Shown: in pieces, positions 1 to 64,000 of the stretch | How the letters are laid out: the number at the start of each line of letters is the position of its first letter | Position numbering within the stretch: position 1 is the first letter of the stretch | Sequence record: MW021758.1 | Length of the DNA: 64,000 nucleotides | Direction: 5' to 3' (one strand) | Notes under the pieces: model-generated | What the model saw: only the letters and a program-made list of their open reading frames with translations | Database searches by the model: none | Told to the model about the DNA's origin: nothing | Position numbers and translations under genes: made by a program

Positions 1-106
1 TAAAGACTATCGAGGAACGATAGCCAAAGGAATTTGGTTTATTGATTGAAATGTTCGCCAGTGTATCGAAGTCGACTACGATGGTCGTACCGGCGTAACG
101 AATCAT
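1..106 (-). CDS. Hypothetical protein, runs off the left edge (MIRYAGTTIVVDFD...)
   Basis: ATG at 106, open frame to position 1; not in ORF track. Confidence 0.5.
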   Translation of the reverse strand, partial: MIRYAGTTIVVDFDTLANISINKPNSFGYRSSIVF

Positions 107-153
107 TTGTTTAGATCCCCCGCAGGGCTCTATAGAGAGTTCAGGAGCTTCGA

Positions 154-1086
154 TCATTCACAGGCCTCTTTCACCAGTTCTTCGTAACTCTTAATACCCG
201 CACAACGACCACCTGCTGCATCAGGGTGGCCACCACCAGAGAACTTCTTAGCTACATGGGACGCTAACCCGGAACCGGCACGAGAACGGAAACTGAATCC
301 CATACCCTTACCGCTAATACTTGTACCGATCACCAGATCTACACGCGGGTTCTTCTCCATGATCTGAGAAGCAACCTCAGAGATGAAGATATGCGGGCAG
401 TTCAGAACGGCGATGGTGGTATCGACTTGACCTTTAGGGCCGCGAATAACCTGACCGCGATACCACCAAGTAGCATTCTTCATGAACCACTCTACTTGCT
501 GATCGCGTGCTTTGACCAGGATATCAGCCATCGCAGTAATTTCATCTACACCAGCTTGGTCTTGGGTGTAAAGGACTTTAACGAACGGCGGGAAGATAAC
601 ATCCGGTTCACCCTTAGCCAGGAAGGTAGCGAAGTACTCATGATACTTACGCATGTCCGGGGTAAGTAACCAAAGGTCACGCAGTTCTACCAATTTAACC
701 ATAGGCGGCATTGGTTCGTTTGGATAGAGGTATTCCCATGCCAGGCCTGCACCTGAGTGAGCCATATCGAAACCGATGTGGTCACCTGGACGCATGTGCT
801 CTTTCGCATGACCGGCACGGTCAGTAGAGTCTTTGTGATGATCGAGTAGAATGCAACGCTGGGTCTTTTCCCAGTTAGCGCTTGTCCACTCAGTGTCAGG
901 GCAGAAGTCTACGAAGAAGACTACCTTACCTTCGACGTCCAGAGTATTAGGACGACCGTAGTTAATTGGTTGATACGTGGCCAATGGATAACGAGTATAC
1001 ATCAGCGCAGCGGCTGCGAAGCCGTCCATGCAGCTATCGTGATAGAAGACTACAACGTTTTTATCATTAACAGGATAATCGTACAT
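154..1086 (-). CDS. DHH/DHHA1-family phosphoesterase
   Basis: Motifs YHDSCMDG, FVDF, LDHH, RDLW and C-terminal GGGHPDAAG. Confidence 0.88.
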   Translation of the reverse strand: MYDYPVNDKNVVVFYHDSCMDGFAAAALMYTRYPLATYQPINYGRPNTLDVEGKVVFFVDFCPDTEWTSANWEKTQRCILLDHHKDSTDRAGHAKEHMRPGDHIGFDMAHSGAGLAWEYLYPNEPMPPMVKLVELRDLWLLTPDMRKYHEYFATFLAKGEPDVIFPPFVKVLYTQDQAGVDEITAMADILVKARDQQVEWFMKNATWWYRGQVIRGPKGQVDTTIAVLNCPHIFISEVASQIMEKNPRVDLVIGTSISGKGMGFSFRSRAGSGLASHVAKKFSGGGHPDAAGGRCAGIKSYEELVKEACE

Positions 1087-1087
1087 T

Positions 1088-1366
1088 TCATTCCCCCAAC
1101 AGTGAACTGATTAACTCGCACTTTTGATGGAGCTCTTCACGAGTTCCACCGAAGTTCTTTAAAGGAGTAAGGGTAATGGAAGTACCATCCTTCTTCTCCA
1201 CTTCGAATACCCAGAGAGCCCATTTACCTGGCCCGCTACGATAAGGTTTACCGATAGTTTTAATATCGACTAAAGGCAGATAAGTAACTTCCTTAGAAAT
1301 TACCCCGGTGATGATTAAACTGGAGTCTTTGGTTAACTCCCCCTCAGGTAAATTTACGTATGGCAT
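1088..1366 (-). CDS. Hypothetical protein
   Basis: 92-aa ORF abutting the next gene, SD GAGG. Confidence 0.7.
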   Translation of the reverse strand: MPYVNLPEGELTKDSSLIITGVISKEVTYLPLVDIKTIGKPYRSGPGKWALWVFEVEKKDGTSITLTPLKNFGGTREELHQKCELISSLLGE

Positions 1367-1431
1367 TTTGACCTCAGATGTTTATAAACGTAAACCATAA
1401 TCCGAACAAAAAAGAAAAGCCAGCAACAAAA

Positions 1432-1460
1432 AGGAAGGCGCCTCCGAAGAGGCAGCCTTT
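1432..1460 (-). terminator. Rho-independent terminator downstream of ligase
   Basis: AAGGC-GCCTC-CGAA-GAGGC-AGCCTT hairpin next to an A-run on + (U-tract on -). Confidence 0.7.
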
Positions 1461-1471
1461 AATTAATCGTT

Positions 1472-3828
<2,357 letters not shown>

Positions 3829-3833
3829 CTGCC

Positions 3834-4121
3834 TTACCCTCTTTTTAGATCGCGTTCCGAAGGGATGATTATTGGTCGTTTGAAGTGAGACATGGTAATC
3901 GTATTAACGATTGCCAATGTGTTCTTAGGGTCATTAATGACCGCCTTGCAAACTTCCTTAGGGTAATCATAAGGGACACGCTGCAATACCAACATCGCAG
4001 TAGCCATTACCTTACCGGGATTACCGTTATGAATTTTGTAACTGATGGCGATAGTCATGAGGACATCCATAAAGCAACGAAGCTCATCCATTGACGTTCC
4101 ATTAGCTGAAGGTACAGACAT
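3834..4121 (-). CDS. Hypothetical helical protein
   Basis: ORF track, SD GGAGG. Confidence 0.75.
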   Translation of the reverse strand: MSVPSANGTSMDELRCFMDVLMTIAISYKIHNGNPGKVMATAMLVLQRVPYDYPKEVCKAVINDPKNTLAIVNTITMSHFKRPIIIPSERDLKRG

Positions 4122-4158
4122 TTATCCTCCTGTAGAAAATAGGAGTGAGGCTTTCGCC

Positions 4159-4350
4159 TCACTGTGTGATATTACATTTGTTAAGTTTGCTGGTAATCAA
4201 CTTCTCGATCATCGTGATACGAAGTTTGCGTGGAAGTGCGATACCTAACTTAGCCTCAAGTGCTTCGATATCGCGCAGACTATCTTGAGCAACCTGACCC
4301 GAAATCGTAACCGGACTGTAGTCCGGAGGGGTGATCGAAATTACGGACAT
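4159..4350 (-). CDS. Hypothetical protein (MSVISITPP...)
   Basis: Start moved to ATG 4350 to avoid overlap with 4356-4775. Confidence 0.6.
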   Translation of the reverse strand: MSVISITPPDYSPVTISGQVAQDSLRDIEALEAKLGIALPRKLRITMIEKLITSKLNKCNITQ

Positions 4351-4355
4351 CTTTC

Positions 4356-4775
4356 TTACCTCAGGAATTCGATCTCTAATCGATTCTTGACGACGCGAGC
4401 TTTGAAACGATCTCGACAACTATCGACGTCAAGCCCGTTACTTTCCGCCATCCGAATTAACCAATCTAGCCGGTTGTTTACCAGTACGCTATGAATGATC
4501 TCTTCCCAACGATCTATTAAGTGCTGCAAGTCCTCTTCCGTTATCTGAGCTAATTCATACTCCCAATAAAGGTAGTCCTGAATCGCCATAGAGAAGTTCT
4601 CATCACGGTCGCTGTTTGCGTCCCATTCGTTGGAGAGGACATAGGCTACACCTTGTAATAGCGCGTTAGCGATGTCGTTTATATCAAGACGGTATGCTTT
4701 CGCGTACGCCTTGAAATAAATAGGTACGTCCCCGAGTACGAGGACGCGTTTCCCTGGTGTTGTGTTGAATGCCAT
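4356..4775 (-). CDS. Hypothetical protein
   Basis: 139-aa ORF. Confidence 0.75.
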   Translation of the reverse strand: MAFNTTPGKRVLVLGDVPIYFKAYAKAYRLDINDIANALLQGVAYVLSNEWDANSDRDENFSMAIQDYLYWEYELAQITEEDLQHLIDRWEEIIHSVLVNNRLDWLIRMAESNGLDVDSCRDRFKARVVKNRLEIEFLR

Positions 4776-4785
4776 GTTCCACCTG

Positions 4786-5079
4786 TTAACGGTGTATTGA
4801 CAACGTACCTTCCTTCAAGTCAGTTGGACGGTACTTCTGCAGCGCGTTGATAACTGAACGCAGTGGTTGCGGCGACATCTGAACCAGATGCATCAGATCA
4901 CGTACCGGTAAAGTCAGTGCCCGGCCACGGATAGATGCAGCGCAGTTCTTAATCGCGACGTTGTTAGTCGGGTTGTTGTAGTTGCACAACTGAAGGGAGA
5001 TCAGGGCATCCGACATTTCTTCCTTTTCTACTTGGTTCATGTTCATCATCGCTTCCTCTATTTGTTTAAGTTCAGACAT
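4786..5079 (-). CDS. Hypothetical helical protein
   Basis: 97-aa ORF. Confidence 0.75.
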   Translation of the reverse strand: MSELKQIEEAMMNMNQVEKEEMSDALISLQLCNYNNPTNNVAIKNCAASIRGRALTLPVRDLMHLVQMSPQPLRSVINALQKYRPTDLKEGTLSIHR

Positions 5080-5126
5080 AATGGTTTCCCTGGTATTGCC
5101 AGTGAATTACTCGTACTTCACAACGG

Positions 5127-5501
5127 CTAGTTAAAACGGATATCGATCGCGATCAGACCAGGAGCACTTGAGCAAGTACTACCGTCTTTAGCGAAAACGT
5201 CATTGTTACGACGGATACTGAAATTGTAAGAACGACCATCGATAATGTCACCCAGCACTTCAGGGTCGATGATCTTAACACTTGCGGTTAACTGTCCGTC
5301 AGTAGCACGGAAGTTTTCCAGGCGATGCGTTGGCTTTTTGATTTCGTAGAAGCGCCCCGGTTCTTTAACTGGGAAGGTAGGGTTAGTTTCACCCAGTACC
5401 ACGCTACGGTTATTCAAAGCTTTTGCGATCTTTTCCAAATCGCTTTGACGCCAGAAAGATGGAATCGGTAAACGGACTTTGGTCAAAGATGTAACGCTCA
5501 T
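5127..5501 (-). CDS. Prohead-protease-like (S80/phiKZ gp175-type) small domain
   Basis: LGETNP...THRL...FSIRR...IAIDI resembles the GExGHP / SH / FSIR / D motif order. Confidence 0.5.
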   Translation of the reverse strand: MSVTSLTKVRLPIPSFWRQSDLEKIAKALNNRSVVLGETNPTFPVKEPGRFYEIKKPTHRLENFRATDGQLTASVKIIDPEVLGDIIDGRSYNFSIRRNNDVFAKDGSTCSSAPGLIAIDIRFN

Positions 5502-5590
5502 GTGTAAATCTCTCTAAACTAAATTGTAAAATAGTAGAGAGTAGGAAAATCCTACTCTCGATTTAATCGACTGATTCGATTATCATTAAA

Positions 5591-5607
5591 GTAATATAGA
5601 CCTGAAA
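5591..5607 (-). promoter_or_regulatory. phiKZ-type early promoter
   Basis: Minus strand TTTCAGGTCTATATTAC. Confidence 0.75.
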
Positions 5608-5613
5608 TTATCT

Positions 5614-5883
5614 TCAGATCTTGCAGCCTTCGCAGTCGCCGTCATCGACGAACTCTTCACCGCTTTCAGCCCGCTCTTCGTTACGAGCAGCTACCGCATC
5701 GAAATCGATACCGTCGAACAAAGAGTCCAGGGAATCACCGCTTTGATCGATAACCTTTGCGCCGTCGCCAGTTACCGGGAGCTCGTCGAAGGTCGTTGTT
5801 AATTTAGTTTCGCCACGAGTTTGGCCTGGCAGAGCGGTAGAATCGGCGGCTGGTTTGAAATAGGAAGAAAGATCTTTAGTCAC
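5614..5883 (-). CDS. Acidic small protein ending in RNR-alpha-like CxxC-KI tail
   Basis: GTG start with SD AAGGA; C-terminus EEFVDDGDCEGCKI. Confidence 0.75.
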   Translation of the reverse strand: MTKDLSSYFKPAADSTALPGQTRGETKLTTTFDELPVTGDGAKVIDQSGDSLDSLFDGIDFDAVAARNEERAESGEEFVDDGDCEGCKI

Positions 5884-5894
5884 GTTTATTTTCC

Positions 5895-6053
5895 TTAGTG
5901 CTGAGGGTTTGCCATAATGGTTGCCAGGCCGTCCAGGCTACCGTAATGGAAGTCGCATTGAGAGACTGACACAGGTTGCTCGTTTGAACCAGATTCGAAA
6001 TAAGCGTTCTCTGGTTTTACTTCTGCTACATTAGCAGGTGCTGACTGTTGCAT
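5895..6053 (-). CDS. 52-aa hypothetical protein (MQQSAPANVAEVKPENAYFES...)
   Basis: Manual translation; ATG preceded by AAGGA; below ORF-track cutoff. Confidence 0.65.
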   Translation of the reverse strand: MQQSAPANVAEVKPENAYFESGSNEQPVSVSQCDFHYGSLDGLATIMANPQH

Positions 6054-6224
6054 GGTTTATTCCTTAAAGGAGGGGTGATAGTCTAGTTGTTACTAAACTA
6101 TTTAAAGAGTATTTGAAAAAATAAGGGAACAAAAAAAAGAGGGACGACCCTCTTAAGAATCCCTCCCAAAAGGGAGGGGTTATTTGTACTGCTTACTTCC
6201 CGGAATCATAGAATCAAGGGGAAA

Positions 6225-6848
6225 TTATCTGCCCCGACCAGAAGAACGGAAGTTCCTGTTTTTGTTGAAGAATTTCCCTGGTTTAACTTTGTTGTGGATG
6301 GATCGGTTGTTCCCTGGGATGTTCATCCCCTTAGGTTTAAACATCTTTAGTTGAGGTAACTCAGAATCATCGCGTAAGAGTTCGATCTCTTCAGCTTCGA
6401 AGTATTTCTCAATTACAGCCGGGCAACTAATAGCACGGCCGCCGCCGAGTAAAATCTGATCAACTTCCGCAGACTTTATCTCAATGAACTTGGTGAGGAA
6501 TTCGATACCGCGATCCAGTATAGCAACCTCTAAAGACAGATTAACTGAGGCGACACGGTCACTGGTAGTATCGACGCCACCGAACTCAATGATGTCGTTA
6601 TTACGTTCGATGATCATGTAACGATGATCAGAAACGTCATGAAGATCGATCGAATGTTCACCCGAGTATTTACTTCTAGCAGTTTCCACCAAAGCCAACA
6701 GCCGTTTAGCTGCATCAACCGGCGTAACGCGACCACGCACACGGAGTACCACTTTGTTGATGTCTACGTTCAGTACATCGTAAAGCGTAGCGCGATCAGT
6801 AGCGGGAGGCCTGCTGGTGACAACCTCATCTTTTTCTATTTCGTTCAT
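6225..6848 (-). CDS. Hypothetical protein with basic C-terminal tail
   Basis: 207 aa, ATGA-coupled to the upstream gene. Confidence 0.8.
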   Translation of the reverse strand: MNEIEKDEVVTSRPPATDRATLYDVLNVDINKVVLRVRGRVTPVDAAKRLLALVETARSKYSGEHSIDLHDVSDHRYMIIERNNDIIEFGGVDTTSDRVASVNLSLEVAILDRGIEFLTKFIEIKSAEVDQILLGGGRAISCPAVIEKYFEAEEIELLRDDSELPQLKMFKPKGMNIPGNNRSIHNKVKPGKFFNKNRNFRSSGRGR

Positions 6849-7324
6849 AGACCCTTTTCCTTAATCTTGGCTACGATGTCGTCGACACCCATGACGAAGT
6901 AACTGTTAGTGAATGTCGGCAAAGTTTTGTGGAACCAATCCAACGCTGCTTCTGGACTGGTTGTTAAGTGGATCGCAGAGTTCATTGTATCTTCAGTAAG
7001 GTAATCGGCAGAACGGCAATGACGGAAACCTTTACCGATTACCAGACGGTTACAGATAACTTTGTTGTTACTCCCTACCGCATACTCGTAAACCCTACCC
7101 TCGGGAGTAATGAGCATCCCTAGCATTTCACCGGAACGATCAACGGGAACCTTGTTGTCTTCGATGATATCAAGGATAGCGAAACAGCTTAGAGAGTAGG
7201 GGACAATGAATCCGTGTGGCGTGAATAGAGAATCCCAGCTAAGAGTAGTCGGTAGCCCTGAACTCTTTTGGATCTTCGTACTAAAGATGACTTTATCATC
7301 GTAGAAAGCTGCGAAGTTTTTCAT
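6845..7324 (-). CDS. Degenerate Ntn-hydrolase/HslV-like paralog
   Basis: Similar length and layout to the adjacent Ntn-like gene; catalytic N-terminus absent. Confidence 0.35.
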   Translation of the reverse strand: MKNFAAFYDDKVIFSTKIQKSSGLPTTLSWDSLFTPHGFIVPYSLSCFAILDIIEDNKVPVDRSGEMLGMLITPEGRVYEYAVGSNNKVICNRLVIGKGFRHCRSADYLTEDTMNSAIHLTTSPEAALDWFHKTLPTFTNSYFVMGVDDIVAKIKEKGL

Positions 7325-7848
7325 TTAGATTTCTTCCTTTTGATAAGCTCCAGATCTTTAGCACGGTGAATGACTACCGTGCCACCGCAATCAGGATTCA
7401 TCAATATGGCGTTCCGCACCGATGACTCTACATCGAATCCGTTAGATAACGATTGCAGAGCAGTACGCATCCCGTTACCTGCTGCCCATGGGATACCTTT
7501 CTCCCAGCGTATGATACCAGTCACCCCGACGTAGTAATGGTGTCTACGTGTCATGAAGCAAAGCGTACGAGTAGAGTCTTCCATACCGTATCGTTCCAGG
7601 ATGTCTTTAGATAATGGAAGCGTATCTAAATCCCCCTCCTCCATTTCAATGACTTTCTCACTGAAATAAAAGAACTCTTTACACGCCCAGTCAATAGTCG
7701 TGTTATCGCCAACCATCCCCATAACGACTTTCCCGCCGAATGAGAATAACTTGAGCATACCGCACAAACGCTCTGTGTATTTCCCCTGATCAATAATCCC
7801 TCTTGAGTCAGCAGCAATAACACCCTTGTGATAAAGAATAATGGACAA
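7321..7848 (-). CDS. HslV/proteasome-beta-like Ntn peptidase
   Basis: SIILYHKGVIAADSR, KL, G-x-G and ...MNPDCGG motifs; TTG start at 7848 behind AAGGAG exposes an N-terminal Ser. Confidence 0.65.
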   Translation of the reverse strand: MSIILYHKGVIAADSRGIIDQGKYTERLCGMLKLFSFGGKVVMGMVGDNTTIDWACKEFFYFSEKVIEMEEGDLDTLPLSKDILERYGMEDSTRTLCFMTRRHHYYVGVTGIIRWEKGIPWAAGNGMRTALQSLSNGFDVESSVRNAILMNPDCGGTVVIHRAKDLELIKRKKSK

Positions 7849-7916
7849 AGCGATCTCCTTATTTGTCAATGAAACAAAAAATAAAGAGAGGGCATTTAGC
7901 CCTCTCCTATGCTCCG

Positions 7917-8216
7917 TTAGAAGCAGTGCTCACGGAAAGTTTTTGAGCCTTTGCCCATACCACCTTTCCCTTCGTTAACTTTTTCAGTGCTCTTCGCCTT
8001 TTTAACGAGAGTGACGAAAGTCCCGTTGGCATCGAAGTAGATCTTATCGCCGTCTTTAGGCTTTGAGCCGAATTCAGCGAATGAAACCTGTTTGTAGACA
8101 CCGGAACGAAGGTTGAGTGAGAAGTCACGTTTCCCCGGAGCACCGACTACGGCGTAAGTACCTGTGTCGTCAGCGTACAGGAATTGCAGAAGGCCTTTAT
8201 CAATTTCGAACTTCAT
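7917..8216 (-). CDS. Hypothetical protein
   Basis: 99 aa, SD GAGG, terminator at 7886-7906. Confidence 0.75.
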   Translation of the reverse strand: MKFEIDKGLLQFLYADDTGTYAVVGAPGKRDFSLNLRSGVYKQVSFAEFGSKPKDGDKIYFDANGTFVTLVKKAKSTEKVNEGKGGMGKGSKTFREHCF

Positions 8217-8227
8217 CGATACCTCGA

Positions 8228-8671
8228 TTATTTAAAGAAGCAGTCTTTCAGCGATTTGTCTTTTGCGACAGCTTTCAGACCTGCGGTGGATACAGTGAAC
8301 GGTTTGTGGTTAGGGACGATCACTGTGATGGTTTTGGATTTCACAGTTTCCGCCTTCTTCCAGAAGTACGCCCAGTTCGCCTCACCAGCGCGGCTAAGGG
8401 TAGAAACAAACCGAACTTCGTTACCATCGATTTTAGCAACGATAGTGTAACCGTCAGTTTCGCTGTCGTAGCGACGGCCATCTGCAGTATCTACGAACAG
8501 AATGCGCTTATCACCATCGTCCGAACAGGAGAAGTTTACAGAGGAGCCGTTTGCGTTATTGTTAATAACCTCAGTGGTTCCTTGTGCCCAGGAAGAGCCC
8601 CATGTCCCGGCCAGGGTATTGGCGGAGAACAGAGCAGCGGTCAGTGCGATAACAGCGGTGAGTTTCTTCAT
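8228..8671 (-). CDS. Secreted/periplasmic protein
   Basis: Sec signal MKKLTAVIALTAALFSANTLA; two Cys in mature part. Confidence 0.8.
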   Translation of the reverse strand: MKKLTAVIALTAALFSANTLAGTWGSSWAQGTTEVINNNANGSSVNFSCSDDGDKRILFVDTADGRRYDSETDGYTIVAKIDGNEVRFVSTLSRAGEANWAYFWKKAETVKSKTITVIVPNHKPFTVSTAGLKAVAKDKSLKDCFFK

Positions 8672-8741
8672 GATATTTATTCCTGATGTTAAAAAAGATT
8701 ATAAGTAGAGAGGGTTATTCCTCTCTACTCGGGTAGGGATA

Positions 8742-9716
8742 TTACAGTTTAGTTACAGCGATCTCGATACCGGACGACAGACGTTGAACGTCCATCAGAC
8801 GCTTTTCAAAGTCGTTACTCAGTTTACTGAGCTGTCCCGCGTCACCCATCAGTTCTTTGAGTTGAGCATTGTACTTGCTCATGACAAGACGAGCCGTAGC
8901 ATTGGTGCTAACGACGACGACGGGTTTTAACAGTTCACTCAGTGCGATGAGGGCGGTTTCTACATCCGTGCCGGTGACGGAGATAGAGGACGCTCTAACC
9001 GAACTACCGGGCTTAGTGGCAATAAGGAATTTCAAATTATCCGGAGCGGAGATCGTCGCAGAGTAGCTCGGCTTTCTCTTTGTGTTTTCTTCGCCCAGAA
9101 TATCCGGCGCCGTTTCAACTTTCTTGCTCGCTTTAACGACCGGTTGTTTCAGCGCCTTAGGTTTGATTGCCTTAGCGGCGTTAGCTGGTTTAGCAGCCTT
9201 TTTGTTAAGTGCAGGGATATAACCGAGATGCGCCAGGGCATCCTTGTTAGCTTTGAACCACTTACGGATCGCTACTTTAGGCCAGAGATTTGCAGCCCCG
9301 ACTTTTATCGGTTTAGGGAATCCGCCCAAGGACATTCCTGCCCCAGCCTCTTCCCGAGTCACGCCAGTTGCTTTCGCCAGCATATTCAGACGAGTTGCGG
9401 AAATACCGTATTCGCGAGTCAGTTCAGCAGTGCCGATAGTTTGAACGGTCTTCTTCTCAGCTACCTTAACATGGTAACCCAGAGTAACCAGTGCTGCGTT
9501 GTTCAGCTTAGCCCAATTAGACAGGGAGCGATTCGACCAGTGATGTTTGCCGGATTTACCTACCGGCTTAGGGAAGCCGACCAGGCTCAGACCGGCTTCT
9601 TTTTCAGCTTTGTTCAACTGACCGTTGGCCCAGCTACGGAACTTGCGAACCGGTACGTTGAGGTTAGCTGCCGCTGCGTTGGTGTCAAAGAAGTCTACTA
9701 CTTTTGGAGTTGCCAT
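8742..9716 (-). CDS. DNA-binding protein with two AlpA/excisionase-like modules and a Lys/Ala-rich linker
   Basis: Repeat GFPKP-x-G-x(3-4)-W...W; KKAAKPANAAKAIKPKALKQP linker. Confidence 0.6.
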   Translation of the reverse strand: MATPKVVDFFDTNAAAANLNVPVRKFRSWANGQLNKAEKEAGLSLVGFPKPVGKSGKHHWSNRSLSNWAKLNNAALVTLGYHVKVAEKKTVQTIGTAELTREYGISATRLNMLAKATGVTREEAGAGMSLGGFPKPIKVGAANLWPKVAIRKWFKANKDALAHLGYIPALNKKAAKPANAAKAIKPKALKQPVVKASKKVETAPDILGEENTKRKPSYSATISAPDNLKFLIATKPGSSVRASSISVTGTDVETALIALSELLKPVVVVSTNATARLVMSKYNAQLKELMGDAGQLSKLSNDFEKRLMDVQRLSSGIEIAVTKL

Positions 9717-9789
9717 ATTTCACTTTCCTTTACTAAGTTGAGTGGGTTGTTAACAAAAGCATAATACTCGTTATTAGAGTATTTTTCGA

Positions 9790-10071
9790 TCAGGCCACTG
9801 CTGGTACTGGAGTAGCCATTGTCTTAATGACTTCCGCAGATACCTTGAACAGTACCGCCAAAGCAATTACTGGAACTACCGCATCGATGCCAAAGATGAT
9901 ACCCATGGCAATCAGAGCAGTTACGTTGATCACGTAGCCCACTGCCGCATCGTTGTACACCTTAGAGGCGATCCAAGAAATCAGCATGACAATGGTAACT
10001 ACGAAACCAGCCGCTGCGTTCAAGACGAATACCGTCATGACGAACAGGAACATCATCAATTTACTGATCAT
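9790..10071 (-). CDS. Membrane protein
   Basis: About three hydrophobic helices. Confidence 0.8.
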   Translation of the reverse strand: MISKLMMFLFVMTVFVLNAAAGFVVTIVMLISWIASKVYNDAAVGYVINVTALIAMGIIFGIDAVVPVIALAVLFKVSAEVIKTMATPVPAVA

Positions 10072-10082
10072 GATTAAACTCC

Positions 10083-10280
10083 TTAAGCTGAAGAATTACG
10101 ACGACCAAAGATGGAAGCGTAGATGAATGTTAACAGTTTCAGGAAAGTCCCTACGATGACAATATAGGTCATCCCGATCCAGTAACACATTTTGAATACG
10201 ATGTTCGCAATGAAACGCAAGATAGGGTTCTTACATTCAGCGAATACGAACATGAGCATCAACAGAGTGATTAGTACCAT
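10083..10280 (-). CDS. Membrane protein (MVLITLLMLM...)
   Basis: ATG at 10280 directly after the upstream TGA; two hydrophobic segments. Confidence 0.65.
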   Translation of the reverse strand: MVLITLLMLMFVFAECKNPILRFIANIVFKMCYWIGMTYIVIVGTFLKLLTFIYASIFGRRNSSA

Positions 10281-10281
10281 T

Positions 10282-10476
10282 TCAATTACCCCGACTAAAA
10301 GCGGAACCCAGGCCACGGAAAGCCATCTGTGCGATTCTAACACCGATCTCATCAATAGCGAGATTGAGCGCTAACACGGTAATGAAGCTCGGGCGGTATT
10401 TGGTGACGAAAGACAGCAGTACGATGAGAAGTACCATCAAGAAGATCAGTTCCATTAGGATATACCTTTTGAACAA
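10282..10476 (-). CDS. Small membrane protein
   Basis: N-terminal hydrophobic helix. Confidence 0.65.
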   Translation of the reverse strand: MFKRYILMELIFLMVLLIVLLSFVTKYRPSFITVLALNLAIDEIGVRIAQMAFRGLGSAFSRGN

Positions 10477-10518
10477 GTTTAAATAAGTGGCGGTGGAATT
10501 ACCACCGCCGTCTGTTTA

Positions 10519-10968
10519 TTACGCTGCAGCAACTACACTATCGTCAGCCGCCACCTCCTTGGACGACTTAGATTTTTTATTCAGAACGTTGCTGACAGCC
10601 TCACCGCCGAAGACGCTCAGGATTACTTCCATGTTAGCGTGGTGAGCTTTAGTGGAGTTAACATCACGCGCCGCAAAGAAGTTAGCAATCTTATCGACGC
10701 ATTTAATGAAAGCGAACAGAGTGCACAGAGCCAGAACGATTTCTGGGAACAGGCACAGGATGAACATGAATGCATAGCCGAAGGAGAACGAAACGATGCA
10801 GTTTGCAAACATGTTGATTGCGAAGGCTTTGTTACGACGGCTCTTAGCAGCTTTAACTGCAGTAGCAACGTCCTGAACTTCTACCAGCTCAACGGTCAGC
10901 ACTTCGATTTTCTCAGCTTTAGCACGAGATACGATATTACGGATGAAAGATTTAGCTTTAGTGAACAT
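10519..10968 (-). CDS. Membrane protein
   Basis: Basic amphipathic N-terminus and two central TM segments. Confidence 0.8.
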   Translation of the reverse strand: MFTKAKSFIRNIVSRAKAEKIEVLTVELVEVQDVATAVKAAKSRRNKAFAINMFANCIVSFSFGYAFMFILCLFPEIVLALCTLFAFIKCVDKIANFFAARDVNSTKAHHANMEVILSVFGGEAVSNVLNKKSKSSKEVAADDSVVAAA

Positions 10969-11064
10969 AATGTTTTCCTCAATATTAGATAGTGGGTTGG
11001 AGTTTGTGATAGAACGATCCTCGATGATCCCTCACTGGTCGCGACAGTTTGGGTTATCGAGTTA

Positions 11065-11400
11065 TTACGCAGTTACTGGTTCTGCTTCAGGGGTTTGAGT
11101 TTCGGTTTCCTTACGCTTAGCCACCCAGTTGTTGTACGCTTGGCTAGCACGGTTGCACAGACGAACAACAGAGTAGAACGCCAGGATAGGCCAGGTAACT
11201 GCGATCAGGTTTGCCATAGTTACCAGCAGAGCGATGGTCATGATTACAGACAGACCGAAGTTCAGAGTCTGTTTCACTTCAACCTGCAGAGCGGAATCGT
11301 TTTCAGAGATAGTCATGATCTCTACTTTGATCACTGGAACTTTCTGAGCGATAGCTTTGATGCGGTTTACGATTGGGTGAGATTTCAGTTTGTTGAACAT
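11065..11400 (-). CDS. Membrane protein, likely paralog of 10519-10968
   Basis: MFNKLKS..IV..I vs MFTKAKS..NIV; V-x-VE-hydrophobic strand; two TM segments. Confidence 0.75.
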   Translation of the reverse strand: MFNKLKSHPIVNRIKAIAQKVPVIKVEIMTISENDSALQVEVKQTLNFGLSVIMTIALLVTMANLIAVTWPILAFYSVVRLCNRASQAYNNWVAKRKETETQTPEAEPVTA

Positions 11401-11457
11401 GGTGATTTTCCTAAATAAAGTATGATAAAAGACCAGATTACTCTGGATATTCGCCTA

Positions 11458-11487
11458 GGTTATATAGACTTGAAAAGTAATGGAAAT
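11458..11487 (-). promoter_or_regulatory. Early promoter, bipartite subtype
   Basis: Minus strand ATTTCC-N12-GTCTATATAACC. Confidence 0.7.
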
Positions 11488-11558
11488 CATTTTTTACGTA
11501 CCTTTTCTTTTTATGAAAAGGGTATTGGCCCGTGCGTCAACACGGGCCTAGTGGCGGA

Positions 11559-12173
11559 TTACCTCCTTAACTTATTCGAGATGAGTTTCCACTTCCTTTT
11601 CAAGAAAGTAAAAACTAATTTGATATTAATACTAATACCGTAAATCAGAGAAGACTGGTCGCATCCAGTCTTCTCTTTATGTTCTTTAACGGTAAAGTAC
11701 CCAAAAACAGCTTTAATCAACGCCAGTCGTTTTTCGACTAGTATCATGAATTCATAAGCAAACTTAGCTATGAAGGCAGATATCGAAAAGGACTTTAAGT
11801 ATGTTGTACAGATAAACAACAACAACGTACGAGCAGCCTTCTTCAAAATCATTTTAACTAATAACGATTCCATAGTAGCTGACTCTAACTTCTCAGCGAG
11901 CTCATTGAAACCAACGCGCTTCAACAAGCAGTAGATAACCACCTTAGATGCCTCTACGTCATATCCCTTCTCGATATTATCAAGAAGGGTGCAAAGTAGA
12001 TTCAATCCGTCACTAGAGTAGTCAGTCGCGCCCATTTTACTGGCGTAGTCGTTTAGTTCTTCAATGAACTTTTTCTTGCCGGATTTATTAAGAGACTTAA
12101 ATCTCTTAGCGTCTTCGACAACACCTTTGTCAATCCATAAACTAGGTGTTTTGAAATCGTAGTCGATTTCCAT
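11559..12173 (-). CDS. AT-rich membrane-associated protein
   Basis: Start moved to MEIDYDF at 12173 (SD AGGAG); hydrophobic segment in C-terminal half. Confidence 0.7.
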   Translation of the reverse strand: MEIDYDFKTPSLWIDKGVVEDAKRFKSLNKSGKKKFIEELNDYASKMGATDYSSDGLNLLCTLLDNIEKGYDVEASKVVIYCLLKRVGFNELAEKLESATMESLLVKMILKKAARTLLLFICTTYLKSFSISAFIAKFAYEFMILVEKRLALIKAVFGYFTVKEHKEKTGCDQSSLIYGISINIKLVFTFLKRKWKLISNKLRR

Positions 12174-12376
12174 GGTAGTGCTCCTATTCCGGACGAATGT
12201 TCCGGAACTCAGTTTAACGTGTACAATCGTACACGCTCTTCGACTCACGTAGTCCGTAAGTCAAAACTGGTTAAGTACTTCAATAGGAGTATATGGTTTC
12301 TATCTGATTACAGTATTTCCCCTTTAGAGGCAGGTTTGTGATTTTAACAAAGGTATTACTTCTACCCTTGCGCCAC

Positions 12377-12415
12377 GGTTATATAGACACCAAAAAAATT
12401 GGAAATGGATATAAT
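12377..12415 (-). repeat. 39-bp exact repeat copy 1 containing an early promoter
   Basis: GGTTATATAGACACCAAAAAAATTGGAAATGGATATAAT identical to 34250-34288. Confidence 0.9.
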
Positions 12416-12416
12416 C

Positions 12417-12446
12417 CCCTCAGTAGACCATTAGGTCTACTGAGGG
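12417..12446 (-). terminator. Hairpin terminator
   Basis: 13-bp stem CCCTCAGTAGACC-ATTA-GGTCTACTGAGGG. Confidence 0.7.
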
Positions 12447-12456
12447 AGTGTTATGT

Positions 12457-12618
12457 TTATTTGCGTAACAGGAGCTTATAGATCACGTAGCCGCCGAGAG
12501 GATCGAAGATCATGGAGATCCAGAACCACGTTTTGAAATTACCGCCCTTAGACTGCGCGCGATTAGCAACAACATAAGAGCCGATAACCCAGAGAACCAA
12601 CAGAATTAAAATATGCAT
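12457..12618 (-). CDS. 53-aa two-helix membrane protein (MHILILLVLWVIGSYVVANRAQSKGGNFKTWFWISMIFDPLGGYVIYKLLLRK)
   Basis: Manual translation; not in ORF track. Confidence 0.8.
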   Translation of the reverse strand: MHILILLVLWVIGSYVVANRAQSKGGNFKTWFWISMIFDPLGGYVIYKLLLRK

Positions 12619-12650
12619 TTACAATTACCCTTTATGATAAGACAGAATAA

Positions 12651-12672
12651 AGGTAGGGAATTAACCCTACCT
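12651..12672 (-). terminator. Terminator with AATTAA loop
   Basis: AGGTAGGG-AATTAA-CCCTACCT. Confidence 0.75.
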
Positions 12673-12718
12673 CATTTATTTACTTAAACGACTTGATCTT
12701 TTCAATCTTCTCTTCGAT

Positions 12719-12976
12719 CTATGATACCGGAGCGTCCAGGTAGTAGGCGATTTCCTCAGCCAATACCCCACGATCCAAACATTCAGCAATACCGTGTAAA
12801 TGCATTATTTCCCGTTGGCGTTTAGCCAGAACGTTAACGTCAGCATTATGTCTACGGTATTCTTCGAAGTGATGATCTTGTTCCCTCACCGATAACTCTA
12901 ATTCATCGGCTAAGAAAGATCCTTCAATTGCGAGTTTACCAGCGAAGGAATTCACGACAAACCCTCCCGTTGTCAT
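12719..12976 (-). CDS. Small HTH-like protein ending at an in-frame TAG (possible premature stop)
   Basis: LDRGVLAEEIAYYLDAPVS matches the motif in 23423-23764; frame stays open to TAA at 12680. Confidence 0.6.
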   Translation of the reverse strand: MTTGGFVVNSFAGKLAIEGSFLADELELSVREQDHHFEEYRRHNADVNVLAKRQREIMHLHGIAECLDRGVLAEEIAYYLDAPVS

Positions 12977-13106
12977 CTGTGGGTTCCGATAAGGTATGGA
13001 ACCCGTTCAGATACTTCGGATCAATGGAAGGCTGGAGTTCGAGGATATTCTCAATAACCTCCCGCACCGTTGCCGGTCGCTTCTCTTTCTTGGTTTCTTT
13101 CTCCAT
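12936..13106 (-). CDS. Hypothetical protein (MEKETKKE...)
   Basis: Probable start 13106 behind AGAGGG. Confidence 0.55.
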   Translation of the reverse strand: MEKETKKEKRPATVREVIENILELQPSIDPKYLNGFHTLSEPTDDNGRVCREFLRW

Positions 13107-13116
13107 ACACCCTCTT

Positions 13117-13989
13117 TTATTCTGGTCCCCACATACTTCTAGTTGGATCATTAGGAACGAGTTTAGGTTGTTCCGGCGTAAAGGTCGGTCCGGCATAACC
13201 TTCCTTCTGTTTGAAGGAACCTTTCAGATCTTTACAGTGCTCATCCAACTTTGCTGCGTAAGGGTTATTTGAATTTTCCTTAGGGCCGGTGATTTCGAAA
13301 TGAACTTCTTTACCGTCGATGACAGTAGAGAAATTATAACCGGAGCAGAGCATCATTTTGATGATTTCAGAATGGGTCTGATCGACGATGATTACCGGGT
13401 TACGCTCATCGGAATCCGACACGCCGATATCTTCCTCTGGATTCTCGCCAAGCTCAGTACCAGTTTCGTCATCGATCCAAATATCGATGGTTCTATAGTT
13501 GACGTTTTCGTCCTTAACCCAGCCTTTGGGCAGTTCTTTCGGCTGACCGACGTAATAGCGAATTGGGTTTTCAAACTTAGCATCCTCGACTTCGTAGTTC
13601 ACGTAGAAGCAACGTGGTACGAAGCGCCACCCGTACTCGTTAAAGTAGGTAGCGAATTCAGCAGCAGAGGCAGGGAACGCGTGTTCGTTGAGTACTTCCA
13701 ACTTGATAGAGACAATAGCCTCTTCGCTATCCATACGGATACCACTTGTCCGGATTATGAAGTCTGGTGAGCAAGTGAAGTCGTAGTGGTCATGGCCGTT
13801 GTACTGGGCACGTTGGTGGTTGTTAATAACCCGACCATACATGTCATCTTTACCGACGTTCATGTTACGTAGCTGGCAGAATAACGATTGCATATCCGAG
13901 TAGGACATGTTCATCATCTTACTGGCCTCGAACAGATCGAAGGTGACCAGATAGACTTTTTTGGTTAACTCTTTTACAGTTGTTTTCAT
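13117..13989 (-). CDS. Hypothetical protein
   Basis: 290 aa, SD GGAG. Confidence 0.85.
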   Translation of the reverse strand: MKTTVKELTKKVYLVTFDLFEASKMMNMSYSDMQSLFCQLRNMNVGKDDMYGRVINNHQRAQYNGHDHYDFTCSPDFIIRTSGIRMDSEEAIVSIKLEVLNEHAFPASAAEFATYFNEYGWRFVPRCFYVNYEVEDAKFENPIRYYVGQPKELPKGWVKDENVNYRTIDIWIDDETGTELGENPEEDIGVSDSDERNPVIIVDQTHSEIIKMMLCSGYNFSTVIDGKEVHFEITGPKENSNNPYAAKLDEHCKDLKGSFKQKEGYAGPTFTPEQPKLVPNDPTRSMWGPE

Positions 13990-14080
13990 CGTACTACTCT
14001 CCTAAAAACCGTAGCCTCTACGAGTGTCGCTATTGACCTGTGATAACTACGGCCGGGGTGTCGAGCGGAATTGCTCAGGG

Positions 14081-14608
14081 TTACGCTGCGTTCAGTTCTT
14101 CGATAGACCGAGCCATGAACGCTTGGTATTTCTCAACGTACTCGGTGATCTCGTATTCGAGTTCTTCTTTGAGTACGTTCTGGATATACTCTGGCAATGG
14201 GACCGAGTAATGATCCAGGATAGTTTTGATCATGTACGCACCCTTAACATCGTAAGGGACAAACGCATCGCACATGCCGTTGTAGTCAAGCGGATTGATT
14301 TCATCCGAACTCCAACGCTCGTTCATGTCGGCAGTGGAACAACCTTCGTAGTTGTTGCTGTCGAAGCAGAGGTCTTCATCGACGTCGTAAAGACGAATGA
14401 AGCCATGGTTGAGGTTATCTACGTACTGGATACTGTAACCTTTGTTCTGGAGTACTGCACCGACAGTCAGTGCGAATACGCCACAGTCACCGTTGTTGAT
14501 ATCCAGATCTGGACGAGTCTTCTCTGGATTGAAGTGACCGTACATCACTTTGAATTTGTCAGCGATTTCAGCAAAGTCTTTCTTGAAGTTTTCAATGTTC
14601 ATGCACAA
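14081..14608 (-). CDS. Papain/transglutaminase-like Cys-His-Asp protein
   Basis: NGDCGVFA...NHGFI...FDS motif order. Confidence 0.55.
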   Translation of the reverse strand: MCMNIENFKKDFAEIADKFKVMYGHFNPEKTRPDLDINNGDCGVFALTVGAVLQNKGYSIQYVDNLNHGFIRLYDVDEDLCFDSNNYEGCSTADMNERWSSDEINPLDYNGMCDAFVPYDVKGAYMIKTILDHYSVPLPEYIQNVLKEELEYEITEYVEKYQAFMARSIEELNAA

Positions 14609-14640
14609 AGCCCTCAGATTAATTTATCCTATTCATAATT

Positions 14641-14657
14641 GTGATATAGGCGTAAAT
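14641..14657 (-). promoter_or_regulatory. phiKZ-type early promoter
   Basis: Minus strand TTTACGCCTATATCAC. Confidence 0.7.
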
Positions 14658-14694
14658 TAAGTTTGATATGACCTTTAACCTAGAGTGACTCAAG

Positions 14695-15234
14695 ATGAAA
14701 ACAATTACGGTGTTCAGTACACCTGTTCCCTTGAAGGGATTTATCCATTGGTGTTTGTTGTTTGTTCTATATCTACTGGCTTTGGCAGTTGCCGCAGTAG
14801 TGACGCCATTCCTTCCAATCTTTGCGACTAAGGATGCGCGACTTCCTAAATGGCTCGATTGGTTCATGATGCCAGATAACGATTTGGATGGCGATAACGG
14901 GTGGAAGACAGAGCATACGCTCTGGAGAAAGAACCTACCGCCAAAAACAGCACAGTACATTTGCCGAGTCCTTTGGCTTTATCGGAACCCGCTCTATAAC
15001 TTCAGTATCCGGTTCTTGGGCGCACCTAAGTCTTCAGTCAAACCGACGGTAAAAGGTCCGGCCTGGAACAATCAGACAGGGATCTACAAAGACCACTACT
15101 GGATGATTTATTACATGGGCCCTAGCTTCATTAAAGGTAAACGTATCAAGATCTACTTGGGTTGGAAGTTGAAGACCGAGAATTTCGATACGTATCAGTT
15201 AGCGGTTCAATTCAACCCATTCAAAAGTCAATAG
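14695..15234 (+). CDS. Conserved phage membrane-anchored protein, usually near tail-fibre genes
   Basis: N-terminal TM; LPKWLDWF..PDN.LDGD, WLYRNP and LGWKL motifs. Confidence 0.7.
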   Translation: MKTITVFSTPVPLKGFIHWCLLFVLYLLALAVAAVVTPFLPIFATKDARLPKWLDWFMMPDNDLDGDNGWKTEHTLWRKNLPPKTAQYICRVLWLYRNPLYNFSIRFLGAPKSSVKPTVKGPAWNNQTGIYKDHYWMIYYMGPSFIKGKRIKIYLGWKLKTENFDTYQLAVQFNPFKSQ

Positions 15235-15243
15235 AGGTATTCG

Positions 15244-17310
15244 ATGTCTTTTAGCGACCCAATTAAAATATCTAATTTACCAAATAAAGATACTCTATCG
15301 GAAGGATCGGTATTTCCTACGGTAGATTCGGCTGGTAATGAGACCGGTAAAGTTTCTATCGGTACTTTGAGAGAGGTACTCGATCTTTCTAATGCGTTTA
15401 GCACCATTGAAGAAGGGATGTCTAAGACCATTGTTAATGAGGACTTCTTTGTCTACACTGATGAGAATCGTAAAGAGTTAGCGCTAAGGTACCGAAAAGT
15501 GGGTTCTGGGTCAGTCGTCTACGTCGACGAAAATAACGCACCTATTCTTTACACCACCAACCGTTTCCAAATAAGTCAGCCTATCCAGGTATCTTCGTTC
15601 AGTGACATCAAGGGTTTGAAGAATCTGAGGGATAAGCAGAAGGTAGAGTTAACGATTGAACTTAACGCCAGGGTCTATAACCGCGGAACGTTCATTGTAG
15701 ACTTAACCGATAAAACTACAGAAGATGACGGCGGTGTTAATCTAGTCACTAACTCAGGTGTCCGATTGTCTCGAGTTATTGAAGACGGCAATATGGAACT
15801 GGTCTGGTTCAAAAGTGAGAGTAATAGCTGGGATGATGCATTTGACGGACTAATCAAATACCGTACTAAGTTCACCAGTAATGCTGGAAAGGTATTTTTA
15901 CCTGCCATGAAGATCGTCCTTACCAAGCCCGTCATTCTACCATACTTTAATAAGGGAGCTAAATGTAGTTGGTTCCTGGAAGGCGCAGGCTCAGCTCCGG
16001 ACAACGGTACGGTGCTATCGTTCAATATTCCTCGTTCGACAGCGCTAGCTAACGGATGGGACAACGTCGGAGCGATTGATAATTGGGGTTCTGAGTTCAA
16101 GTTTAACTCACTGACTCTATGTAGGTTATGCGTCGAGGGGATATCTACAAAGATAGCGAACCCAGGTGACGAGGTAGGATTCGCCTTTTGTCACGGAGTT
16201 AAATGTCGAACCACAGGCTCTCTTTGGGAAGACGTAGTCATCCAGAACTTTAGAGGATCCGGCCTTTATCTCGACAACGCCTTTGACAATACCTTTAACC
16301 GCGTCGGTGTCTTTGCTTCTGGTCGTTTAAACGACGGTAAAGACTATATGAGTTACGTCGATATCGGCGACCCGGCCAACCAAGCGTTCCCTCCAGTATG
16401 GGTCACTTCCTCAAGACAGGGAGATGCCTCTAACTTCCTGAGCTGGTATGGCGGTAGTTTCGAACTCAATAACTGCACGCCGTTCCTTAAGGTAGATGGG
16501 GGTATTCAGATACACTTTACCAACTTACACTCAGAGAGACCTGGGCGCGGAAGTGGGATGACCGGTTCTCTACCTACCGGTACGTTTGCTCAAGTACAAG
16601 GTGAAGTTTGGTTTACTCAATGCGGCATTAGTAACTTCAGTCAATCGGTCGCATTAGGTCCGTACGCTAACGTCCAGATTAATGATTGTCCTCGTTTTAG
16701 CGGCGGTATAAGTCTGATTAACCCATCGGCTAAAGGTAAAGTAAGACTTAACATCACCAACTCATTTATTGGCGATGCCTATTTCACCGGATCCATTGAA
16801 ACCGATTTCCGATTCGTAAATACCCAATTTGCTAGCCTTAGACTCCCGGTTGTATCAGGTCAGGTTGCAATAACTAATTGCTTGGTTTTAGGTAATGTTG
16901 ACATCGTGGCCGGTAGTGGTTCTATACTACAGTCTGCATCGGGGATAAGGATGGTAAATACGGTAATTCAAGGAAGCGTAACAGGAGACGCGAACAGTCA
17001 GCGAATAACACTACTCGGTTGTCACGTTCTCGGAGATGTGACCTTGGGTAACGGCAACTGTACAGTACTTGGGAACACTATCCTAGGAACAGTATCCGTC
17101 CCATCACAACCGAGTAACTTCGTAATGGGTATCCACGTTCAGTCACCTAACGTGATATCCGTTAAAACATCCCCGTCAGAAATTTCCGGAACAGTACGTA
17201 AGGGACAGGTAGCAATCGCATACGACGGAACCGCTACGGACTCCATGTGGATTTGTAATACTGCCGGAGTAGGCGCTGCGGCTAAATGGTCTAAACTAGT
17301 TATGGCGTAA
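15244..17310 (+). CDS. Tailspike / putative polysaccharide depolymerase 1
   Basis: N-terminal head domain (TEDDGG..LVT..G.R..RV) followed by beta-helix-like I/V/G/N-rich repeats. Confidence 0.75.
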   Translation: MSFSDPIKISNLPNKDTLSEGSVFPTVDSAGNETGKVSIGTLREVLDLSNAFSTIEEGMSKTIVNEDFFVYTDENRKELALRYRKVGSGSVVYVDENNAPILYTTNRFQISQPIQVSSFSDIKGLKNLRDKQKVELTIELNARVYNRGTFIVDLTDKTTEDDGGVNLVTNSGVRLSRVIEDGNMELVWFKSESNSWDDAFDGLIKYRTKFTSNAGKVFLPAMKIVLTKPVILPYFNKGAKCSWFLEGAGSAPDNGTVLSFNIPRSTALANGWDNVGAIDNWGSEFKFNSLTLCRLCVEGISTKIANPGDEVGFAFCHGVKCRTTGSLWEDVVIQNFRGSGLYLDNAFDNTFNRVGVFASGRLNDGKDYMSYVDIGDPANQAFPPVWVTSSRQGDASNFLSWYGGSFELNNCTPFLKVDGGIQIHFTNLHSERPGRGSGMTGSLPTGTFAQVQGEVWFTQCGISNFSQSVALGPYANVQINDCPRFSGGISLINPSAKGKVRLNITNSFIGDAYFTGSIETDFRFVNTQFASLRLPVVSGQVAITNCLVLGNVDIVAGSGSILQSASGIRMVNTVIQGSVTGDANSQRITLLGCHVLGDVTLGNGNCTVLGNTILGTVSVPSQPSNFVMGIHVQSPNVISVKTSPSEISGTVRKGQVAIAYDGTATDSMWICNTAGVGAAAKWSKLVMA

Positions 17311-17386
17311 TAAATAGAGTGGGGGATTACCTCCACTCTATTATGCAACTTCCTATGAATTGACCAAATACAGATAAGGTTATCTC

Positions 17387-19564
17387 ATGATTAATGGCCA
17401 AAAGATATCTCAATTACCTTCGTCGTCTACACCAAAAGAAAACGACTATTTCCCATTCAATACGGTGAATGAACAAGGTGTATTGGAAACCGCAGTATTG
17501 GACTTGAACGATCTGCGTAAACAACTTGATTATCATTCCGCGTTTGATTCTCTTGAGAAAGGGATCGTAGCAACTAAAGTCGGCGATATTTTCTTTACCT
17601 ACGAAGACAGTCGCCACTTCTACGTTAACGAATATACTCGTAACGATGCTGGCGCAGTAGCTACTCTGAACGAACAGGGTAAGATTAAACGCCTCATCAC
17701 CAACGAAGCACTCCAGTACGCCAAAGTATTACGTACGGTTGAGAGCGTCTCTGATCTCCGTACTACTAAACCTATTTTCGATAACGAAGTTATTGAAGTT
17801 AAAAGTTATCGTGCAGGTTCAGGTATCGGTGGCGGTAAGTTTGCCTTTATTAAGACGGACAAAACTTCTACTGATGATGGCGGTGCAACTATTGTTGCCA
17901 CAGATGGTAGTCGCTGGAAACGTGTATTCGACAACGCCGGTGTAATCAACCCTACGTTCTGGGGCGCGGCGCCTAACGACAACAGCATCGACTCTGGCCC
18001 TGCATTTACCCGGATGTCCAAGTGGTCTGAGACTGTTCCGTTTACTAACGATACGACTCGTTCGATTAACGGTAACATTAAGATGGAATGTAATCCTGGT
18101 CGGTACTTTATCAAGACTACGATTACGCTACAGACTAAGACAATCGATTACGATTTCTCTGGAGCCATCCTCGACTTTACCCTGATGACCCCAGGTACTG
18201 CAGCAGCGCCTGTATACGGCATTAGTTGGGTTAACTTGCGTGGTTATACCCAAGGTACCATGGAGTGTCGTAATCTCCGCGCAGTCGGCCCTGGGATGGA
18301 TAAGTACGTACACTTCATGGGAATGAACGACACCTTCGCTTATTTCTGGGCACAGAACTCCATGTGCTTTATGGGTGGCGGTTGCGATCTGTTCTCCACT
18401 GGATTTACCTATAATTCCAATACGTACTACGTCAAGTTCTTCAACTACCAGTTTAACCATTGTAACATCTGCTACACCAACAATGCTGCAATGACTAACT
18501 CCGGGGAACAGATCCACTTCATCTCCTGTATCTTCTCCCAGTCGAATTACTTCATCAACGTTAACAAAGCACACACGATCTTTGACAACTGTTCCTTCGA
18601 CTATGCGTACAAGCGTTACGTCTTAGTAGACAGTGGTTCGGCTCGTTTGATCTTTAATGATGGCTGGTTCGAAGGCGAAGGTCCTTACGAGTATGCTTTC
18701 GAAGTGAAAGACGGACTCAATGCCAATATCGCGTTCAACGGCGTTAACTTCATTTTCCGTGCATCCAATACGAAGGCTAAGAGTAACGTCTTCTTTGCGG
18801 GTGATCGCTGTGCGATGTCGTTCGATAAATGTTACTTCAGTAATTTGGGTATCAGCAACGACGACCCTGCAATTACTGGTTGGGTATCGGGTAAAGGTAC
18901 AGTTACCTTCCGTGATAGTAAGTTGCCGCAGAACGGCCCGCCGTTGGCATTGACTTCGATTCAACCTGAAGTCCCTGAAGAGAACTACATTCGTTCAGAG
19001 ATCTTTAGCGATGTATCTCACTACGCACACGAAGTTTGGATCCCATCTCCTGGCGGTACGGGTTGTGAGATTCGTAAGAACCGAGTGGGCTGGGGTACTG
19101 CCTCGTCTACTAACTTCTCCATCCAGCGCCTTAACGGTTACATGCAAGTCGGTACTAACACCGTACCTAAAGATGGTAAGTATCAACTGTATATCGGTTC
19201 TATGCCTCTCAAAGGTAACGGTCCGGTAATCGCTCGAGTCAACTTAAGTAGTTGGGCATCTTCGGGTACGATTAGTATTCGCGTAGTCTACATGGCAGCT
19301 GAGTTCTTCGGTCCAGACGATGAGCGTTCACCTATCGTTTACAAGTCGGTATTTGGTGGCGGTTACGACCTTCAGTTGAACGGACCAGGGTCCTCGATCA
19401 AGACTTACGAGACTCCGCTTAACATCCAAGGTTACGACGGACAGCCACTTTCCTTTACCACGATTCCTGACTGGGCGACCCATGCAGCGTTCATGATTGA
19501 CGTTACTCGGGCACCAATGAACATGGCTCATCGGATCAACAGTATCTATATGAGGCAAATTTAA
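17387..19564 (+). CDS. Tailspike / putative polysaccharide depolymerase 2
   Basis: Same head domain (STDDGGATIVATDGSRWKR), then pectate-lyase-3-like entry FWGA....DSGPAF...NPGRYFI, then beta-helix. Confidence 0.85.
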   Translation: MINGQKISQLPSSSTPKENDYFPFNTVNEQGVLETAVLDLNDLRKQLDYHSAFDSLEKGIVATKVGDIFFTYEDSRHFYVNEYTRNDAGAVATLNEQGKIKRLITNEALQYAKVLRTVESVSDLRTTKPIFDNEVIEVKSYRAGSGIGGGKFAFIKTDKTSTDDGGATIVATDGSRWKRVFDNAGVINPTFWGAAPNDNSIDSGPAFTRMSKWSETVPFTNDTTRSINGNIKMECNPGRYFIKTTITLQTKTIDYDFSGAILDFTLMTPGTAAAPVYGISWVNLRGYTQGTMECRNLRAVGPGMDKYVHFMGMNDTFAYFWAQNSMCFMGGGCDLFSTGFTYNSNTYYVKFFNYQFNHCNICYTNNAAMTNSGEQIHFISCIFSQSNYFINVNKAHTIFDNCSFDYAYKRYVLVDSGSARLIFNDGWFEGEGPYEYAFEVKDGLNANIAFNGVNFIFRASNTKAKSNVFFAGDRCAMSFDKCYFSNLGISNDDPAITGWVSGKGTVTFRDSKLPQNGPPLALTSIQPEVPEENYIRSEIFSDVSHYAHEVWIPSPGGTGCEIRKNRVGWGTASSTNFSIQRLNGYMQVGTNTVPKDGKYQLYIGSMPLKGNGPVIARVNLSSWASSGTISIRVVYMAAEFFGPDDERSPIVYKSVFGGGYDLQLNGPGSSIKTYETPLNIQGYDGQPLSFTTIPDWATHAAFMIDVTRAPMNMAHRINSIYMRQI

Positions 19565-19569
19565 CAAAT

Positions 19570-19591
19570 GGCCGGTTTACCGGCCTTTTTA
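19570..19591 (+). terminator. Terminator after tailspike 2
   Basis: GGCCGGT-TT-ACCGGCC-TTTTT. Confidence 0.65.
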
Positions 19592-19617
19592 TCCGTATCC
19601 AAGGACTAGAGACTACC

Positions 19618-20889
19618 ATGAAACACACCCGGAATATCATCCAACAGAAACGCGAAGAATTCTCCTGCCCAGCGTTTGAATCAATCGACATCCCTGATTA
19701 TGTCGATGACGCCGAACTGGCAGTTGAATTGGAAGAAGGCCGCAACGGTATCGCTGACCGCCTGGATGAGTCAGAGAATCTGACCGACCGCGCCGATCGC
19801 ATGACCGACATGTGCGAGTTCATCGAAAGCGAAATCAACCCAAACCAAAATACCCCGATCAACGAAGTTGCGCTGATCGAACAAGCGACCGCCGCTAACC
19901 TGGACGGCACCGGTATCGAAGTGGAAGAAGTCATGCCTTCGATGGAAGCGTATGTAGACTCCACCGTTTCCCTGGAAGGCTTCCAGGACAAAATCAAAGC
20001 CCTGGTCGGCGCCGTTGGTGATCTGGTAGAATCTGCGAAAGATGCCTTCACCGACTTTATGAAATCAACCTTCACTCGCCTGGGCGCTCTGAAGAAACGT
20101 ATTCAGGAAGTAGAAAGTAAAGTAGGTTCCGGCGAATTCAAAGAAGAAGTCGACGTTCCTAAAGCTCTGGCTAAACGCGCCCTGACCGTAGGTAATGATC
20201 AGATCGATAACGCCGCTGCCCTGAACTCTGCTGTGGAAACCTTCATCCGGGATGTCCAGGGTAAAGGTGTAGGTCTGTCCAAACTGACCGCTGGTGAATA
20301 CGACAAATTCCTGGAAGTAGTAGTCCAGGCTGCTCGTAACTCTGGTCGCGGTAAAGACAATGACCGTCTGCGCGATGACCTGCGTGGCAAACTGGTTAAG
20401 TTGTTCAACGACTTCCAGAAACAAGCCAAAGGCCTGTACGGTGAAAACTCCAAAGAGCTGGGTTCTTTCTACGTGGGTTCTAACTTCGGTACTCAGGTAA
20501 CTGAAGCTAACCAGATCCCTAACGCAGCTAAGAAGACTCTGGTTGATATCGGACCGGCCAGTAACGACCACTCTTCCGCCGTTAAGTTCAAGGGCATGGA
20601 TAAGTCCAGTGCAACTGGCATCATCCGTAAACTGAAAACTGCATCAGGTACCCTGGCAACCTTCTCCAAAACCAACGCCATGGCAAACATCGACTGGGCA
20701 TCTGCTGAACTGTCTGGTGTTATCACCTGGATCCTGGAAGGCGAAGACACTCGTTCCATGTGGGCTCTGGTTAACTCCATGTCTCGCATGTACACTCGTT
20801 GCTACACCGGCCCGGTAGCTGCGTACACCAGTCACTTCTTCAAAGTGGCTAACGCAGAACTTGACCTGATCGAGAAGTGCATCGACTAA
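19618..20889 (+). CDS. Virion internal head protein (phiKZ-like paralog family) with acidic propeptide
   Basis: Acidic N-terminal about 120 aa ending in SME and SLE motifs; highly biased codon usage. Confidence 0.7.
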   Translation: MKHTRNIIQQKREEFSCPAFESIDIPDYVDDAELAVELEEGRNGIADRLDESENLTDRADRMTDMCEFIESEINPNQNTPINEVALIEQATAANLDGTGIEVEEVMPSMEAYVDSTVSLEGFQDKIKALVGAVGDLVESAKDAFTDFMKSTFTRLGALKKRIQEVESKVGSGEFKEEVDVPKALAKRALTVGNDQIDNAAALNSAVETFIRDVQGKGVGLSKLTAGEYDKFLEVVVQAARNSGRGKDNDRLRDDLRGKLVKLFNDFQKQAKGLYGENSKELGSFYVGSNFGTQVTEANQIPNAAKKTLVDIGPASNDHSSAVKFKGMDKSSATGIIRKLKTASGTLATFSKTNAMANIDWASAELSGVITWILEGEDTRSMWALVNSMSRMYTRCYTGPVAAYTSHFFKVANAELDLIEKCID

Positions 20890-20910
20890 GTCATCAAAAA
20901 AGCAAAAAAA

Positions 20911-20934
20911 AAGAAAGGGCTTCGGCCCTTTCTT
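20911..20934. terminator. Bidirectional terminator between convergent units
   Basis: AAGAAAGGGC-TTCG-GCCCTTTCTT with A-run before and T-run after. Confidence 0.9.
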
Positions 20935-20956
20935 TTGTGCCGTCCTTTCGGAGGCA

Positions 20957-21325
20957 CTATGGTTTTTTATCTGAAACCCAGACATTAAAGTAGTCGCGAT
21001 CCTCAGAGATCTTTGAAACGATCCAATGCGGTTTGGGGCGATTGAAACATTGGACGAATTCCTGACCTAGTTCCTTGGATACAGATTTCTTAAACTTACG
21101 CCAGTTTAACTTCAACACCTTACCTTCAGGGATTCTGAAGTAGATAAGAAGCAGGCGCATCTCTAATGCACGGCCATTAGAATCAATGGCATCAAATATC
21201 AGACCGCGAGTATTCCACTTCTTACGAAGCTGATCGCTGATCTTTGGTAGGTTCCGGCGAACTACCTTAATATCCGAGCCCGTTGACTTAAGGAGAAACT
21301 CAATACGTTCATAGCGAGTCAACAT
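20957..21325 (-). CDS. Hypothetical basic protein
   Basis: 122 aa. Confidence 0.7.
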   Translation of the reverse strand: MLTRYERIEFLLKSTGSDIKVVRRNLPKISDQLRKKWNTRGLIFDAIDSNGRALEMRLLLIYFRIPEGKVLKLNWRKFKKSVSKELGQEFVQCFNRPKPHWIVSKISEDRDYFNVWVSDKKP

Positions 21326-21747
21326 AATTTTCCTTTTACCTTTACGATGGTGCGTGAGAATTCTGTCTTAGAGAGCCTGTACGAGGTTTTAATTTTACCC
21401 CGTAACTTTGGATGGGTACCGTCGTTATATTTGAATGTGGACGGTTTGTGGAAGATCAAGAGGGTAACCAGAGTATCTTTTATAGCCTCCTCGAATAAGG
21501 AGATATAATCGATATCTGATTCGCAAGAAACCTTCAGGAACTCCCATGGGTAGATCAGAAAGAAAGTTCGTTTGTTAACGCTAGCAGCTAACTTACGTAC
21601 CTCGTTCAATAAACGCTGAACAGATTGCCCGGCGATAACTGAAACGTCTTCTTCCATTTTGTAAGTCAACTCGGAGATGAACTCTAGTCCGAGAGACTTA
21701 ACCTTGCAGCTGATGAGTACAACTTCCCCAGCCGGTTCATTTGCTAA
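21319..21747 (-). CDS. Hypothetical protein (MALANEP...)
   Basis: Probable ATG behind GGAG; terminator upstream at 21782-21799. Confidence 0.65.
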   Translation of the reverse strand, partial: LANEPAGEVVLISCKVKSLGLEFISELTYKMEEDVSVIAGQSVQRLLNEVRKLAASVNKRTFFLIYPWEFLKVSCESDIDYISLFEEAIKDTLVTLLIFHKPSTFKYNDGTHPKLRGKIKTSYRLSKTEFSRTIVKVKGKLC

Positions 21748-21812
21748 AGCCATGAGTATCTCCAAATTGAACAAAAAAATAAAGGAGCCGAAGCCCCTTT
21801 ATTTATTGATTC

Positions 21813-22160
21813 TTACTTAGAGTAAGAATCACGGATGGTTTTGATGTGCGTGCCGCCGTTAGGTACGTTACCGGTACCGTCGACGATAACGAAATCGATT
21901 TCGGTGATTGGGTAGGTGGAAAGCCAGCCGCGCTGGTTACCGTTCACAGCGCCTTTGATAACTGCTTTCACGCGGTTGATGAGCAAAGTCGCATTACCGT
22001 TATGGGCAACTTTGTTGCTGTATTTATCAGCGTAGGAAACGCCGGTAAGTTTCAAGCGAGCTGGAGCGTGGAAGACGATACGGATACCTTCGAGTTCCAT
22101 GACTTGAGCTTCGATATCAGCGAGAGAGAAGGTGGTTTTAGTTTGGTTTGCATTAGACAT
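21813..22160 (-). CDS. Conserved small early protein (LEGIRIV...VDGTG...GGTHIKTIRDSY)
   Basis: Strong codon bias; own promoter (22236) and terminator (21782). Confidence 0.85.
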   Translation of the reverse strand: MSNANQTKTTFSLADIEAQVMELEGIRIVFHAPARLKLTGVSYADKYSNKVAHNGNATLLINRVKAVIKGAVNGNQRGWLSTYPITEIDFVIVDGTGNVPNGGTHIKTIRDSYSK

Positions 22161-22235
22161 GTTAGTCTCCTATTTTGCAGTTTGAATGAATGGTTATTGA
22201 TAACGAAAACATTTATTTGATTCGTTATCAATAGA

Positions 22236-22252
22236 GTGATATAGATGTGAGA
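22236..22252 (-). promoter_or_regulatory. phiKZ-type early promoter
   Basis: Minus strand CACATCTATATCAC. Confidence 0.65.
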
Positions 22253-22253
22253 T

Positions 22254-22559
22254 TTATTTCATTTGGTAACTTTTACGGTAAGACTTATCGAGTTCCTCAC
22301 CGAACCCTTTCAGTACCAGATCCTCACTGAAGAAGCCAGTGCCCCAGAGGATAGGTTTACCCATAGTACGAGCTTTAGTTAACTCATCCCAGAGTTTACG
22401 TCCGTCATCACTACTCCCTACGATGTTACGGAACTTACCGTCGTTAGACAGAAGGAACATACCGTTATCGGAGAAGCCGCCATGAGTAACGGTTTCACCA
22501 AAGGTTTCTTCCATGTCACTTGCAGCAACGATTGCGGTAGGTAAAGACATCATGACCAT
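22254..22559 (-). CDS. Hypothetical protein
   Basis: 101 aa, SD GGAG. Confidence 0.75.
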   Translation of the reverse strand: MVMMSLPTAIVAASDMEETFGETVTHGGFSDNGMFLLSNDGKFRNIVGSSDDGRKLWDELTKARTMGKPILWGTGFFSEDLVLKGFGEELDKSYRKSYQMK

Positions 22560-22608
22560 CTTGTATAACTCCAGAAATAGGCTAGGGGATTTCCCCTAGC
22601 CGTTATGA

Positions 22609-22854
22609 TTACTCACCGCCGGTGTGCTTCAACTTACGACGAGTATCGGAGAAACGCTCACCGAATACCTTACCGTGATTGGCGCACATCCAGCAACTAC
22701 ATGCTTTAGGTGTCGTAGCAACCTTACCGATAACGACTTTGTCACTAACGGGATTATCGCCATTGAACCAGTAACCAGCAACGCCATAGCGGCGAACAGC
22801 TTGTTTCTTAAGTTCACGTTTGTAACGACGGAAAGCACGAGTACGATTTGACAT
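22609..22854 (-). CDS. Basic small protein with TPKACSCWMC zinc-binding motif
   Basis: Arg/Lys-rich N-terminus, CSCxxC. Confidence 0.75.
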   Translation of the reverse strand: MSNRTRAFRRYKRELKKQAVRRYGVAGYWFNGDNPVSDKVVIGKVATTPKACSCWMCANHGKVFGERFSDTRRKLKHTGGE

Positions 22855-22962
22855 TATTGATATTCCAAATAACCATCAGCCCTAGAAGACTATCCCCTAG
22901 GGCTAGGTAGTTTTTCGGAATAACTATTCGCCCGCTGGCGAGAATGGTTAGTTGACATTTAA

Positions 22963-23421
22963 TTACGCCTTAACGTAAAACTCTTCGCCTGGCTCTGTTT
23001 CAGCCAAGCCTTCAGTTACGGTAGAGTGACCATGGTCACGACAGTAAATAAGTTTCGCCACGTCGAAGGTACCACGATTAATCTCATTGACGATACGCTC
23101 ACCCAATACACGGAAACCAGAAGTCAGGCCAAGATCACCGTAACCTACGATATCCGTATCGATACTAACCGAAGTGAATGTCACATTCCCGTCTTTGTCA
23201 GGGATGCGTTTCGGTTTGAGTGACTTGACATAAATCACCGAGGTGCGTAACATCCGATCGCCAAGCATCAGGACATTAAGTGTACCGCCGTCAGTATAGA
23301 TCACTGCGTTGTTGAAACCCAGACTAGCAGAGACACCGACCTTGATATTAGCCATTGAAGTCAATGCGCGGTTAGCCTTAGTAAACTTACCCCGCTGACC
23401 CTTGTAGAAAGCAAATTTCAT
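22963..23421 (-). CDS. Hypothetical protein (MKFAFYKG...)
   Basis: Start moved to ATG behind GGAG. Confidence 0.7.
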   Translation of the reverse strand: MKFAFYKGQRGKFTKANRALTSMANIKVGVSASLGFNNAVIYTDGGTLNVLMLGDRMLRTSVIYVKSLKPKRIPDKDGNVTFTSVSIDTDIVGYGDLGLTSGFRVLGERIVNEINRGTFDVAKLIYCRDHGHSTVTEGLAETEPGEEFYVKA

Positions 23422-23422
23422 T

Positions 23423-23764
23423 TTACTTCTCCAGATAGATCTCACCTGGACAACGATCGTCGAGGATTTCATCCATGGTGAGATTCAAATTAACCGAGTC
23501 CATCCTTGGACTGCGTGGAGTATAGCGTAAAAGATCCGCAGTAGACTCATCGGCAGGAAATGCGAACGATGGCAACGGGAAGCAAATAGCATTCCCAGTA
23601 CGGGCAGAATACTCGGTCAGTCGTAAGAGCGTATGCATTCGTTCAATGTCGCTTACCGGAACATCGTAGCGGTACGCTATATCTTCGTGCAGATAGCCCT
23701 GCTCCAGTTCCTGAGCAAAGACTTCCATATTGAGGTCTTTACTCGTGTATCGACTTTGGGTCAT
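23423..23764 (-). CDS. Small HTH-like protein
   Basis: LEQGYLHEDIAYRYDVPVSDIERM. Confidence 0.65.
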   Translation of the reverse strand: MTQSRYTSKDLNMEVFAQELEQGYLHEDIAYRYDVPVSDIERMHTLLRLTEYSARTGNAICFPLPSFAFPADESTADLLRYTPRSPRMDSVNLNLTMDEILDDRCPGEIYLEK

Positions 23765-24107
23765 CGCGCTTCACCTTAAAGTGAGGGGCGAGATATTCGC
23801 CCGTGTTAATGCAGATAGGATCTTCAATAATCTGATCACCAGCCATCATTAACTTATTGATCTTATCTTGCTCCATGGCATCAACGTAGAGGAGCATCGG
23901 ATTGACACTGAGCTTGTGAGTACCGTCCATGTATTCAAGTAGCTCTTTGACTACTTGGCCGACTTTATCGTGACTTGTCCCTTCACGAACTTCATCAGCG
24001 ATCTTTTTGATATCAGCAACGAAACGCTCACGTAACTCATTACCGTCGTAGTACATAACGAGTACCCCGTTTGATGAATGTGATGGTTGCGCTGCCCAGG
24101 GAACCAA
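23739..24107 (-). CDS. Hypothetical protein
   Basis: ORF track; start probably MYYDG. Confidence 0.65.
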   Translation of the reverse strand: MVPWAAQPSHSSNGVLVMYYDGNELRERFVADIKKIADEVREGTSHDKVGQVVKELLEYMDGTHKLSVNPMLLYVDAMEQDKINKLMMAGDQIIEDPICINTGEYLAPHFKVKRDDPKSIHE

Positions 24108-24217
24108 CGGCTCTCCAGATTATAGCGCAGACCAGAGTAAAGATGATGAATAAGGACGCCAGGATTAACCCAACACCCCAAATTATTCCTGAGTTGGTAT
24201 CTTGGCCTTCGTCCATA

Positions 24218-24568
24218 TTACTCTCCTTGCGGGATGGTTTTAATCAGCTCCGGATGTTCATCCAGATATTTGTTTGCAGCTTTGAATGCTTCGCTGTTTG
24301 TTTTAGCGAACACACGCAGCATAAAGGTGCGGTAGTACTGAGTGCTCCAAGTGTTCTTCTTTGGTTCAGGTTGATTCATCCCGACACTCAGCGCTACGAT
24401 AATATCACCCTCTTTGAAGTCACCTACAACGATGTCCTCATCCGAGCTATGGTAAGCCCGGTTTACCATTTTGCAATGATCCAGGCTTTGGTCGTCCTTG
24501 AAGTTGGAGTAGCGGATAGAAACCCCGGCCGCTCTGTTTACAACTAACTGCTCGTATGGCGTAGACAT
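24218..24568 (-). CDS. Hypothetical protein
   Basis: TGATG-coupled to the upstream gene. Confidence 0.75.
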   Translation of the reverse strand: MSTPYEQLVVNRAAGVSIRYSNFKDDQSLDHCKMVNRAYHSSDEDIVVGDFKEGDIIVALSVGMNQPEPKKNTWSTQYYRTFMLRVFAKTNSEAFKAANKYLDEHPELIKTIPQGE

Positions 24569-25014
24569 CAGTTGAGGGCCTTGTTGTCATATTCGGTTAC
24601 GAGTGCAGCCAGGATATTATCGGCTACGGTGTTACCGCGCTCGGTGAACGCAGATTGGATTTCGCGCAGCAGCTCGGCAACGGTAGTCGCAGTTGGCGCT
24701 TCGTCGTTCTGGATATAACCAAAGGTGAAGTTATCTTCCCCGATAGTCATCGCATAGCCCAACACACCCAGCTCGTAAAGACTCATAGAGCGAAGTTGCT
24801 CTTTGATTTCCCCGATGGTACGTTCCTGGCGATAGTCGCTGTGATACAGCGCACGGGCAACGTTAGTTACCATGTTCGCTTTAAGCGCCATCAGAGAGCC
24901 GTTGTTACGTTTCAGTTGACCGTCGATGAAGCCGACCGAAGCTTCTGCCAGACCGTAAGAAGACAGCAGGTTAAAGTGAACTTGTGGGAAATCATTTCGA
25001 AGTGAAGTAGTCAC
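24568..25014 (-). CDS. Hypothetical protein
   Basis: 148 aa, strong codon bias. Confidence 0.8.
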   Translation of the reverse strand: MTTSLRNDFPQVHFNLLSSYGLAEASVGFIDGQLKRNNGSLMALKANMVTNVARALYHSDYRQERTIGEIKEQLRSMSLYELGVLGYAMTIGEDNFTFGYIQNDEAPTATTVAELLREIQSAFTERGNTVADNILAALVTEYDNKALN

Positions 25015-25678
25015 GGAGTTGCTCCTGAGTAAAAGGTTTTGGGAATTTAGCGTTAAGCGTTTTTATCGCTACACGGTAAGTAGCGGTTCGAAGCGATTCT
25101 TTGAATTGAACCTCTTCTTCATACTTATCGAACTCGGTCATGAGATCGAGATAAATAGGTAAAGCCTTGATGCGCTCCGGCGCCATAGTCATTAACGTAT
25201 ACGTCTCTGACAAGAACACCGGAAGGAAAGAAAGATCTACGGTATCCTTACACGAAAGATTAGAGAGTACGTCCCCAATCTTAACGACCCAAAATCCATC
25301 CAGGTCGCAACGAGAATGGCGAAGGATTTCTGCTGAAACACGGTACAGACGATTAACGCCAGGAGTACCCTTGAACTCATCGGTAAGTTCAGTCAGTATC
25401 TTCATAGCCATCGTCATCTCACTACTTGCCTTATCCGGCAACGTCCTTGAATTCAAGAACGCATAAGCAATGTCCCGCTTCTCCGACTGAGTATCCTCCA
25501 ATACGTCGTGGAGCCACGCTGCCGCGATGAGCGAAGGAATCGGATGGTAACGACTTACGATATTGGCGACTTGCTCTGGATGTCTCCAGTAAGGGATGTC
25601 GCTACCCTTTCTCTTTTGCCCGATTGCAGAATGGGCAGCGATTGCGAACGTCTTAGCAAACTCAATTAATTGTTCCAT
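24992..25678 (-). CDS. MESH1/SpoT-like HD-domain small alarmone hydrolase
   Basis: AH..Q.RK...PY..HP..VA, AAWLHDVLEDT, VKIGD...NL. Confidence 0.85.
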   Translation of the reverse strand: MEQLIEFAKTFAIAAHSAIGQKRKGSDIPYWRHPEQVANIVSRYHPIPSLIAAAWLHDVLEDTQSEKRDIAYAFLNSRTLPDKASSEMTMAMKILTELTDEFKGTPGVNRLYRVSAEILRHSRCDLDGFWVVKIGDVLSNLSCKDTVDLSFLPVFLSETYTLMTMAPERIKALPIYLDLMTEFDKYEEEVQFKESLRTATYRVAIKTLNAKFPKPFTQEQLRDYFTSK

Positions 25679-25746
25679 GTAACACCTCTCTATAGTAGTC
25701 GGCGATACGTTAAAAGCGAGTAGGGTTTCCCCTACTCGTCTATGTT

Positions 25747-26817
25747 TTAAAGTTTAGAAGGGAAGGTCTTCAACTTCAGGCTACCGATGTCAACCTCAGT
25801 CATTTTGAAATGCTTGACTTTAGCGGGTTGGTAGTTTCCTTTTTCGTCACGAGCAAAGAACGCCTCGTAACGCGTACCCATTTTATCCAGGAAGGCTGGA
25901 ACCTTATCTGGATCTACAGCCAGTACAAAACTGTCGTACTTAGGCGCAGGTGACATGATACCCGGCAGGTGAGAATGTACGTGACCTACGTAGAGCGGCG
26001 GGAGATGGATAGACGGAATGTAGATCATACCGTAGAGTTGTAAGATCTGGTGAGCTAGCATCGGATCTTTTGCTTCTAACGATTTAACCAACGCATCAGT
26101 GGAGAGTTTACCTACCCATAACTCAGCAATTGCAGTCACCTGTTCCGCAGTAAGGAAACAGACAGTACTACCGTATTCGGTATACTTAACGCCGTAGTAG
26201 TACTTAGTTGCCTGTTCAGCTAACCAGAGATCAACATCCGTCCCTTTAGGAATGGCCGTATACTCCAGTTCCTCACCGCCAGACGGAAGTGGGATATACG
26301 GGGTCGTGTAGTAAGTCTTCTCCGCTTCATCCAGCGGGTCGTATGGGAACTTAACCGGAGTACGTTCCCCGAAACTTTGCCAGGTGCTGTAAGTATCGCT
26401 AGGATGGACTCTCGAACGATAGACCGCCAGCCACTCGTCGCCCTGTTTAACGATATCGTAACCTTCGTAATAGGTTACATCCGACATCTGGTCGTACTTA
26501 ACCTTACTTGGATCGATCTCTTCCAGTACGTCGAGTCGGTGACCGTTTTGTAAAAGATCACAAACGCGCAGTACAACGCGAACCAGGTTAGGGTTTGATT
26601 GCCATATGGCAGTGACCGCTGCGAGTAACGCAGGTTGGTCGGAGATGTGACCACTCAGCTCGTGCAACGTAAAACGACTACTCAACAAATAAGAGTACTC
26701 CCCATCTGCTACGAGGAATAGGTCGATGAAACCTTCGGCAAAGTTAACCATCCAAGGGGTAAATCGCTTAGATTCATGGAAACCTTTTTTATATTTCTCT
26801 AATGTAGCAATGCTCAT
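25747..26817 (-). CDS. Hypothetical protein
   Basis: 356 aa, ATGA-coupled. Confidence 0.85.
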   Translation of the reverse strand: MSIATLEKYKKGFHESKRFTPWMVNFAEGFIDLFLVADGEYSYLLSSRFTLHELSGHISDQPALLAAVTAIWQSNPNLVRVVLRVCDLLQNGHRLDVLEEIDPSKVKYDQMSDVTYYEGYDIVKQGDEWLAVYRSRVHPSDTYSTWQSFGERTPVKFPYDPLDEAEKTYYTTPYIPLPSGGEELEYTAIPKGTDVDLWLAEQATKYYYGVKYTEYGSTVCFLTAEQVTAIAELWVGKLSTDALVKSLEAKDPMLAHQILQLYGMIYIPSIHLPPLYVGHVHSHLPGIMSPAPKYDSFVLAVDPDKVPAFLDKMGTRYEAFFARDEKGNYQPAKVKHFKMTEVDIGSLKLKTFPSKL

Positions 26818-27275
26818 TTTAGACCCTTATTAGTACAGAATTTGAGAAAGGCTTTATGGTCATTTACCAAGAAGCCGACATGATCGATAGCTTTGGCGTA
26901 GAACGTAGAGCTAAACAACCCTACTTTCAACAATGGCCGCGAACCCGTGTAGATCTGCCAGACATCGCTACGAGAGTGTCTAGACACACTGAGATTAGCA
27001 GCGCACCCGTGTTCGTAACCGATACCCTCTTTAATAACGCCTGCAGCCTTCAGTGCTCTGATGAAAACTGTAGGGTAAATGGGTTCGTTGTAATAGACCC
27101 AAAGGAGCTTAGGTTCTTGCCCAGGCTCTTTTAGGAATATTACCGCCATGCGTTTATCTAAGGTATCGGCCACGTCTTCAGATACGGCGAATTTAAAGAC
27201 CTTTCCTTTTGCCCCTTCGTAACGGTAGCGAGTATAGAAGGATCTCCACATATCACGATACGTTTCAAGGAACAT
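26814..27275 (-). CDS. Hypothetical protein
   Basis: 153 aa. Confidence 0.8.
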   Translation of the reverse strand: MFLETYRDMWRSFYTRYRYEGAKGKVFKFAVSEDVADTLDKRMAVIFLKEPGQEPKLLWVYYNEPIYPTVFIRALKAAGVIKEGIGYEHGCAANLSVSRHSRSDVWQIYTGSRPLLKVGLFSSTFYAKAIDHVGFLVNDHKAFLKFCTNKGLK

Positions 27276-27400
27276 CAGTAGACTTCCCCACCAGTAGAAA
27301 AGTAAAGGAGTAAGATCATCGAGATTAGTACCGGCAGCGCAATTACCGCAGCGGTTACTATCGAGTTAATCCACGAAATGAAGTTTTCTTTAGAATTCAT
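27275..27400 (-). CDS. 41-aa single-TM micropeptide (MNSKENFISWINSIVTAAVIALPVLISMILLLYFSTGGEVY)
   Basis: Manual translation; ATGA and TGATG overlaps at the two ends. Confidence 0.75.
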   Translation of the reverse strand: MNSKENFISWINSIVTAAVIALPVLISMILLLYFSTGGEVY

Positions 27401-27522
27401 TTAAGGCTACCGTTCATTTCCAGAAGGAACATCAATGCCGCAACCACTGCGGCTGGGATACAAACAACAAAGACCAAAACAATAATGATCTCTAATCGAC
27501 GTTCCCAAACCTTACGCACCAT
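27397..27522 (-). CDS. 41-aa single-TM micropeptide (MVRKVWERRLEIIIVLVFVVCIPAAVVAALMFLLEMNGSLK)
   Basis: Manual translation; coupled to neighbours. Confidence 0.7.
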   Translation of the reverse strand: MVRKVWERRLEIIIVLVFVVCIPAAVVAALMFLLEMNGSLK

Positions 27523-28063
27523 TGAAGATCCTCCGAGTAAAGTTACGTTCTTCATCGACGGTAGTTACGCCGTGCGCAATAAGGATGCCCTGGATGTAAC
27601 CTAACCAACGATGTTTCTTGGTATCGGACTGATCTTCATTAGAAGCCAACTCTTCTAACATCCAGACCAAATGACTACCTGTCATGGTAGGGTCTTCCAG
27701 ATTAAGCGACATAGCCATGTCTTTATAACGCTTAACTAAAGACGGGAAGAAATCTGCAGGTTGGTAATCGATCGTTATCGTTTTATAGATATAATCCATC
27801 GGAGTAAAGTCGGTGTCCTCACTCAGCCAATCACGGTTAGTTGAGCGAAGATAATCTTTATCCTCTTTCGTGTTCGCGTTAGCCACCAGGTTAACTGCGT
27901 GAGGGAAAGAAGAAGTTACCCCGTCCAGAATACGGAGGATAGACCCGGCGACCATGACGCCCGCTTCTTCTTTTGTTTTTGCGATGCGGGAGCAATGTTG
28001 GACGTTTGCGTTAATTGCTACTTTCAATTCTTCGAGTAGCTGTTCTCTCGTTTTGTTAGCCAT
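27512..28063 (-). CDS. Hypothetical protein with C-terminal KxxRWLGYIQG phage motif
   Basis: Start moved to MANKTRE (SD AGGAG). Confidence 0.8.
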   Translation of the reverse strand: MANKTREQLLEELKVAINANVQHCSRIAKTKEEAGVMVAGSILRILDGVTSSFPHAVNLVANANTKEDKDYLRSTNRDWLSEDTDFTPMDYIYKTITIDYQPADFFPSLVKRYKDMAMSLNLEDPTMTGSHLVWMLEELASNEDQSDTKKHRWLGYIQGILIAHGVTTVDEERNFTRRIFNGA

Positions 28064-28113
28064 GGTGATCTCCTGACAAAAATAATAGAGGGCCGAAGCC
28101 CTCATGTTTTTAG

Positions 28114-28566
28114 TTACTTAGTGACGACATCGTAGCCGATGAGTTTTTCAATAGTTAGAACATTGTTCGACTCAAGTGAATGTGCGATCACAATAGCGCG
28201 TATACCTAGTCCAAATGGTACGTTATCGTCAACCATCTTTCTGAGGCGCTTGCTCGGTTCGATTACGAGATACGGCTCGTCTGCCTTAAGGTCGGCGTCT
28301 ACCAAGATCCCGATGCTGTTAAACGTATCTTTTGCTTCGAGTCGCTTGAAGTAATCGGCGACATCGACAAAGCCAGTCATGTCCGGGTGCCCAAACGTAC
28401 CTACGACTTTACCGATGTTGTCCTTAGTGAACTTATCGATTACTTCTTCCGAAGCGTTATAGATCCGTCCGTCGATTTTAGACGGGACACCTAACTTACT
28501 TACGAAGATAGTAATGGTGCCATCTTCGTTAACTACGCGCGAATGTTCAGACATTAACAGTACCAC
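28114..28566 (-). CDS. Prohead-protease-like domain, probably inactive
   Basis: DGRIY...GTFGHP...RL...LGIRA...LIGYDVV; His and Ser positions replaced by Gly. Confidence 0.55.
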   Translation of the reverse strand: MVLLMSEHSRVVNEDGTITIFVSKLGVPSKIDGRIYNASEEVIDKFTKDNIGKVVGTFGHPDMTGFVDVADYFKRLEAKDTFNSIGILVDADLKADEPYLVIEPSKRLRKMVDDNVPFGLGIRAIVIAHSLESNNVLTIEKLIGYDVVTK

Positions 28567-28652
28567 TCATCAGGCCAGGAGAAATGCGCATTATTCATAA
28601 TACGTTCCCTTTAGGTTAAAAATAAGGGAGAGGAATTAACCCCTCCCTACGC

Positions 28653-28901
28653 TTAGTTACTGATACAGATAACTGACACGATATAGACGTACAGCGAAAC
28701 GTACTGGACGATAATAGCCCATTTGGCCTCGCGGTATTTACTAACGAAGAGTCCGACCGCTACAATGAAAGAAACGATCGAAGCGATAGGCGCGATCCAG
28801 AAAGGAACGACATCGTGAAAGTTAGGAACGGCGAGTGCCAAAGTTAACACCGTCAAACACGCCAGTGTAACGGCAATGGCAACCTTACACGCACTACTCA
28901 T
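28653..28901 (-). CDS. Three-TM membrane protein
   Basis: Hydrophobic throughout. Confidence 0.75.
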   Translation of the reverse strand: MSSACKVAIAVTLACLTVLTLALAVPNFHDVVPFWIAPIASIVSFIVAVGLFVSKYREAKWAIIVQYVSLYVYIVSVICISN

Positions 28902-29475
28902 ATTTCCCCTCCCGCCAATGTTTACGGCAGACAGCTACGTAGCTATCGTTACCCCCAATCTGAACCTGTGGGCCAGAACGCAGAACCTTACCCTCGCCAT
29001 CCAAACGGAGAACGTGAGTAGATTTAGAACCGCACCAACAGATCGATTTGATTTCTACCAACTTGTCAGCCATTGCTAACAGTCGAGCAGATCCAGGGAA
29101 CGCTTCGCCACGGAAGTCGTTACGTAGCCCATAGCAGAGCACTGGGATATCCATAGCGTCTACGATGAAGGCTAACTGACTTACTTGAGCAGCAGTGAGG
29201 AATTGAGCCTCATCAACCAGGATACAATCCAGCTTTCCGTTTAACAAAATGTCGTTACGGATATAGCTTGGAAGATCCATCTCTTCACGGATGATGACAG
29301 CTTCAACGTGAAGGCCGATTCGACTGACGACTTCTTGCTCAGAGTCACGCGTATCGATTGCAGGCTTCATTACCAGAGGACGCATACGACGTTCACGGTA
29401 GTTGTAGGCCGACTGAATAAGCGTGGTCGATTTCCCTGAGTTCATGGAAGCGTAGTAGAAGTAAAGATTTGACAT
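28894..29475 (-). CDS. tdk: Thymidine kinase
   Basis: ASMNSGKST, VDEAQF, YGLRNDF, CWCG and CRKH zinc ligands. Confidence 0.97.
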   Translation of the reverse strand: MSNLYFYYASMNSGKSTTLIQSAYNYRERRMRPLVMKPAIDTRDSEQEVVSRIGLHVEAVIIREEMDLPSYIRNDILLNGKLDCILVDEAQFLTAAQVSQLAFIVDAMDIPVLCYGLRNDFRGEAFPGSARLLAMADKLVEIKSICWCGSKSTHVLRLDGEGKVLRSGPQVQIGGNDSYVAVCRKHWREGKYE

Positions 29476-29487
29476 CTAGCGATTCCT

Positions 29488-29787
29488 TTAAAGCGTGAAT
29501 ACCTCAAAGTACCAGGCCGTAATAACACAACCCAGAACCGATCCCAACGCACACCAGATAACCGCGTTGGTGACCGAGGTAACGATCTTAGCACGGAGAA
29601 TCCACAGTACTGCCAGATTCTCAATGATAATCGACGCAATGAAAATAAAGACCAGTTGGTTGTAAATGTCTTCAGGTTCAACCAAGAACTGGAAGTACCC
29701 AAAGACAACCACCACGAATTGCACGAGGTAGATTAAGTTCTCTACCGCCCCGCCACGACGCGGGTATTTTTGGTCAGTCTTTAGCAT
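29488..29787 (-). CDS. Membrane protein
   Basis: Three hydrophobic segments. Confidence 0.7.
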   Translation of the reverse strand: MLKTDQKYPRRGGAVENLIYLVQFVVVVFGYFQFLVEPEDIYNQLVFIFIASIIIENLAVLWILRAKIVTSVTNAVIWCALGSVLGCVITAWYFEVFTL

Positions 29788-30103
29788 GGTGAATGCTCCG
29801 TCGTTTAGACTTGTTATCGACTCTCTCGTTCTCCATCGACGTAGTGATCCTGGCTACAACGTAACCGAGGAACGAAGTGAAGGGCAGGAAGCCGAGATGA
29901 CTCCAGTCTTTAGTAATAGGTGCGATAACCACAAAACCAAAGATAGTCATAAGACCAGCTGCGACCAACACCCAAGTCGTCGCTCTAGTCAACTGACCAA
30001 TGACTTCAGAGTGACGAATCCCGATGAACGTGAAGGTTGACACCACGAAGAGAACGAAGTAAAAGCCAGACAGGAAATTCTCAGAACGAATATACTCTAT
30101 CAT
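29774..30103 (-). CDS. Membrane protein
   Basis: Three hydrophobic segments. Confidence 0.75.
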   Translation of the reverse strand: MIEYIRSENFLSGFYFVLFVVSTFTFIGIRHSEVIGQLTRATTWVLVAAGLMTIFGFVVIAPITKDWSHLGFLPFTSFLGYVVARITTSMENERVDNKSKRRSIHHAKD

Positions 30104-30104
30104 T

Positions 30105-30416
30105 TTAAATGTCCATGATGTAGAAAAGGATCGTTAATGAAACGGCGAATGAAATACTTGGGATCATCGACAGGTAATCCAAGTACCCTTTCTCCAGCCA
30201 CGCCTTGAGGCGATTCGTACTACGGAAGATACCGTAGCTATAAAGCATAATGCAAACGACTACTCCGGAGAAACCCAGCGTAGTAATAACCATGAGTGTA
30301 TCTTCACTGAGGTCTTTGTAGATCACTGAGAAAATATAAGTAAGTGCAGCAGCATAAATCGGAACAATCAACGTAAGTAAACGGGGCACAACGAATCTCC
30401 TTATTAGACAAAACAA
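30105..30416 (-). CDS. Membrane protein
   Basis: Three hydrophobic segments. Confidence 0.7.
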   Translation of the reverse strand: MFCLIRRFVVPRLLTLIVPIYAAALTYIFSVIYKDLSEDTLMVITTLGFSGVVVCIMLYSYGIFRSTNRLKAWLEKGYLDYLSMIPSISFAVSLTILFYIMDI

Positions 30417-30425
30417 AAAATAGAG

Positions 30426-30445
30426 GGCAGGGAACTACCCCTGCC
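30426..30445 (-). terminator. Terminator closing the acidic-peptide unit
   Basis: GGCAGGG-AACTAC-CCCTGCC, U-tract on -. Confidence 0.75.
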
Positions 30446-30456
30446 GAAGAACGAAC

Positions 30457-30573
30457 TTAATCGTCTTCATCCTCTACTTCTCCAACTTCCAGCTCTTCCT
30501 CTTCTTCGTCCAATTCCCCCGCAGCAGCAGAACAAAGAATAGCACCCATGATAAAGTCCAAGAAATCACCCAT
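30457..30573 (-). CDS. 38-aa acidic micropeptide (MGDFLDFIMGAILCSAAAGELDEEEEELEVGEVEDEDD)
   Basis: Manual translation; SD GGAG; lies between promoter 30618 and terminator 30426. Confidence 0.8.
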   Translation of the reverse strand: MGDFLDFIMGAILCSAAAGELDEEEEELEVGEVEDEDD

Positions 30574-30617
30574 CTTTAAAAACTCCAATATGTTTTATTA
30601 AATGTTCATTCAAATAA

Positions 30618-30634
30618 GTGATATAGTTCTGAAA
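30618..30634 (-). promoter_or_regulatory. phiKZ-type early promoter
   Basis: Minus strand TTTCAGAACTATATCAC followed by TTATTTGAAT (as at 60334). Confidence 0.75.
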
Positions 30635-30647
30635 AGAATTCGAATAA

Positions 30648-30671
30648 GGTAGAGAGCCGAAGCCCTCTACC
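30648..30671 (-). terminator. Terminator after phoH
   Basis: Minus strand GGTAGAGGGC-TTCG-GCTCTCTACC. Confidence 0.75.
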
Positions 30672-30677
30672 CAATGG

Positions 30678-31463
30678 TTACGAATAAATCTCCAGACCCA
30701 GCTGACAGATCGGTGAACGCACGCAGTCATCCTTAACGAACTTGATTACGGGAATGTCAATATCCCGTTCTTCAATACGACGAATCAGATCAAGCAGACC
30801 TGAATCGTTTTTGTTTGGCAGATCGCACTGCTCAATGTCGCCATTGATAATTACAGTGGAGTTCATGCCGATACGCGTAATGAAGAGACGCATCTGGTTG
30901 ACAGTAACGTTCTGAGCTTCGTCCAGAATGACAACCGCATCATCGAATGTACGACCACGCATATAAGCGAAAGGTGCAATCTCGACTTTCTCGATCATCG
31001 GTTTCAGGCAATACTCGAGGAAGCTATTACCCAGGCGTTTACGCAACACGTCGTAAACTGGACGGAAGAACGGGCGGAATTTTTCGGAGATGTCACCGGG
31101 CAAGAAACCCAGATCTTCTTCAGCAGTCAACACAGGACGCGTTACGATAATCCGATCAGTCTCTTTTGCCAGAAGACGATCAGCTGCCCAGGCAGCGCAG
31201 ATATAGGTTTTACCTGCACCAGCAGAGCCCGTAGACACGATGATGTTGCTTAGTTCTAAAGCGTTAAGGTATTGCGCTTGGTTATCGTTACGTGGCTCCA
31301 GAGGGCTTGTATCGCGCTTCTCTTTAGCCATGCCGATAACGTCGTGACCACCGGCAGTTGGGAACTCTACCAGATTATCAATGCCACGATTGTTTTGTCT
31401 TTTTGCTTTACGAACATCGCGACGTTTAACTGTCGCGGCTTTTTGACGACCCATCTGTACCAC
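30678..31463 (-). CDS. phoH: PhoH-like ATPase
   Basis: GSAGAGKT, LGFLPGD, AYMRGRTF, LDEAQN, GDIEQCD. Confidence 0.95.
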   Translation of the reverse strand: MVQMGRQKAATVKRRDVRKAKRQNNRGIDNLVEFPTAGGHDVIGMAKEKRDTSPLEPRNDNQAQYLNALELSNIIVSTGSAGAGKTYICAAWAADRLLAKETDRIIVTRPVLTAEEDLGFLPGDISEKFRPFFRPVYDVLRKRLGNSFLEYCLKPMIEKVEIAPFAYMRGRTFDDAVVILDEAQNVTVNQMRLFITRIGMNSTVIINGDIEQCDLPNKNDSGLLDLIRRIEERDIDIPVIKFVKDDCVRSPICQLGLEIYS

Positions 31464-31581
31464 CTTAGCGGGAGATTAAGAGGTTTCTTAAACGGGGGAG
31501 TTCAGAAACGTTTCGCGTTCATAAAAAATAAAAGAGTAATACGTAAAATAATCCCCTACCCGGATAGGTAGAGGGATCGGT

Positions 31582-31947
31582 TTAGTTCATGACAACCCAA
31601 GTACCTTTAGGAGCGTACTTGCGATAGAATTCTTTCTTGGCACCGTTACGAATCATGGCTACGATGATGTTACCGTTCTCGGTTGTGATCTTGGCCATCA
31701 GCTCGAAGCCTGCATCGCATTGGAAGAAGCTAACGACGTAGACGAGGTTATCTTTATCGATACCGTTGTCATTGTACATCAGCGTACAGCGAGAGGTTTT
31801 ATGGGTTTGCAGGTTTTTGACCCGAGCAGTAGTGTCGCCCACTACGAAATCGTAGTCAGGTGCGTCGCTCATGTGGATCAGACTTGCATTGGCAGAGAAA
31901 GATGCCAGGGACAGTACGGCTACGAATAACGCGATAACGAATTTCAT
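31582..31947 (-). CDS. Secreted two-Cys family protein A
   Basis: Signal peptide ending ANA; C-x22-C. Confidence 0.85.
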   Translation of the reverse strand: MKFVIALFVAVLSLASFSANASLIHMSDAPDYDFVVGDTTARVKNLQTHKTSRCTLMYNDNGIDKDNLVYVVSFFQCDAGFELMAKITTENGNIIVAMIRNGAKKEFYRKYAPKGTWVVMN

Positions 31948-32285
31948 TTGGTTGTTTCCTTATTGAAGTAGTTGCTGTAGTAAACTACATTGGTTGCCTT
32001 GTCACCGATGATAGCTTGCGTGAAAGGTTGGTTGTCGTAGGTCTTGTGGGCGAACATTATGTTGGCGCCACAACTATAGAGTTTCAGTTGGTACTTTCCG
32101 TATTCTGAATCGAGTTCCCGGCTGGTCTTCTCTAACTCACAATACAGGGTCTGGTCGTCGTAATTAACGACTGAGGTTTTATCACCGATCACGGCATTAA
32201 AGTCAGTTCCCTCACTAAGGGTCGTGGTGTCAGCATATGCGCTAAAAGAAATCAAAGCCAGTAATACGATGATAAAACGGTTCAT
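31944..32285 (-). CDS. Secreted two-Cys family protein B
   Basis: Signal peptide ending AYA; C-x22-C. Confidence 0.85.
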   Translation of the reverse strand: MNRFIIVLLALISFSAYADTTTLSEGTDFNAVIGDKTSVVNYDDQTLYCELEKTSRELDSEYGKYQLKLYSCGANIMFAHKTYDNQPFTQAIIGDKATNVVYYSNYFNKETTK

Positions 32286-32303
32286 GTCAAATTGCCTTAT
32301 TGA

Positions 32304-32663
32304 TTAGTCGATGAGTTCAAGAGCAGCCAGCGGCAGTTCTTTGGTGTAGAGAGTATCTTTGTACAGGAAGACGCTAACTTCTACAGTGTGACGTTCTTGG
32401 TTAGTGGTGAAGGTAGCCCACATCTTACCACCACAAAGGTAGTTAGCACCACGGTAAGTTGTACCATCACTTTCTTTACCCGTGATGTTTTCGTTGAAGG
32501 TACAACGAGTAACACCGCCGTGTGCGTCGTTCTTAATTTTCAGCAGGTTACCGCGAAGAGTAATCTCATTGCTGTAGTCATCGTACAGACGATAGTTGTT
32601 AGCATAAGCAGAACCAGCAAAAGTCAGAAGAGCGATAGCGAAGATAGCGTGGATGAGTTTCAT
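32304..32663 (-). CDS. Secreted two-Cys family protein C
   Basis: Signal peptide ending AYA; C-x22-C. Confidence 0.85.
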   Translation of the reverse strand: MKLIHAIFAIALLTFAGSAYANNYRLYDDYSNEITLRGNLLKIKNDAHGGVTRCTFNENITGKESDGTTYRGANYLCGGKMWATFTTNQERHTVEVSVFLYKDTLYTKELPLAALELID

Positions 32664-32733
32664 TTGGTTTTCCTAATTAAGATTGGGACAAGTGAGAATA
32701 AACTAGGGGAACATGTCCCCCTAGTAAAGTTTG

Positions 32734-33186
32734 TTAAGCAATTTTGCACTGAGCCATTTCACAACCGGCATATCTGGAAGTGACATAATGGAGAGCATCA
32801 TTGTGATGTTTCCATGGCGCCGTAAAACCGTACCAGGAAGCCCCAACAGCGATTAACAGGTTACCCAACACTTCGCCTTGGGCATACTCTCCAAAGACGA
32901 TTACGCGAGTTCCCAGTTCAGTTTCCAGGTTCACCAGGCCAGGTAAGTCCATGTAGGTTGTGAAGTCGTATTCGTTGGCCACCACTACGGCATATTTCTG
33001 TTCTTTTATTTCGAAGAATTTGAACGAGTTTTTATTAGCCTTGGCCAATTCAAACGCTTCACCGAATTCGTTCCCAAGAATGCATTTTACAATTGCGGTC
33101 TGGAAAGGTGAATCAGACAGCGCGATGAAAGCATGACCTTCTACGTCTGACTTAACGAATTTCTTGAGGTGTTGGATCGGGTTCAT
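32734..33186 (-). CDS. Hypothetical protein
   Basis: 150 aa, SD AAGGA. Confidence 0.8.
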   Translation of the reverse strand: MNPIQHLKKFVKSDVEGHAFIALSDSPFQTAIVKCILGNEFGEAFELAKANKNSFKFFEIKEQKYAVVVANEYDFTTYMDLPGLVNLETELGTRVIVFGEYAQGEVLGNLLIAVGASWYGFTAPWKHHNDALHYVTSRYAGCEMAQCKIA

Positions 33187-33261
33187 TGTTATTTCCTTTT
33201 TAAGTTTAAAGTGTTTGTATTTAGTTATTAAAGGAGGGGATTTCCCCTCCGTATTTTTTGG

Positions 33262-33582
33262 TTATTTCTTCAGAACCGAATCAATGAAGTCCGGGTAGTC
33301 GTCTTTCTGATCGAAGATAGCGAACGTGATCAGTTCACTTTCCGGCTTGTTACGAATCCAGAGCTGCTTGCCGTTGCTGCATTTCCAGGCAGAGGTAGCA
33401 TCTTTACTGATTACCAAAGCGCACTTGGTGACTTTACCATTCTGCTCGATTTCTGCTAACTTACCATCAATGGTGAATGTAACGCCCTTGTCGGTATGGT
33501 AGACGTTGCTTGCTTCCGCTTTAGGAAGGAAAGGTACAGTTGCAATAAGAACAGTAGTTAGTACGGTAATGATTGTTTTCAT
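33262..33582 (-). CDS. Secreted two-Cys family protein D (short loop)
   Basis: Signal peptide ending AEA; C-x13-C. Confidence 0.8.
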   Translation of the reverse strand: MKTIITVLTTVLIATVPFLPKAEASNVYHTDKGVTFTIDGKLAEIEQNGKVTKCALVISKDATSAWKCSNGKQLWIRNKPESELITFAIFDQKDDYPDFIDSVLKK

Positions 33583-33674
33583 TATTAGATCTCCATTTGT
33601 AAAATTTTAGGTATAAAGTATTGTTATGAGGAGAGCCTAAGAAACTTCCGATTCCCTAAGCTCCCCTTGTTGGT

Positions 33675-34193
33675 TTAACTGATGTTTAACCTCCGCTTTA
33701 TCTTAGGTAGTAACCGAACGACTAGTGATTTAAAGCACATAACCAGAGTTGGACGAGTTAGGTCGTCCAACTCTTTATGCTCGTGTTTCATGACTAAGTC
33801 GATAGTGATCAATCTACGTTCCTTAACCAGCATTATGTAGAATGAAATCAACGCTGAAAGTATTAGTAGAATAAGTGACTGTTTCGGGAAAGTGTAGATG
33901 ATAGTACCTATTGCCAGAAGCTTCACAAAGTTGCTTTGGTAGGCTTTAGAGAATAGGTTATAGAGAAACATGGATTTATCTACGATCTCCTCAGGGGACA
34001 GATCTTTGATGGTCATGGTTAAGTCGTCTAAATGTATTTTATTAAACAACTTTAACTCAGGCTCCTCCCAAAAACGATCTAACGTGATACCTACCACGTA
34101 ACACGCCCTCCCGCCCATGTCCTCCTTCATAGCCTTATCTACTCGGTAGTTGTTGATAACCCCAAGTAAATAGGACTTTACTCGCTTTAACAT
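33675..34193 (-). CDS. AT-rich membrane-associated protein
   Basis: Two hydrophobic segments; first gene after repeat copy 2. Confidence 0.75.
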   Translation of the reverse strand: MLKRVKSYLLGVINNYRVDKAMKEDMGGRACYVVGITLDRFWEEPELKLFNKIHLDDLTMTIKDLSPEEIVDKSMFLYNLFSKAYQSNFVKLLAIGTIIYTFPKQSLILLILSALISFYIMLVKERRLITIDLVMKHEHKELDDLTRPTLVMCFKSLVVRLLPKIKRRLNIS

Positions 34194-34249
34194 AAGCTTT
34201 CCCTTTTGTAATGTTTTGAAAAGAAGGCTTTACTATAGACCTTCGCGCT

Positions 34250-34288
34250 GGTTATATAGACACCAAAAAAATTGGAAATGGATATAAT
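34250..34288 (-). repeat. 39-bp exact repeat copy 2 containing an early promoter
   Basis: Identical to 12377-12415; terminator hairpin 34293-34320 lies just upstream. Confidence 0.9.
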
Positions 34289-34331
34289 AGGACTCTCCTA
34301 GGGAATGATCCCTAGGAGAGCTTCTGTGCGT

Positions 34332-34604
34332 TTATTTGCCAAAGACGTACTTGACATCATGTTTGAAGTTTAAGATCGCTATGGACAGTATACCTTGCGG
34401 CATAAGCACGTATGAGAAGAACCCGTGGGCTTTATTTCCCTTGTAACGATCGTAGAGCCAAATACCAATAAAAGGAGTCACTCGAACAACGATGATCCAC
34501 GGTAGCCAATGTAATGGCGATACCATCAGGGCAACGATGTAAAGAATATACATGATTGCCACCACCCACGAAATGATAATACTCTTACTTGAAGGTTTCA
34601 TCAC
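34332..34604 (-). CDS. Membrane protein
   Basis: Hydrophobic, 90 aa. Confidence 0.75.
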   Translation of the reverse strand: MMKPSSKSIIISWVVAIMYILYIVALMVSPLHWLPWIIVVRVTPFIGIWLYDRYKGNKAHGFFSYVLMPQGILSIAILNFKHDVKYVFGK

Positions 34605-34996
34605 AATAGCACTTCCGTTATATTTCCCAGTTGATTACGGTAGACTCGCACTTTACGTTTAACGCCTTCCTTGGCCTCTGAATAGACCAGTGAACCGCGG
34701 ACGATGAGTAATGTACCCTTACCCTCGGCCTTGGCTTTGCTCAAGAAACTATTCACCTTAGCCGAATCCATGAACGACCGTTTCTGATCTGTACCTTTGC
34801 GTAGCGTGCAGTAGAAGATGGATCGATAGTCGCTCTTTATCTCCACCCAAGGATGTCCTATTGCGCGGAGAATATCCCGAGCGTCAGGTACAGGGTAATA
34901 GCTCACTAGCGTACGTAGATTGACTTCCCTGTCAACCTGTAGCACCTGTATCCCTTCCAGATCAAGGAGAGCTTTACTGGCGTACATCGAGCACAT
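34601..34996 (-). CDS. Hypothetical protein
   Basis: 131 aa. Confidence 0.7.
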   Translation of the reverse strand: MCSMYASKALLDLEGIQVLQVDREVNLRTLVSYYPVPDARDILRAIGHPWVEIKSDYRSIFYCTLRKGTDQKRSFMDSAKVNSFLSKAKAEGKGTLLIVRGSLVYSEAKEGVKRKVRVYRNQLGNITEVLL

Positions 34997-35363
34997 CCTT
35001 AGCGTCCCAAATCCCTTCGTAAATGATCTCTCCTTTCGAATTTCTCCGATAGATCAGATTAAAGGTGTCCGAGTCGTAGTAGTAAGTCAGATGAACGCTG
35101 TTAAAGTACTTGGCAGGAATGATCCAGCAGCTGTACCGCATCGTGTAGTATTTACCTTCGAACTCGTCTACGTTATCAACCCGACTATCGTAAGTACAAT
35201 TAACTCCGGAGTCAAAAGTTTTAACGTGGACTACGTCACCCGTGAATATAGCTTCGAAGATATAACCTTCACGGAACACGACCGGATCTTTTGCGTAGCT
35301 AAACGAGATGCTGAACGAAACCGCCAGCATCAACGCAACGACGCCGATGATCAACTTCTTCAT
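34974..35363 (-). CDS. Secreted two-Cys family protein E
   Basis: Signal peptide ending SYA; C-x22-C. Confidence 0.8.
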   Translation of the reverse strand: MKKLIIGVVALMLAVSFSISFSYAKDPVVFREGYIFEAIFTGDVVHVKTFDSGVNCTYDSRVDNVDEFEGKYYTMRYSCWIIPAKYFNSVHLTYYYDSDTFNLIYRRNSKGEIIYEGIWDAKDVLDVRQ

Positions 35364-35755
35364 CAGAGTACTCCTTTCATTTCCTCCGTCTTAAAGTAGG
35401 CGAGGATATGTGGATGGAGCTCTTTGACCTTATGGGAAAGAGCGGTGAGTTTATCCTCCACTCCAAGACCGGCCATCGCGTTGTAGTTATCATCGCTGAG
35501 TGACACGGTTGAAATGGAAGTTTTCATGGCGCCTGCATGAACGAACTTCATACCGACCTTACGGAAGATATGGTATTCTAGCAGCGGCCCGGTGATTACC
35601 AACAGACCAGAAAAGTCTGGACCTTTACGTTCCATGACGTAAGATTGATCGAAGGAGAGAACCGCAGTAATCTCCCGACCTTCGCCGAGTTGTTCACTCA
35701 GGCGCTTCTTTGTCTTGTCAGCGATCTGTGTTTCTGAGATAACGTATTCGATCAC
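35363..35755 (-). CDS. Hypothetical protein
   Basis: Coupled ORF. Confidence 0.75.
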   Translation of the reverse strand: MIEYVISETQIADKTKKRLSEQLGEGREITAVLSFDQSYVMERKGPDFSGLLVITGPLLEYHIFRKVGMKFVHAGAMKTSISTVSLSDDNYNAMAGLGVEDKLTALSHKVKELHPHILAYFKTEEMKGVL

Positions 35756-36186
35756 AGCGGATACCCCATTGGCAGTTGTAGCGTGACTTTACCGTAAGAT
35801 TCGTAACCACGGCACTTTTTGATGGTAGCGTTGATGTAACTGAAGTTCTTGTCGTCAACATCAATGTAACGCGAGAACTCAACCAACGCGTCGGTGGAAA
35901 CCAGAATAGCCATATCCAGATAGCTGTCGGTTTCCTCTGACTCGTAGAAGTAAATCTTCTTCTCACCTTCTTCGCTTTCTAATTCAGCGGCGTCCTGCTC
36001 AAACATCTTAGCGAGGTAAGAACGTGATTTGGAAGTATCTTCCGGGGGAGTAAAGACAACGATATTGTAACCGTTACCAAACCACCCCTTCATCTCTTCC
36101 AGCGTCACTGAACCATCGGTAGTGATGAAAGACCGAGGACAACCGTTGAGGAAGTTACCGATCATCTCGAACATGGGTGAAAACAT
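35752..36186 (-). CDS. Hypothetical protein
   Basis: Coupled ORF. Confidence 0.75.
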   Translation of the reverse strand: MFSPMFEMIGNFLNGCPRSFITTDGSVTLEEMKGWFGNGYNIVVFTPPEDTSKSRSYLAKMFEQDAAELESEEGEKKIYFYESEETDSYLDMAILVSTDALVEFSRYIDVDDKNFSYINATIKKCRGYESYGKVTLQLPMGYPL

Positions 36187-37427
36187 TACGCTACCTCTTC
36201 GGAAAGTTTTGTTTTAAGTGTTTTGTAGAAGCCATCGAAATCACCGATGTTATCCAACATGATCTGTTGAAGTGCAGCGCCAGTGATTGTACCGTATGAC
36301 TCATCATCAGAAATGCCACGGCCGTAATTAAGGATACTGAACTCATTAACTTCCCTGTAGGTCAGTGGTTTGATCTCGATGGAAAGATCAATACGACCTG
36401 GACGAATAAAGGTAGGATCCAACTCCTCTACGTGGTTAGACGTAATGAAGATGATCTTATCGTCCAACGGCACTGGCCCGTCCAACGCGTTCAACATGGA
36501 CTTCATGTCCACTTCGTTGATAGGCGGCTTATTGGATGCAGGGGAGTTTACTGGAGAGAAAGGATCAGGTTCCCGTTCAATCGCTAAGTCCTTAGACATT
36601 GGTTTGGCGTTAATGTCCTCGATAACCCCAATGTACCCCGGCCACAATCCGCGTAGATTGGCACCGATGTTGTAAGGATCACGACGTGGGTCGAATACCA
36701 TGATATCCATCTTCAGATAACCGGCGATGCTACGGATCAATGACGTCTTACCCGTACCCGGCAAACCGTGGAGCAGGATAACTAACTTATACGGAATACC
36801 GCGATCGTAGTACCACTGACGGTTCTTCCTGAAGTTATCGATTGTAGTGATGATCTTCGTTTTAGTCTCAGCATCGATAACTACTGTATCGAGATCACGA
36901 CTAGGTATCTTAACCGAGGCACCTGCACCTTGTTCTGAAATATACGTGTGCGTATTACGATCTGGCGAGCGAGATATCTCCGCAAAGAATTGATCGATGA
37001 GCGCATGGTTACGGGTAAAGAATCGGAATTCCATATCCATTGACCCATCATTACGACCATTGCTCTGTACCATCTTCTTAGTGAACTTAACAGGCCTGCA
37101 TTTATAGAAGAACCAATGAGTCCCCATCCCGGCAGACTGTTTGCCGTTACCCGTTACTGACGGCTGTACCGAACGTACGTAGCGAACCCACTTACTACTG
37201 GAGAACCACTCTTCAAAGTTAGAAAAGTGCGTATAGTTGAAGATTGTCTCCATGTTGATGCGTGTAGTGAGGTGGTGTAAGAAGAAGTTGAATAACTTAG
37301 ATGGTAAGCCCTTCACCACCGCTGTAATCAACATCACCCCAGAGCCGCCAAACAACACGCTAAGTAACATGTTGTCTTTTGCAATGTGGTTGAATTTCTC
37401 AAGCACAGTCATTATTGACTCTAACAT
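36186..37427 (-). CDS. BCS1-like membrane-anchored AAA+ ATPase
   Basis: N-terminal TM; WY..RGIPYK...LLHGLPGTGKTS, IEDI, LNALDG, TSNH.E.LDP..IRPGRID. Confidence 0.85.
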   Translation of the reverse strand: MLESIMTVLEKFNHIAKDNMLLSVLFGGSGVMLITAVVKGLPSKLFNFFLHHLTTRINMETIFNYTHFSNFEEWFSSSKWVRYVRSVQPSVTGNGKQSAGMGTHWFFYKCRPVKFTKKMVQSNGRNDGSMDMEFRFFTRNHALIDQFFAEISRSPDRNTHTYISEQGAGASVKIPSRDLDTVVIDAETKTKIITTIDNFRKNRQWYYDRGIPYKLVILLHGLPGTGKTSLIRSIAGYLKMDIMVFDPRRDPYNIGANLRGLWPGYIGVIEDINAKPMSKDLAIEREPDPFSPVNSPASNKPPINEVDMKSMLNALDGPVPLDDKIIFITSNHVEELDPTFIRPGRIDLSIEIKPLTYREVNEFSILNYGRGISDDESYGTITGAALQQIMLDNIGDFDGFYKTLKTKLSEEVA

Positions 37428-37442
37428 TTCCCCGTTACCTTT

Positions 37443-37946
37443 TTAGAGAGCTGTAAAGCTCTTAGTGAATTCTTCAAGGGGACGACTGTAGGTCGTGCCG
37501 CTCTCGATATCCCGATAAGTCACAGTCTCTTTGTACTCGGGTTTGGTTACCTTCATGTTACTTAAAGTAATAACCTGATAGATCTTACCCGAGTGGTGAC
37601 GATAGAGACTGGCCGACTTAATTCCCGTTTCGATCTCGAAGATGATGATCTCCGGTTGATCGACAGTAGTAATCTTACTCAGATCAACTAACCAACGATC
37701 GTTGACGAAGAGCTCAATCCCTTCATTGTCATCAACGACAACAGGAGGGATCATGGAGAAGGAAAGTAACTTACCCTCCATCTTGACTTCGACATCAGGG
37801 TTGGTCATCTCTACACCACTCGCCCATTTAGCGTAGACAATCGAGACAGTGGATTCAGACACAACTGCATTGTGTTTAATTGGCAGTTGCTTACGTATCT
37901 GATTCATCCCACTGCCCTTACGGTAGGTGATGAGTGTTGTAATCAT
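37443..37946 (-). CDS. Protein with C-terminal DUF1653-like domain
   Basis: YRHHSGKIYQV...VTYR......YSRPLEEF. Confidence 0.65.
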   Translation of the reverse strand: MITTLITYRKGSGMNQIRKQLPIKHNAVVSESTVSIVYAKWASGVEMTNPDVEVKMEGKLLSFSMIPPVVVDDNEGIELFVNDRWLVDLSKITTVDQPEIIIFEIETGIKSASLYRHHSGKIYQVITLSNMKVTKPEYKETVTYRDIESGTTYSRPLEEFTKSFTAL

Positions 37947-38395
37947 TTCAGTAATACCCCAGCGAATTCTAATTCCACCCAGTCAGGCTGACGGAAGAAA
38001 ACATCACGAGTAAAACCGCTCGCAAGGGTATCTGCCTTAAATGAGAACCGTAGGCCCAGGTCGCGATAACCTACCACCTGATCCAGGTGGAACGTAGAGT
38101 GGGAGTCTTCACGGTAGATGAAACCAGGCTTATTATCGCCCAAGTTAACCAGCGTTTCGCCAACTCGCCACTGCGCATCAACAATGCGAACCCGACGGAA
38201 CTTCATTGCTTTGATCTCATCGGCCTGAATATGATCTTTCAGGAAAGCAATCCCGGCGTCTTTAGGAACTACGATGCGAATCGTCGCGTAAGAAGAAGGC
38301 TCCTTGATGATACGGATAAAGTCCTTAATCTCAGCACGAGTAACAGTACCTTCTTCAATCAACATGGATAACAAATAATCGCTAATACCTTTCAT
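37943..38395 (-). CDS. Hypothetical protein
   Basis: 150 aa. Confidence 0.75.
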   Translation of the reverse strand: MKGISDYLLSMLIEEGTVTRAEIKDFIRIIKEPSSYATIRIVVPKDAGIAFLKDHIQADEIKAMKFRRVRIVDAQWRVGETLVNLGDNKPGFIYREDSHSTFHLDQVVGYRDLGLRFSFKADTLASGFTRDVFFRQPDWVELEFAGVLLK

Positions 38396-38460
38396 GACAT
38401 TTCCTTACTTAATTAAATGGGAGTATAAAGGGTAGGGATTTCCCTACCCGCTATGATTAG

Positions 38461-38916
38461 TTATTTCCAGATCATGTCAAAAGTGATGATCTCGTGGAAG
38501 TCCCGGTTGGCTGCCTGCAGGTGGAAGTTGTTCACTGACTTGAGCTTCGCTTTCTTCAAGATAACGCGCGGAACGAACTTGAACGTCTGCTGCGTACCCG
38601 CCAGCGCCTTCAGGAAGGTTTTGTTAGTACAACCTTCCATCGGGGAGATCAGTGCGTAGATACCAGAAGGAGTACGGCGGAAATCGTGCAGATAAGCTAC
38701 CGGGTTCTCTACGGTATCGTAACCGTTGTTTGGCAGCGGGGAATAGGAATACGGTTCTGCCAGCTTAGCAGAGCCTGCGTCCGGGTAAGGTAACCCGAAT
38801 GCACACTGAATATGTTTGGCGTTCAGCAAGACCTGGTTAAAGGCCGTATAGCCGATTTTGTTAACCAGATCGGAAGATGCGATGAAGACACGACGAGCAA
38901 TAGTTTTATCGGACAT
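38461..38916 (-). CDS. Possible degenerate prohead-protease-like domain
   Basis: CAFGLP...NPVAYL...FVPRV...IITFDM follows the same motif order as 28114-28566. Confidence 0.4.
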   Translation of the reverse strand: MSDKTIARRVFIASSDLVNKIGYTAFNQVLLNAKHIQCAFGLPYPDAGSAKLAEPYSYSPLPNNGYDTVENPVAYLHDFRRTPSGIYALISPMEGCTNKTFLKALAGTQQTFKFVPRVILKKAKLKSVNNFHLQAANRDFHEIITFDMIWK

Positions 38917-38926
38917 TTGACTTTCC

Positions 38927-39367
38927 TTAACCTTTAACAGTTTGAATGATTTTACTGACTTTGTTTACCGACTCTACAAAGAGAGCCTGGTTCATTACTA
39001 CAGCCAATGCCGGCCACTCTACATCGATCTCGAGATACTGGAGCATCATCGGTTGATCCATGTATTCGTAGTAGGCAAGCATCAGCTTGTTAACTTCATC
39101 GTTATCCTTAACGACTACCATGCTACCAAAGTCCATCTGACCTTCTTCACGTACGTTGAAGTAAGACAGGTTCTCCAGTAGTTCGAACTGCTTAACCATC
39201 TCTTCCAGAGAGAGGATATCGGTAACGCCTGATGTAATGACATTACCCTCTTTATCGATCACTGGAACAAAACTGATGGTAGACTGTTCCGCATCAGAAG
39301 AAGTTACTTCAACGATCGTTCCCGTTGATTTCTCTCGCAGCAGGTCAAAAGTAATTGGGAGGTACAT
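38927..39367 (-). CDS. Hypothetical acidic protein
   Basis: 146 aa. Confidence 0.75.
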   Translation of the reverse strand: MYLPITFDLLREKSTGTIVEVTSSDAEQSTISFVPVIDKEGNVITSGVTDILSLEEMVKQFELLENLSYFNVREEGQMDFGSMVVVKDNDEVNKLMLAYYEYMDQPMMLQYLEIDVEWPALAVVMNQALFVESVNKVSKIIQTVKG

Positions 39368-39373
39368 GTTTTT

Positions 39374-39763
39374 CTACTCCGTAAGCAGTAAATCTTTTTC
39401 TTTGGTTTTGTCTTCGTCCTCAAAACCATCGATACGCATTAAACGATGTTCGGCAACCATCCCGTTACCAGTAAAACCACCGATTGTGATTTCACCTTTA
39501 GCAAAGATGGTACCGTACTTATCCGTGGTAAGTTTAGCGACCACGATGTCACCAAGAACTACCCAACTTCTAACATCCGGTATGAATGCCCCAGTTGATT
39601 TAATCGACTCCCCAGTACACGTAGTCACTCCTTCCAAAGAATAGAGACTCTCCCCATCAGGAACAAGTCCAACTACTCTTACTACCTTACCGACTTCGTT
39701 ACGACCTTCTTCTTTGGTCTGGGAAATTATAACCGCCATACAACCAGGCTCAATAGGTTTCAT
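39374..39763 (-). CDS. Hypothetical protein (SH3-like N-terminus IEPGCMAVII)
   Basis: 129 aa. Confidence 0.7.
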   Translation of the reverse strand: MKPIEPGCMAVIISQTKEEGRNEVGKVVRVVGLVPDGESLYSLEGVTTCTGESIKSTGAFIPDVRSWVVLGDIVVAKLTTDKYGTIFAKGEITIGGFTGNGMVAEHRLMRIDGFEDEDKTKEKDLLLTE

Positions 39764-39771
39764 AACTCCTC

Positions 39772-40326
39772 CTAATTACAGCAACAATGCTTCTTTATCT
39801 GGGAGTGACTCAGCCAGATCCGATATTCGACGTCATCCATAGAGACACCCGTACCGCGATGTATCGATCCGTCAAAACCTGAACGAATAAGTCTCGAGAT
39901 GATATCAGGATTATCCAGGAACACATACGCAGGTAAAGCCACTTCCAGAAGAGACGGGGTTCTCCCGATACACTCCAGAACGTAGTTACTACTCAACGCG
40001 CCTTCCCTTACGAACTCCTGATAAAGGTAAGTCCCTTTGACATATTCTTCGTGTTCTAAGATCAGCTTATAAACCTCGACCTTACTCATAACACGAAGGA
40101 GTTGTTTGAACTCGATGCCGGAGTAATCCTTATCGACAATGAAAGGGTTATTGATCTCAATCGTCGCCGAGTAGACCGTAGGGCAATTACCCTTCAGGTC
40201 AGCGTTGTTTGGATTGTGGGCGTAATACTCAGCCGTTGCTTTATTACCAGCAAAGGTTATGGATGGATGAACTGATTCAGTGATAGGTGCTTTACGAACT
40301 AAGCCTCGATATACTTGATACTCCAT
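39772..40326 (-). CDS. ADP-ribosyltransferase-like protein (polyvalent-protein ART type)
   Basis: YRG, SITF, AEYYA, VY...I.INNP, GFDG, EY..W...QIK; start moved to ATG 40326, downstream of promoter 40367. Confidence 0.6.
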   Translation of the reverse strand: MEYQVYRGLVRKAPITESVHPSITFAGNKATAEYYAHNPNNADLKGNCPTVYSATIEINNPFIVDKDYSGIEFKQLLRVMSKVEVYKLILEHEEYVKGTYLYQEFVREGALSSNYVLECIGRTPSLLEVALPAYVFLDNPDIISRLIRSGFDGSIHRGTGVSMDDVEYRIWLSHSQIKKHCCCN

Positions 40327-40366
40327 AAAAGTTTCTCCGCTAAATTGGAATTCTATCCTCAATAAA

Positions 40367-40383
40367 GTAATATAGGCTTCAAA
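40367..40383 (-). promoter_or_regulatory. phiKZ-type early promoter
   Basis: Minus strand TTTGAAGCCTATATTAC, downstream of terminator 40411-40429. Confidence 0.8.
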
Positions 40384-40443
40384 AAAGTTTAGATTCAAAC
40401 AAAAAATAAAGGCGGGGAAAATCCCCGCCGATATGAACAACGA

Positions 40444-42102
40444 TTAGTGATTACCGATAAACGAGTAGCTCACTTTCTCGCCGTCTTTAGTAACGACTTC
40501 CGCGGTCAGCTGCGGGAAGTTGATCGGAGTAATACCTGTTACGCCGACTTTATCGGCCAGCGGTGTGCTGGAAGAGAACGCTTCAATAACGCGACGGGAA
40601 CCGTGCAGCTCATGACGCATGTTCTCAGGGAACAAAGCGCTCTGGCTGTTACGGATATCGTACGCACCTTTAAGCAAGAACACTGGGTCCTTCAGTGTAC
40701 CGTACTCCATCTCTGGGTTAGCCCAGGTTTCAGGCGGAACCGTAATCCCAATGACGTCGACACGTGGAGAATCGATACCGGCATACTCAGGATAGATTGA
40801 CTGGCTATACTGGTAACCGGAAACGGTATTACGGCGGTCTTCGCGATCCCACTTCAGGATAGGGGGTGCATCGGCGAATTCGGCTTTCGTGTAGAACAGG
40901 AAGTTAAACACGCCGCGAGGATTGAACTTGAACTGGATAGAAGTAGCGTTAGGTACGACTTTAGACATGAAGTCCAGAATCGAGATACGGCCACCTTCAA
41001 CTGCCGCCTTCTCAGGTTGCGCATCCTTGGTTTTCACCTGGCTGAATACACCCTGGCGACCTTCTTCCTGCTTAGTTTCACCCGGTACCCAGAACAGGTA
41101 CTGGATGTCTTCCAGCTTAGCAGCGGTACGGTGGAACGAACGATCCCAACCGTTCTTAGACACCAGCTCTTGTGCTTCATCGAGCTCACGTACTGTAGGC
41201 TCTTCAGTCGGCCGCTGATAGTTAACACCGTCAGTTTCACGGATATAACGAGTCAGTGCCAGATCCTCACCGCCTTCCACCAGGGCGTCGAACAACATGC
41301 CCAGGGATGTACCGACTACGTTAGTCTGATCTGGAGTCAGGGTATTAGCCCACAGCCAAACCAGTGCATCACGCTTACGGTTGTCTTTAATCGCATGGTA
41401 CAGCTTAGCGTTATCGACGTACTGCTTGATGCGGTTACGATGGCGGTGATTGCGCAGAGCACCGTAGGTAGCCAGCGCTTTTGCATGAGACAGAATATCC
41501 AGAGACCAACGGTTCAGCGCATTGCGCATTACCAATACTTTCTCAGCCGCCGCATTCTCTTCACCTGCGTAGTTAACTTTGACCGGGTTCAGAGGAATAG
41601 AACCCAGGGTACCGTGGAAGTGCAGCCACCGACCATCGTTAGGTACTGCAGTATCGCTACCGCGGCTAAGTGTACGGTAACCATTAACCGGAGAACGCTC
41701 AACTGCACTCTGGAGCTTCAGAAGCAGGTTAGAGACTTCCACTGGCAGTTCGGCCAACTTACCAGTCTCGGTATTAAAAGCGACAGATGAAACTTCTCCG
41801 CCGGCACCGATGGTAACGAGATTGCCGTTAGCTTCCAACCAACGCTTACAGGTCCGGCAGGTCAGCTCTTTGCGATCCTGTTCACCGAAGGAGTCCAGGT
41901 AAATGTCGTACAGAGATTTGCTCGAGTTAGCGTGCGCCACGTTGACGCGGAAGAGTGGGAAGAACGAGCTTTCGCCGAAACGGAGGTTAGGTGCGCTACT
42001 GTTGAGTTTGATGTTTTCTTTTACTACTTCAACCAACAGGTCGAAGTCGAATTGAGATTTACCAGCTTCGTGTTCAGTACCTGCGTTTTGAATCTGTTCC
42101 AT
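40444..42102 (-). CDS. Large conserved phage protein with CxxC and WxHF motifs
   Basis: 552 aa, strong codon bias; YLDSF...CRTCKRW, WLHFH. Confidence 0.85.
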   Translation of the reverse strand: MEQIQNAGTEHEAGKSQFDFDLLVEVVKENIKLNSSAPNLRFGESSFFPLFRVNVAHANSSKSLYDIYLDSFGEQDRKELTCRTCKRWLEANGNLVTIGAGGEVSSVAFNTETGKLAELPVEVSNLLLKLQSAVERSPVNGYRTLSRGSDTAVPNDGRWLHFHGTLGSIPLNPVKVNYAGEENAAAEKVLVMRNALNRWSLDILSHAKALATYGALRNHRHRNRIKQYVDNAKLYHAIKDNRKRDALVWLWANTLTPDQTNVVGTSLGMLFDALVEGGEDLALTRYIRETDGVNYQRPTEEPTVRELDEAQELVSKNGWDRSFHRTAAKLEDIQYLFWVPGETKQEEGRQGVFSQVKTKDAQPEKAAVEGGRISILDFMSKVVPNATSIQFKFNPRGVFNFLFYTKAEFADAPPILKWDREDRRNTVSGYQYSQSIYPEYAGIDSPRVDVIGITVPPETWANPEMEYGTLKDPVFLLKGAYDIRNSQSALFPENMRHELHGSRRVIEAFSSSTPLADKVGVTGITPINFPQLTAEVVTKDGEKVSYSFIGNH

Positions 42103-42120
42103 TTATTATCTACCTTTCGA

Positions 42121-42210
42121 TTAAGAGTTTACGGGTTGGTTGCCGGTGAAGTCAGAGGGGTCTTCCTGCTGAAATGCTCCACGGTCTTCAGGTTCGTCGA
42201 TCAGTAACAT
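42121..42210 (-). CDS. 29-aa acidic micropeptide (MLLIDEPEDRGAFQQEDPSDFTGNQPVNS)
   Basis: Manual translation; start overlaps the end of 42201-42587. Confidence 0.4.
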   Translation of the reverse strand: MLLIDEPEDRGAFQQEDPSDFTGNQPVNS

Positions 42211-42587
42211 ATGCGTATCACGGTCCCCATTGATAAATAGTTGCTACGGTTGACGGTAGCACAGAGTTCACCATCAATAACATCTATGGTCATGTGGGAT
42301 GAACTAATGTAACCTAGTGCGACCAGGTCGCTGAATTTCGTAGAAATACAACTAATGACAACGGTGGCATCTGGGTAGTTATTTCGATCGGAAAGAAACT
42401 TCATCCGTTCCGTTCCAACGGTATCGTCTACCATGAGGAAATGGAAACCGCTTTTCCCCAGGATGAACTCACCGGGTTTATTAGCCGCTTGAAGGATAGC
42501 GCTTTGGTTGGTGTTATATTCCAACAGGACTGCGCTGAGGGCCGGGGTAAGTGACCCAGAATAGACCCGAACGATTTTGTCGCTCAT
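42201..42587 (-). CDS. Hypothetical protein
   Basis: 128 aa. Confidence 0.7.
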   Translation of the reverse strand: MSDKIVRVYSGSLTPALSAVLLEYNTNQSAILQAANKPGEFILGKSGFHFLMVDDTVGTERMKFLSDRNNYPDATVVISCISTKFSDLVALGYISSSHMTIDVIDGELCATVNRSNYLSMGTVIRICY

Positions 42588-43045
42588 TATTCAATCTCGA
42601 AAGTTTGAGAGACGCGAGAAGGCTGACGGATGTCTCGCACCAAGACTACCTCAATTACCCCGTGGCCACGGAGGTACTCAATTGCCACATGTGCAACGAA
42701 TACCATTTTTACAGGGAACCCGTAGTTCATGCGCTCAGGACCTAAATCCTCAGGCATCCTTACACTACCGGAACCGAATACGTGGACAGGCAATTCTGTA
42801 GCCCGAATCTCATGGAAGAGTGTTTCGAAGTCGACGTCGTTGTCGATCCAGACACAACGGAACTGACCATCGACAATGATCGTGTTAGGGTTCTCTCGTG
42901 CCAGAGAGACGAAGTGACCTTTACCCGGATACAGTTTACCAAAACCAAACGCCAAATCGTTCGGGTTAGCAGAGAAGTGCAGGGTAATGTAACGTTTCAC
43001 TTCTTTTTCGTAAGTACGGATGATATCTACTAACGTTGCAAGCAT
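42587..43045 (-). CDS. Hypothetical protein
   Basis: 152 aa, SD GGAG. Confidence 0.75.
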   Translation of the reverse strand: MLATLVDIIRTYEKEVKRYITLHFSANPNDLAFGFGKLYPGKGHFVSLARENPNTIIVDGQFRCVWIDNDVDFETLFHEIRATELPVHVFGSGSVRMPEDLGPERMNYGFPVKMVFVAHVAIEYLRGHGVIEVVLVRDIRQPSRVSQTFEIE

Positions 43046-43103
43046 GGTTATCTCCTAGGGCAGAATAGAACCTTCCTCTATCTGAATAGAGGAAGGCGTT
43101 AAA

Positions 43104-44069
43104 TTAAATTGTTAAAGTGATAACGTAAGCGCTATCGTCACCGTAGTAGTTGCGATTAGACACCGTCATCTTACCCTTAGTTACCAACGGATCTAGCGCT
43201 TCCCAAAGGAAGGTGACGACTGCCCGAGGGTCATGAACACGGTAGATAAATTCATGATCCATTTCGTCCAGCCGGAACGGAATTTCAACCTTATCCTTAG
43301 AACAACGGATTGCCCCTAAAGACAGGCCGGTACTAAGCACCAACTCTTCTAATCTCTCGTCCTTTCTGACAGTAATCATTCCGTCACGGCCAAGAGGGTT
43401 TTCTTTAACCGGCTCTTGGGAACTTACTGTGGTTTCCTGAACTTTCAGTAAGTGCTCTAAGACTGGCGCAAACCGATCAGCGAAATGGCTTTTAGCTAAC
43501 CACGACTTAGCTGCATCGAAGTCGCGCGCGTAGTCGTCGAATCCCTTTAGCGTCAAGTCGACCGAATCCTTGACGTAGCTACGTTCCATCCCAATACAGA
43601 GATGGTCAAAAGAATCAGTAGCGTATGGGTTATTCAAGCTACTTACGTTAAGGGAGAATATCTGCTTAGCATGGGTTGGGTAATAACCGCGCTCAGCCAT
43701 AAGTTGGTCAACTTTGTCCCTAAAGACTTGGTCTATACTCTTAACCTCATGACCGTTATTATTCAGCCATTCCCTTGCACCGTTATAGCCGTGTAAATCA
43801 ACTGGGGTATTCCGGTAGGCAATATTGATCACCCCATTGTGCAGACGGAGAATATTTGCCGACAAAGTACGAGTGAAGAATTCGTCACTCGATGTGATGA
43901 CGTAGAGTAATTTATCTGCGCAATAGTCGATAACCTTATTGGTGTCTTCAACAATAGTTATCATCTTAACAACACTGACGATTTCGTCAGCTGACACCTT
44001 AGATTCAGAAGTAGTGTCTTTTGGAGCTTCTTCGCTCTTAGCGAACCACTTCTTAAAGAAATTAATCAT
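43104..44069 (-). CDS. Hypothetical protein
   Basis: 321 aa. Confidence 0.85.
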   Translation of the reverse strand: MINFFKKWFAKSEEAPKDTTSESKVSADEIVSVVKMITIVEDTNKVIDYCADKLLYVITSSDEFFTRTLSANILRLHNGVINIAYRNTPVDLHGYNGAREWLNNNGHEVKSIDQVFRDKVDQLMAERGYYPTHAKQIFSLNVSSLNNPYATDSFDHLCIGMERSYVKDSVDLTLKGFDDYARDFDAAKSWLAKSHFADRFAPVLEHLLKVQETTVSSQEPVKENPLGRDGMITVRKDERLEELVLSTGLSLGAIRCSKDKVEIPFRLDEMDHEFIYRVHDPRAVVTFLWEALDPLVTKGKMTVSNRNYYGDDSAYVITLTI

Positions 44070-44398
44070 GCCATCTCCGCAAATTTAAGTGGGCGAATTT
44101 TCTTGCCACGGAATACCAGACCGTAATGGGTGTTCTCACGAAGAATGATGAAGTCACCATTTTCCTTGAACTCCTTACCATACTCTTCATTCGGTGCCGT
44201 GGTAAAGAGTAGGTTTTCCGTTGAGTCGTTAGCAACGGGTTTAGTCCTTTCTACCTCACCGCAGTCCAAGCGCATGTCGTCGCAGTAGAAGTACATCTTA
44301 CCGTCGCGTTGCACCAGGGTACCTTTCTTACCTTCGAACAACAGGGCATCGATATATTCGATCGTATCCCGGTCGTAGGTACGGGTTGTTGCCTTCAT
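44066..44398 (-). CDS. Hypothetical protein
   Basis: 110 aa. Confidence 0.75.
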   Translation of the reverse strand: MKATTRTYDRDTIEYIDALLFEGKKGTLVQRDGKMYFYCDDMRLDCGEVERTKPVANDSTENLLFTTAPNEEYGKEFKENGDFIILRENTHYGLVFRGKKIRPLKFAEMA

Positions 44399-44417
44399 TC
44401 TTTTCTCCAGGGATTAT

Positions 44418-44942
44418 TTAAAGCGGACGACGGACACGTGTAAAGATTTTGAATTGACCAACACCTTCAACGGTGCGGATATCTTCCAAAACAAAACCCG
44501 ACTCAGTCAGCGTCTCTTTAGACTTAATAGACATTAGTTCTGCGATGACATCGTTCTTCAGGTAGACATTACCTTCGTACTCATTCTCTAATACGGTCAG
44601 ATAGATCTTATCTACCGAGAGAATGTAACGGTTGTATAAACTAGGGCCTCCACAGATCACCAGCTCGTTGTAGTGGTGTTTCTTAGCAGCTTGAGTAGCG
44701 TCGTACAGGTCAGGTACTACCGTGGCACCAGGGACTTCTGGTTCGCTGCTGGCCATCACCAGATTCAAACGACCAGGTAAAGGTTTACCGATGCCCATGT
44801 AGGTACGGTAGCCCATGAGAATGGCTTTGTGCCGAGTCTTGCGTTTGAACCACTGCATGTCGATAGGTTCGTTCCATGGCAAGGTATCATCCTTACCAAC
44901 CAACATGTTTTTGTCCAGTGCTAAAATCATGCTTACGATCAT
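44418..44942 (-). CDS. folA: Dihydrofolate reductase
   Basis: LPW...DMQWFK, MGYRT, PLPGRLNLV, CGGPSLY, IYLT. Confidence 0.95.
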   Translation of the reverse strand: MIVSMILALDKNMLVGKDDTLPWNEPIDMQWFKRKTRHKAILMGYRTYMGIGKPLPGRLNLVMASSEPEVPGATVVPDLYDATQAAKKHHYNELVICGGPSLYNRYILSVDKIYLTVLENEYEGNVYLKNDVIAELMSIKSKETLTESGFVLEDIRTVEGVGQFKIFTRVRRPL

Positions 44943-44960
44943 TTTTCTTTTCCTTTTTAA

Positions 44961-45440
44961 TTAGCCGATGGTCTCTACAAAGTCACGAGCTGATTTCATT
45001 TCTTCCGGATATTGCTCGATGAATAACTCGGCTTCGAGGATATCCTTCATTGACCAGTTTTGGGATTCCAGGATTGTAATGACGAACGCTTTGATTAACG
45101 GCGATTTATCATTGAGCCTTTCTTCAGTCGCCTCAGAGACTTCGATGATAGTCCGGTTAATGTTGCTGTACGGCGTTTTGTCTACCAGGAAGAAATGGTT
45201 GAGACTTTTATTAGCCTCTACGTAATATTTACTGTTGCTGTAAACTTTCTTAGGGTTACCTAAGGTTTTATTATTTATAGCGCCGCCGATATACAGACTG
45301 GCAATTTCCAGAACTGTATAAAGGGCGATTATTTTAAGGAAGTTGTAGAATGAGTCTCCCTCACTAAAGAAGTTGACGACCAATGCGGAGATCAGGATTA
45401 ATAACCCAGATTTTACAGGATTCAAAAGCTTGCTGTTCAT
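44961..45440 (-). CDS. Membrane-anchored AT-rich protein
   Basis: Two N-terminal TM segments. Confidence 0.75.
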   Translation of the reverse strand: MNSKLLNPVKSGLLILISALVVNFFSEGDSFYNFLKIIALYTVLEIASLYIGGAINNKTLGNPKKVYSNSKYYVEANKSLNHFFLVDKTPYSNINRTIIEVSEATEERLNDKSPLIKAFVITILESQNWSMKDILEAELFIEQYPEEMKSARDFVETIG

Positions 45441-45507
45441 GTTGTCCCTTACTAAACAAAGTGAATAATTCCCAGGGGAGTTATTCCCCTGGGCTATGAC
45501 GTTTTAA

Positions 45508-46188
45508 TCAACCAATGCGATCAGGGAACCCGTGACCGTTGAGTTCCTGCGCTTCCGCCTCATCCTGTTTGAGGATGAAACGACTAACCGCAACCATCAG
45601 GCTCAGTAGCTCTTTAGCGGTAGTTACCTTGGCGATACCCCACGACTCATCGTCGTTGTCTTCATCGAACTGGAACGTATCCATGCCGACGTAGATGGGA
45701 TCTACAAATGTTTCCAGGAACTCGGCCGATTCAGCGGAGAAACTGAAATCGCTTGCAATGATGTTCCGGCGCCAGATATCCATATTGACAATGAACGGAA
45801 TCGATGCTTTCTCGACATCCGTCAGGTCTTCGAACTGAGAATATCCGGAGATGGCGTAGAAGACTTTGATCGCCGTTTTGGTAGCTTCGCGATAGTTCCC
45901 GGCTGCGTTCTCCATCTTGAACAGATAGTCCATGATGAATTTGTAATGGTCACTGGAAACCAGACGACAATACGTTTTGTAGTTGATACCCAGCAGACGC
46001 TCCCAATAATCAGATGAACGATATTGAGAAATTACGCGTTCCGGGCAATGTCCAGTCCAGCGGAATTCAGCTAACTGAGTAGCCAGCTCTGCGACCTTAC
46101 GTGCATGTTCTACGGAATGGTCACCGAAGTAACGTTCGTAGTTTGCAATTTGAAGTTCTGATCGAATCTTCTTCTCTACAGTTTTCAT
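45508..46188 (-). CDS. Hypothetical protein
   Basis: 226 aa. Confidence 0.8.
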   Translation of the reverse strand: MKTVEKKIRSELQIANYERYFGDHSVEHARKVAELATQLAEFRWTGHCPERVISQYRSSDYWERLLGINYKTYCRLVSSDHYKFIMDYLFKMENAAGNYREATKTAIKVFYAISGYSQFEDLTDVEKASIPFIVNMDIWRRNIIASDFSFSAESAEFLETFVDPIYVGMDTFQFDEDNDDESWGIAKVTTAKELLSLMVAVSRFILKQDEAEAQELNGHGFPDRIG

Positions 46189-46472
46189 TAACGTTCATCC
46201 TCAATGGACTGTTTGCCGTTGCTGTGGTTACTGACTTCACTGATACCAATTCCGGATACGCCGATGTACTCTTTACCGGTACGTTGGTCCTTTATCCGGT
46301 AAACACCACGGCGATTACCGTAAGCCAGCTCATCTTTAAAGATGCCGACCTGAACGACAGCGATACCATCCTTGGTAAACTCGGATGCAGGAACTACTGC
46401 CATTGTCTGAGTAGGGTCAGGGTTACAGGCAGTCAAGAATGCTAACGATAACAGAACTAAAATCTTCTTCAC
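46188..46472 (-). CDS. Lipoprotein
   Basis: Lipobox LTAC after MKK plus hydrophobic core. Confidence 0.85.
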   Translation of the reverse strand: MKKILVLLSLAFLTACNPDPTQTMAVVPASEFTKDGIAVVQVGIFKDELAYGNRRGVYRIKDQRTGKEYIGVSGIGISEVSNHSNGKQSIEDER

Positions 46473-46753
46473 TTTATTTCTCCAGAGTTACGAATCACCT
46501 CGATGAACGGAGGTTGGTTATCTGCTGTGCAGAAAGCTGCATAGACACGTTCGTTCTTTTCGCTAGTCCCGGTGAAGATCTCCCCGCTATAACCTCTTGA
46601 GCAGTCCATGGTACGCTGCATCAAGTTAATGCCTTTGTAACCCATCGATTCGATCTCCGATGCGATCTTGGCGTTTGCAGTGAGGTTTTGGTAATAACCA
46701 ACAGCGGTGACAATGATAACCGGAATTGCGATAAAGAGAACTGACCTTGCCAT
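46469..46753 (-). CDS. Membrane-anchored exported protein with two Cys
   Basis: N-terminal TM; C...C. Confidence 0.75.
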   Translation of the reverse strand: MARSVLFIAIPVIIVTAVGYYQNLTANAKIASEIESMGYKGINLMQRTMDCSRGYSGEIFTGTSEKNERVYAAFCTADNQPPFIEVIRNSGEIK

Positions 46754-46782
46754 TTTAAGACCTTTGCCTATTTACGATTAAA

Positions 46783-47178
46783 TCAAGAAATCCAGGAGTA
46801 TGTCAGATAATGAGTATCGAATGGGAAGTCGATGAGCTTAGACTTGATCATGGCGATAAACTCAACTCGCTCGGATTCAAGCAACCATCCGTCGCTATTC
46901 TCAACGTTCTCAAGTAGTAGTGCGACATCTTCCTTAGTCAATAAATAGTAGTCGCATTGGTTGGTAGCATCAAACAATCCCGCCATGGTATTTCTAACGT
47001 CGTGCCACTTGCGGTAATATTGAATCTCTTCTTTCTCCGGGTTATCGGACAAACGAGGGTAATCTATCATGTAACTACAGCCATTTTCACTGAGTGCACC
47101 GAAACGTTCGTGTACTTCCACGACTTTGGGATCAACTGCACTTTTTGGTACTTTGCAAAAATCAATATCTAAACCCAT
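46783..47178 (-). CDS. Conserved phage protein (MGLD...YYRKW type)
   Basis: Start moved to MGLDID (SD GGAGG). Confidence 0.75.
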   Translation of the reverse strand: MGLDIDFCKVPKSAVDPKVVEVHERFGALSENGCSYMIDYPRLSDNPEKEEIQYYRKWHDVRNTMAGLFDATNQCDYYLLTKEDVALLLENVENSDGWLLESERVEFIAMIKSKLIDFPFDTHYLTYSWIS

Positions 47179-47194
47179 GCTATTATCCTCCACC

Positions 47195-47635
47195 CTAAGA
47201 AGGGAACTCGATTTCCACGTTACTGAAATTATAGTTCGACATCGCCAAGGTCGATTCAATCAGCGCCTCTATGTCAGCGCTGTAGTATTGAACGATGTAC
47301 TTGACTTTCTCATCATCAAAGCCGTACTTGACAATGAGACTTTCTTTATCGGGCTGGGATACGATAATTATCTCAACATCGAAAGTAATACCTTCGCGTT
47401 TGAAAGTATTACGACTCTTCGCCGTGAGTTCGTTTTTCTCCTCATTGACGGACATTGTCCAATAAAGCGGATTGGACTTCTCATCGATGAGTTTCTTGGC
47501 CGACTCGTAGATATCAGTTACGTACCCAATAACTACCAGCGAGGCGTTTAGTTTTACCTTCTCGATAAACTCCTCATCCTTATCCACTTTAGGTGCCGGT
47601 TCGTTAGCTTTAATGTAGCGCGCTAAAAGGGTCAT
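47195..47635 (-). CDS. Hypothetical protein
   Basis: 146 aa, SD GGAGG. Confidence 0.75.
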   Translation of the reverse strand: MTLLARYIKANEPAPKVDKDEEFIEKVKLNASLVVIGYVTDIYESAKKLIDEKSNPLYWTMSVNEEKNELTAKSRNTFKREGITFDVEIIIVSQPDKESLIVKYGFDDEKVKYIVQYYSADIEALIESTLAMSNYNFSNVEIEFPS

Positions 47636-47650
47636 GTCTCCTCCTTGGAG

Positions 47651-48184
47651 TTATTGATCGAAACCATAAACGATACGAACATCGCCATGCTCAGCAACTT
47701 CTTCACGTACAAAAGTGCCGAAGGTGCCTAACACCGAACTAAGCGTACTTTCCCAGGTAACCAGAACGCAATCGTAATCATCCACTTTATTCGCCGCAGC
47801 CATATGGACGGTTTTGCCCCAAGCGTTGCCTGAGTAGCTATCCAATTCACTTTTCCCGTCCCAGGTCAAGAATTCCTTACGGGAAAGATAACCGCGACGA
47901 GGAATGGTCTTACCCGAATCCATCAGAGCAATTAATTCAGAGCCCATAAACCAGTTACGAGCGTAGTCGTAATCCCACTCAAACTCAGATGAGAATAAAA
48001 CCTCCGGCGCACCGTTGTGTTTAGAAAGGATAAAGCCTACCTCATCGGCCAGGTAATTTGATTTACCCCAACCAAATAGTTGGCTAAGCTCGCTACTTTT
48101 TAAAGGACCGAAGGAGCTGTAAGTATCAACCCAGGTCTTACCTTTCTTACATTGTGACTCTGCGTAAATATAAGTTCCCATCAT
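47651..48184 (-). CDS. Conserved phage protein (C-terminal VRIVYGFD type)
   Basis: 177 aa. Confidence 0.8.
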   Translation of the reverse strand: MMGTYIYAESQCKKGKTWVDTYSSFGPLKSSELSQLFGWGKSNYLADEVGFILSKHNGAPEVLFSSEFEWDYDYARNWFMGSELIALMDSGKTIPRRGYLSRKEFLTWDGKSELDSYSGNAWGKTVHMAAANKVDDYDCVLVTWESTLSSVLGTFGTFVREEVAEHGDVRIVYGFDQ

Positions 48185-48197
48185 TTTCTCCTTAGAA

Positions 48198-48704
48198 TTA
48201 TTGACGGATGGTTTTGTTCATGGCTTCGTTAGTGAAGTCGATCTTTGGCGTATCTACCATTACTGCGATATCCGGATAATGCAGTGTGAGGAGAGCTTCG
48301 AGTTGCTTGATAACTTCGGTACGATGCATAGCGCAGAAACATACACCGGAAGTAATACGACTGTAATCTTCTTCGTTGTATTTGATTCTGAAGGTAACAG
48401 TAGAGTTAACTTCAATAGTACCGATGACAGTGTAACCCGCCACTTCTGCTTTGTAGCTGAAATAGGATTCGCCACCTTGGTTTGAGTGAACCGCCCATTT
48501 GTCAGCCAGGCAGGCTGTAGCGGAGATCGAAGCCAGGTCAGTAAACATGACTCCCATCGCACGTTCCACATCACCCATAACGGTATCGATAAACTTACCA
48601 ACTTTACGATCTTCATCGCGACGGAATTCACTGATGGCTTCAGCGGTAGCTGGAGACTGGATGAAGTGTTTCAGAGCTTCTTTACGGGATTCTAGAGTAG
48701 TCAT
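48198..48704 (-). CDS. Hypothetical early protein
   Basis: First gene after promoter 48750. Confidence 0.8.
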   Translation of the reverse strand: MTTLESRKEALKHFIQSPATAEAISEFRRDEDRKVGKFIDTVMGDVERAMGVMFTDLASISATACLADKWAVHSNQGGESYFSYKAEVAGYTVIGTIEVNSTVTFRIKYNEEDYSRITSGVCFCAMHRTEVIKQLEALLTLHYPDIAVMVDTPKIDFTNEAMNKTIRQ

Positions 48705-48749
48705 TTTAGTGTTCCTTATTTAGGTTAATTTGAACTGCTATTCAAAAAG

Positions 48750-48766
48750 GTAATATAGACGTTAAA
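48750..48766 (-). promoter_or_regulatory. phiKZ-type early promoter
   Basis: Minus strand TTTAACGTCTATATTAC. Confidence 0.8.
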
Positions 48767-48974
48767 TAGGTTGGAGTGGGGTTAACCACTCCAACTATTC
48801 TCCCCACGGCTAACGGTTTGAGGGTTAGCTTCATACTACCATTAGACCCGTAAAAAATAATCAGACTCCGACCTGTTCTATGATGACTTATCTTAAACCG
48901 AAGGGTTAGCCATGTTGAAATACAACCCAAACAAAGATGCAAAAAGTTAGTTTTACGATTTACTTAACGAGAGT

Positions 48975-49430
48975 TTAAAAATACCTCGTGCTAAGGTAAC
49001 CGAATCTGACGTTACGTTTGGTGACCCTACTGAAATCCATGATTGCATCCATCTCAACTGCAAAATCAACGACGTCAAAGTAAGCGAGCGAGATGTAGTG
49101 GTGATGTACTGTACCTGACTTAGTGGGAAAACGGTAGTAGCAGCGAATGTAATCAGAGCTCTCCGTTAACTTGAATTCTTTCAACCTACCGTTGTCCCGC
49201 ATCCGGGTAAATGCATCTAACGCCAGGTTGTAATAATAGTTACGAGTATGATTCTCACCGTACTTGTGGAACCGAGGATTGGCATCCAATCTCGTTGTGA
49301 ACGTATAACAGTCCGTTCCTCTGTGGTCACGTAAATGCAGTGTCCAAAGTCGGATATTCATCTCTAACTTACGTTGGTAATAATCCTTTTGAATCAAACG
49401 TTTTAACCATTCAAACATACATTGCTCCAA
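48975..49430 (-). CDS. Hypothetical protein
   Basis: 151 aa. Confidence 0.7.
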   Translation of the reverse strand: MEQCMFEWLKRLIQKDYYQRKLEMNIRLWTLHLRDHRGTDCYTFTTRLDANPRFHKYGENHTRNYYYNLALDAFTRMRDNGRLKEFKLTESSDYIRCYYRFPTKSGTVHHHYISLAYFDVVDFAVEMDAIMDFSRVTKRNVRFGYLSTRYF

Positions 49431-49469
49431 AAAATAAAAAGCTAGGGGAAAACCCCTAGCTGTTATGAC

Positions 49470-50330
49470 TTATACTTCTTCGTCTTCTTCATCGGCGATA
49501 AACGCAGTGTACTGATCGAATACAACTTGACCCAGTGAAGTGAGTTCAACGGAACCATGGTGCGGGTTACCGGCGTAACCGATCAGCGACAGGTCGAGAA
49601 GCGCATTGAACGTTTCTACCGGGGTATACTCGTACTCTTCACGATAGAGGGTGCCGTTCTCAGCTACGCGGATCAGTAGACTGGCGCCACCTTCAAGTTC
49701 ACGAAGCATTTGGATCAGCTCAGGGACGGTATATACCATCTTAAGAGCATCGCCAGTACTTGGCAGGTCTTTGATCACTACCTTAGACCCAGTCGCCTTC
49801 AAGCGAGCTACAGCTGCCATGATGTCTGGTGTTTCACTGACAACTGACAGATCATCGGACTGCAGGGTAGTTGAAACCCCGGCGCTTTCCAGTAAGCGAT
49901 ACAAGATAGCAGCGACCGATGTTTTACCGGCGCGTGCTTGACCAGTGATTTCGATAGTCACTACTTTAGGATCGTGTCTAACGTAACGACGAGGGCTACT
50001 CATCAGTTCCTTCAGTTCATCAGTTGGTGCTGGTTCAGCTGAGATGGCGTTGAGCAGATTGTTCCAACCTTCTTCACCCAAGAGACGAGTGATCGTGTAC
50101 GCCATGTTCCATCCACTTGGCGCAAAAGCAATGTGACCAGAACAGCTGTTACCGTCTTCGCACATTGTGAGAATCGGATTAATTGCATCCCTGACGTCTA
50201 CGTCCTGCAGTTCGTATTTTTCCACCAGGGTATTGAAAGCCTTCTTGCGCCAGTCCTTATCGCCATGATCCACGATGATGGAAATTGGTTGGGCCGGGTT
50301 GTGGATATTGGTATCGATTCTGTATTTCAT
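49470..50330 (-). CDS. Mosaic protein with central P-loop module
   Basis: IEITGQARAGKT Walker A. Confidence 0.7.
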   Translation of the reverse strand: MKYRIDTNIHNPAQPISIIVDHGDKDWRKKAFNTLVEKYELQDVDVRDAINPILTMCEDGNSCSGHIAFAPSGWNMAYTITRLLGEEGWNNLLNAISAEPAPTDELKELMSSPRRYVRHDPKVVTIEITGQARAGKTSVAAILYRLLESAGVSTTLQSDDLSVVSETPDIMAAVARLKATGSKVVIKDLPSTGDALKMVYTVPELIQMLRELEGGASLLIRVAENGTLYREEYEYTPVETFNALLDLSLIGYAGNPHHGSVELTSLGQVVFDQYTAFIADEEDEEV

Positions 50331-50406
50331 TACACACTTCCTATTTTTTAGTAAGCGATGATCGCATCATAGTTCGGTCTGTTTGATAAACAGACTGTCG
50401 ACCAGG

Positions 50407-51138
50407 TCAATATAATTTAATTTCGCCGTCAAATGAGAATTCCGGAATGCCTTCCGAGCGCATGAGCTCCCAGAACCCGCCGCCAATCGCTTTGACTTTA
50501 GTCGTGTTGACATCAGCATCGCCCCACTTCTGACGAAGCAACTCAAACATCTCTTCAACGGTGTGTTCTTTAACTACCGTGCCGATGCGCCAATTCTCGG
50601 TGCCGGTCTGGTAATATTCCCTTAACTTATCGAGATCTTCCAAATACTCTTCGATAGGAGCACGTCCAAAGAACCCGGTGTTGAAGTACGGGTTATCTTT
50701 TTGGAAGTAGAGCTCGAAAGTACCTTTCACTTTGTAATCGGTGCTCAGAGCTTTACGGTAGTGGTTCAGAGCACTGAGGAAATACTCAGCACCGTCTTCC
50801 GACATAGTGATGATTTTACCATCGTGTACACACGGACCGAAGTCTCTGTAAAACGTGTCGAACAGTCTAGAGAACTCCGAAGAGACAATTGCTTGCGGGA
50901 ACAACAATTGACCCTTGTAGAAGAAATACTGACGATCGGTACAATCGAGGACACCGGTCATTTTAGTCAGAGTTTCCTCAGTAACGCCTTCACCATAACC
51001 GCCGGTTATTTTACCGGTAGCATCCAGAGTAATCAAACCGAAACCTAAGTCATGGCGAACTTGGTCGTAGCCCTTATTAATCTTAATACCTTGAACAACG
51101 GTATCCTGATTGAAACTAATATCGAATACTGCGCCCAT
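50407..51138 (-). CDS. Hypothetical protein
   Basis: 243 aa. Confidence 0.8.
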   Translation of the reverse strand: MGAVFDISFNQDTVVQGIKINKGYDQVRHDLGFGLITLDATGKITGGYGEGVTEETLTKMTGVLDCTDRQYFFYKGQLLFPQAIVSSEFSRLFDTFYRDFGPCVHDGKIITMSEDGAEYFLSALNHYRKALSTDYKVKGTFELYFQKDNPYFNTGFFGRAPIEEYLEDLDKLREYYQTGTENWRIGTVVKEHTVEEMFELLRQKWGDADVNTTKVKAIGGGFWELMRSEGIPEFSFDGEIKLY

Positions 51139-51198
51139 AATGTACTCCCTATTAAGACAGTAACCGTAGGGGCTAAATACCCCTACGGAATATGACAG

Positions 51199-52053
51199 TT
51201 AAACGGTGAAAGGATATTTGATCGGTGGATGAGCTGAGTAGTCTTCTAATACGACAGACTCTTTGGTCAGCGTATCGATACCATCAATCCCCGCCAGAAG
51301 TAACCGAGGATCTAGCCACAGAGTAGCGTTGGATTCCATGACCGGACGTTTCATTTCTTCAACGAACAGATCGTACTGGTTCTCGTAGACATGGACGTTG
51401 ATCATGTGGTGAGTTACCTTACCAGGAACCAGGCCGGTCAGACGGGCAACCAGATCCAGGAAGAAGTAACACTGCATCATGTTAGCCGGTAAGCCCAGCG
51501 GAACGTCCACTGAGCGACTGACTGAAGTCATGTGCAGTTTACCGTCGAAGATAGAGAAGGTATGCGTGTGCATACAGGGGCGCAGACAGCCGTAGTCGAA
51601 TTCGCCTGGGTTCCAGAACGTCACGACTTCACCCCGGTCGTCAATGCCTTGTTTCAGGTTATTGATGACTTTCTTCAACTGATCGAAATGCTCACCAAAT
51701 TGGTTAACCCAGTCCCTCATTTGGACGCCATAGATACGACCGAGGTCATCTTCACCTTTACGGTTAGGGTTAGCTAACCACGATTTGTTTTCGTTAGCAT
51801 TACCATCCCAGGTTTTGCTACCCAGTTCACGCAGATCGGCTGCGCTGTCTTTACCCTGAAGATAACCGATGAACTCACCGAACGCGCCACGGTAAGGAAC
51901 CTTACGCGTAGTGACCACCGGAACTTCACAGTTACCGACGTCATAGACGAACGTGTGGTTCAGTACAGTTTTACATTTAACGCCGGTACGTGGGTTCTCA
52001 ATCCAAATACCTTCGTTGATGATGCGGTTACCTAAATCAGAATACTGCTGCAT
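51199..52053 (-). CDS. thyA: Thymidylate synthase
   Basis: LGRIYGVQMR, LRPCMH, SRSVD, LPAN, NVHVY. Confidence 0.96.
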   Translation of the reverse strand: MQQYSDLGNRIINEGIWIENPRTGVKCKTVLNHTFVYDVGNCEVPVVTTRKVPYRGAFGEFIGYLQGKDSAADLRELGSKTWDGNANENKSWLANPNRKGEDDLGRIYGVQMRDWVNQFGEHFDQLKKVINNLKQGIDDRGEVVTFWNPGEFDYGCLRPCMHTHTFSIFDGKLHMTSVSRSVDVPLGLPANMMQCYFFLDLVARLTGLVPGKVTHHMINVHVYENQYDLFVEEMKRPVMESNATLWLDPRLLLAGIDGIDTLTKESVVLEDYSAHPPIKYPFTV

Positions 52054-52065
52054 CTCTTTCCCCTG

Positions 52066-52488
52066 TTAAATAACATCGGATAAAAATTGACCCGGCGCTA
52101 GCTCGATCTTTGTGACTAACGGGTGATTAAGCGCTTGGCACTCCCGAACCCACGATTCGAAGTTATTGTCCAAAAGATTGATAAAACCTTCTGGCGATCC
52201 GCGAGACTTATAACGCTCGATGAAGTCCGCTTTTGCCTCTAGGCACGGATAAACGAGAGTAAACGGAATCTCTGCCGAAATAAGTGCATCGCGAACGATC
52301 TCATGTGAAGACACAAAGACAAAGTCCAGCTCCCCTGAGTTTAATAGTTTCTGAATATGGGAAATGTAATTACCAGGGAATAGGCTCTTATCGAACTTAG
52401 AGGAATCTGAGTCCGAGCAGTTTAACCCAGTGTTGAACAGGGTACTTTTACCTACGCCAGGGAATCCGGAGATTACTTTACTTTTCAT
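52066..52488 (-). CDS. Small P-loop NTPase/kinase-like protein
   Basis: VISGFPGVGKST, DSDSS.F. Confidence 0.75.
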   Translation of the reverse strand: MKSKVISGFPGVGKSTLFNTGLNCSDSDSSKFDKSLFPGNYISHIQKLLNSGELDFVFVSSHEIVRDALISAEIPFTLVYPCLEAKADFIERYKSRGSPEGFINLLDNNFESWVRECQALNHPLVTKIELAPGQFLSDVI

Positions 52489-52757
52489 CATTTTGTACCT
52501 TTACATGGTGGTTCACATGCACACTGCTCCAGTTCGTAATCTGGACGCAGGTGCCATTTACACGGATACTCTCGCCAATCCTTATCCGAGTTATAACCCT
52601 CTTTCTTAGCCAACTTAATCGCGTTCTTCAGCGTGAGCCGATTAATGATTCTGAACGGAACCGTTGTCTTAAAAGAAAGGAAAGAGAGTGTATGACTAGC
52701 TCGTTTAAACTTGGCGGGGGACTGATCCATAGCGGAGTAATAAGAGAGAGTACGCAT
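52488..52757 (-). CDS. Hypothetical basic protein
   Basis: 89 aa. Confidence 0.6.
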   Translation of the reverse strand: MRTLSYYSAMDQSPAKFKRASHTLSFLSFKTTVPFRIINRLTLKNAIKLAKKEGYNSDKDWREYPCKWHLRPDYELEQCACEPPCKGTK

Positions 52758-52758
52758 T

Positions 52759-53151
52759 CTATTTCTTCTCGACGTAGAAGAATACCCAGGTCTTGCTGTG
52801 GTCTACTTCATTAGCCAACTTCTTAATGGCGTTCATGAACTCCTGGTCGGCAATAGCAGTAATACCGTTCGCTTCCAAATCGCCCAATGCTTTCAGTAAG
52901 TCTGGGTGAACAGCAAAACCATTTCCGTCCGGTATGGACGCATACGACTCGTTGTGGAATTTAGAATAGCAGTCCTGGATGAACAAAAGGAAATCTGGTG
53001 TTTTGGCCGTAGCTACCTCTTCGAAGCGATGGTAGAAAAGCTCATCGCTAATCATCCCGGCATCGAACTCTTTCGAGATATTAATCCACTGACGAGTGAT
53101 GTTATTCAGGTCAGGTTTAGGTAGAGTAGCTAATTTCAATACAAGGCTCAT
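52759..53151 (-). CDS. Hypothetical protein
   Basis: 130 aa. Confidence 0.75.
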   Translation of the reverse strand: MSLVLKLATLPKPDLNNITRQWINISKEFDAGMISDELFYHRFEEVATAKTPDFLLFIQDCYSKFHNESYASIPDGNGFAVHPDLLKALGDLEANGITAIADQEFMNAIKKLANEVDHSKTWVFFYVEKK

Positions 53152-53243
53152 TTAACTTACCTCGGTTAATTAAGTTAACTATAAATAGTGTTCGGTACGT
53201 ACAAAAAAATAAAGCCAGGGGAATTAACCCCTGGCCCTGGCTG

Positions 53244-53822
53244 TTACCAGATGAAGATGTAGTGTTCGTTCTCGATATCGGAGATACCGGCCATAGCGGC
53301 ACCAACTGCCTCTTGAAGACATCCCAGGAAGACCATTGGGTGTTTGCCTGGATTGTTACAGGCACGCTTCACACCCCTTCTGAAGTCGTCTACAGTACAC
53401 ATGTCATGAATGACGTGGAACGTTGCCAACTTAAATTGTTCTGGAGAAAGCATTGATTTCAACTTAGCGATCTCAGAGCTGTAACCAACGATGATAGTAC
53501 GTTTGCTGTACTGGAGTAAGTCAACTGTCCTTTCCAGACTAAGGTCGGTATCATGGCTATAGTTGTAAGTAGTTACAACAAATGCATCCTCTACAACCGG
53601 ACAGCATTCGCCATGAACCATACCATCAATTATCGGACCTGCCGATGAATAGCTGCCATCATCGTTTATCGTGACACGGAACTCGACTCCGTCGATAACA
53701 TCGCCGTTATTTATTTTTACCCCGGTGCGAGTATGGTGAGGAATACCATAACGCCAGTGCAGGTAAAAGTTGTTAGTGCCACGATGAATTGGTTTAGGGT
53801 GGAGCTTGGTTTTGTCAAACAT
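53244..53822 (-). CDS. Hypothetical protein
   Basis: 192 aa. Confidence 0.75.
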   Translation of the reverse strand: MFDKTKLHPKPIHRGTNNFYLHWRYGIPHHTRTGVKINNGDVIDGVEFRVTINDDGSYSSAGPIIDGMVHGECCPVVEDAFVVTTYNYSHDTDLSLERTVDLLQYSKRTIIVGYSSEIAKLKSMLSPEQFKLATFHVIHDMCTVDDFRRGVKRACNNPGKHPMVFLGCLQEAVGAAMAGISDIENEHYIFIW

Positions 53823-53870
53823 TATGGTATTCCTTATAAGTTATTCAGGTTTCTTAGATTTAACTAGGGT

Positions 53871-54752
53871 TTATAATTTATCTTTTAAGCGATAAATATA
53901 TTTCCAGTCTACATTAGGGTATTTCTTTTCAAACTCAGGTATGAATTGGGTCAGGTAATCTGATCGATGCTCTCTGAAAGTAAAACCCTTTTCAATAAGT
54001 GAAAAAATAGAGAGTTCATCAATACCAAAACGACGGATAAGTTCGCACAACTTATCCTCCCCGTCTGAAGTAAGCCAGCCTGGAGCAGATCCCCCATGTT
54101 CCTCCCATCCTAAGTCCCCTAACGAATGAAATACCCAGTAATAAACACCGTCAGAAAGATTCATTGGATCCGAACCTTGGCGCTGCTCATAGGTTTTCGA
54201 CCAACTATCGTTAGGTAATTCCATGTTACGAATGATCCCAGGAACTACCAACGCACGGAGTAAGAAGTAGTCGATTTTGTCCTGAACATTCTCGAACGAA
54301 TCGGCTTTACTGACTACGTGCGTAATCACAGGAGTAGGTTCCTGGTCTTCTTCATCTACGGTCTGATCATAATGCGCTCGGATGATCAGAACTAACAACT
54401 TACCAAACGGGGTTAATTTTAATTTATCATCAAGTGCTTTATGCCGAATTGCAGTTTGGATAAAGTATTCCAACCCGCCAGCGTAACCAATGTAATCGAT
54501 CGTTTCCTGATCGCTATCGATTGAGACTATTTGATCTACCCAAAATCGGTCCACCTCATCAGGCAGACCGCAGCCGCAAAACCCCAAGCGTTCAAATGCT
54601 AAGTAGTCGCGTACAGAACCTAATTCTGTTTCCACGCCATTGAGTACGATTAATGAATCTTCCCCCATGGCTTCAGTAATTGACAACTCTGGGGTTTCCC
54701 AAAGCGGAATTAAAACATCCGGGGTACCGTAATTAACTTTAATACTTTCCAC
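53871..54752 (-). CDS. AT-rich protein with CGCG motif and tandem winged-helix-like halves
   Basis: LGFCGCG...LKLTPFG and LGDLGWEEHGGSAPGWLTSDG. Confidence 0.7.
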   Translation of the reverse strand: MESIKVNYGTPDVLIPLWETPELSITEAMGEDSLIVLNGVETELGSVRDYLAFERLGFCGCGLPDEVDRFWVDQIVSIDSDQETIDYIGYAGGLEYFIQTAIRHKALDDKLKLTPFGKLLVLIIRAHYDQTVDEEDQEPTPVITHVVSKADSFENVQDKIDYFLLRALVVPGIIRNMELPNDSWSKTYEQRQGSDPMNLSDGVYYWVFHSLGDLGWEEHGGSAPGWLTSDGEDKLCELIRRFGIDELSIFSLIEKGFTFREHRSDYLTQFIPEFEKKYPNVDWKYIYRLKDKL

Positions 54753-54761
54753 TCCATTTCC

Positions 54762-55169
54762 TTACTTGTTAGGGTTATGGCGACCGATATATTCGCCGTA
54801 CCAATACCCGTCATCTTTCAAAGATAGTTTGTAATAAAACGACCGACACCACCCACGATACCCGTAATGACTTTCCGGGTAGCGAGTGTGTTTACCGTTA
54901 ATATCACGAGATATCTTAGACGGGATGTAGAAGTTGCCACCGGCTTTAATCCTCGTGAGTAGACCCGTCCCTAACTTGAAACGAAACTCGTTAGTCCACT
55001 CGTCGAAATAGAAATTAATGCTATCAAACTCTTCTTCAAACGACGCCAAGAATTCAGGGGATAACATACAGGTCCCCTGTTTAGCGCTGATACGGAGGAA
55101 CGGTACTGGTTCTTTCCGTTCCTTTTTGACCGGTGGTGACTTTACCTTCACGACGTTAACAAAAGCCAT
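54762..55169 (-). CDS. Hypothetical protein
   Basis: 135 aa. Confidence 0.7.
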   Translation of the reverse strand: MAFVNVVKVKSPPVKKERKEPVPFLRISAKQGTCMLSPEFLASFEEEFDSINFYFDEWTNEFRFKLGTGLLTRIKAGGNFYIPSKISRDINGKHTRYPESHYGYRGWCRSFYYKLSLKDDGYWYGEYIGRHNPNK

Positions 55170-55440
55170 TTGTCATCCCCGTATCCATGTATTTGCCCAT
55201 GACTACGACGTCAGCGTTACGACCGTATTGTTTAACCGCACTACGCGTTTTCGTCTTAGCCTTATAACCGGTCTTCAGACGCTCGTAGAGCGATTTAAGT
55301 TGACGGACAGACATTCGGTCCAGTTTACGTTTTGGAACGCCCCAGTCCATTACCAGGTGCTCTACGTAGATATCCCGAGTATTAGACTTGTAGTCTTTGA
55401 ACTCGAAGGATACGGAGAAAGTGTTGCTATAAGTTGCCAT
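55156..55440 (-). CDS. Hypothetical basic protein
   Basis: 94 aa. Confidence 0.7.
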   Translation of the reverse strand: MATYSNTFSVSFEFKDYKSNTRDIYVEHLVMDWGVPKRKLDRMSVRQLKSLYERLKTGYKAKTKTRSAVKQYGRNADVVVMGKYMDTGMTNGFC

Positions 55441-55448
55441 TCTTTACC

Positions 55449-55931
55449 TCAACGGAATCCGGTGATTTTCAACAGAGCCGATACCGGTAACTCGGAAACA
55501 TCCTGAGTGGAATCTAATCCGAGATAGTTATTAACGACTGCAGTAGGAGTACGCTCGACTTTGACGTTTACGATACCGCGTTGTAACCCCACCGATACCC
55601 TTACTGCAATCTGCCCGTATTTCAGAGTTTGGACAGTGATACGTTGCGTATGGATACCAGAGGCGTGAGTAACTGAGTTAAACACGACAGGAACCATGGC
55701 ACCTAAAGAGTGCCCGTCTACGATAATGTTATCGATGACGATCTCTTCAAGTTCTCTAAAGTTGGTTAAACGGAATAGCTTATGGACGCAATTAGGAGCG
55801 ACCATGATGGCTACTGTATCTTTTGTCCCAGGTGGAATCGTGTCAACTAATTCCCGAACAGCGGTAATTTTATCGCTATCCGACATAGTGGAGTTAGTCA
55901 GAACCTGTAAGATCTGTTTCTTAATACTCAT
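55449..55931 (-). CDS. Hypothetical protein
   Basis: 160 aa. Confidence 0.75.
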   Translation of the reverse strand: MSIKKQILQVLTNSTMSDSDKITAVRELVDTIPPGTKDTVAIMVAPNCVHKLFRLTNFRELEEIVIDNIIVDGHSLGAMVPVVFNSVTHASGIHTQRITVQTLKYGQIAVRVSVGLQRGIVNVKVERTPTAVVNNYLGLDSTQDVSELPVSALLKITGFR

Positions 55932-56407
55932 GATCCAGTATACGCCTCTAACTTCATGATGATAGATTGGATGTTGGAGATAAACAGCTCTTTCGCCATT
56001 TTGTTCTGTTCAACATCATTGCCCATTACAGTACCGCGAATGGTGAAGGTTGGGATGGTGAACTCCAACATATCTTCAGTCATGATGTAATCTTCATCCT
56101 CATGCCAAGGAGCCACCATCAGACCGTATTCGAACTTGAGAATACCAGAGACGAAGATCTCGTCCATGATCTCATCGGCGTATCGACCAGGTGCATCTCC
56201 GTTCTTCACGCCAAAGGTAATGTAGGGCTGACTCCCTGGGCGGTCAGGGTGGCCGATGCATGACCACAACGGAATTACCTGAGGGATGTTATTAAGCTCT
56301 TCCAGTAGTTCCGGTAACCCGGCGTCAGCACCTTTAAACCCCTCTTTCTTCCACTTACGGAAACGTTCAATCGCCAGAGAATATTCGTGATGTTTCAAAC
56401 CTTTCAT
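55928..56407 (-). CDS. TYW3-like (SCxGH motif) protein
   Basis: LEELNNIPQVIPLWSCIGH...PYITF. Confidence 0.45.
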   Translation of the reverse strand: MKGLKHHEYSLAIERFRKWKKEGFKGADAGLPELLEELNNIPQVIPLWSCIGHPDRPGSQPYITFGVKNGDAPGRYADEIMDEIFVSGILKFEYGLMVAPWHEDEDYIMTEDMLEFTIPTFTIRGTVMGNDVEQNKMAKELFISNIQSIIMKLEAYTGS

Positions 56408-56757
56408 TACTGGGTACTCCGATCAATGAGGACGCGATCTACGCTGCGATGGAAACGAATAGGTGCAACGATAGAACCGTCGTGACTAATGAGCATCCCC
56501 TGGACGTAGCTTTCATCAGCCCAGGAGATATAAACGGGAACGACAATGGAAGTAGGCTCCAATGGTTTTATTTTGTCGTTGAATGCAATTGCAGCTGCGT
56601 AGACTTCGCGATTACTAGTGCAGCCTGAGCCTGGATTGTAGACGAACAACCAATTCTCTTGGTCTTCTTCTTTGTTATCCATAGCGAGCAGGATACGATC
56701 CCCTTCCTTTACAGACATCAGTCCATCTTCAATCTTAGTTACATCAGTAGTTTTCAT
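56407..56757 (-). CDS. Hypothetical protein
   Basis: 116 aa. Confidence 0.75.
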   Translation of the reverse strand: MKTTDVTKIEDGLMSVKEGDRILLAMDNKEEDQENWLFVYNPGSGCTSNREVYAAAIAFNDKIKPLEPTSIVVPVYISWADESYVQGMLISHDGSIVAPIRFHRSVDRVLIDRSTQ

Positions 56758-56839
56758 TCTTCAACTCCCCTTACTTTAATCAAAAAGAAATCACTAGAGC
56801 GTAAAATAAGCGAGAGGGAATTAACCCTCTCGCCTGTGT

Positions 56840-57079
56840 TTACGAATTGTACTTGAGATCAACTGCTTCCTTCAGACCAGTAGCTTCTGCACCCAGCGCT
56901 TTACGTTTGACAGCACAGATAGCTTCCAGTTCTTCCAGATTGAAATACCCGTCCAACTGAACTTGCGTGCTGTCGCCGTCAAGGTAGTTGATCCACTCAC
57001 TAGTGCCGTCAATGAGTTCATGAGCGGTTTCGAGGATACGTTGTTCCTCTTCTTCCTTGGTAATAACTTTCAGACCCAT
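56840..57079 (-). CDS. Hypothetical acidic protein
   Basis: 79 aa. Confidence 0.7.
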   Translation of the reverse strand: MGLKVITKEEEEQRILETAHELIDGTSEWINYLDGDSTQVQLDGYFNLEELEAICAVKRKALGAEATGLKEAVDLKYNS

Positions 57080-57083
57080 CGGA

Positions 57084-57473
57084 TTACTCCTGGATACGGT
57101 AAATTGAAATGTGGCTATTGATTTTCGGCAAATCAGCGTATTTCCAAATTACCGGATGGAAGGTAGCGAAACGCTTCTGTTCCATGACAACGTACATGTT
57201 ACTACCACGGATACCGCATAAACGTTCCTCTAAGGCGAGAGGTATCGTTCCAAGTGCCACGTGGATCAGACGCTTCATCATTTCTTCGCAGCCCGTACAA
57301 GAGCTAATGAAGGCCTTAACTTCGATGAAGATCTTTTCACTGGAAACCAGGATAGTATCGCCCTTATTGCGATTCAACGCCTTAAGGATATCCAGGGAAG
57401 TTTTGAACGCCACTGCCTCAATATCAGCGAAGTTAGCTATTTCGCTGGTGTGTTTGACTTTCTTAACAGCCAT
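57084..57473 (-). CDS. Hypothetical protein
   Basis: 129 aa. Confidence 0.75.
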   Translation of the reverse strand: MAVKKVKHTSEIANFADIEAVAFKTSLDILKALNRNKGDTILVSSEKIFIEVKAFISSCTGCEEMMKRLIHVALGTIPLALEERLCGIRGSNMYVVMEQKRFATFHPVIWKYADLPKINSHISIYRIQE

Positions 57474-57486
57474 CGTGTAGCTCCAG

Positions 57487-57810
57487 TTAGGCTGACAGCA
57501 GGTTTTTCGGAGAGAGCTTGTAAGACTGAGTAACAGGCTCAGCGCTACCGATCAATACCGGACGGATTGTGATACTGTCCTGCGTTTTAGCATGGACTTC
57601 ATGCGCCGAGAACTTAACGCCTTTCCGGTTGAACGGGTCGTGCGTTTTGTTGTCAGCAATAGCCAACAGATCCAGGTCAGACTCTTTGCGAGTAGAGTCG
57701 GTAAAGAAAGCGCGGTATTCGCCATTGTTCTCTACGGAGAGGATAAAGCGATCACCAGTTTTCAGACCTTTGAAGCCCTTCGGAACAGGGATCAGTTTTA
57801 CACCTTTCAT
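57487..57810 (-). CDS. Hypothetical protein
   Basis: 107 aa. Confidence 0.75.
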   Translation of the reverse strand: MKGVKLIPVPKGFKGLKTGDRFILSVENNGEYRAFFTDSTRKESDLDLLAIADNKTHDPFNRKGVKFSAHEVHAKTQDSITIRPVLIGSAEPVTQSYKLSPKNLLSA

Positions 57811-57839
57811 TTAAAAGCCTCTTAATTCAGAAAGATTGG

Positions 57840-58190
57840 TTAGATGATAAATGCGACCAAGAACAAAGAGATCGCTACCATGAAACCGTTGATGTAGAAT
57901 AACTTGAAGTTCGGGAAACCAGACTTATCCCGGACGAGGTAGTAGAAGAAGATTGCCAGAATCCACCATGGACTAAACAGATGTTTGCGGCGGATAGCTC
58001 TTCGTAACTCCCAATAATCGATTCCCTGCGTGAACACAGCGGCCACGAGGAAGAACCCTAGGGCAAACCAGAAGTTGCCCGTTAAAACAACGTAGAACGG
58101 AAACAGGAGCGGCATAACGATTGCCATGAACAACGCCTGCACCGTATCTACGTGTAACTCACGACTCGAGTTCAGGAGTACTTTGCTCAT
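57840..58190 (-). CDS. Multi-pass membrane protein
   Basis: About four hydrophobic segments. Confidence 0.8.
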   Translation of the reverse strand: MSKVLLNSSRELHVDTVQALFMAIVMPLLFPFYVVLTGNFWFALGFFLVAAVFTQGIDYWELRRAIRRKHLFSPWWILAIFFYYLVRDKSGFPNFKLFYINGFMVAISLFLVAFII

Positions 58191-58308
58191 TCTTCTTCAC
58201 CTTACGTTTAGATGCCCAGTTAACAACGTAGTGAGTGCCGCGAATGGCCAACGTACTTGCGACTTTAATGACGACGGCCTTACCCATCGATATCAGAAAC
58301 TTTTCCAT
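58159..58308 (-). CDS. 49-aa amphipathic peptide (MEKFLISMGKAVVIKVASTLAIRG...)
   Basis: Manual translation; SD AAGGA. Confidence 0.6.
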   Translation of the reverse strand: MEKFLISMGKAVVIKVASTLAIRGTHYVVNWASKRKVKKNEQSTPELES

Positions 58309-58411
58309 CTTTCTTTTCCTTAGACGAAATCTTTTGTACCCCGCCGATTACCATATTGGCGAGAATTGAGAAGAATACAATTTTTGAAACTAATTCCAAT
58401 AGTGGCCCCAT
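58280..58411 (-). CDS. 43-aa membrane peptide (MGPLLELVSKIVFFSILANMVIGGVQKISSKEKK...)
   Basis: Manual translation; SD GGAGG. Confidence 0.65.
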   Translation of the reverse strand: MGPLLELVSKIVFFSILANMVIGGVQKISSKEKKDGKVSDIDG

Positions 58412-58489
58412 TTGGAACCTCCTGGGTTAGTTGAGGGATTTAACGAACTTGACAATACCCGAAATACCTTCTGAGTTATTCAGAGTATG

Positions 58490-58894
58490 TCATACGCCAT
58501 GTTCGTCGAAACGAATTTGTAGCGCAATGATCGGGTAGCGATTACCGCCGTTATCTTCCAGAACGACACGCATTTCTTTAATGGTGTCGCTCTTATTACT
58601 GGCAATTTTAAGCGGGATTGCCAGGCCGTTGAAATAATCCTGACGAAGATGTTTTACTCGGCGATCGATGTACCAAGGGTCGACAGGAACCTTGTAAACC
58701 ATTTTGGCTTTACGGGACTTATCCGTGTAGTCGTTAAGGATAATGTCCGGAGTTCCGCCGATCGCGTACGATAAGTTCTTAAGTTCCGCACAGGGGAACA
58801 CGAAGACTCCCAAAGTGCTGGCGAGAGATTGCCCTAGAACTGAGTCACCGAAACTAAAGTGATTTCCCTCGCCATTTACTTCGAAACTGACCAT
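58490..58894 (-). CDS. Hypothetical protein
   Basis: 134 aa. Confidence 0.75.
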   Translation of the reverse strand: MVSFEVNGEGNHFSFGDSVLGQSLASTLGVFVFPCAELKNLSYAIGGTPDIILNDYTDKSRKAKMVYKVPVDPWYIDRRVKHLRQDYFNGLAIPLKIASNKSDTIKEMRVVLEDNGGNRYPIIALQIRFDEHGV

Positions 58895-58909
58895 ATGTCT
58901 TTATCCTTA

Positions 58910-59380
58910 TTAGTAAAGGTTTTCGGAGAACAGCTCGCCTTCGCTAGATACGCGGTTGCGAATCTGACCGGCATGTAATGCGATGGTCCAAGCTTCTTCA
59001 CGAGTCCAGTAATTACGGAACTGGTCGATGAACCCCTGGTTGTCGCCATAGGCATGACCAAGATCCAAACCCAACTCCCGATAACGTTCTACGTGTTCAA
59101 CCATCAACGGATCGTAATGCCGAGCCGATGCAATGACGATCACTTCACCATTTTCCGGATAGAAGCGGTTAGCGGCGGAAACGATTCTGCGCTGATGGAC
59201 ACCGGAGTACCCTTCGTACTCTATACGCTGGATACAGACTTCAGGAAGATGGGCTAATTTACATAACCCCTTATCCAGATTTTCCTTTTCCTTATTCTCC
59301 ATGGCTCGTTTACCAAAGTCAATCGAGTACTGAAGAGATTCCTCAATTGTAGGGAACTCAAGTCCAACTTGTTCTTTCAT
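58910..59380 (-). CDS. Conserved phage protein (QGFIDQ...TREEAW..A..AGQ...LFSENLY)
   Basis: 156 aa, recurring phage motif of unknown function. Confidence 0.8.
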   Translation of the reverse strand: MKEQVGLEFPTIEESLQYSIDFGKRAMENKEKENLDKGLCKLAHLPEVCIQRIEYEGYSGVHQRRIVSAANRFYPENGEVIVIASARHYDPLMVEHVERYRELGLDLGHAYGDNQGFIDQFRNYWTREEAWTIALHAGQIRNRVSSEGELFSENLY

Positions 59381-59862
59381 TCCTTTCCGCCTTTAATAAC
59401 AGAGAATGGATTTGGACGCTCTTTGCGCTCGATACTACGCCCCATAGGGACATAGTTATTGATCTTACTGAGCTCGGAGGTCGGCACAGTTTCGCTTTTA
59501 TCCAACGCGCCCAACTCGGTGGCGGGTTCGTTATCGACCCATTGAACCGGATGAGGTAACGGGAGAATACCTAGCTCCGGGTTATTCGGCGCAGCCATGA
59601 ATGCGATATGATTCCAACTAAGGAAGTCGGTCAGAGGAACACCGCCGAAGCTGGCCTTGAAATTGATCCCGGTAGCTTCCACGCGCATCTCGGGGCAAGC
59701 ACGGCCGGAGATGTTCAGTACCAGGTAGTCTTTATTGACATACGGTAACAAACGAGGGTTTTTGATCCCCTCTTTCATAACGAACATGTGAACACGGCCA
59801 TCGCCGTTTTCTGACAGGTAAGAGTAATAAGCGTTGAAGACATATTGGTTAACACAGATCAT
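59377..59862 (-). CDS. sspB: SspB-like ClpXP adaptor
   Basis: Y..A.Y.YL..N...H, LVLNIS..A, F.ASFGGVP core; C-terminal RPNPFSVIK resembles E. coli RPALRVVK. Confidence 0.8.
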   Translation of the reverse strand: MICVNQYVFNAYYSYLSENGDGRVHMFVMKEGIKNPRLLPYVNKDYLVLNISGRACPEMRVEATGINFKASFGGVPLTDFLSWNHIAFMAAPNNPELGILPLPHPVQWVDNEPATELGALDKSETVPTSELSKINNYVPMGRSIERKERPNPFSVIKGGKE

Positions 59863-59877
59863 GACGGTTCCTTCTAA

Positions 59878-60282
59878 TTAAAGGCTGTTGAATTTACGGG
59901 CATCGAAGTAGAATTTAATCTGCTGCCACCAACTACCTTGGTTAGTGTTAATGGCGGCTTCGTAACGTACCCAGGCGGCGTTAGCATCGCGACGAATATG
60001 GCGACTATAAGTGACCAATGCGATTCTGTTCGGATCTTTCTTAATGGCGAGTAGAACCAACTCGTACAGGAAGACTTTGGACAGATACGCAATACGGCGA
60101 GCACGGATTTTATTTTTTGGGTTAGTGAATTCCTTTTCACCGAAATGAGACCAGGTAAAGCGAGACAGCTTTCCTTCTAATAAATGAAGGTAGTCTTCTC
60201 GATCTTTGTTGTCATTCAGACAATTGAATTCGGCACGAGCTTGAGCCACTAAACCAGAGAAGCTACTTTTCATTAATTTCAT
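59878..60282 (-). CDS. Hypothetical early protein
   Basis: First gene after promoter 60334. Confidence 0.8.
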   Translation of the reverse strand: MKLMKSSFSGLVAQARAEFNCLNDNKDREDYLHLLEGKLSRFTWSHFGEKEFTNPKNKIRARRIAYLSKVFLYELVLLAIKKDPNRIALVTYSRHIRRDANAAWVRYEAAINTNQGSWWQQIKFYFDARKFNSL

Positions 60283-60333
60283 CTATCGATTCCTTAAAAG
60301 TGGTTAATTAGGATTTGTATCCTATTCAAATAA

Positions 60334-60350
60334 GTAATATAGCTGTCAAA
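60334..60350 (-). promoter_or_regulatory. phiKZ-type early promoter
   Basis: Minus strand TTTGACAGCTATATTAC-TTATTTGAAT. Confidence 0.8.
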
Positions 60351-60846
60351 TAGATTCGAAATCGTACTCTGTCTTGAGAGTTTCCCAGAAACAGACTAGA
60401 GCGGAACCATTAGAAGCATCCTGAACTTTATACTCACCAATCCATGTGGGTACACCGTTATCCCAAGTTGCTTTACCAAATACGTAATAGTGCGTAAACG
60501 GGAGCTTATTCTTTTTGAATGCTTCGAGCTGCCTAGGGTAGGCTTCAATCTTAGCCCGGTTCCCTTCGTGAATGACCTTGAGGAAATTGTCATCATGAAC
60601 AGTGGCGTACTGCTGACCTTGTCGTTTGGCTTCGTAACCCCAAAGTCCTCTTAGTTCTTCGTGTTGGTATCCCGTCTTTGCAAAATACCAAAGTGCTTCC
60701 ATGGATTCGAACCGTCCCAGAGTAGGGTGTTCGAAAGGGGTTCTGCTGAAATGGGACAGGAACTTCCCGAGCATACATCTGGACTTGGAGTAGATGTTGA
60801 TGTGGGTGATTCCGTCTTGGTTGGGGTCGAGAATAATGTCTGCCAT
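60346..60846 (-). CDS. NADAR-like protein (T4 gp30.3-type)
   Basis: FLSHFSRTPF....FESMEALW..AK...LWGYEAK..G resembles the LSNF..PF...F..E....K...L.G..A...G pattern. Confidence 0.6.
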   Translation of the reverse strand: MADIILDPNQDGITHINIYSKSRCMLGKFLSHFSRTPFEHPTLGRFESMEALWYFAKTGYQHEELRGLWGYEAKRQGQQYATVHDDNFLKVIHEGNRAKIEAYPRQLEAFKKNKLPFTHYYVFGKATWDNGVPTWIGEYKVQDASNGSALVCFWETLKTEYDFESI

Positions 60847-61229
60847 AATGGTTCCTTATTAGTGTCTCTTGGACGGAAGTCTGTAAAGTAAGCAATGGCG
60901 AATATAGCCGCCAGTGCAGCGAAGTACATCGAATGCCTCCTGTCACGCATAGCCGCTAGGCGTTGCTTCTCTTTTAACTTGTACTCGGAGTCATCTATAC
61001 TTTCTAGGATAGCATTAACGTTTACCGAAGTTAGCCACTCAGCCTTAGCAATGGCTCCTTCCGATGTTCGGTGAACAACAAAGTTGGGGTTACCCATTTC
61101 ATCAACGAGTTTACCGTTCATGGAGCGACAAAGGGGTAAATCATTTATCGTCATAATTGACCCGTTTGCATTTACAACGACAAAACCTTTATCGTGAGGT
61201 TTAACGTAAAAGAATTTACCGCTGGGCAT
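60651..61229 (-). CDS. Membrane-anchored protein; C-terminus overlaps the NADAR-like gene
   Basis: Single TM (MYFAALAAIFAIAYF); 196-nt overlap. Confidence 0.65.
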   Translation of the reverse strand: MPSGKFFYVKPHDKGFVVVNANGSIMTINDLPLCRSMNGKLVDEMGNPNFVVHRTSEGAIAKAEWLTSVNVNAILESIDDSEYKLKEKQRLAAMRDRRHSMYFAALAAIFAIAYFTDFRPRDTNKEPLWQTLFSTPTKTESPTSTSTPSPDVCSGSSCPISAEPLSNTLLWDGSNPWKHFGILQRRDTNTKN

Positions 61230-61291
61230 TATAATACCTTCCGATGTAAAATAAGGTGAGAGGAATTACCCTCTCACCGCTATGACGCTTA

Positions 61292-62434
61292 TTAGCTACC
61301 GAATGTGGCGGAAAGAGGTTTCTTACCGTAGTGGCGAATGTAGATGTTGTAGATGGTAGTTTCGTCCATCGTGTTCAGGAACATCTCCACAGCGTTGCCG
61401 GTATAGCCACGGACGATCTCTTTGAAATGGGCAACAGTATAGATCATCGAACGCTGGCGGATAGTGTTATCCAGAATGCGTTTCAGTTCTTCGTAGCCGC
61501 CCAGGTCAGTCTTGACAACGTCGTTCTTTTTGGCGTCGTACAGGTCCACGGTGTGTTTGACAACGATCGCGTCAATCAGATCCGCCTTACTCATGGTTGC
61601 CGGATCAACTACCTGATTGGTGTACGAACCCAGTTTACCGATTTGTTCCGCCTGTGGATGTTCAGGAGAGATCAGTTTCTTGGCAGCCTCTACCGCGTCT
61701 TTGTAGTGACGACTGTAGATGGCCTGGACGTGTTCGCCTGGCAGTTCTTTCAGCGCCATGCGGACTTCTACACCAGGGTATTTCGCGATCAGCTTTTTGA
61801 ACTCTACCTGGATCTTACCTACCCAGCCTTCGCTCAGGAAATACTTGAACGTAGCGACCAGCTCACCGCGCGGCAGTGCCATTGCATCTTTCAATGCGTA
61901 CGGGCCTTTCTTTACCAGGGCGTCGGAGTGAAAGTCAACGATAGCGTCGATCACTTCTTCAACCGATTTGGTTGCTACGCCAGTGGAGCCGAAACCGCCT
62001 TCACCGCGCTCAGTAGTTTCACTGAACTCTTCCACTACTTTAAAGGTAGGACGAACTACCGGTACGAACATCAGCTGAGCAATACGATCACCCGGCTGGA
62101 TGCGGATTTGTTTGTCGGCGAAGTTACGGTTCCAGATAGGAGCCTGTACCTGGCCTTGGAAATCGGAGTCGATCAGACCCAGAGTGTTACCCAGGATCAC
62201 GCCTTCTTTAGAACCCAGACCAGAACGTGGCATCAGGATTGCTGCGACTTCGGCGTCGTTCAGGTGGAATGCGATACCCAGAGGAATCATCTTGACTTCA
62301 CCTGGGTTAATAACGATTTCGGTATCGACACACGCCAATACATCGATTGCTGCAGCACCGGAGGTTTTGTAGTCAGGGATTGCCCACTCGCTGGATTTAT
62401 AACGCGGGTCGATCAGTTTGAGTTCTACGTTCAC
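61292..62434 (-). CDS. dut: dUTPase with about 230-aa C-terminal extension
   Basis: All five motifs present (AAIDV, PRSG, GLIDSDFQG, RIAQL, RGEGGFGSTG); GTG start at 62434 behind AAGGA; the track start lies in the upstream terminator. Confidence 0.93.
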   Translation of the reverse strand: MNVELKLIDPRYKSSEWAIPDYKTSGAAAIDVLACVDTEIVINPGEVKMIPLGIAFHLNDAEVAAILMPRSGLGSKEGVILGNTLGLIDSDFQGQVQAPIWNRNFADKQIRIQPGDRIAQLMFVPVVRPTFKVVEEFSETTERGEGGFGSTGVATKSVEEVIDAIVDFHSDALVKKGPYALKDAMALPRGELVATFKYFLSEGWVGKIQVEFKKLIAKYPGVEVRMALKELPGEHVQAIYSRHYKDAVEAAKKLISPEHPQAEQIGKLGSYTNQVVDPATMSKADLIDAIVVKHTVDLYDAKKNDVVKTDLGGYEELKRILDNTIRQRSMIYTVAHFKEIVRGYTGNAVEMFLNTMDETTIYNIYIRHYGKKPLSATFGS

Positions 62435-62591
62435 AGGTGTTTCCTTCAATGGGGTTAATTTGAGTACTTCTTCAAATAATTCCAAAGAGGCGTAAAAAAA
62501 GGAGGAGAGCCGAAGCTCTCCTCCCAATATGGATTAACCATCAGAACTCAAAAACGTTTACGAAGCATCGATGTTACAGACGCTCATATAA

Positions 62592-63998
62592 TCACTGTTG
62601 AGCTCGTTGGCTCGAGGTGTAGATGAACTTGTACGGATCACTCAATCCATACTGGCCCATCTTACCTACCGGGGTATCGTACAGGTAGATGTTACCGTTA
62701 CCGATAGACGCTAAGGTAAATGCACCATCGCGCTGAGTCAGTTTAGACGAGAACACCAACGTCATCGCCCGACCGTAACGACTCGTATCCGGGTGACCTG
62801 AAGTAATCAGTGCACCGTTCAATACATCGTTAATCGTACTTTGACCCACAGTCAACGAGTAGTTGGCTGTTGCGGTATTTGTACCATAATCCAGGATAGG
62901 GCGACCGAAGCAGTTGGAGTAGACGTTCTTACAACGTGTACCGACTGTACCGGCGATAGCTAGCGTCGTTGAGCCCATGAATGGATCGATAGTACCATTC
63001 CACTCAAAGGTGTTACTTGACTCACTGAAGCGGGACTTGATGCCCAGACCAGGAGACTGACGATCCAGATCGTAGTAGGTTGCGTTACTGGCGTTAGCCG
63101 TGAACTTACAACCTTCAGTCTGAACAGTCGAACCGTAACCACTTAAACCGCGACCCGCTGAGTTTTTAAACTCGCAGTTCACTGCGTAGAAGTTAGGAAC
63201 TTTGTCAACACTGGTCGCTTCAACTACTACGCCGTTGATACTATCGACGATGATCAGGTTCTCCAGGTAAACCTGTGAGTTACCTTTTACACTGATCACT
63301 GGGTTGGCTGAGATAACAACCAACTTATTATCCGGTGCACGATCATCCAACGTATGGACGTAGACCTTCCCTTCTTCGAGGTAGTAGCTACCTTTAGTTG
63401 TGGCTGCAGCACTAATGGATGCTACGGCAGTCAACTGAGTAGCACGGCCAGACGTACCAGCTGCGATGTAGTCAGCAACACCGCCCACTTTATCAGTCAG
63501 GGTTGCAACGTATACATTGTCTTGCCCTGGTGACTTAGTCCACGCACTTACCTTACATGCACCGCTCAGGGTGACCTTGTTCGTACCGGAAGTAACGATA
63601 TCCAGTGAACGGTCTTCGATTGGTGCACTTGGGCCTTCTCCGCTCTTGAACGAAGAACCGTCTTTGATGACGATAGTCCGTGCCAGCGGGGTACGAGTGA
63701 TCGCTGCGTTGAAGCTCTTGTACGGGGACTGTTCGGTACCCTGGCCGTTCAGGTCATTACCGTTTACAGAGTCGACGTAGTAGACAACACCAGAACGTGC
63801 CCGTTTAACTTTAATCGAATAGTTCGGATTGAAGTCTGGGCCGTTATCGTCGAACGTCGCTTTGATCTGTGCCAGGTTCCCGATTGTTTCGAAGATCGGT
63901 GGTAACTGAGGAGAGATACGAAGCAACTTACCATTACGGTCGTAGCTAGTCTCATCGCTCGGGCCAACAACTTCTAACAGGGAACCCTCACGGAAGCG
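62592..63998 (-). CDS. Beta-helix (tailspike-like) protein, 5' truncated by the window edge
   Basis: YYVDSVNGND..GT..SPYKSF.AA entry motif followed by beta-helix repeats; frame is open up to the right edge. Confidence 0.7.
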   Translation of the reverse strand, partial: RFREGSLLEVVGPSDETSYDRNGKLLRISPQLPPIFETIGNLAQIKATFDDNGPDFNPNYSIKVKRARSGVVYYVDSVNGNDLNGQGTEQSPYKSFNAAITRTPLARTIVIKDGSSFKSGEGPSAPIEDRSLDIVTSGTNKVTLSGACKVSAWTKSPGQDNVYVATLTDKVGGVADYIAAGTSGRATQLTAVASISAAATTKGSYYLEEGKVYVHTLDDRAPDNKLVVISANPVISVKGNSQVYLENLIIVDSINGVVVEATSVDKVPNFYAVNCEFKNSAGRGLSGYGSTVQTEGCKFTANASNATYYDLDRQSPGLGIKSRFSESSNTFEWNGTIDPFMGSTTLAIAGTVGTRCKNVYSNCFGRPILDYGTNTATANYSLTVGQSTINDVLNGALITSGHPDTSRYGRAMTLVFSSKLTQRDGAFTLASIGNGNIYLYDTPVGKMGQYGLSDPYKFIYTSSQRAQQ

Positions 63999-64000
63999 AA

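What the first reader, a model, noticed from the sequence alone, without database searches (positions are those of the whole stretch)
5614..5883. Free-standing RNR-alpha redox tail as an independent protein
This 89-aa acidic, probably disordered protein ends in DDGDCEGCKI, closely matching class Ia NrdA C-termini (E. coli ...DDGCESGACKI), whose Cys pair carries electrons from thioredoxin/glutaredoxin to the active site. No nrdA body lies upstream in any frame. Hypotheses: the trans-acting tail of a split phage RNR, a booster or inhibitor of host RNR, or a thioredoxin decoy. The internal LDSLFDGIDFD also loosely recalls the acidic-aromatic beta-subunit tails that dock on alpha.
Basis: partly seen in the sequence, partly recalled or inferred. 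Interest (0 to 1): 0.7.

Follow-up and report, generated by a model that had tools for sequence, protein, structure and literature searches.

The report
Free-standing ribonucleotide reductase tail protein
A jumbo Serratia phage with no ribonucleotide reductase of its own makes a small acidic, floppy protein whose last seven residues match the electron-carrying tail of the enzyme that makes DNA building blocks; the host bacteria have a 43-residue version, so this may be an unrecognised way of tuning DNA-precursor supply.

Summary
Window 5614-5883 (-) is gp204 of Serratia jumbo phage Yaphecito (Moabitevirus): 89 aa, pI 4.05, mostly disordered, ending DDGDCEGCKI.

The last seven residues, DC[ED]GCKI-COOH, are invariant in every relative. 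They also end 13 class Ia RNR alpha genes of phages, including T4-like Klebsiella/Enterobacter phages. E. coli, Erwinia and Pantoea NrdA end ...DDGCESGACKI. That is alike by eye, but the cysteines are spaced C-x4-C, and BLASTP and HMMER do not detect the match.

The split-RNR idea fails. Yaphecito, Erwinia phage Y2 and Salmonella phage KKP 3828 have no NrdA or NrdB body.

Three results are new:
- gp204 belongs to phrog_10239. That family also includes a conserved chromosomal 43-aa gene in Serratia, Erwinia, Pantoea, Rahnella, Hafnia and others.
- The same tail is fused to Acb4 anti-CBASS sponge domains and to other small phage proteins.
- In four diverged jumbo-phage contigs the gene lies beside or within 450 nt of a glutaredoxin gene. 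In other lineages it lies among or near deaminase and thymidylate synthase genes.

Best reading (0.4): a free alpha tail that glutaredoxin or thioredoxin reduces and that acts on host RNR. Whether it boosts or inhibits RNR, or serves counter-defence, is unresolved. I found no literature on it.

The parts
5614..5883 (-). gp204 coding sequence: 89 aa with a GTG start, stop codon TGA at 5614-5616. A member of phrog_10239.
5617..5637 (-). Residues 83-89, DCEGCKI-COOH. Invariant tail, identical to the C-terminus of phage class Ia RNR alpha.
5617..5727 (-). Residues 53-89, the conserved core module: an acidic/aromatic D-x-L-F-D-x-I-D-F-D stretch, a short helix, an acidic run and the tail. This is the part shared with the 38-46 aa phage proteins and the 43-aa host proteins.
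5665..5703 (-). Residues 61-73, the only sizeable predicted helix (pLDDT about 70).
5848..5883 (-). Residues 1-12, the N-terminal motif M-x-KDLS-x-Y-[FL]-[KQ]-P. It is shared only with the closest relatives, P0001, P0002 (phage Totoro), P0003 and P0005. Role unknown.
5892..5896 (-). AAGGA ribosome-binding site for gp204, overlapping the stop codon of gp205.
5895..6053 (-). gp205, 52 aa of unknown function, the first gene of the two-gene unit. Homologues found only in near-identical genomes.
6054..6136 (-). AT-rich leader and probable promoter region of the gp205-gp204 unit, directly after two terminator-like hairpins at 6137-6181. No sigma-70-like site was found.
5537..5621 (-). Two terminator-like hairpins after gp204, at 5598-5621 and 5537-5559. 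Together with the upstream hairpins they bracket the small unit.
4786..5079 (-). gp202, a DUF7740 (PF24886) protein two genes downstream. A DUF7740 gene lies directly upstream of the tail gene in the Y2-like phages (Y2, SSEM1, Berlingot), L080 and L015.

Best explanation
gp204 is a free-standing copy of the C-terminal redox tail of class Ia ribonucleotide reductase alpha. The tail is carried on a short, acidic, mostly disordered scaffold made of an acidic/aromatic stretch and one amphipathic helix. The protein is not a piece of a phage RNR, because this phage has none. It belongs to a family (phrog_10239) found in many phages of Enterobacterales and, as a 43-aa chromosomal gene, in their hosts, including Serratia marcescens.

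Shown: the gene, its conservation, the identity of its tail with RNR-alpha tails, the absence of an RNR body, the host homologue, and the glutaredoxin and deoxynucleotide-gene neighbourhoods.

Inferred: the Cys-x-x-Cys pair cycles between dithiol and disulfide. It is reduced by glutaredoxin or thioredoxin, as the enzyme's own tail is. It then reaches the partner of that tail, the active-site disulfide of host NrdA, so that it changes how fast host RNR is recycled.

I favour a supporting role, an extra electron-carrying tail for host dNTP synthesis early in infection, because three phages with no RNR of their own keep the gene. The direction of the effect is not shown.
For: 1. Tail identity. 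DC[ED]GCKI plus stop ends 13 phage NrdA genes in IMG/VR. Pfam finds ATP-cone, all-alpha and barrel domains in the four tested. The preceding acidic run is also shared.
2. Invariance. Both Cys, the Gly and the terminal K-I are invariant across phage and host members.
3. One family. phrog_10239 matches gp204 (E 1.8e-4), the Serratia 43-aa protein (1.3e-7) and other phage members (down to 1e-13). BLASTP of gp204 against host protein P0011 gives E 4e-5.
4. The host gene is a real coding gene. Variation per pair is 20.7 at the third codon position against 5.9 and 6.4 at the first two. It has a -10-like box and a Shine-Dalgarno sequence.
5. No RNR body in Yaphecito, Y2 or KKP 3828, so any target must be a host protein.
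6. Glutaredoxin neighbour. A CPYC glutaredoxin gene (PF00462) abuts the tail gene in three diverged jumbo-phage contigs and lies 450 nt downstream in a fourth. Their glutaredoxins are 51-61% identical to one another. By established knowledge, glutaredoxin is a natural reductant of this tail in E. coli and T4 RNR.
7. Deoxynucleotide neighbourhood. The gene lies between cytidine/CMP deaminase and thymidylate synthase in Yoloswag and pEa_SNUABM_5, and about 2.5 kb upstream of thymidylate synthase in the Y2-like phages.
8. The tail is always at the extreme C-terminus and is predicted flexible, as in NrdA.
Against: - No interaction or redox chemistry was tested. All function is inferred from a 7-11 residue identity plus gene context.
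- Host NrdA in the carrier genera has C-x4-C spacing, not C-x2-C.
- Standard homology tools do not link gp204 to E. coli NrdA.
- The host gene has no fixed neighbours and lies next to no nrd gene.
- NrdR-box pairs are not enriched upstream of it: 2 of 110, at background rate. The strict pattern also missed the E. coli nrdA control, so this test is weak.
- Yaphecito itself has no detectable glutaredoxin.
- The immediate neighbours of gp204 are of unknown function.
- The same tail on Acb4 sponge domains is not explained by an RNR role.
- A tethered native tail should out-compete a free one, unless the scaffold docks on alpha.
Confidence: 0.4

Rival explanations
1. Decoy or inhibitor. The free tail competes with the host enzyme's own tail, either for glutaredoxin/thioredoxin or for the entrance to the NrdA active site. 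It thereby lowers host RNR turnover or diverts reducing power. This would be a bacterial and phage counterpart of the small disordered RNR inhibitors of yeasts.
For: The tail identity and glutaredoxin adjacency are the same as for the best explanation. The protein is small, acidic and disordered, as known small RNR inhibitors are (established knowledge about Sml1-type proteins). The host's own 43-aa version could be a brake on RNR.
Against: Three phages that have no RNR keep the gene, so they depend on host dNTP synthesis or on recycled host DNA. For them an inhibitor is harder to rationalise. No similarity to the beta-subunit tail that would block subunit docking.
Confidence: 0.2
2. Counter-defence module. 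The tail, or the whole small protein, targets a host immune component rather than RNR. The likeness to the RNR tail is mimicry of whatever that component recognises.
For: Nine IMG/VR proteins join a PF13876 domain to the same tail. PF13876 is the Acb4 family of anti-CBASS sponges, whose members are often fused to other counter-defence parts and sometimes carry extensions of unknown role. The gene sits among small genes of unknown function, in a self-contained unit between terminators. A DUF7740 gene lies next to or near it in three lineages.
Against: No match in the models searched links gp204 to a defence or counter-defence family; the PADLOC library was not searched. The host itself carries a conserved homologue under purifying selection, which is odd for an anti-host weapon. 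The glutaredoxin, deaminase and thymidylate synthase contexts point to nucleotide metabolism.
Confidence: 0.15
3. Metal or disulfide clasp. Two C-x-x-C tails from two chains bind one metal ion or form intermolecular disulfides. The tail would then be a portable dimerisation device with no link to RNR.
For: There are only two cysteines per chain, at a flexible end. The tail is attached to unrelated N-terminal parts, including the oligomeric Acb4.
Against: This does not explain identity with RNR tails beyond the cysteines, namely the acidic run, D before Cys, Gly, and terminal K-I. It does not explain the glutaredoxin adjacency.
Confidence: 0.1
4. Trans-acting tail of a split phage RNR.
For: Tail identity with phage NrdA.
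Against: No NrdA or NrdB body in the complete Yaphecito genome, in the first 50 kb of Y2, or in KKP 3828. None is annotated. Class II and III RNR were checked only through annotation.
Confidence: 0.02
5. RiPP-type precursor peptide: a conserved leader plus a Cys-containing core that a maturase modifies.
For: Small size, a conserved N-terminal motif, and an invariant Cys-rich C-terminal core.
Against: No conserved neighbouring enzyme gene in hosts, where the context differs between genera, or in phages. The core is identical to an enzyme's tail.
Confidence: 0.03

Closest known systems
C-terminal redox tail of class Ia ribonucleotide reductase alpha (NrdA)
   Same: The terminal peptide, an acidic run followed by D-C-[ED]-G-C-K-I-COOH, is identical to that of 13 phage NrdA genes. 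It is similar to the enterobacterial ...DDGCESGACKI. Both are flexible and lie at the extreme C-terminus.
   Different: No ATP-cone, all-alpha or barrel domain; it is a protein of its own. Host NrdA has C-x4-C spacing. The phage has no RNR.
phrog_10239 (PHROGs family, function unknown)
   Same: gp204 residues 57-89 match profile positions 13-47 of 47 (E 1.8e-4). Other phage members and the host 43-aa protein match the same profile.
   Different: gp204 has about 50 extra N-terminal residues with their own conserved start motif. The family has no described function.
Chromosomal 43-aa proteins of Serratia, Erwinia, Pantoea, Rahnella, Hafnia, Sodalis and others (all 'hypothetical')
   Same: Same architecture and tail. 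About 50% identity to gp204 over the core.
   Different: Shorter and chromosomal, with varying neighbours. One copy in each representative genome hit by the scan.
Small disordered RNR regulators of yeasts (Sml1-type; from established knowledge, not tested here)
   Same: Small, disordered proteins acting on RNR alpha. Sml1 is reported to compete with the alpha C-terminal domain.
   Different: No sequences were compared. Those proteins do not carry the redox tail itself. No bacterial or phage equivalent is known to me.
Acb4 anti-CBASS sponge family (PF13876)
   Same: Some phage Acb4 homologues end in the same tail.
   Different: gp204 has no PF13876 domain.
Genes-in-pieces phage RNR (nrdA split by a mobile element; from established knowledge)
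   Same: The idea of an RNR part encoded apart from the rest.
   Different: Here no other RNR part exists in the genome.

Membership tests
Class Ia RNR alpha (NrdA) | ATP-cone, all-alpha and ten-stranded barrel domains (PF03477, PF00317, PF02867) | tested here: not met
   Pfam finds no family in gp204 at E<=1. The same search finds all three domains in four phage NrdA sequences.
Class Ia RNR alpha (NrdA) | C-terminal flexible tail with a redox cysteine pair after an acidic run | tested here: met
   DCEGCKI matches phage NrdA L113 7/7, pairwise E 4e-4. Thirteen NrdA genes end this way. The tail is disordered in the model.
Class Ia RNR alpha (NrdA) | Detectable sequence relationship to host-type (E. 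coli) NrdA | tested here: not met
   phmmer and a family profile against PDB sequences give no NrdA at E<=10. BLASTP against the last 59 residues of E. coli NrdA gives none at E<=100. The spacing differs: C-x4-C against C-x2-C.
Split (genes-in-pieces) phage RNR | The remaining RNR parts are encoded elsewhere in the same genome | tested here: not met
   tblastn with five NrdA sequences and E. coli NrdB against all 275,554 bp finds nothing better than E 0.1, apart from the tail itself. No RNR is annotated.
phrog_10239 | Significant match to the family profile, including its C-terminal end | tested here: met
   E 1.8e-4, 23 bits, residues 57-89 on profile positions 13-47 of 47. Relatives score down to 1e-13.
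Thioredoxin/glutaredoxin fold proteins | C-x-x-C at the start of a helix within a thioredoxin fold | tested here: not met
   No Pfam match. The AF2 model has no strands, and the motif lies in a disordered end.
RNR beta-subunit C-terminal tail mimic | Similarity of the acidic/aromatic stretch to NrdB C-termini | tested here: not met
   BLASTP against the last 49 residues of E. coli NrdB gives none at E<=100. Thirteen NrdB termini end in a hydrophobic-x-hydrophobic-x-L type pattern at a free C-terminus, whereas the gp204 stretch is internal. Binding itself cannot be tested here.
Acb4 / PF13876 sponge | PF13876 domain | tested here: not met
   Absent from gp204. Present in other tail-bearing proteins.
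RiPP precursor | A conserved adjacent maturase gene | tested here: not met
   Host neighbours differ between genera: YlaC, Cho and CvrA; YedI-like and DUF6388; NhaB; DcuA and GlpM. Of 46 phage neighbours scanned, no Pfam family matched more than one.
NrdR regulon (host 43-aa gene) | A pair of NrdR boxes upstream | tested here: inconclusive
   With the published pattern (PMC13584703), 2 of 110 upstream regions match, which is background rate. The E. coli nrdA control also fails the strict pattern.
Sml1-type small RNR inhibitors | Sequence or structural similarity; binding to RNR alpha | not tested
   No comparator sequence was obtained through the tools, and binding cannot be tested here.

The most novel reading that the evidence does not exclude
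Enterobacterales and their phages encode free-standing RNR-alpha tails. The 43-aa host protein is an unrecognised small regulator or electron carrier of class Ia RNR. Phages, including ones with no RNR at all, have copied it, and have also grafted its tail onto other early proteins such as Acb4 sponges. They would use it to take control of the glutaredoxin/thioredoxin-to-RNR electron relay, and so of host dNTP supply, during infection.
Probability: 0.3. Interest if true: 0.85.

Novelty: new variant of a known kind. Interest (0 to 1): 0.72.

Why it matters
RNR sets the supply of DNA precursors, and its regulation in bacteria is thought to rest on allostery and the NrdR repressor. No small protein partner that carries the enzyme's own redox tail has been described. 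Full-text searches for the tail sequences and for phage small-protein RNR inhibitors found nothing.

If the family acts on RNR or its reductants, it would matter in three ways:
- It would be a new layer of control in a well-studied enzyme system.
- It would give a function to an unannotated or 'hypothetical' gene present in many plant-associated and clinical Enterobacterales.
- It would explain how phages lacking RNR can still influence host dNTP synthesis.

The fusion of the tail to Acb4 sponges also links nucleotide metabolism and counter-defence genes in a way that can be examined by comparative genomics.

Tried and rejected
- Pfam on gp204 and five neighbours: nothing for gp204.
- phmmer and a 34-sequence host-family profile against PDB sequences: no NrdA, and nothing useful.
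- blastn of the gene and of the Serratia host gene against 5,426 E. coli genomes: no homologue. This is weak for so short a gene.
- NCBIfam and Pfam on the host 43-aa protein: no family.
- A local HMM of the host family against six-frame ORFs of all loci: phage NrdA sequences score 10-17 bits through the tail only, and E. coli NrdA does not score.
- NrdR-box scan upstream of the host gene: no enrichment. One loose pair in the gp205-gp204 leader (from 6098) is at chance level for AT-rich DNA.
- Sigma-70 promoter scan: no site upstream of the unit.
- Pfam scan of 46 neighbours of free-tail genes in 14 diverse loci: mostly unknowns and no recurrent family, but it revealed the glutaredoxin.
- tblastn with the 45-aa L020 protein against phages: no match.
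- Literature: no paper contains the tail strings, and no paper on phage small proteins acting on RNR was found.
- About 57 of the 112 IMG/VR pattern hits are one repeated frame inside a prophage gene annotated as KilA-N, with no acidic context and no PHROG match. I set them aside as a probable out-of-frame chance match.
- Fold search was not run, because the model is too disordered to give meaningful matches.
These were the termini of E. coli NrdA and NrdB, an SSB tail, a clamp-binding motif, an NrdR box, a mycofactocin precursor tail, a methanobactin core, a small E. coli protein (MntS) and a herpesvirus R2 peptide. Every comparator in this report comes from a tool output or a cited paper.

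Full report
**What is there.** The window is 100% identical to Serratia phage vB_SmaM_Yaphecito (MW021758.1, genus Moabitevirus, 275,554 bp); window position 1 is record position 186,001. The phage is phiKZ-like. Its record lists virion and non-virion multisubunit RNA polymerases and a tubulin-like protein, and the window holds a phiKZ-type internal head protein.

The finding's ORF is at 5614-5883 on the minus strand. It has a GTG start and 89 codons and ends ...EEFVDDGDCEGCKI. It is annotated gp204, 'hypothetical protein'. An AAGGA ribosome-binding site precedes it. It follows a 52-aa gene (gp205) by 11 bases. The pair is bracketed by terminator-like hairpins, which the Moabite record also annotates. 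The protein has pI 4.05, with 21 acidic and 8 basic residues. AlphaFold2 with a 24-sequence alignment gives mean pLDDT 59, with helices only at residues 51-55 and 61-73. The description 'acidic, probably disordered, ends in DDGDCEGCKI' is correct.

**Is the tail conserved?** Yes.
- tblastn against 50,697 phage records found full-length copies in the nine near-identical Moabitevirus-type records and a 63-aa version in phage Totoro. It also found matches confined to the C-terminal 35-45 residues in unrelated phages: Erwinia/Pantoea Loessnervirus (Y2, SSEM1, Berlingot and others), Salmonella/Enterobacter Koutsourovirus, and the Erwinia jumbo phages pEa_SNUABM_5 and Yoloswag.
- A later search added Wellington, Kwan, AH04, Y3 and others.
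- An exhaustive phmmer search of 1.8 billion representatives found only eight hits. Among them are proteins of 38, 46, 88 and 98 aa with the same end.
- In an alignment of ten members, D60, D83, C84, G86, C87, K88 and I89 are invariant.

The shared core is about 37 residues: an acidic/aromatic stretch (in gp204 D-S-L-F-D-G-I-D-F-D), a short helix, an acidic run, then D-C-[ED]-G-C-K-I at the carboxyl end.

**Is it the RNR-alpha tail?** I scanned IMG/VR for the back-translated heptapeptide plus stop and got 112 loci. Sorted by the ORF that ends at the motif, they fall into five groups:
- 13 are class Ia RNR alpha genes of 748-781 aa, or cut copies. Pfam finds ATP-cone, all-alpha and barrel domains in the four I tested. 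nrdB follows nrdA directly in at least 12 of the 13. One of them (L113) is 98.8% identical to the annotated class Ia alpha gene of T4-like Citrobacter, Klebsiella, Enterobacter and Cronobacter phages.
- About 29 are free small acidic proteins like gp204.
- 9 join a PF13876 domain to the tail.
- 4 are other small proteins.
- About 57 are one repeated frame inside a prophage gene annotated as KilA-N. It has no acidic context and no PHROG match, and I treat it as a multiplied chance match.

The NrdA tails also share the acidic run before the first cysteine.

I fetched E. coli nrdA through the tools. It ends ...IQDDGCESGACKI. So do 113 enterobacterial NrdA sequences, including those of Erwinia, Pantoea and Leminorella. 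By eye this matches DDGDCEGCKI with two one-residue gaps. However, the cysteine spacing is C-x4-C rather than C-x2-C, and neither BLASTP nor HMMER against PDB sequences reports it.

**Not a split RNR.** tblastn with E. coli NrdA, NrdB and YfaE and four phage NrdA sequences was run against the complete Yaphecito genome, the first 50 kb of Y2 and all of KKP 3828. Nothing scored better than E about 0.1, and the only NrdA-derived matches are the tails themselves. The Yaphecito record lists no RNR, thioredoxin or glutaredoxin. Class II and III enzymes were checked only through that annotation. Whatever the tail does in these phages, it does with host proteins.

**A host homologue.** About 110 of the 120 hits are a chromosomal ORF of about 43 aa, with one hit per genome. 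Its pattern is M-[SN]-D-D-[IM]-F-[DE]-F-D-I-D-A-x-L, then a helix-like stretch, then [EV]-x-P, then an acidic run and D-C-E-G-C-K-I. The genera include Pantoea, Erwinia, Serratia, Rahnella, Ewingella, Rouxiella, Hafnia, Budvicia, Leminorella, Sodalis, Tatumella, Mixta and Izhakiella. These include the hosts of most of the cultured phage carriers. Serratia marcescens itself has the gene.

- Where sources name it, it is 'hypothetical'. It matches no Pfam or NCBIfam model.
- It behaves as a coding gene under purifying selection. Among 103 distinct sequences, mean pairwise differences are 5.9, 6.4 and 20.7 at codon positions 1, 2 and 3.
- It has a -10-like box and a Shine-Dalgarno sequence.
- Its neighbours differ between genera and are never nrd genes.
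- NrdR-box pairs are not enriched upstream, although that test is weak.

An independent profile, phrog_10239, matches gp204 (E 1.8e-4), the Serratia protein (1.3e-7) and other phage members (to 1e-13). BLASTP of gp204 against the host protein gives E 4e-5. MAFFT aligns the whole core at about 50% identity. gp204 is thus the phage member of a family shared with the host. No E. coli counterpart was seen at the DNA level, and Enterobacteriaceae proper were nearly absent from the scan.

**Context clues.**
1. A CPYC glutaredoxin gene (PF00462) lies next to the free-tail gene in four diverged jumbo-phage contigs of 260-271 kb. In L022, L055 and L058 the two genes abut. In L020 the order is reversed, with a 450-nt gap. 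The glutaredoxins are only 51-61% identical, so the pairing has been kept over considerable divergence. In RNR-bearing loci a glutaredoxin-like gene sits near nrdAB.
2. In Yoloswag the tail-bearing gp34 lies between cytidine deaminase and thymidylate synthase. In pEa_SNUABM_5 the 208-aa member lies between CMP deaminase and thymidylate synthase. In the Y2-like phages it lies about 2.5 kb upstream of thymidylate synthase.
3. A DUF7740 gene lies directly upstream of the tail gene in the Y2-like phages, L080 and L015, and two genes downstream in the window (gp202). Its function is unknown.
4. PF13876, which carries the tail in nine phage proteins, is the Acb4 family of anti-CBASS sponges. Its authors note that some homologues have extensions of unknown role, and a second paper notes frequent fusions among counter-defence parts.

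**How it most likely works.** Established knowledge is that the class Ia alpha tail swings between the active-site disulfide and thioredoxin or glutaredoxin.

Shown here:
- The same peptide exists as a separate, conserved, flexible protein in phages without RNR and in their hosts.
- It sometimes lies beside a glutaredoxin gene or among deoxynucleotide genes.

Inferred:
- The free tail is reduced by glutaredoxin or thioredoxin and engages host NrdA.
- The acidic/aromatic stretch and the helix supply the docking that a free peptide would need in order to compete with the tethered native tail.

I favour a supporting role, because RNR-less phages retain the gene. An inhibitory or decoy role, a counter-defence role (suggested by the Acb4 fusions) and a metal or disulfide clasp all remain possible. 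The resemblance of the internal stretch to beta-subunit tails is not supported.

**Novelty.** The family exists in PHROGs without a function. Full-text searches for the tail strings and for phage small proteins acting on RNR found nothing. A free-standing RNR-alpha tail, shared by hosts and phages and grafted onto other phage proteins, is a new variant of a known device. If it does act on RNR, it would be a new kind of regulator in bacteria.

**Limits.**
- Function rests on a 7-11 residue identity plus gene context.
- The genome scan was truncated at 120 rows.
- IMG/VR loci are partial, so presence or absence of RNR in most carriers is unknown.
- No complex prediction was possible with the tools at hand.
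- I also declare that some short motifs were recalled from memory in my reasoning. None was used as evidence (see Tried and rejected).

Noticed in passing
L159:3805-3933 (+) in Serratia ureilytica; also L123, L151, L157, L167 and about 105 other genome loci: A conserved, mostly unannotated chromosomal gene of about 43 aa. It has the same architecture and tail as gp204 and occurs in many Erwiniaceae, Yersiniaceae, Hafniaceae, Budviciaceae and Sodalis-type bacteria. Its neighbours vary and it has its own -10-like box.
   Followed up: yes
L053:1913-2266 (-), L043:1753-2106 (+), L116:8801-9175 (-), and L035, L077, L091, L101, L102, L107: Phage proteins of 114-125 aa that join a PF13876 (Acb4 anti-CBASS sponge) domain to the same DC[ED]GCKI tail.
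   Followed up: partly
L022:6997-7388, L055:2246-2644, L058:2249-2647, L020:557-1416: A CPYC glutaredoxin gene beside the free-tail gene, or 450 nt from it, in four diverged jumbo-phage contigs.
   Followed up: partly
L003:3983-4105 (+) = Erwinia phage Y2 HQ728264.1 16137-16259: The 40-aa family member of phage Y2 is not annotated in the record. It lies between gp39 (DUF7740) and gp40 and overlaps the start of gp40.
   Followed up: partly
window 4786-5079 (-), gp202; L003:3747-3992; L015:5442-5663: A DUF7740 (PF24886) gene recurs next to or near the tail gene in three phage lineages. Its function is unknown, and the Y2 copy is cysteine-rich.
   Followed up: partly
L014:8791-9189 (+) and about 56 near-identical IMG/VR prophage loci: The tail pattern also ends a 133-codon frame inside a prophage gene annotated as a KilA-N domain protein in E. 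coli. The frame has no acidic context and no PHROG match, so it is probably an out-of-frame chance match. Which frame is translated was not settled.
   Followed up: partly
L040:4975-5229 (-), L048:7746-7952 (+), L089, L052:7131-7343 (+): Three further small phage proteins (69-85 aa) with unrelated N-terminal parts and no Pfam or PHROG match end in DDC[ED]GCKI.
   Followed up: no
window 5848-5883 (-): The first 12 residues of gp204 (M-x-KDLS-x-Y-F-K-P) are conserved in Totoro, P0003 and P0005 even where the middle of the protein is deleted. This suggests a second functional motif.
   Followed up: no
window 7321-7869 (-); 1472-3547 (-); 154-1086 (-); 19618-20889 (+): Neighbouring genes are an HslV-like peptidase (Moabite and RefSeq annotation; no Pfam hit here), a DNA ligase (record annotation), a DHH/DHHA1 phosphoesterase and a phiKZ-type internal head protein.
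   Followed up: partly
window 6098-6140: A loose match to the published NrdR-box pair pattern lies in the AT-rich leader of the gp205-gp204 unit. Five such pairs occur in the window, so it is at chance level.
   Followed up: partly
L004:3851-4135 (+), Salmonella phage KKP 3828: The 94-aa Koutsourovirus member has an extra Cys-rich N-terminal part and lies two genes upstream of the T7-type RNA polymerase gene. Every gene in that record is annotated 'hypothetical'.
   Followed up: partly

Follow-up and report, generated by a model that had tools for sequence, protein, structure and literature searches.

Does a φKZ-like jumbo phage read all of its early genes from one type of promoter, or has a minority of its promoters been set apart? 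The question is raised by three sites on the minus strand of the stretch of DNA analysed here (the window, 64,000 nucleotides), in which an ATTTCC hexamer precedes, at identical spacing, a variant of the AT-rich octamer present at seven other sites. The original prediction saw in them a promoter subtype with an additional box, assigned either to a separate regulon with its own factor or to a mobile cassette that captures accessory genes.

The genome and the sites

The window corresponds, with 100% identity, to positions 186001-250000 of MW021758.1, i.e. the genome of the Serratia jumbo phage Yaphecito (Moabitevirus, φKZ-like), which encodes its own multisubunit RNA polymerase. The pattern GTTATATAGAC-N12-GGAAAT of the plus strand (ATTTCC-N12-GTCTATATAAC on the minus strand) is matched exactly at all three predicted places, namely 11459-11487, 12378-12406 and 34251-34279, and found 0 matches in 100 shuffles. 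The predicted 39-bp duplicate is exact as well, its copies lying 21,873 bp apart, and the seven TATAT[T/C]AC sites of the window are present, with the first octamer T (minus strand) at 5598, 14648, 22243, 30625, 40374, 48757 and 60341. The predicted promoters are composed as follows.

11452..11487, minus strand: promoter p3 (first site); pattern match, PWM score 24.4
11482-11487, minus strand: -30 box of p3, ATTTCC
11471-11476, minus strand: -20 element of p3, TTTTCA
11459-11466, minus strand: octamer of p3, TATATAAC
11453-11458, minus strand: G+C-rich 6 nt of p3, CTAGGC
11452, minus strand: predicted start G of p3, placed by the φKZ/201φ2-1 rule
12377..12415, minus strand: promoter p2 (second site), copy 1 of the 39-bp repeat; pattern match
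12401-12406, minus strand: -30 box of p2
12378-12385, minus strand: octamer of p2
12371, minus strand: predicted start G of p2
34250..34288, minus strand: promoter p1 (third site), copy 2 of the 39-bp repeat; pattern match
34274-34279, minus strand: -30 box of p1
34251-34258, minus strand: octamer of p1
34244, minus strand: predicted start G of p1

The early-promoter family

A genome-wide motif scan returned 25 sites with a PWM score >17 on the minus strand and none on the plus strand, compared with a mean of 0.2 per shuffle. These strong early-promoter-like sites comprise 20 canonical ones and a variant subclass of four core members and one related site, and are built alike, from TCnA as the -30 element, TTTnA as the -20 element and TATATYAC as the octamer. 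Counted relative to the octamer, the flagged sites carry TC at -18/-17, A at -15 and TTT from -9 to -7, all aligned with the canonical sites, of which 13/20 have the TC and 20/20 the A at the same spacing. ATTTCC is, therefore, not an extra box, as had been proposed, but the form that a family-wide -30 element takes at these sites; its longer version, ATTTC, is found at 5/5 subclass sites versus 1/20 canonical ones. The duplicated pair p1/p2 has G instead of an otherwise invariant A at -5, and in p2 TTTGG replaces the usual TTTnA, with a PWM score (23.0) that is low for the family.

Early promoters of φKZ and 201φ2-1 are conserved at -10, -20 and -30 (PMC11512511), with an AT-rich motif ~10 bp upstream of the start (PMC7598289, PMC11512511), and the same three-part architecture in Yaphecito counts for membership of the φKZ-type family; the motifs of phages N1M2 and OBP start with TBYA-W5-TTTCA (PMC7058600). 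The likeness to the early promoters of these four phages extends to a TATATTAC-type AT-rich octamer that precedes the start by ~10 bp, a stretch rich in T near -20, an element near -30 and T/G at the start, and, for φKZ-like early promoters at large, to a number of a few dozen per genome, mostly on one strand and before early operons (PMC7598289, PMC11512511, PMC8244752, PMC7058600). These papers differ in giving one early consensus, without a subclass, whereas in Yaphecito a minor set, maintained across genera, has its own fixed form of the octamer and a pre-start stretch rich in G+C.

One canonical site directly precedes the gene of an RNAP β-like subunit, which scores over the Pfam cut-off and is 29-56% identical to annotated jumbo-phage RNAP β subunits, those of φKZ-like Pseudomonas phages included; the match of the β'-like subunit is weak. 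The related phage Moabite is cited in a review of RNAP-encoding jumbo phages. Because the flagged sites keep the TCnA element at -30, the T-rich -20 element and the AT-rich octamer of the 20 canonical sites, both groups, judged by their sequence, most likely share one virion-borne multisubunit RNA polymerase.

What sets the variant sites apart

The octamer TATATAAC of all three flagged sites is one change away from the canonical TATATYAC. It is this change, an A at octamer position 6, together with the G+C-rich 6 nt between the octamer and the predicted start, that marks the subclass: G+C accounts for 4-5/6 of these nucleotides in the subclass and for <=2 in all 20 canonical sites. The separation holds both in Yaphecito and in its relative Totoro (MWU p about 2e-4, a significance that is overstated, as the statistics treat the sites as independent though the members are paralogous copies). 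The core members form two look-alike pairs, p1/p2 and p3/p4, the fourth member, p4, heading gp181. A distinct subtype, as predicted, does exist, conserved in six Moabitevirus genomes and with a counterpart set in two genera of Klebsiella phages, where the positions are largely syntenic; its definition by ATTTCC was wrong, and what discriminates is the variant octamer together with the G+C-rich 6 nt ahead of the predicted start.

We favour, with a probability of about 0.55, the reading that these sites are a kinetic subclass of φKZ-type early promoters, served by the same virion polymerase and evolutionarily maintained. The A at position 6 and the G+C-rich 6 nt to be melted, which are A/T-rich at canonical sites, would change the kinetics of initiation and not the identity of the polymerase; formation of the open complex would be harder, and firing might be weaker, delayed, or dependent on supercoiling or temperature. 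The result would be another dose or timing for short, terminator-insulated units that start with fast-turnover accessory genes, several of which would encode small membrane proteins. T7 promoters of classes II and III, like bacterial promoters whose discriminator is rich in G+C, are cases in which one polymerase serves two classes that differ at few positions around the melting/initiation region, and in which such differences lead to different strength, timing or sensitivity to conditions; the comparison is an analogy only, the Yaphecito polymerase being an unrelated multisubunit phage enzyme. A literature search found no measured effect of pre-start composition on the φKZ-type polymerase family. 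A search of sequencing runs returned no transcriptome of an infection; those that contain window DNA are wastewater 'RNA-Seq' runs only, with contigs of 150-270 nt that are uninformative on starts.

Conservation and concerted change

All five sites are present in Yaphecito, Moabite, BUCT660, ParM-25, 2050HW and Totoro. The p3 sequence is unchanged across five Moabitevirus genomes and has a single change, within the N12 spacer, in Totoro. The Klebsiella phages FBKp24 and KpLz-2_45 have four variant-octamer sites each, among 22-23 canonical TATATCAC-type sites; the octamer reads TATATWGC in 7/8 of them, the G+C count before the start is raised (p about 0.008, overstated for the same reason) and the layout is the 1+2+1 of Yaphecito, with three positions syntenic and that of p2 in the same neighbourhood, without strict synteny. 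In PhiEaH1 a variant site precedes the homologue of gp180; in that phage, most canonical sites read GTG at the start and G before the start is not a mark of the subclass, whereas in the Moabitevirus and Klebsiella-phage genomes it marks mainly variant sites. A very high G+C content of the pre-start stretch is found in Moabitevirus only.

Both Totoro copies of the duplicate read GGCATC where Yaphecito has GGTGTC (TG -> CA), at positions that vary freely in canonical sites. Because they share the same 2-nt change, the pair (12377-12415 and 34250-34288) evolves in concert and, as far as sequence comparison can tell, is kept identical by gene conversion, not by a recent gene-block duplication. Paralogy of gp217 and gp257, the genes behind the two copies, would make the repeat part of such a block, and the similarity detected was weak and local (BLASTP E 0.03; Totoro gp217 versus gp257, E 0.001; hhalign probability 4%). 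More relatives for testing concerted evolution were sought in IMG/VR, where a pattern scan gave 0 matches, and with a looser pattern in metagenomes, where the 102 loci found were essentially all chance in AT-rich DNA, none being close to Moabitevirus.

The same comparison bears on the possibility, which we consider doubtful, that there is no functional distinction and that the sites are a lineage of promoter copies, related by shared ancestry and gene conversion, with their oddities tolerated as drift. It would accommodate the look-alike pairs and the concerted change, the three FBKp24 copies that are near-identical over ~45 bp, the FBKp24 position p1 that carries the sequence type seen at p3/p4 in other genomes, and the fact that the variant nucleotides differ by genus (A6 in Moabitevirus, G7 in the Klebsiella phages). 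It is at odds with the G+C count, which is unchanged at each site, and 4-5/6 in every member, despite ~10 substitutions (~40%) in the 24 pre-start positions between Yaphecito and Totoro, and with the persistence of the variant set since the genera diverged (RNAP β amino-acid identity 55-56%) without reversion to the octamer of the at least 20 other sites. As a side observation, look-alike copies are spaced by ~21-22 kb in both Yaphecito and FBKp24, which is regarded as a by-product of synteny.

A separate regulon, i.e. a different polymerase form or a specificity factor of its own serving a distinct temporal class (e.g. delayed-early or middle), is unlikely. The full separation of the classes by octamer position 6 and pre-start composition, the longer ATTTC and the persistence of the variant set at matching positions across genera would all fit it, as would gp219 (window 12719-12976), a small protein whose annotation gives it an RpoN-like DNA-binding domain and which is encoded just upstream of p2. 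All three canonical recognition elements are, however, kept with their spacing unchanged, the genera share no element particular to the subclass, and the sites are unlike the published φKZ middle/late motifs (TACT around -22; TATG at the start). The gp219 protein has neither a Pfam match nor a homologue in FBKp24, KpLz-2_45 and PhiEaH1, and was rejected as a general factor of the subclass, not being conserved outside the genus. A factor proper to these sites is without support from the sequence.

Genes, terminators and leaders

The genes that come first behind the three flagged sites are as follows.

11065..11400, minus strand: gp216, 111 aa, first gene behind p3; hydrophobic segment at residues 44-76
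11559..12173, minus strand: gp217, 204 aa; 37.6% GC, one hydrophobic segment
33675..34193, minus strand: gp257, 172 aa; 39.9% GC, hydrophobic segment at residues 98-126

The three sites had been said to head AT-rich membrane-protein genes. This applies in composition to gp217 and gp257, with gp216 being average (46.7% GC), and a single hydrophobic segment is found in all three, whereas gp181, behind the fourth member, has none. Searches with gp216, gp217, gp257, gp181 and the genes next to them gave nothing significant in Pfam or PHROGs, gp181 having only a weak sub-threshold Pfam match; further down the same operons the PHROGs are the PhoH-like gp251 and three families of unknown function. 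The gp216 protein is 58% identical in Totoro. Homologues of gp217 are confined to Moabitevirus, and gp257 is found in the Moabite/2050HW lineage and absent from Totoro, where p1 directly heads the gp256 orthologue (a 100-aa protein, 36% identity, E 3e-17), so that gp257 and the hairpin that follows it form an insertion/deletion unit. Totoro has, in turn, an extra 46-aa ORF behind p4, and from genus to genus each position is followed by a different first gene. The hairpins and leaders are predicted as follows.

11501..11548, minus strand: two hairpins (11527-11548, 11501-11522) separating gp217 from p3, where the gp217 unit likely terminates; upstream-region fold -17.7 kcal/mol
12417..12446, minus strand: 13-bp hairpin upstream of p2, immediately behind gp218, likely a terminator; -27.3 kcal/mol
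34293..34320, minus strand: 12-bp hairpin upstream of p1, behind gp258, likely a terminator; -25.1 kcal/mol
33630..33667, minus strand: strong hairpin after gp257; intergenic stretch -24.2 kcal/mol
11433..11446, minus strand: p3 leader hairpin CCAGA-GTAA-TCTGG, then a T-run; terminator-like prediction
12174..12371, minus strand: predicted gp217 leader, ~198 nt before the start codon
34223..34244, minus strand: p1 leader hairpin GAAGG...CCTTC (fold); Totoro homology stops just past it

That the sites directly follow a likely terminator is borne out by the strong hairpins at the second and third and roughly at the first, and about half of the canonical sites are alike in this. Upstream terminators and leader hairpins were rejected as marks of the subclass, since canonical sites have them just as often, and leaders do not, on average, fold with lower energies than random 42-mers. 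In the p3 leader hairpin Totoro has a compensatory C-G -> T-A change (CTAGA...TCTAG). The gp217 leader has a 5' hairpin (12347-12371) and then a three-way junction closed by a helix between CUCCUAUU and the ribosome-binding AAUAGGAG; the fold of 12160-12371 has an MFE of -60.3 kcal/mol (z -4.17, 0/200 shuffles as good), and the 3' 130 nt are nearly invariant between Yaphecito and Totoro, two pairs being kept by two-sided changes. An Rfam search of window 10900-12500 returned nothing at gathering score.

The mobile, gene-capturing cassette of the original prediction survives in part: the promoters themselves stay at fixed syntenic positions, while the concerted pair and the turnover of genes directly behind the leader (gp257, the Totoro 46-aa ORF) agree with it. 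A recombination cassette could be modelled on the PeSL (promoter-early stem-loop) cassettes of T4-type phages (Arbiol et al. 2010, PMC2839356; PMC4122927), in which a terminator stem-loop is fused to an early promoter, near-identical copies are scattered among small accessory ORFan genes, and insertions, deletions and replacements occur next to them. We regard as improbable that the unit of terminator and promoter mainly supplies short homologies for shuffling accessory genes in the same way. A stem-loop of predicted terminator function is indeed followed by an early promoter at p2 and p1, with the identical 39-bp copy 22 kb away, genes have been gained or lost directly behind the leader at p1 and p4, and first genes differ between genera at each position. 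The gp257 indel, however, starts right after the p1 leader and ends at a plain hairpin without a promoter, the positions are stable across genera, a crossover of the two direct copies would remove 22 kb including tail-fibre genes, and canonical promoters are similarly variable in their flanks (e.g. a 770-bp Totoro insertion behind the site at record 126736). PeSL promoters are, moreover, sigma-70-like and numerous, whereas the Yaphecito promoter is of the phage-polymerase type, with only two identical copies at positions syntenic across genera, and exchange from cassette to cassette is hypothetical.

Phage 'morons' offer another likeness, as the gp217 unit consists, in order, of a hairpin, a promoter, one AT-rich gene and hairpins, and gp257 and its hairpin occur together or not at all; morons differ in being classically known from temperate phages with host-type promoters, while the Yaphecito units use the phage's own early promoter type.

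The reading that the A variant (TATAAC) makes host sigma-70 promoters was rejected: TTTCCA-N16-TATAAC matches 4/6 and 5/6 of the consensus hexamers, but the -10 hexamer lacks the last T, a consensus scan gave no promoter of the sigma-70 type at the three sites, and transcription in φKZ-type phages does not rely on the polymerase of the host (PMC8244752).

Implications

For φKZ-like phages one early consensus is known, and the timing of host-independent transcription is only partly understood. A bolder and tentative extension would be that the Moabitevirus/Maaswegvirus/Siatvirus lineage has a dedicated second early-promoter class of four fixed slots, homogenised by gene conversion and read under other conditions or by another form or factor of the polymerase; if true, the host-independent transcription of nucleus-forming phages would include a further tier, temporal or conditional, that has yet to be described. 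With its deviation in the melting region, matching positions in several genera and concerted evolution, the subclass offers a mutable handle on promoter tuning of the virion polymerase and, should the kinetic difference hold up, both classes would be ready orthogonal parts of differing strength for phage engineering. The set also shows where new accessory genes enter these genomes, namely directly behind an insulated early promoter.

The phage and its early-promoter family

The whole window corresponds to positions 186001-250000 of MW021758.1, the 275,554-bp genome of Serratia phage vB_SmaM_Yaphecito (Moabitevirus), with 100% identity over window 10000-14000. The genome encodes a multisubunit RNA polymerase (RNAP) β-like subunit, which exceeds the Pfam cut-off and is 29-56% identical to annotated jumbo-phage RNAP β subunits (those of φKZ-like Pseudomonas phages included), and gives a weak β'-like match. 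Since jumbo-phage-like RNAP subunits are encoded, and a review of RNAP-encoding jumbo phages cites Moabite, it is reasonable to regard the TATATTAC-like motifs as predicted φKZ-type early promoters. In transcript-mapped phages, an AT-rich motif centred approximately 10 bp 5′ of early starts is ascribed to the virion polymerase (PMC7598289).

With a position weight matrix trained on 15 TATAT[T/C]AC sites and spanning -21 to +8 around the octamer, 25 sites in the whole genome exceed 17 bits, all of them minus-strand and none plus-strand (0.2 per shuffled genome). Every one of the 25 precedes an ORF, and one lies immediately ahead of the RNAP β-like gene. The family consensus reads TCnA (-18 to -15)-N5-TTTnA (-9 to -5)-N4-TATATYAC-TnnWWTGAWAG, with positions counted from the octamer. 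The same three-part layout, with strong conservation at -10, -20 and -30, characterizes the early promoters of φKZ and 201φ2-1 (PMC11512511), and the N1M2 and OBP motifs open with TBYA-W5-TTTCA (PMC7058600). By the published rule, transcription is predicted to begin at the conserved G located seven bases past the octamer.

The strong early-promoter-like sites are confined to one strand also in 2050HW, Totoro and KpLz-2_45, and in FBKp24 as well, except for one weak plus-strand match. At the canonical promoter ahead of the RNAP β-like gene (record 136722-136740) the first ATG of the ORF falls inside the conserved start-site motif (ATGATAG), only 4 nt past the octamer, so that either translation really starts at a later codon or the mRNA has almost no leader.

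A subclass with an altered octamer and pre-start segment

The ATTTCC-type pattern originally predicted at three sites is found there exactly (0 occurrences in 100 shuffles), and a genome-wide scan allowing up to two mismatches returns five minus-strand sites:

Window 11459-11487, minus strand: exact match (p3), heading gp216 and the following genes
Window 12378-12406, minus strand: exact match (p2), with gp217 as the sole gene behind it and hairpins on both sides
Window 34251-34279, minus strand: exact match (p1), heading gp257
Record 170764-170792, minus strand: fourth core member (p4), from the pattern scan with up to two mismatches
Record 255835-255863, minus strand: fifth, related site, from the same scan

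Predicted starts fall at window 11452 (p3), 12371 (p2) and 34244 (p1) and at record 170757 (p4). The exact 39-bp duplicate also holds, at 12377-12415 and 34250-34288, 21,873 bp apart. ATTTCC itself, which had been taken for an additional box, occupies the exact position of the family-wide -30 element: the 20 canonical sites have TC at -18/-17 in 13 cases and A at -15 in all, the longer form ATTTC being enriched in the subclass (5/5 versus 1/20). The A variant at octamer position 6 does discriminate, with TATATAAC at four sites and TATATACC at one, versus TATATYAC or TATATTCC. So does the composition of the 6 nt between the octamer and the predicted start, where G+C amounts to 4-5 in all five subclass sites and to at most 2 in all 20 canonical ones. 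The duplicated pair (p1 and p2) carries G at -5, where all other family sites have A, and its matrix scores are among the lowest of the family.

Upstream hairpins and leader folding were discarded as marks of the subclass, because about half of the canonical sites have such hairpins too, and leader energies show no difference from those of canonical sites or of random 42-mers. A sigma-70 consensus scan of the flagged sites called nothing.

Conservation and concerted change

All five sites are found in Yaphecito, Moabite, BUCT660, ParM-25, 2050HW and Totoro, the last being approximately 81% identical in nucleotide sequence to the window in the subclass-promoter region. The pre-start G+C separation from canonical sites recurs in Totoro: between Yaphecito and Totoro there are approximately 10 substitutions in the 24 pre-start positions of the four core sites, and, as these leave the G+C count of every site unaltered, selection looks to be acting on the composition of this segment, not on its sequence.

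Both copies of the duplicated pair read GGCATC in Totoro and GGTGTC in every other genome, at two positions that vary freely across canonical promoters. Because the same two-base change is improbable as an independent event in both copies (approximately 1e-4, a rough estimate), the pair evolves in concert, gene conversion being the simplest explanation. Only the promoter itself is identical: upstream hairpins and downstream leaders differ, and the proteins behind p1 and p2 share marginal local similarity only.

Counterparts in other genera

In the Maaswegvirus Klebsiella phage FBKp24 (RNAP β 56% identical), approximately 23 canonical TATATCAC sites are accompanied by four variants. Three of these, at 96659, 118318 and 139761, are near-identical copies, two reading TATATTGC and one TATATAGC; the remaining one, at 121331, reads TATATTTC, and its upstream half TTTCCAATTTTTTT matches the Yaphecito pair. 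KpLz-2_45 (Siatvirus) has four TATATWGC sites (281719, 262831, 259900 and 238944). The variant sites are laid out as one, two adjacent and one in all three genera. By flanking-gene homology, p1 is syntenic in the other genera (5′ of an operon whose last gene is PhoH-like), as are p3 (between the gp223 and gp210 homologues) and p4 (between the head-protein gene gp182 and gp180); p2 lies in the same neighbourhood with different flanking genes. Coincidence of at least three of the four variant positions among approximately 25 has a hypergeometric p of approximately 0.007, assuming a one-to-one promoter map. In Erwinia phage PhiEaH1, a variant site, TATATTCT, lies 5′ of the gp180 homologue, with a near-identical second copy elsewhere.

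The variant nucleotides are not the same between genera, and the pairing of look-alike sites largely follows genome more than position: p1 of FBKp24 looks like that phage's p3 and p4, whereas in KpLz the upstream half of p1 is TCCAATTTTTTT, as at p2. Such pairing by genome points to conversion among subclass members. Extreme pre-start G+C richness is found in Moabitevirus only, the shift in the Klebsiella phages being modest (means 2.25-2.75 versus 1.2-1.5, p approximately 0.008).

The three near-identical FBKp24 copies (approximately 45 bp) are separated by 21.7 and 21.4 kb, and the Yaphecito pair by 21.9 kb; this regularity of approximately 21-22 kb is probably synteny.

How the subclass may be read

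The comparative pattern, as a statement about sequences, is solid. The published accounts consulted on φKZ, 201φ2-1 and relatives give a single early consensus and describe no subclass. Every recognition element is kept at canonical spacing in these sites, and what is altered is the -10-like octamer, along with the segment to be melted; one virion polymerase would thus serve them and the canonical sites alike, with altered initiation kinetics. Because elements and spacing are kept and octamer and melting segment are changed, we infer that this is the most economical and most likely reading. Analogies for altered kinetics are provided by the class II and class III promoters of T7 and by the G+C-rich discriminators of bacteria. 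A rival is that a dedicated factor or polymerase form reads the subclass. Alternatively, the sites may be paralogous copies, functionally neutral, or the units may be mainly recombinational in role.

Genes behind the promoters

The first gene behind each subclass position varies from genus to genus. Gp257 is absent from Totoro, where homology at p1 covers the promoter and the leader hairpin, is then interrupted, and returns at gp255, with p1 directly preceding the gp256 orthologue. Since Totoro lacks gp257, and in Yaphecito a strong hairpin of its own directly follows the gene, gp257 and its hairpin behave as an insertion/deletion block. At p4, 139 bp are inserted in Totoro, and they contain a 46-aa ORF immediately past the leader. 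At least one canonical site shows a like event (a 770-bp Totoro insertion behind record 126736), and gene gain or loss is therefore regarded as a general property of early-promoter slots, subclass specificity being unsupported at these small numbers. The anatomy of the Yaphecito units is similar to that of the promoter-early stem-loop (PeSL) cassettes of T4-type phages (PMC2839356), from which they differ in promoter type and in the stability of their positions; exchange between units would be hypothetical.

The surroundings of the subclass promoters (window 8228-12618 and 31582-34604) are rich in genes for small proteins that have a signal peptide or a single hydrophobic segment (gp215, gp216, gp217, gp218, gp256, gp257 and gp258), independently of promoter type. 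Gp219 (window 12719-12976, minus strand; 85 aa), just 5′ of the two adjacent subclass promoters, gives no Pfam hit and was not found beyond Moabitevirus; in the Moabite record the orthologue is listed as a DNA-binding domain that matches the RpoN C-terminal domain in HHpred.

Structured leaders and candidate RNAs

The predicted gp217 leader (window 12174-12371, minus strand) covers approximately 198 nt before the start codon and has strong structure (z -4.17 for the folded stretch 12160-12371). It folds as a three-way junction, in whose closing helix CUCCUAUU is paired with AAUAGGAG, the ribosome-binding site. Over the 130 nt at its 3′ end the leader is near-invariant between Yaphecito and Totoro, as against only 80% identity for the protein; it is a candidate translational riboregulator without an Rfam family.

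Outside the window, a conserved unit of approximately 125 nt lies behind the fifth promoter (TATATACC; record 255660-255870) and ends in a terminator hairpin, which has compensatory changes in Totoro and precedes the next ORF. The first approximately 20 transcribed bases (GGAAATAAGACA...) are also found behind canonical promoters in FBKp24 (214039) and KpLz-2_45 (51195), and the unit is a candidate small RNA common to three genera.

Wastewater metagenome runs labelled RNA-Seq contain contigs of 150-270 nt that are 96-100% identical to window 10400-14800, so that Moabitevirus phages are present in those samples, the material probably being DNA.

Follow-up and report, generated by a model that had tools for sequence, protein, structure and literature searches.

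On the minus strand of a jumbo Serratia phage genome, a promoter, a Shine-Dalgarno (SD) sequence, an ORF encoding a 38-aa acidic micro-protein and an intrinsic terminator form a compact cassette of about 200 nt, which is conserved in three phage lineages and whose ORF, judged by its substitution pattern, is very probably a real translated gene. The analysis covered the window, i.e., the whole 64,000-nt stretch of record MW021758.1, and it confirmed and strengthened the observation made in the initial annotation: all four elements reported there are present, the cassette is conserved, the gene is probably early, and reading the product as a nucleic-acid mimic is a reasonable hypothesis. The gene itself is already in GenBank, where the 117-nt CDS is annotated as a hypothetical protein in all eight records of the genus (e.g., CPT_Moabite_275 and Yaphecito gp250), so that its description as invisible to the ORF track applies only where short frames are removed by a length cut-off. 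The present analysis adds evidence for selection, two homologs that are clearly diverged, an assignment of the promoter class and the operon context.

On its 5' side the cassette is bounded by a hairpin that ends the upstream PhoH gene (30647-30672; 11-bp stem, -18.8 kcal/mol, z -4.6). The promoter follows at 30606-30635, composed of TTTTCAGAA, the core CTATATCAC at 30626-30618 and a downstream box TTATTTGAATGA, and was assigned to the phiKZ-type early class by motif statistics, conservation and match to the consensus. The SD sequence GGAG (30583-30586), common to the three lineages and annotated as ribosome-binding site at this position in the Moabite record, lies 9 nt 5' of the ATG at 30573. 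From there the CDS extends to 30457, including the TAA stop at 30459-30457, and is supported by GenBank annotation, pN/pS and codon usage. Codons 2-18 (30520-30570) encode a predicted hydrophobic helix, based on AlphaFold2 and the three-lineage alignment, while codons 20-38 (30460-30516) encode a polyacidic tail that is predicted to be disordered, as indicated by composition, AlphaFold2 and alignment. The stem of an 8-bp GC-rich hairpin (30445-30426, -15.5 kcal/mol, z -4.5) begins 11 nt after the stop and is followed by CTCTATTTTTTGTTTTG; hairpin and T-run together (30409-30445) represent an intrinsic terminator or attenuator, recognized by folding energy and positional conservation. Further 3', AAGGAG and a spacing of 7 nt precede the GTG at 30389, the start of the next gene, which opens a downstream block (28625-30402) without an early motif of its own according to ORFs, annotation and motif scan.

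The source phage belongs to the genus Moabitevirus, jumbo phages with genomes of ~275 kb. Positions 30100-31000 of the window are 100% identical to Serratia phage vB_SmaM_Yaphecito, and the same stretch shows 98.9-99.9% identity to 2050HW, BUCT660, Moabite, Haymo, Kodama and Pectobacterium phage ParM-25. By homology, the phage encodes both phiKZ-type RNA polymerases, virion and non-virion: the Yaphecito record shows matches to Pfam Rpb2_6 and Rpb1_2 and holds homologs of phiKZ gp80, a virion RNA polymerase subunit (34% identity, E 9e-48), and of phiKZ gp74, a non-virion RNA polymerase subunit (29% identity, E 2e-66). The genes around the cassette are small ORFans and nucleotide-metabolism genes. 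Across window positions 1-60000, sigma-70-like promoter matches numbered 17, 23 and 11 and were thus fewer than the ~29 in shuffles, and terminator-like hairpins reached about twice the shuffle expectation; this depletion and enrichment are consistent with a phage transcribed independently of the host polymerase. The nucleus-forming status of the phage was taken from a published table of chimallin-encoding phages, in which Moabite is grouped with PCH45, PhiEaH1, FBKp24 and KpLz-2_45 (PMC10299810, Table S1/S2), and not from our single-query search with phiKZ gp54 (chimallin), which returned no match, the protein being too divergent for such a query to inform.

Within the genus the ORF is nearly invariant, with two substitutions, one synonymous and one G30/E30, and Moabitevirus genomes can therefore not decide whether it is coding. 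The G/E polymorphism lies at window position 30482 (plus-strand C/T) in codon 31, i.e., residue 30 after Met1; Yaphecito, Moabite and Haymo carry G, and 2050HW, BUCT660, Kodama and ParM-25 carry E, an allele also found on a wastewater contig. Two diverged homologs were obtained by database searches. An exhaustive HMMER search of 1.8 billion representatives gave a single match, the 33-aa protein P0002 on a 15-kb Logan metagenome contig (L053), and tblastn with P0002 recovered a 42-aa homolog in Serratia phage Totoro (TOTORO_01170, L062:2983-3111). In phage records, tblastn returned only Moabitevirus matches, a word-indexed protein search with the TTG-extended 43-aa form recovered the query alone, and the same kind of search with a two-sequence profile returned only the two clusters already known. 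A degenerate DNA pattern of the N-terminus had no match in IMG/VR and eight chance matches in JGI metagenomes, none of them related. PhoH-anchored synteny in IMG/VR and in Siatvirus KpLz-2_45, covering relatives of 55-67% identity, showed no small acidic ORF after PhoH, and a six-codon GAN pattern found acidic stretches in PCH45, KpLz-2_45 and phiKZ only within larger proteins and no analogous micro-ORF. Protein and nucleotide searches thus confine the gene to one phage clade.

The comparison of the three lineages (window, Totoro and L053), with pN/pS calculated over an ungapped core of 26 codons, revealed pS values of 0.64-0.76 and pN values of 0.12-0.19 for the micro-protein in the three pairwise comparisons, corresponding to pN/pS of 0.19-0.25, with a Fisher p for the synonymous excess of 5e-5 to 1e-4. 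Synonymous sites are saturated in every gene compared between the lineages (pS 0.64-0.87), and the pN of the micro-protein is as low as that of PhoH (0.17) and thymidine kinase (0.19), at an amino-acid identity between lineages of 58-67%. Differences fall mainly on third codon positions (5/2/17, 6/3/14 and 3/3/11 for codon positions one to three in the three pairs), the frame stays open in all three lineages, and the two other frames hold several stops in L053, where in-frame stops directly before the ATG also fix the start codon. Low pN/pS, third-position bias and closure of the other frames together argue for a real protein-coding gene; as far as sequence comparison can tell, the micro-protein is under purifying selection and its amino-acid sequence matters. 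The per-codon usage score was 0.997 for the whole ORF and 0.72 for its non-acidic half, compared with 0.48 +/- 0.19 for 38-codon chunks of real genes and -0.85 for off-frame chunks. Four public runs labelled as RNA contained a few low-depth contigs of 150-215 nt, and the two of these over the ORF come from a probable DNA library, so that they do not count as evidence of transcription.

The initial annotation had further proposed that the peptide is produced at once on infection, and early expression is supported by analogy, through the motif match and the presence of both phiKZ-type polymerases. The window contains ten copies of the motif CTATATNAC, where 1.66 would be expected; all ten lie on the coding strand, and none of 100 shuffles reached this number. 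In the whole Yaphecito genome there are 14 copies on the coding strand versus none on the other strand, and 13 of the 14 lie within 158-247 kb. Besides the copy in the cassette, the window copies are located on the minus strand at 5591-5599, 11459-11467, 12378-12386, 14641-14649, 22236-22244, 34251-34259, 40367-40375, 48750-48758 and 60334-60342. Their aligned contexts read TTT-[C/G/A]-A-R-R, 1-2 nt, CTATAT[T/C/A]AC, about 5-6 nt, TG; a TTGA(A/T) box is additionally present at seven sites, and the ATG of the first gene follows 47-66 nt 3' of the motif, with 53 nt at the micro-protein site. Totoro and L053 both retain the motif core, the TTGAAT box and the GGAG ahead of their homologs of the ORF.

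Two sub-types of the early motif can be recognized, one with T or C at position 7 and a downstream TTGA(A/T) box, the other being CTATATAAC followed by G+C-rich sequence. Near-identical promoter blocks of ~40 nt ending in TTTTTTTGGTGT-CTATATAAC are found at window 12386-12425 and 34259-34298 (minus strand), and as this block is also present in L053 (about 410-442), the upstream part of the promoter is conserved as well. At several early promoters a stem-loop, in some cases with a T-run, follows at a distance of 10-40 nt and ahead of the first gene (5559-5537, 11446-11433, about 22225-22195 and about 34235-34215, minus strand). Such stem-loops could represent 5' leader hairpins or attenuators; the micro-protein unit has no such leader stem-loop after its promoter.

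Published early consensus sequences are TTTRARR_BTATATTAC...GTG for 201phi2-1 and TATATTAC for phiKZ (PMC7058600, Table 2), and the Moabitevirus motif matches both. Every jumbo phage with its own polymerases has been described to carry an AT-rich motif of ~10 nt near position -10 of early operons, which is the early promoter of the virion polymerase wherever tested, and the middle and late promoters of these phages are not predictable from sequence (PMC7598289). The Moabitevirus units resemble phiKZ-type early units (201phi2-1, OBP, N1M2) in their AT-rich core of ~10 nt, the TTT-R/C-A-R-R before and the TG after it, the clustering on one strand among small unassigned and nucleotide-metabolism genes, and the presence of both polymerase sets. 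They differ in the core CTATAT[T/C/A]AC and in the extra TTGAAT box in most copies, and their start and timing are inferred. Motif statistics, consensus match and conservation in combination leave the early assignment well supported by analogy, and the promoter of the micro-protein probably belongs to the early class. An explicit early-promoter consensus is thereby given for the genus Moabitevirus.

The composition of the peptide is extreme. It contains 16 D/E among 38 residues and no K, R or H, giving a net charge of about -16, of which the tail carries about -14, and the proposed count of 14 D/E in the last 19 residues was borne out. This acidic run has no equal in the 64 kb: among 686 six-frame ORFs, the second-ranking one reaches 9/19, and no other stop-free stretch of 19 residues in the window reaches 11 D/E. 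Elsewhere in the window, a 286-aa protein (49470-50330, minus strand) ends in at least six consecutive D/E at its extreme C-terminus (49477-49493). As the peptide contains neither K nor R, standard tryptic proteomics would miss it. AlphaFold2 in single-sequence mode predicted a helix for residues 2-18 and coil for the remainder, with a mean pLDDT of 70. The helix had been called amphipathic, which is overstated, since its mean hydrophobicity of 0.57 and hydrophobic moment of 0.22 describe a mostly hydrophobic helix with only a narrow stripe of polar or small residues at positions 3, 6, 10, 14 and 17. In the three-lineage alignment F4, F7, M9, A11, C14, S15, A17, A18, G19, E20, L21 and D22 are invariant, followed by the E-run, and replacements within the helix are conservative (D/E, I/L/M, A/S; one position G or K). 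The tail keeps its charge across the lineages, not its sequence or length. Conserved acidity, for which a tBLASTn search had been suggested, was indeed observed, the net charges in the three lineages being -16, -12 and -15.

Two features argue against a membrane span, a Kyte-Doolittle mean of no more than 1.41 over 19 residues and the occurrence of E and K within the helix of both relatives. A single-pass membrane or lipoprotein nature of the micro-protein was rejected, as the span is too polar and neither a signal peptide nor a lipobox is present, the residue before Cys14 being L or I and not G, A or S. Sequence profiles of Pfam, PHROGs, NCBIfam and PDB gave no match to the peptide, and the ESM Atlas yielded no usable match.

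At the 3' end, the initial annotation had described a complete transcription unit for one peptide. As an account of the structure this is fair, and the compact, conserved cassette stands, but the unit may not be closed, as read-through is likely. In the window, the hairpin is of the kind usual among terminators of this phage. The hairpin after the ORF in L053 comprises 9 bp (-16.3 kcal/mol, z -4.1) with a stem sequence unrelated to that in the window, and the Totoro sequence likewise has a hairpin with an unrelated stem at the same place; identical position with unrelated stems indicates that selection keeps the structure. Beyond it, the downstream block starts with SD and GTG at 30389 and comprises three small multi-pass membrane proteins, thymidine kinase and an 82-aa membrane protein, with the next strong terminator at 28648-28625. 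A scan of the window found no CTATATNAC between 30426 and 28625, and in all three lineages the next genes begin within 35-45 nt of the cassette without an early motif. For five downstream genes lacking an early motif of their own, this suggests that the terminator is probably leaky: partial read-through of the hairpin may yield much peptide mRNA and less operon mRNA. Alternatively, the downstream block may have an unrecognized later promoter.

The downstream gene order after the cassette is the same in L053 and Totoro, and the upstream neighbor varies: PhoH takes this place in the window and an HNH endonuclease in Totoro, and L053 has two extra genes there. A downstream neighbor that never varies next to a variable upstream one indicates that the cassette probably also heads an operon. 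The junction between PhoH and the cassette appears to be an insertion hot spot, occupied by the putative HNH endonuclease in Totoro (L062:1856-2911) and by genes for 329 and 126 aa in the Logan relative (L053:3480-4931). On the downstream side, four small multi-pass membrane proteins (82-109 aa) are interleaved with thymidine kinase at window 28653-30389 (minus strand); no relatives of these proteins were found in IMG/VR, and they diverge rapidly, with 28-54% identity between lineages and one at 72%. A membrane-protein block of this kind is unusual in an early operon of a nucleus-forming phage. A small-RNA reading of the cassette transcript was also rejected, since there was no Rfam match and the transcript without its terminator is not significantly structured (z -1.65); the apparent long hairpin arises from pyrimidine-rich codons for hydrophobic residues pairing with GAA/GAG codons.

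In the absence of a database match, the proposed function rests on anatomy and context. Our tentative reading, which we hold at somewhat less than an even chance, is that the micro-protein acts as a polyanionic decoy or inhibitor of a nucleic-acid-binding protein of host or phage. Following what is known of the promoter family, the injected virion RNA polymerase would read the CTATATCAC promoter right after infection, starting near 30611. Most transcripts would stop at the hairpin near 30410, giving an mRNA of ~200 nt with the peptide as its only product, and some would continue into the membrane-protein and thymidine-kinase genes. Judging from the anatomy, the helix (residues 2-18), which is conserved in sequence, would dock the peptide on a conserved partner, and the disordered tail, conserved in composition only, would fill a basic nucleic-acid-binding surface and compete with RNA or DNA. 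In a nucleus-forming phage the genome is shielded from DNA-targeting enzymes and the mRNA is exposed in the cytoplasm, which makes a target on the RNA side or a nucleoid protein at least as likely as a restriction enzyme; the degradosome, nucleoid proteins and host RNA polymerase would be candidate targets. The more specific version is rather doubtful: a micro-protein of 33-42 residues, produced by the injected polymerase within minutes, would combine a minimal helix anchor with a disordered polyanion and neutralize a conserved host RNA- or DNA-binding protein before the nucleus is formed. Possible targets of such a minimal mimic, to be viewed with similar caution, would be RNase E with its arginine-rich segments, host RNA polymerase or a nucleoid protein.

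Small acidic phage proteins are known competitors of nucleic acids, among them gp5.9 and phiKZ Dip. T7 gp5.9 is a small, highly acidic protein that mimics DNA in RecBCD as a helical dimer, and small size and acidity are properties tied to DNA mimicry in the literature (PMC9836394). With 38 aa, 16 D/E and no K, R or H, the micro-protein shares this size and acidity and, like gp5.9, has no homologs outside its own group and is early, in its case by analogy. It shows no sequence similarity to gp5.9, however, and what is predicted for its single chain is one helix: the fold of gp5.9 presents its charges in a compact, mostly helical dimer, whereas here they reside in a tail predicted to be disordered. 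The early phiKZ protein gp37/Dip displaces RNA from arginine-rich sites of RNase E by means of acidic patches (PMC4980113). The micro-protein comes from the same phage family, is acidic, early by analogy, and would act in a cytoplasm with exposed mRNA; unlike it, Dip is a much larger folded homodimer of novel fold, and the two are unrelated in sequence. The micro-protein thus belongs neither to the gp5.9 nor to the Dip family. The comparison with Ocr-type mimicry made in the initial annotation extends to the strong negative charge and, by analogy, to early expression shared with T7 Ocr and ArdA, but fails as membership: the micro-protein has about a third of their length, there is no match in Pfam, PHROG, NCBIfam or PDB, and the single-sequence AlphaFold2 model, at moderate confidence, suggests no folded scaffold with DNA-like spacing of carboxylates.

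The interpretation as a decoy has to be weighed against four others. It is favored by the lack of basic residues and by a predicted coil tail that retains charge without retaining sequence or length. On the other hand, similarity to any mimic family is lacking in Pfam, PHROG, NCBIfam and PDB, the gene is restricted to one phage clade, and known DNA mimics are folded proteins that hold their acidic side chains on a scaffold, while the acidic residues here lie in a low-complexity tail. Moreover, the conserved linkage to membrane-protein genes could mean a quite different role, e.g., that the peptide serves the small membrane proteins encoded downstream as a subunit or regulator, its helix packing on them and its tail facing the cytoplasm, at the inner membrane or at the early infection vesicle. 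We regard this role, as well as either site, as unlikely. The position of the cassette directly before the same membrane-protein and thymidine-kinase block in all three lineages despite a variable upstream side, the missing early motif between the two and the mostly hydrophobic helix speak for it, but neighborhood alone is weak evidence, the helix has neither the length nor the hydrophobicity needed to cross a membrane (Kyte-Doolittle mean 1.41, E and K in the relatives), and neither signal peptide nor lipobox was found. In addition, an identity of 58-67% for the peptide against 28-54% for the majority of the membrane proteins agrees poorly with the idea that they co-evolve. That the peptide instead acts on a phage protein, its acidic tail restraining in trans, for example, a DNA- or RNA-binding protein or its nuclear import until the nucleus has been assembled, appears quite unlikely to us; the same anatomy would serve, and clade restriction fits a clade-specific phage partner as well as a host target, so that the evidence does not favor one over the other.

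The remaining two alternatives assign the peptide little or no role. If the ORF were mainly a regulatory leader, translation or the hairpin would set the read-through into the downstream genes and the peptide would be incidental. Promoter, short ORF, terminator hairpin and promoter-less genes do represent a classical attenuator layout, which is conserved, and the window holds many more terminator hairpins than early promoter motifs. Yet a mere leader needs neither the strong purifying selection nor the conservative replacements observed, the distance from stop to stem varies (11, 7 and 3 nt), no alternative anti-terminator pairing stands out, and once the hairpin is removed the transcript is not unusually structured (z -1.65). 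As far as the published account of chimallin phages goes, transcription is kept apart from ribosomes, which makes translation-coupled attenuation unlikely within the limits of that account. Overall, we consider a leader function improbable. An ORF without function, i.e., a chance ORF or mis-annotation in an intergenic leader, would agree with its very short length, the low-complexity tail and the lack of detectable homologs outside one clade, but it is at odds with a pN/pS of 0.19-0.25 at saturated synonymous sites, with differences mostly at third positions and with this frame alone being open, as well as with the conserved SD sequence and a codon usage above that of average real genes, the non-acidic half included. 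Sequence comparison has largely refuted this explanation, to which we assign a very low probability.

To our knowledge, most early genes of nucleus-forming jumbo phages are ORFans that have not been studied, and the way in which these phages deal with the host during the first minutes, before a nucleus exists, is poorly understood. With its own early promoter and terminator, a constraint like that of the neighboring enzymes and an extreme but simple chemistry, the micro-protein provides a clean, small candidate for a host-takeover function among such genes. If the interpretation as a decoy is true, one docking helix with a disordered acidic tail would suffice to mimic a nucleic acid, and a host factor would be identified that the Serratia phages of this genus, which are of therapeutic interest, must neutralize. 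In the more specific version given above, the micro-protein would be the smallest mimic known, working by a fuzzy electrostatic rather than a folded mechanism.

Follow-up and report, generated by a model that had tools for sequence, protein, structure and literature searches.

Neisseria ACP (5MY7) and the MliC and PliC proteins are exported, eight-stranded up-and-down barrels of ~100 residues with one disulfide. That disulfide (Cys38-Cys121 in ACP) is conserved across the lineage, and the inhibitory element of MliC, PliC, and ACP is loop 4, found between strands 4 and 5 (PMC5507604). Periplasmic calycin barrels of the I38 family, again with one conserved disulfide, inhibit proteases, and in Omp19 the disulfide is formed by Cys85 and Cys105, with 19 residues between them (PMC9486555). 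The I38 inhibitors, which include Erwinia Inh, Pseudomonas APRin, Serratia SMPI, and Brucella Omp19, are filled-core barrels that inhibit by docking onto the enzyme. On the phage side, the early T4 protein Spackle, which is periplasmic, blocks the gp5 tail lysozyme (PMC7677548). The locus described here very probably encodes a family of paralogous, exported, disulfide-containing beta-barrels. Its members are predicted to resemble ACP and MliC/PliC in export, length, up-and-down barrel fold, and single disulfide, and to carry a hairpin at the position of loop 4.

The window, a stretch of 64,000 nucleotides, is from Serratia phage vB_SmaM_Yaphecito (MW021758.1; 100% identity), a phiKZ-like Moabitevirus. 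Five of its minus-strand ORFs, singled out in the first-pass annotation, are the annotated CDSs gp252, gp253, gp254, gp256, and gp260, here called members A to E. Four are of the C-x22-C type: A (gp252, 121 aa, 31582..31947), B (gp253, 113 aa, 31944..32285), C (gp254, 119 aa, 32304..32663), and E (gp260, 129 aa, 34974..35363). Member D (gp256, 106 aa, 33262..33582) is of a short-hairpin type, C-x13-C, ending in WKC. A strict pattern search of the window ORFs finds C-x15-Y-x4-[YFW]-x-C in A, B, C, and E and in 0 of the 224 other ORFs of at least 60 aa; the spacing form C-x15-Y-x4-[YF]-x-C holds in the same four members, each of which has two cysteines and no more. The ORFs and the pattern that had been claimed for them, namely, four proteins with a Sec signal and two cysteines 22 residues apart plus a fifth with C-x13-C, are thus confirmed. 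In all five, the strand before the first cysteine ends in a glycine-containing form (VVGD, VIGD, LRGN, IDGK, and FTGD), as had also been noted at first pass for a hydrophobic strand at this place.

All five proteins appear to be made with a cleavable Sec-type signal peptide and are apparently exported, in agreement with the earlier reading. Their N termini have K/R, an 11- to 15-residue hydrophobic core, and a small-x-small site, with candidate cleavage sites ANA, AYA, AYA, AEA, and SYA. In member A, the signal peptide is ~21 aa and the mature domain is ~100 aa, with Cys33 and Cys56 in mature numbering. The five were aligned with 13 relatives, three of them from Ackermannviridae and Stephanstirmvirinae. 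By inspection, the features of Sec export and signal peptidase I cleavage (positive n-region, hydrophobic core, and small residues at -3 and -1) are present in the five and the 13 aligned relatives, and all of them lack both a lipobox Cys and a twin-Arg motif. The mature part has exactly two cysteines in 18/18 members, with a spacing of 22 (n = 15) or 13 (n = 3). Besides the cysteines, only Gly +8, Asp +10, and Tyr +16 are conserved among the C-x22-C members; Asp +10, at the hairpin tip, is often joined by a second Asp, Glu, or Asn.

The tandem arrangement, described at first pass for the whole family, is strict for A, B, and C alone, the stop of B overlapping the start of A. D and E, although within 3.8 kb, are parted from the trio by unrelated genes. 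Member C opens a C-B-A unit that is bordered upstream by a terminator-like stem-loop between gp255 and C (32702..32725, minus strand) and closed by another after A (31553..31574, minus strand); phage Moabite has an annotated terminator at the counterpart of each. Member E sits within a unit spanning an AAA+ ATPase gene to gp258, after which a further terminator-like stem-loop (34292..34321, minus strand) closes it. The neighbor gp255 (150 aa, 32734..33186, minus strand) is a nonmember that lacks a signal peptide and has no Pfam or PHROG match; it shows 80% identity in the more distant phage Totoro and always lies between a D-type gene and the C-x22-C array. The surroundings are a nonstructural block of small genes and nucleotide metabolism genes, and both the annotated endolysin (gp172) and the i-spanin (gp50) are distant from it. 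Small membrane proteins (gp248, gp249, gp257, and gp258) are abundant at the locus. The phage also encodes an M48-type lipoprotein protease.

Identity among the paralogues is 10 to 27%. BLASTP links A with B (1e-6), A with C (1e-3), and B with E (1e-4), and a family HMM searched against the 2,703 stop-to-stop ORFs of the 275-kb genome retrieves these five only, with no further member found elsewhere in the genome. From these comparisons we judge that the likeness of the five is homology rather than chance; the sequence link of D to the others is only suggestive. A profile built without D-type sequences gives D an E value of 0.19 across the genome ORFs, a D-type profile retrieves 0 C-x22-C members, BLASTP leaves D unlinked, and D has no match to the phrog_5474 profile (see below), all of which would suit a D that is unrelated to the other four and is simply another small exported protein with two cysteines. 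We consider this improbable. D is nevertheless the top nonmember match of the D-free profile genome-wide, and hhalign aligns it with the rest at 59% probability (P = 9e-5, 69 columns). It shares with the others the signal peptide, the number of cysteines, the order of strands, and the placement of the cysteines on strands 4 and 5, and its 9-residue difference falls exactly on the hairpin tip. Moreover, its synteny with the array is constant in Totoro and L004, whose D-type orthologues retain C-x13-C, and GenBank annotators matched the same PDB entry with one D-type and one C-x22-C-type protein.

The AF2 model of the mature domain of A (pLDDT 96.3, pTM 0.86) has nine beta strands with the cysteines on strands 4 and 5. 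That of D (pLDDT 92.5) has eight strands, with the cysteines, at mature positions 30 and 44, likewise on strands 4 and 5; agreement between the two models is partly built in because the input alignment for D consisted mostly of the other, C-x22-C type, which also tempers the model as evidence that D belongs. Both models place the start of strand 1 at mature residue 2. Paralogue models from BFVD, which were built independently, match model A with TM scores of 0.75 to 0.86, and together with the confident AF2 models they uphold the proposal of one family on one predicted scaffold. Foldseek finds PDB neighbors among small up-and-down barrels (BVU_3222, ZinT/YodA, fatty acid-binding proteins [FABPs], lipocalins, ACP, and potempin E), with no PDB structure match at an E value of ≤1e-3 for model A or D, and the fold is therefore assigned at the class level only, as a predicted calycin-like, up-and-down beta-barrel of 8 to 9 strands. 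Strands 4 and 5, which are neighbors, are predicted to carry the two cysteines roughly opposite each other; they would form a long hairpin with the conserved tip in the C-x22-C members, a tip that is predicted to be removed in the C-x13-C member. The expectation that no characterized family would be matched holds: 15 members scanned at E values up to 10 give no Pfam match of any kind, and the PDB sequence search, also at E values up to 10, gives none.

Comparison with other phages places the window proteins in phrog_5474 (PHROGs v4, unknown function) as a distant branch. The phrog_5474 profile matches B (1.3e-7), E (9e-5), A (1.2e-4), and C (7.5e-3) over 75 to 100 residues, values that are weaker than they look since the matches take in the signal peptide. 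The link is supported because C-x22-C, G-[IV]-D, and the Tyr are common to Salmonella phage Maynard gp90, which itself matches the profile at 4e-52, and Escherichia phage anhysbys gp53. Like the window members, the phrog_5474 proteins (Maynard gp90 with its Ackermannviridae orthologues and those of Stephanstirmvirinae, such as anhysbys gp53) have a signal peptide, a mature domain of ~100 residues, two cysteines with a spacing of 22, a Gly-[Ile/Val]-Asp motif from +8 to +10, and Tyr +16; identity to the window members over the mature domain is 11 to 18%. More than 200 genomes of Ackermannviridae and Stephanstirmvirinae carry the family. These are ordinary myophages of 145 to 160 kb with one or two copies each, whereas Moabitevirus has five or six; contrary to the first-pass focus on jumbo phages, the family is not specific to them. 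Most carrier phages infect E. coli, Salmonella, or Klebsiella. In all, hundreds of large phages of enterobacteria carry the family, and any function given to it so far is only putative.

What these proteins do can be weighed against several known barrels. Two paralogues are already labeled "putative lysozyme inhibitor" in GenBank, from an HHpred match to ACP 5MY7, and D itself is entered as "putative lysosome [sic] inhibitor"; the system is to that extent not undescribed, as it had been called, although the label is weakly founded. In support of the label, the HHpred search of the Moabite annotators matches CPT_Moabite_271 and CPT_Moabite_268 to 5MY7 over 81 residues, and 5MY7 is the best-TM neighbor of model D (TMq 0.59 and TMt 0.53 over 88 columns, with a Foldseek probability of 0.99). 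Size, predicted periplasmic location, and single disulfide are alike as well, and loop 4 is functional in the ACP/MliC/PliC lineage. However, the Foldseek E value for D and 5MY7 is 0.15, which is not significant, and the superposition, at an rmsd of 4.6 Å, shows weak fold likeness; ACP, MliC, and PliC entries number 0 in the Foldseek top 50 of model A. The disulfide joins strands 1 and 8 in ACP/MliC/PliC versus strands 4 and 5 in the window models, and sequence searches of Pfam and the PDB give nothing even at E values up to 10. Neither SxSGAxY nor YxxxTKG is found in any of the five, as the first-pass annotation had stated for MliC, but ACP itself also lacks SxSGAxY (loop 4) and YxxxTKG (strand 6) (PMC5507604), so their absence excludes MliC/PliC only. 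On balance, true membership in the ACP/MliC-PliC lineage, with inhibition of lysozyme-type muramidases in the periplasm, seems quite unlikely. The E-value-ranked top Foldseek PDB neighbors (ZinT/YodA, FABPs, lipocalins, and LolA) would instead suggest small ligand- or metal-binding calycins that capture a molecule or ion in the periplasm, and the acidic conserved hairpin tip could bind a cation. Yet these matches are weak, with TMq values mostly of 0.3 to 0.5. The best neighbor of model A, the uncharacterized Bacteroides vulgatus BVU_3222 (PDB 3FYF), reaches a TMq of 0.60 and ZinT-like proteins reach 0.46 to 0.51; 3FYF, ZinT/YodA, FABPs, and lipocalins are up-and-down beta proteins too, but with 130 to 190 residues, and the E values are not significant. 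The 82- to 105-residue domains of the family have the size of filled-core inhibitor barrels, and the filled core of an Omp19-type barrel is too crowded for a ligand (PMC9486555). As there is also no conserved His/Cys metal site and five to six divergent copies are easier to explain by several protein targets than by a single ligand, we regard ligand capture as rather improbable.

Relatives of the I38 inhibitors (Inh, APRin, SMPI, and Omp19), blocking secreted or periplasmic metalloproteases such as Serratia serralysin, would fit in that these are periplasmic eight-stranded calycin barrels of ~100 residues whose disulfide falls in the first barrel half. The number of residues between the cysteines is similar, at 22 or 13 here and 19 in Omp19; serralysin and its inhibitor SMPI are both made by the host genus, and the M48-type lipoprotein protease is encoded by the phage itself. 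This origin is nonetheless very unlikely, as the Inh family gives no Pfam match in 15 members at E values up to 10 and I38 structures number 0 in the Foldseek top 50 of models A and D. Strand 1 starts at mature residue 2, which leaves no free N-terminal trunk, the I38 inhibitory element of ~10 residues, and the carrier phages mostly grow on E. coli, Salmonella, or Klebsiella; most host genera are not Serratia. We hold equally little hope for periplasmic factors of lysis timing or envelope remodeling, for example, antiholin-like sensors of the T4 RI kind, in place of inhibitors of foreign enzymes. RI is small and periplasmic and carries a cleavable signal peptide (PMC8385771), and small membrane proteins are frequent at the locus (gp248, gp249, gp257, and gp258), but no holin was identified near the locus, endolysin gp172 and i-spanin gp50 are far off, and a single holin partner would not call for five to six divergent copies. 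No link to RI was seen either, with no PDB sequence match at E values up to 10 and nothing labeled RI in the Foldseek top 50.

The best overall explanation, to which we give about an even chance, is a family of soluble periplasmic binders or inhibitors, lysozyme inhibition being one possibility only. The roles put forward at first pass, as inhibitors of lysins or ejection proteins, receptor blockers, or inhibitors of envelope enzymes, are likewise hypothetical. That the proteins bind or inhibit other proteins at all is, in our assessment, evenly balanced, and a peptidoglycan hydrolase as the target seems unlikely. After Sec export, a soluble domain of 82 to 105 residues would be released into the periplasm of the Serratia host, where the Dsb system of the cell may form the disulfide and so brace the hairpin. 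The proteins could then bind or inhibit periplasmic or envelope proteins stoichiometrically. Contact would be made by the braced strand-4/5 hairpin, topologically "loop 4," in parallel with the role of loop 4 in MliC/PliC/ACP. The paralogue identity of 10 to 27% suggests that each copy may have a target of its own. The most likely biological role would be to protect or control the envelope of the infected cell through the long jumbo-phage cycle, for example, by blocking cell wall hydrolases from outside in a Spackle-like manner. Like the family members as predicted, Spackle (gp61.3) is phage encoded, small, and periplasmic, with a signal peptide, and comes from a virulent myophage. Spackle is helical, no sequence or structural relation between it and the family was found, and the analogy is one of role only. 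Alternatively, the tip motif (G, D, and Y) may serve structure alone, as a turn that contains an aromatic-glycine pair, instead of being a contact site, and an acidic tip does not obviously suit the acidic active site of lysozymes.

The suggestion of hypervariable surfaces is not borne out. Close orthologues have pN/pS values of 0.03 to 0.10 (0.04 for both B and E) and are under purifying selection, strong enough that they show no sign of a current arms race; these values and the conserved locus indicate that the genes are real and maintained. The divergence of the paralogues is old, and the turnover between Yaphecito and Totoro concerns which paralogues occupy the middle of the array. The PhoH-to-AAA+ ATPase locus is kept in Totoro and two metagenome contigs with 5 to 6 members each. 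Totoro has six copies at the matching locus, with the orthologues of A and E 67.5% and 50% identical, respectively, and the middle copies replaced. In Moabite, C and B are separated by an additional paralogue, CPT_Moabite_271 (L002:4306-4662), which shares their signature.

Serratia phage vB_SmaM_Yaphecito (MW021758.1; 275,554 bp; genus Moabitevirus; record position = 186000 + window position) codes for a tubulin-like protein and for multisubunit RNA polymerases of both the virion and the non-virion type, and is therefore a phiKZ-like jumbo phage. The first-pass annotation had proposed a family of five secreted disulfide proteins here, and the five ORFs are indeed all present and all annotated as coding sequences on the minus strand: A (gp252, 31582-31947), B (gp253, 31944-32285), C (gp254, 32304-32663), D (gp256, 33262-33582), and E (gp260, 34974-35363). 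Each protein has exactly two Cys residues and a Sec-type signal, in which N-terminal Lys/Arg is followed by a hydrophobic core and then by a small-x-small cleavage motif; inspection of the sequences revealed neither a lipobox nor a twin-arginine motif in A to E. The cysteines of A, B, C, and E are spaced C-x22-C within the signature C-x15-Y-x4-[YFW]-x-C, which is found in no other window ORF of at least 60 amino acids, and D is the short C-x13-C member that it was said to be.

Because BLASTP links A with B, A with C, and B with E, and because a family HMM retrieves A to E and no others from the 2703 ORFs of the complete genome, the likeness, as judged from sequence, is homology and not chance. 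When either Tyr or Phe was allowed at +16 (counted from the first Cys), one chance match appeared in a non-coding-frame ORF of the genome, and specificity is therefore limited to the strict pattern. Pfam, NCBIfam, and PADLOC gave no meaningful match for the members or their neighbor genes, and a PDB sequence search with three family profiles returned signal-peptide or chance matches alone. The product of gp60 ("fatty acid binding protein") was considered as a sixth member and rejected, as it has neither a signal peptide nor Cys and is matched by no family profile at E <=1. Another exported two-Cys protein of the window, a 147-amino-acid "putative adhesin" at 8228-8671 belonging to phrog_3429 (E 2e-46), is unrelated to the family.

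AlphaFold2 modeling of mature A from a 15-sequence alignment yielded a very confident all-beta structure of nine strands (pLDDT 96.3, pTM 0.86), and mature D, from an alignment mostly of the C-x22-C type, gave a confident structure of eight strands (pLDDT 92.5). Independently built paralogue models in BFVD superpose on model A with TM of 0.75 to 0.86, as do small proteins of five further phages with 0.60 to 0.73 (Klebsiella phage Menlow, Escherichia phages Mt1B1_P17 and nieznany, Erwinia phage Frozen, and Pseudomonas phage EL). In both models, strand 4 bears one cysteine and the consecutive strand 5 the other, each at an equal offset from the connecting turn, a predicted placement that is compatible with a cross-strand disulfide. 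Strands 4 and 5 of model A are long (residues 29-42 and 48-56), with the conserved Gly, Asp, and Tyr clustering at the turn, and it is exactly at this turn that nine residues are missing from D. An unlikely alternative is that D is unrelated to A, B, C, and E; its signal peptide, its two Cys, and their equivalent placement argue for kinship. The models directly predict a hairpin tip that is conserved in the family and absent in one subtype. The hairpin is a clear candidate contact element, with natural variants that have it and lack it. We are highly confident of the structural description, namely, a paralogous signal-peptide family with two invariant Cys on adjacent strands of a beta-barrel-like domain.

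A profile of the five mature domains was run against 1.84 billion representative proteins with a threshold of E 1e-3. The full scan gave 16 matches at E <=1e-3, five of which are repetitive proteins taken as false, the remainder being the family itself. Beyond the queries there are seven proteins of similar size, with a signal peptide in all six that are full length, C-x22-C spacing in 7/7, and aromatic residues at both +16 (in five cases Tyr) and +21; the contigs that carry them are fragments of related phages and have the same gene order. Word-index protein searches returned Moabitevirus-like proteins alone. A locus search, which covered the A-type subtype alone, found phage 2050HW (IMG/VR) as its sole match and no bacterial genome, which argues against a cellular origin of the A type.

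The family is not restricted to jumbo phages but occurs also in Ackermannviridae and Stephanstirmvirinae. A, B, C, and E weakly match the profile of phrog_5474, a PHROGs family of unknown function of which Salmonella phage Maynard gp90 is a typical member (E 4e-52). Both Maynard gp90 and Escherichia phage anhysbys gp53 have a signal peptide, the exact signature, and Gly-[Ile/Val]-Asp at +8 to +10. Searches with mature domains (E <=1e-5) located the Ackermannviridae type in 99 records and that of Stephanstirmvirinae in 126, at one place per record and always annotated "hypothetical"; phapecoctaviruses carry a second, divergent copy at another genomic place. Among 18 aligned members, the mature domain has exactly two Cys in every case, spaced by 22 residues in 15 and by 13 in three, and the 15 long members conserve Gly at +8 (11/15), Asp at +10 (13/15), Tyr at +16 (14/15), and an aromatic residue at +21 (14/15). 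Ackermannviridae, Stephanstirmvirinae, and Moabitevirus all carry the family, which has multiplied in the last of these alone. A metagenomic member, P0013, is a lone gene on the opposite strand next to lambda-type head genes and by tblastn reaches 179 phage records. On its lambda-like contig (L011:8001-9692) it adjoins terminase genes in a moron-like placement, and the gene after it has a weak Pfam match to PF07007 (listed as LprI).

The region from 31000 to 36000 is 100% identical to the Yaphecito record and 97 to 99% identical to that of Moabite, 2050HW, Kodama, BUCT660, Haymo, and Pectobacterium phage ParM-25. In the relative Totoro (PhoH 67% identical), the locus from PhoH to the AAA+ ATPase is conserved and has six family members. 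Here the orthologues of the A, D, and E types share 67.5%, 36%, and 50% identity with those of the window, and gp255, the non-member gene flanking D, shares 80%. The Totoro genes between A and gp255 are different paralogues with at most 29% identity to B or C, and Moabite has one additional paralogue between C and B; therefore, copy number and composition in the middle of the array vary by lineage. Their surfaces had been called hypervariable, which is the wrong word for these proteins, as within the Yaphecito-Moabite group all are under purifying selection with pN/pS of 0.03 to 0.10, similar to neighbor genes. The sole length change of a family member seen among close relatives is in Kodama, whose E orthologue is 12 nt (four codons) shorter, in frame.

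The genes lie in a block of minus-strand genes that are small and of unknown function or serve nucleotide metabolism, with thymidine kinase, PhoH, AAA+ ATPase, and DHFR annotated. A, B, and C are the sole strict tandem and form one unit between stem-loops at 32702-32725 and 31553-31574, D is flanked by a stem-loop on each side, and E lies inside a unit running from the AAA+ ATPase gene to the stem-loop at 34292-34321. Throughout 31455-34331, nearly every intergenic gap, including both sides of D, has a perfect stem-loop that is rich in G+C, with an A+T-rich stretch after it; these could be terminators, combined terminator-promoters, or RNA-stability elements. Sigma-70-like sites in the locus were not above the level of shuffled sequence, and an 8-mer search of the intergenic regions returned T-runs alone. 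Three small predicted membrane proteins, gp248, gp249, and gp258 (29774-30416 and 34332-34604), flank or interrupt the family and have no Pfam or PHROG match; together with gp257 (33675-34193), a 172-amino-acid membrane-type protein, they mark the locus as an envelope-directed gene cluster. Neither Moabite nor BUCT660 has a detectable nucleotide match to gp257, although an equally long gene occupies the same place in both; in ParM-25 the match is restricted to a 123-nt stretch, and Totoro has no gene there. This looks like allele replacement within a locus that is otherwise 97 to 99% identical.

Two Moabite paralogues, CPT_Moabite_271 and _268, are recorded as "putative lysozyme inhibitor" from the annotators' HHpred matches to the inhibitor ACP (5MY7), and Yaphecito gp256 is labeled "lysosome inhibitor." Of this link, we reproduced a weak fold likeness alone. 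Neither model A nor model D has a PDB structural match at E <=1e-3. The neighbors of model A are BVU_3222 (3FYF, TMq 0.60), ZinT/YodA, and fatty-acid-binding proteins, and those of model D are Neisseria ACP (5MY7, TMq 0.59, TMt 0.53, E 0.15), 5HAL, lipocalins, potempin E, and Tsi1. As these are, without exception, small beta-barrels of the up-and-down type or related beta structures, the fold is calycin-like at the level of class and points to no specific family. In the lysozyme inhibitors ACP, MliC, and PliC, a disulfide conserved in all links strand 1 to strand 8, MliC/PliC have the motifs SxSGAxY and YxxxTKG, and inhibition is exerted by loop 4, which connects strands 4 and 5 (PMC5507604). 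Whereas that loop is the topological site of the braced, conserved hairpin of the phage family, the predicted disulfide of the latter joins strands 4 and 5, both motifs are absent, and the family has no Pfam or PDB sequence match even at E 10; true ACP/MliC/PliC membership is therefore not supported. A label based on weak fold likeness, which could propagate to other records, is hereby corrected. I38-like protease inhibition is a rival reading. MEROPS I38 (Inh, APRin, Serratia SMPI, and Omp19) is a second family of the same kind, made up of periplasmic calycin barrels that have a filled core and a single conserved disulfide, its Cys ~20 residues apart (PMC9486555); in contrast, A to E lack the N-terminal trunk of I38, and neither Pfam nor Foldseek gave a link. 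Ligand or metal binding is another rival, in line with the fatty-acid-binding proteins and lipocalins among the neighbors, a likeness that holds for the fold class. The closest general kind would be small periplasmic calycin-type binders.

To our knowledge, exported phage proteins are scarce, and those that are understood (Spackle, RI, Llp, and Cor) each showed a mode of infected-cell shielding or timing. Lysis timing is a rival role for the family. The role that we favor is that the envelope of the infected cell would be protected or controlled, by analogy with T4 Spackle, an early periplasmic protein that blocks the gp5 tail lysozyme (PMC7677548). In such a scheme, the proteins would be exported by Sec and cleaved by signal peptidase I, the disulfide would form in the periplasm, and the hairpin with its adjoining sheet would bind periplasmic or envelope proteins stoichiometrically, each paralogue having one target. 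We put the chances that the family is a protein binder or inhibitor at about even. Peptidoglycan hydrolases are an unlikely target. Against the scheme, the tip motif may be purely structural, the acidic tip is not obviously suited to lysozyme clefts, and there is no sign of a current arms race. More speculatively, and improbably on present evidence, the array could be a phage-borne "periplasmic immunity set" in which each paralogue deals with its own class of enzyme that attacks the envelope from outside, for example a tail-tip hydrolase of a competing phage or a cell-wall-degrading effector of a neighboring bacterium, and neutralizes it by means of a disulfide-braced hairpin without counterpart in the known inhibitor families; the ancestral one-target form would then be represented by the single copies of Ackermannviridae and Stephanstirmvirinae.

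What was already known amounts to a PHROG of unknown function and two paralogues with a weakly founded label. New are the recognition that five genes (elsewhere six) form one family, for which a signature is defined and a fold predicted, the modeled strand-4/5 disulfide brace as a signature unlike that of ACP/MliC, a natural tip-less subtype, and the span of three phage lineages. Hundreds of phages that have been sequenced, widely used isolates of Kuttervirus and Phapecoctavirus among them, carry this uncharacterized family, and its multiplication is limited to one phiKZ-like jumbo phage lineage. If the proteins are inhibitors, the few periplasmic enzyme inhibitors on record would be joined by a new scaffold, and it would become apparent what a jumbo phage must guard against in the periplasm.

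Elsewhere in the genome, gp89 (MW021758.1 record positions 99833-101206) is annotated as "putative M48 family lipoprotein protease," a further sign of phage action on the host envelope. Two overlapping 94-amino-acid minus-strand genes at 46188-46753, the upstream one with an N-terminal membrane helix and the downstream one with a lipoprotein signal (LTAC), have the layout of a spanin pair, but the record annotates an i-spanin at another place (gp50). At 21813-22559, a "putative toxin" (gp229) adjoins a "putative antitoxin" (gp230) in this virulent jumbo phage. Finally, three adjacent coding sequences at 39772-42210, gp269 to gp271, of which gp269 and the 29-amino-acid gp271 are both annotated as PLxRFG-domain proteins, may be a single gene that was annotated piecewise or is interrupted.
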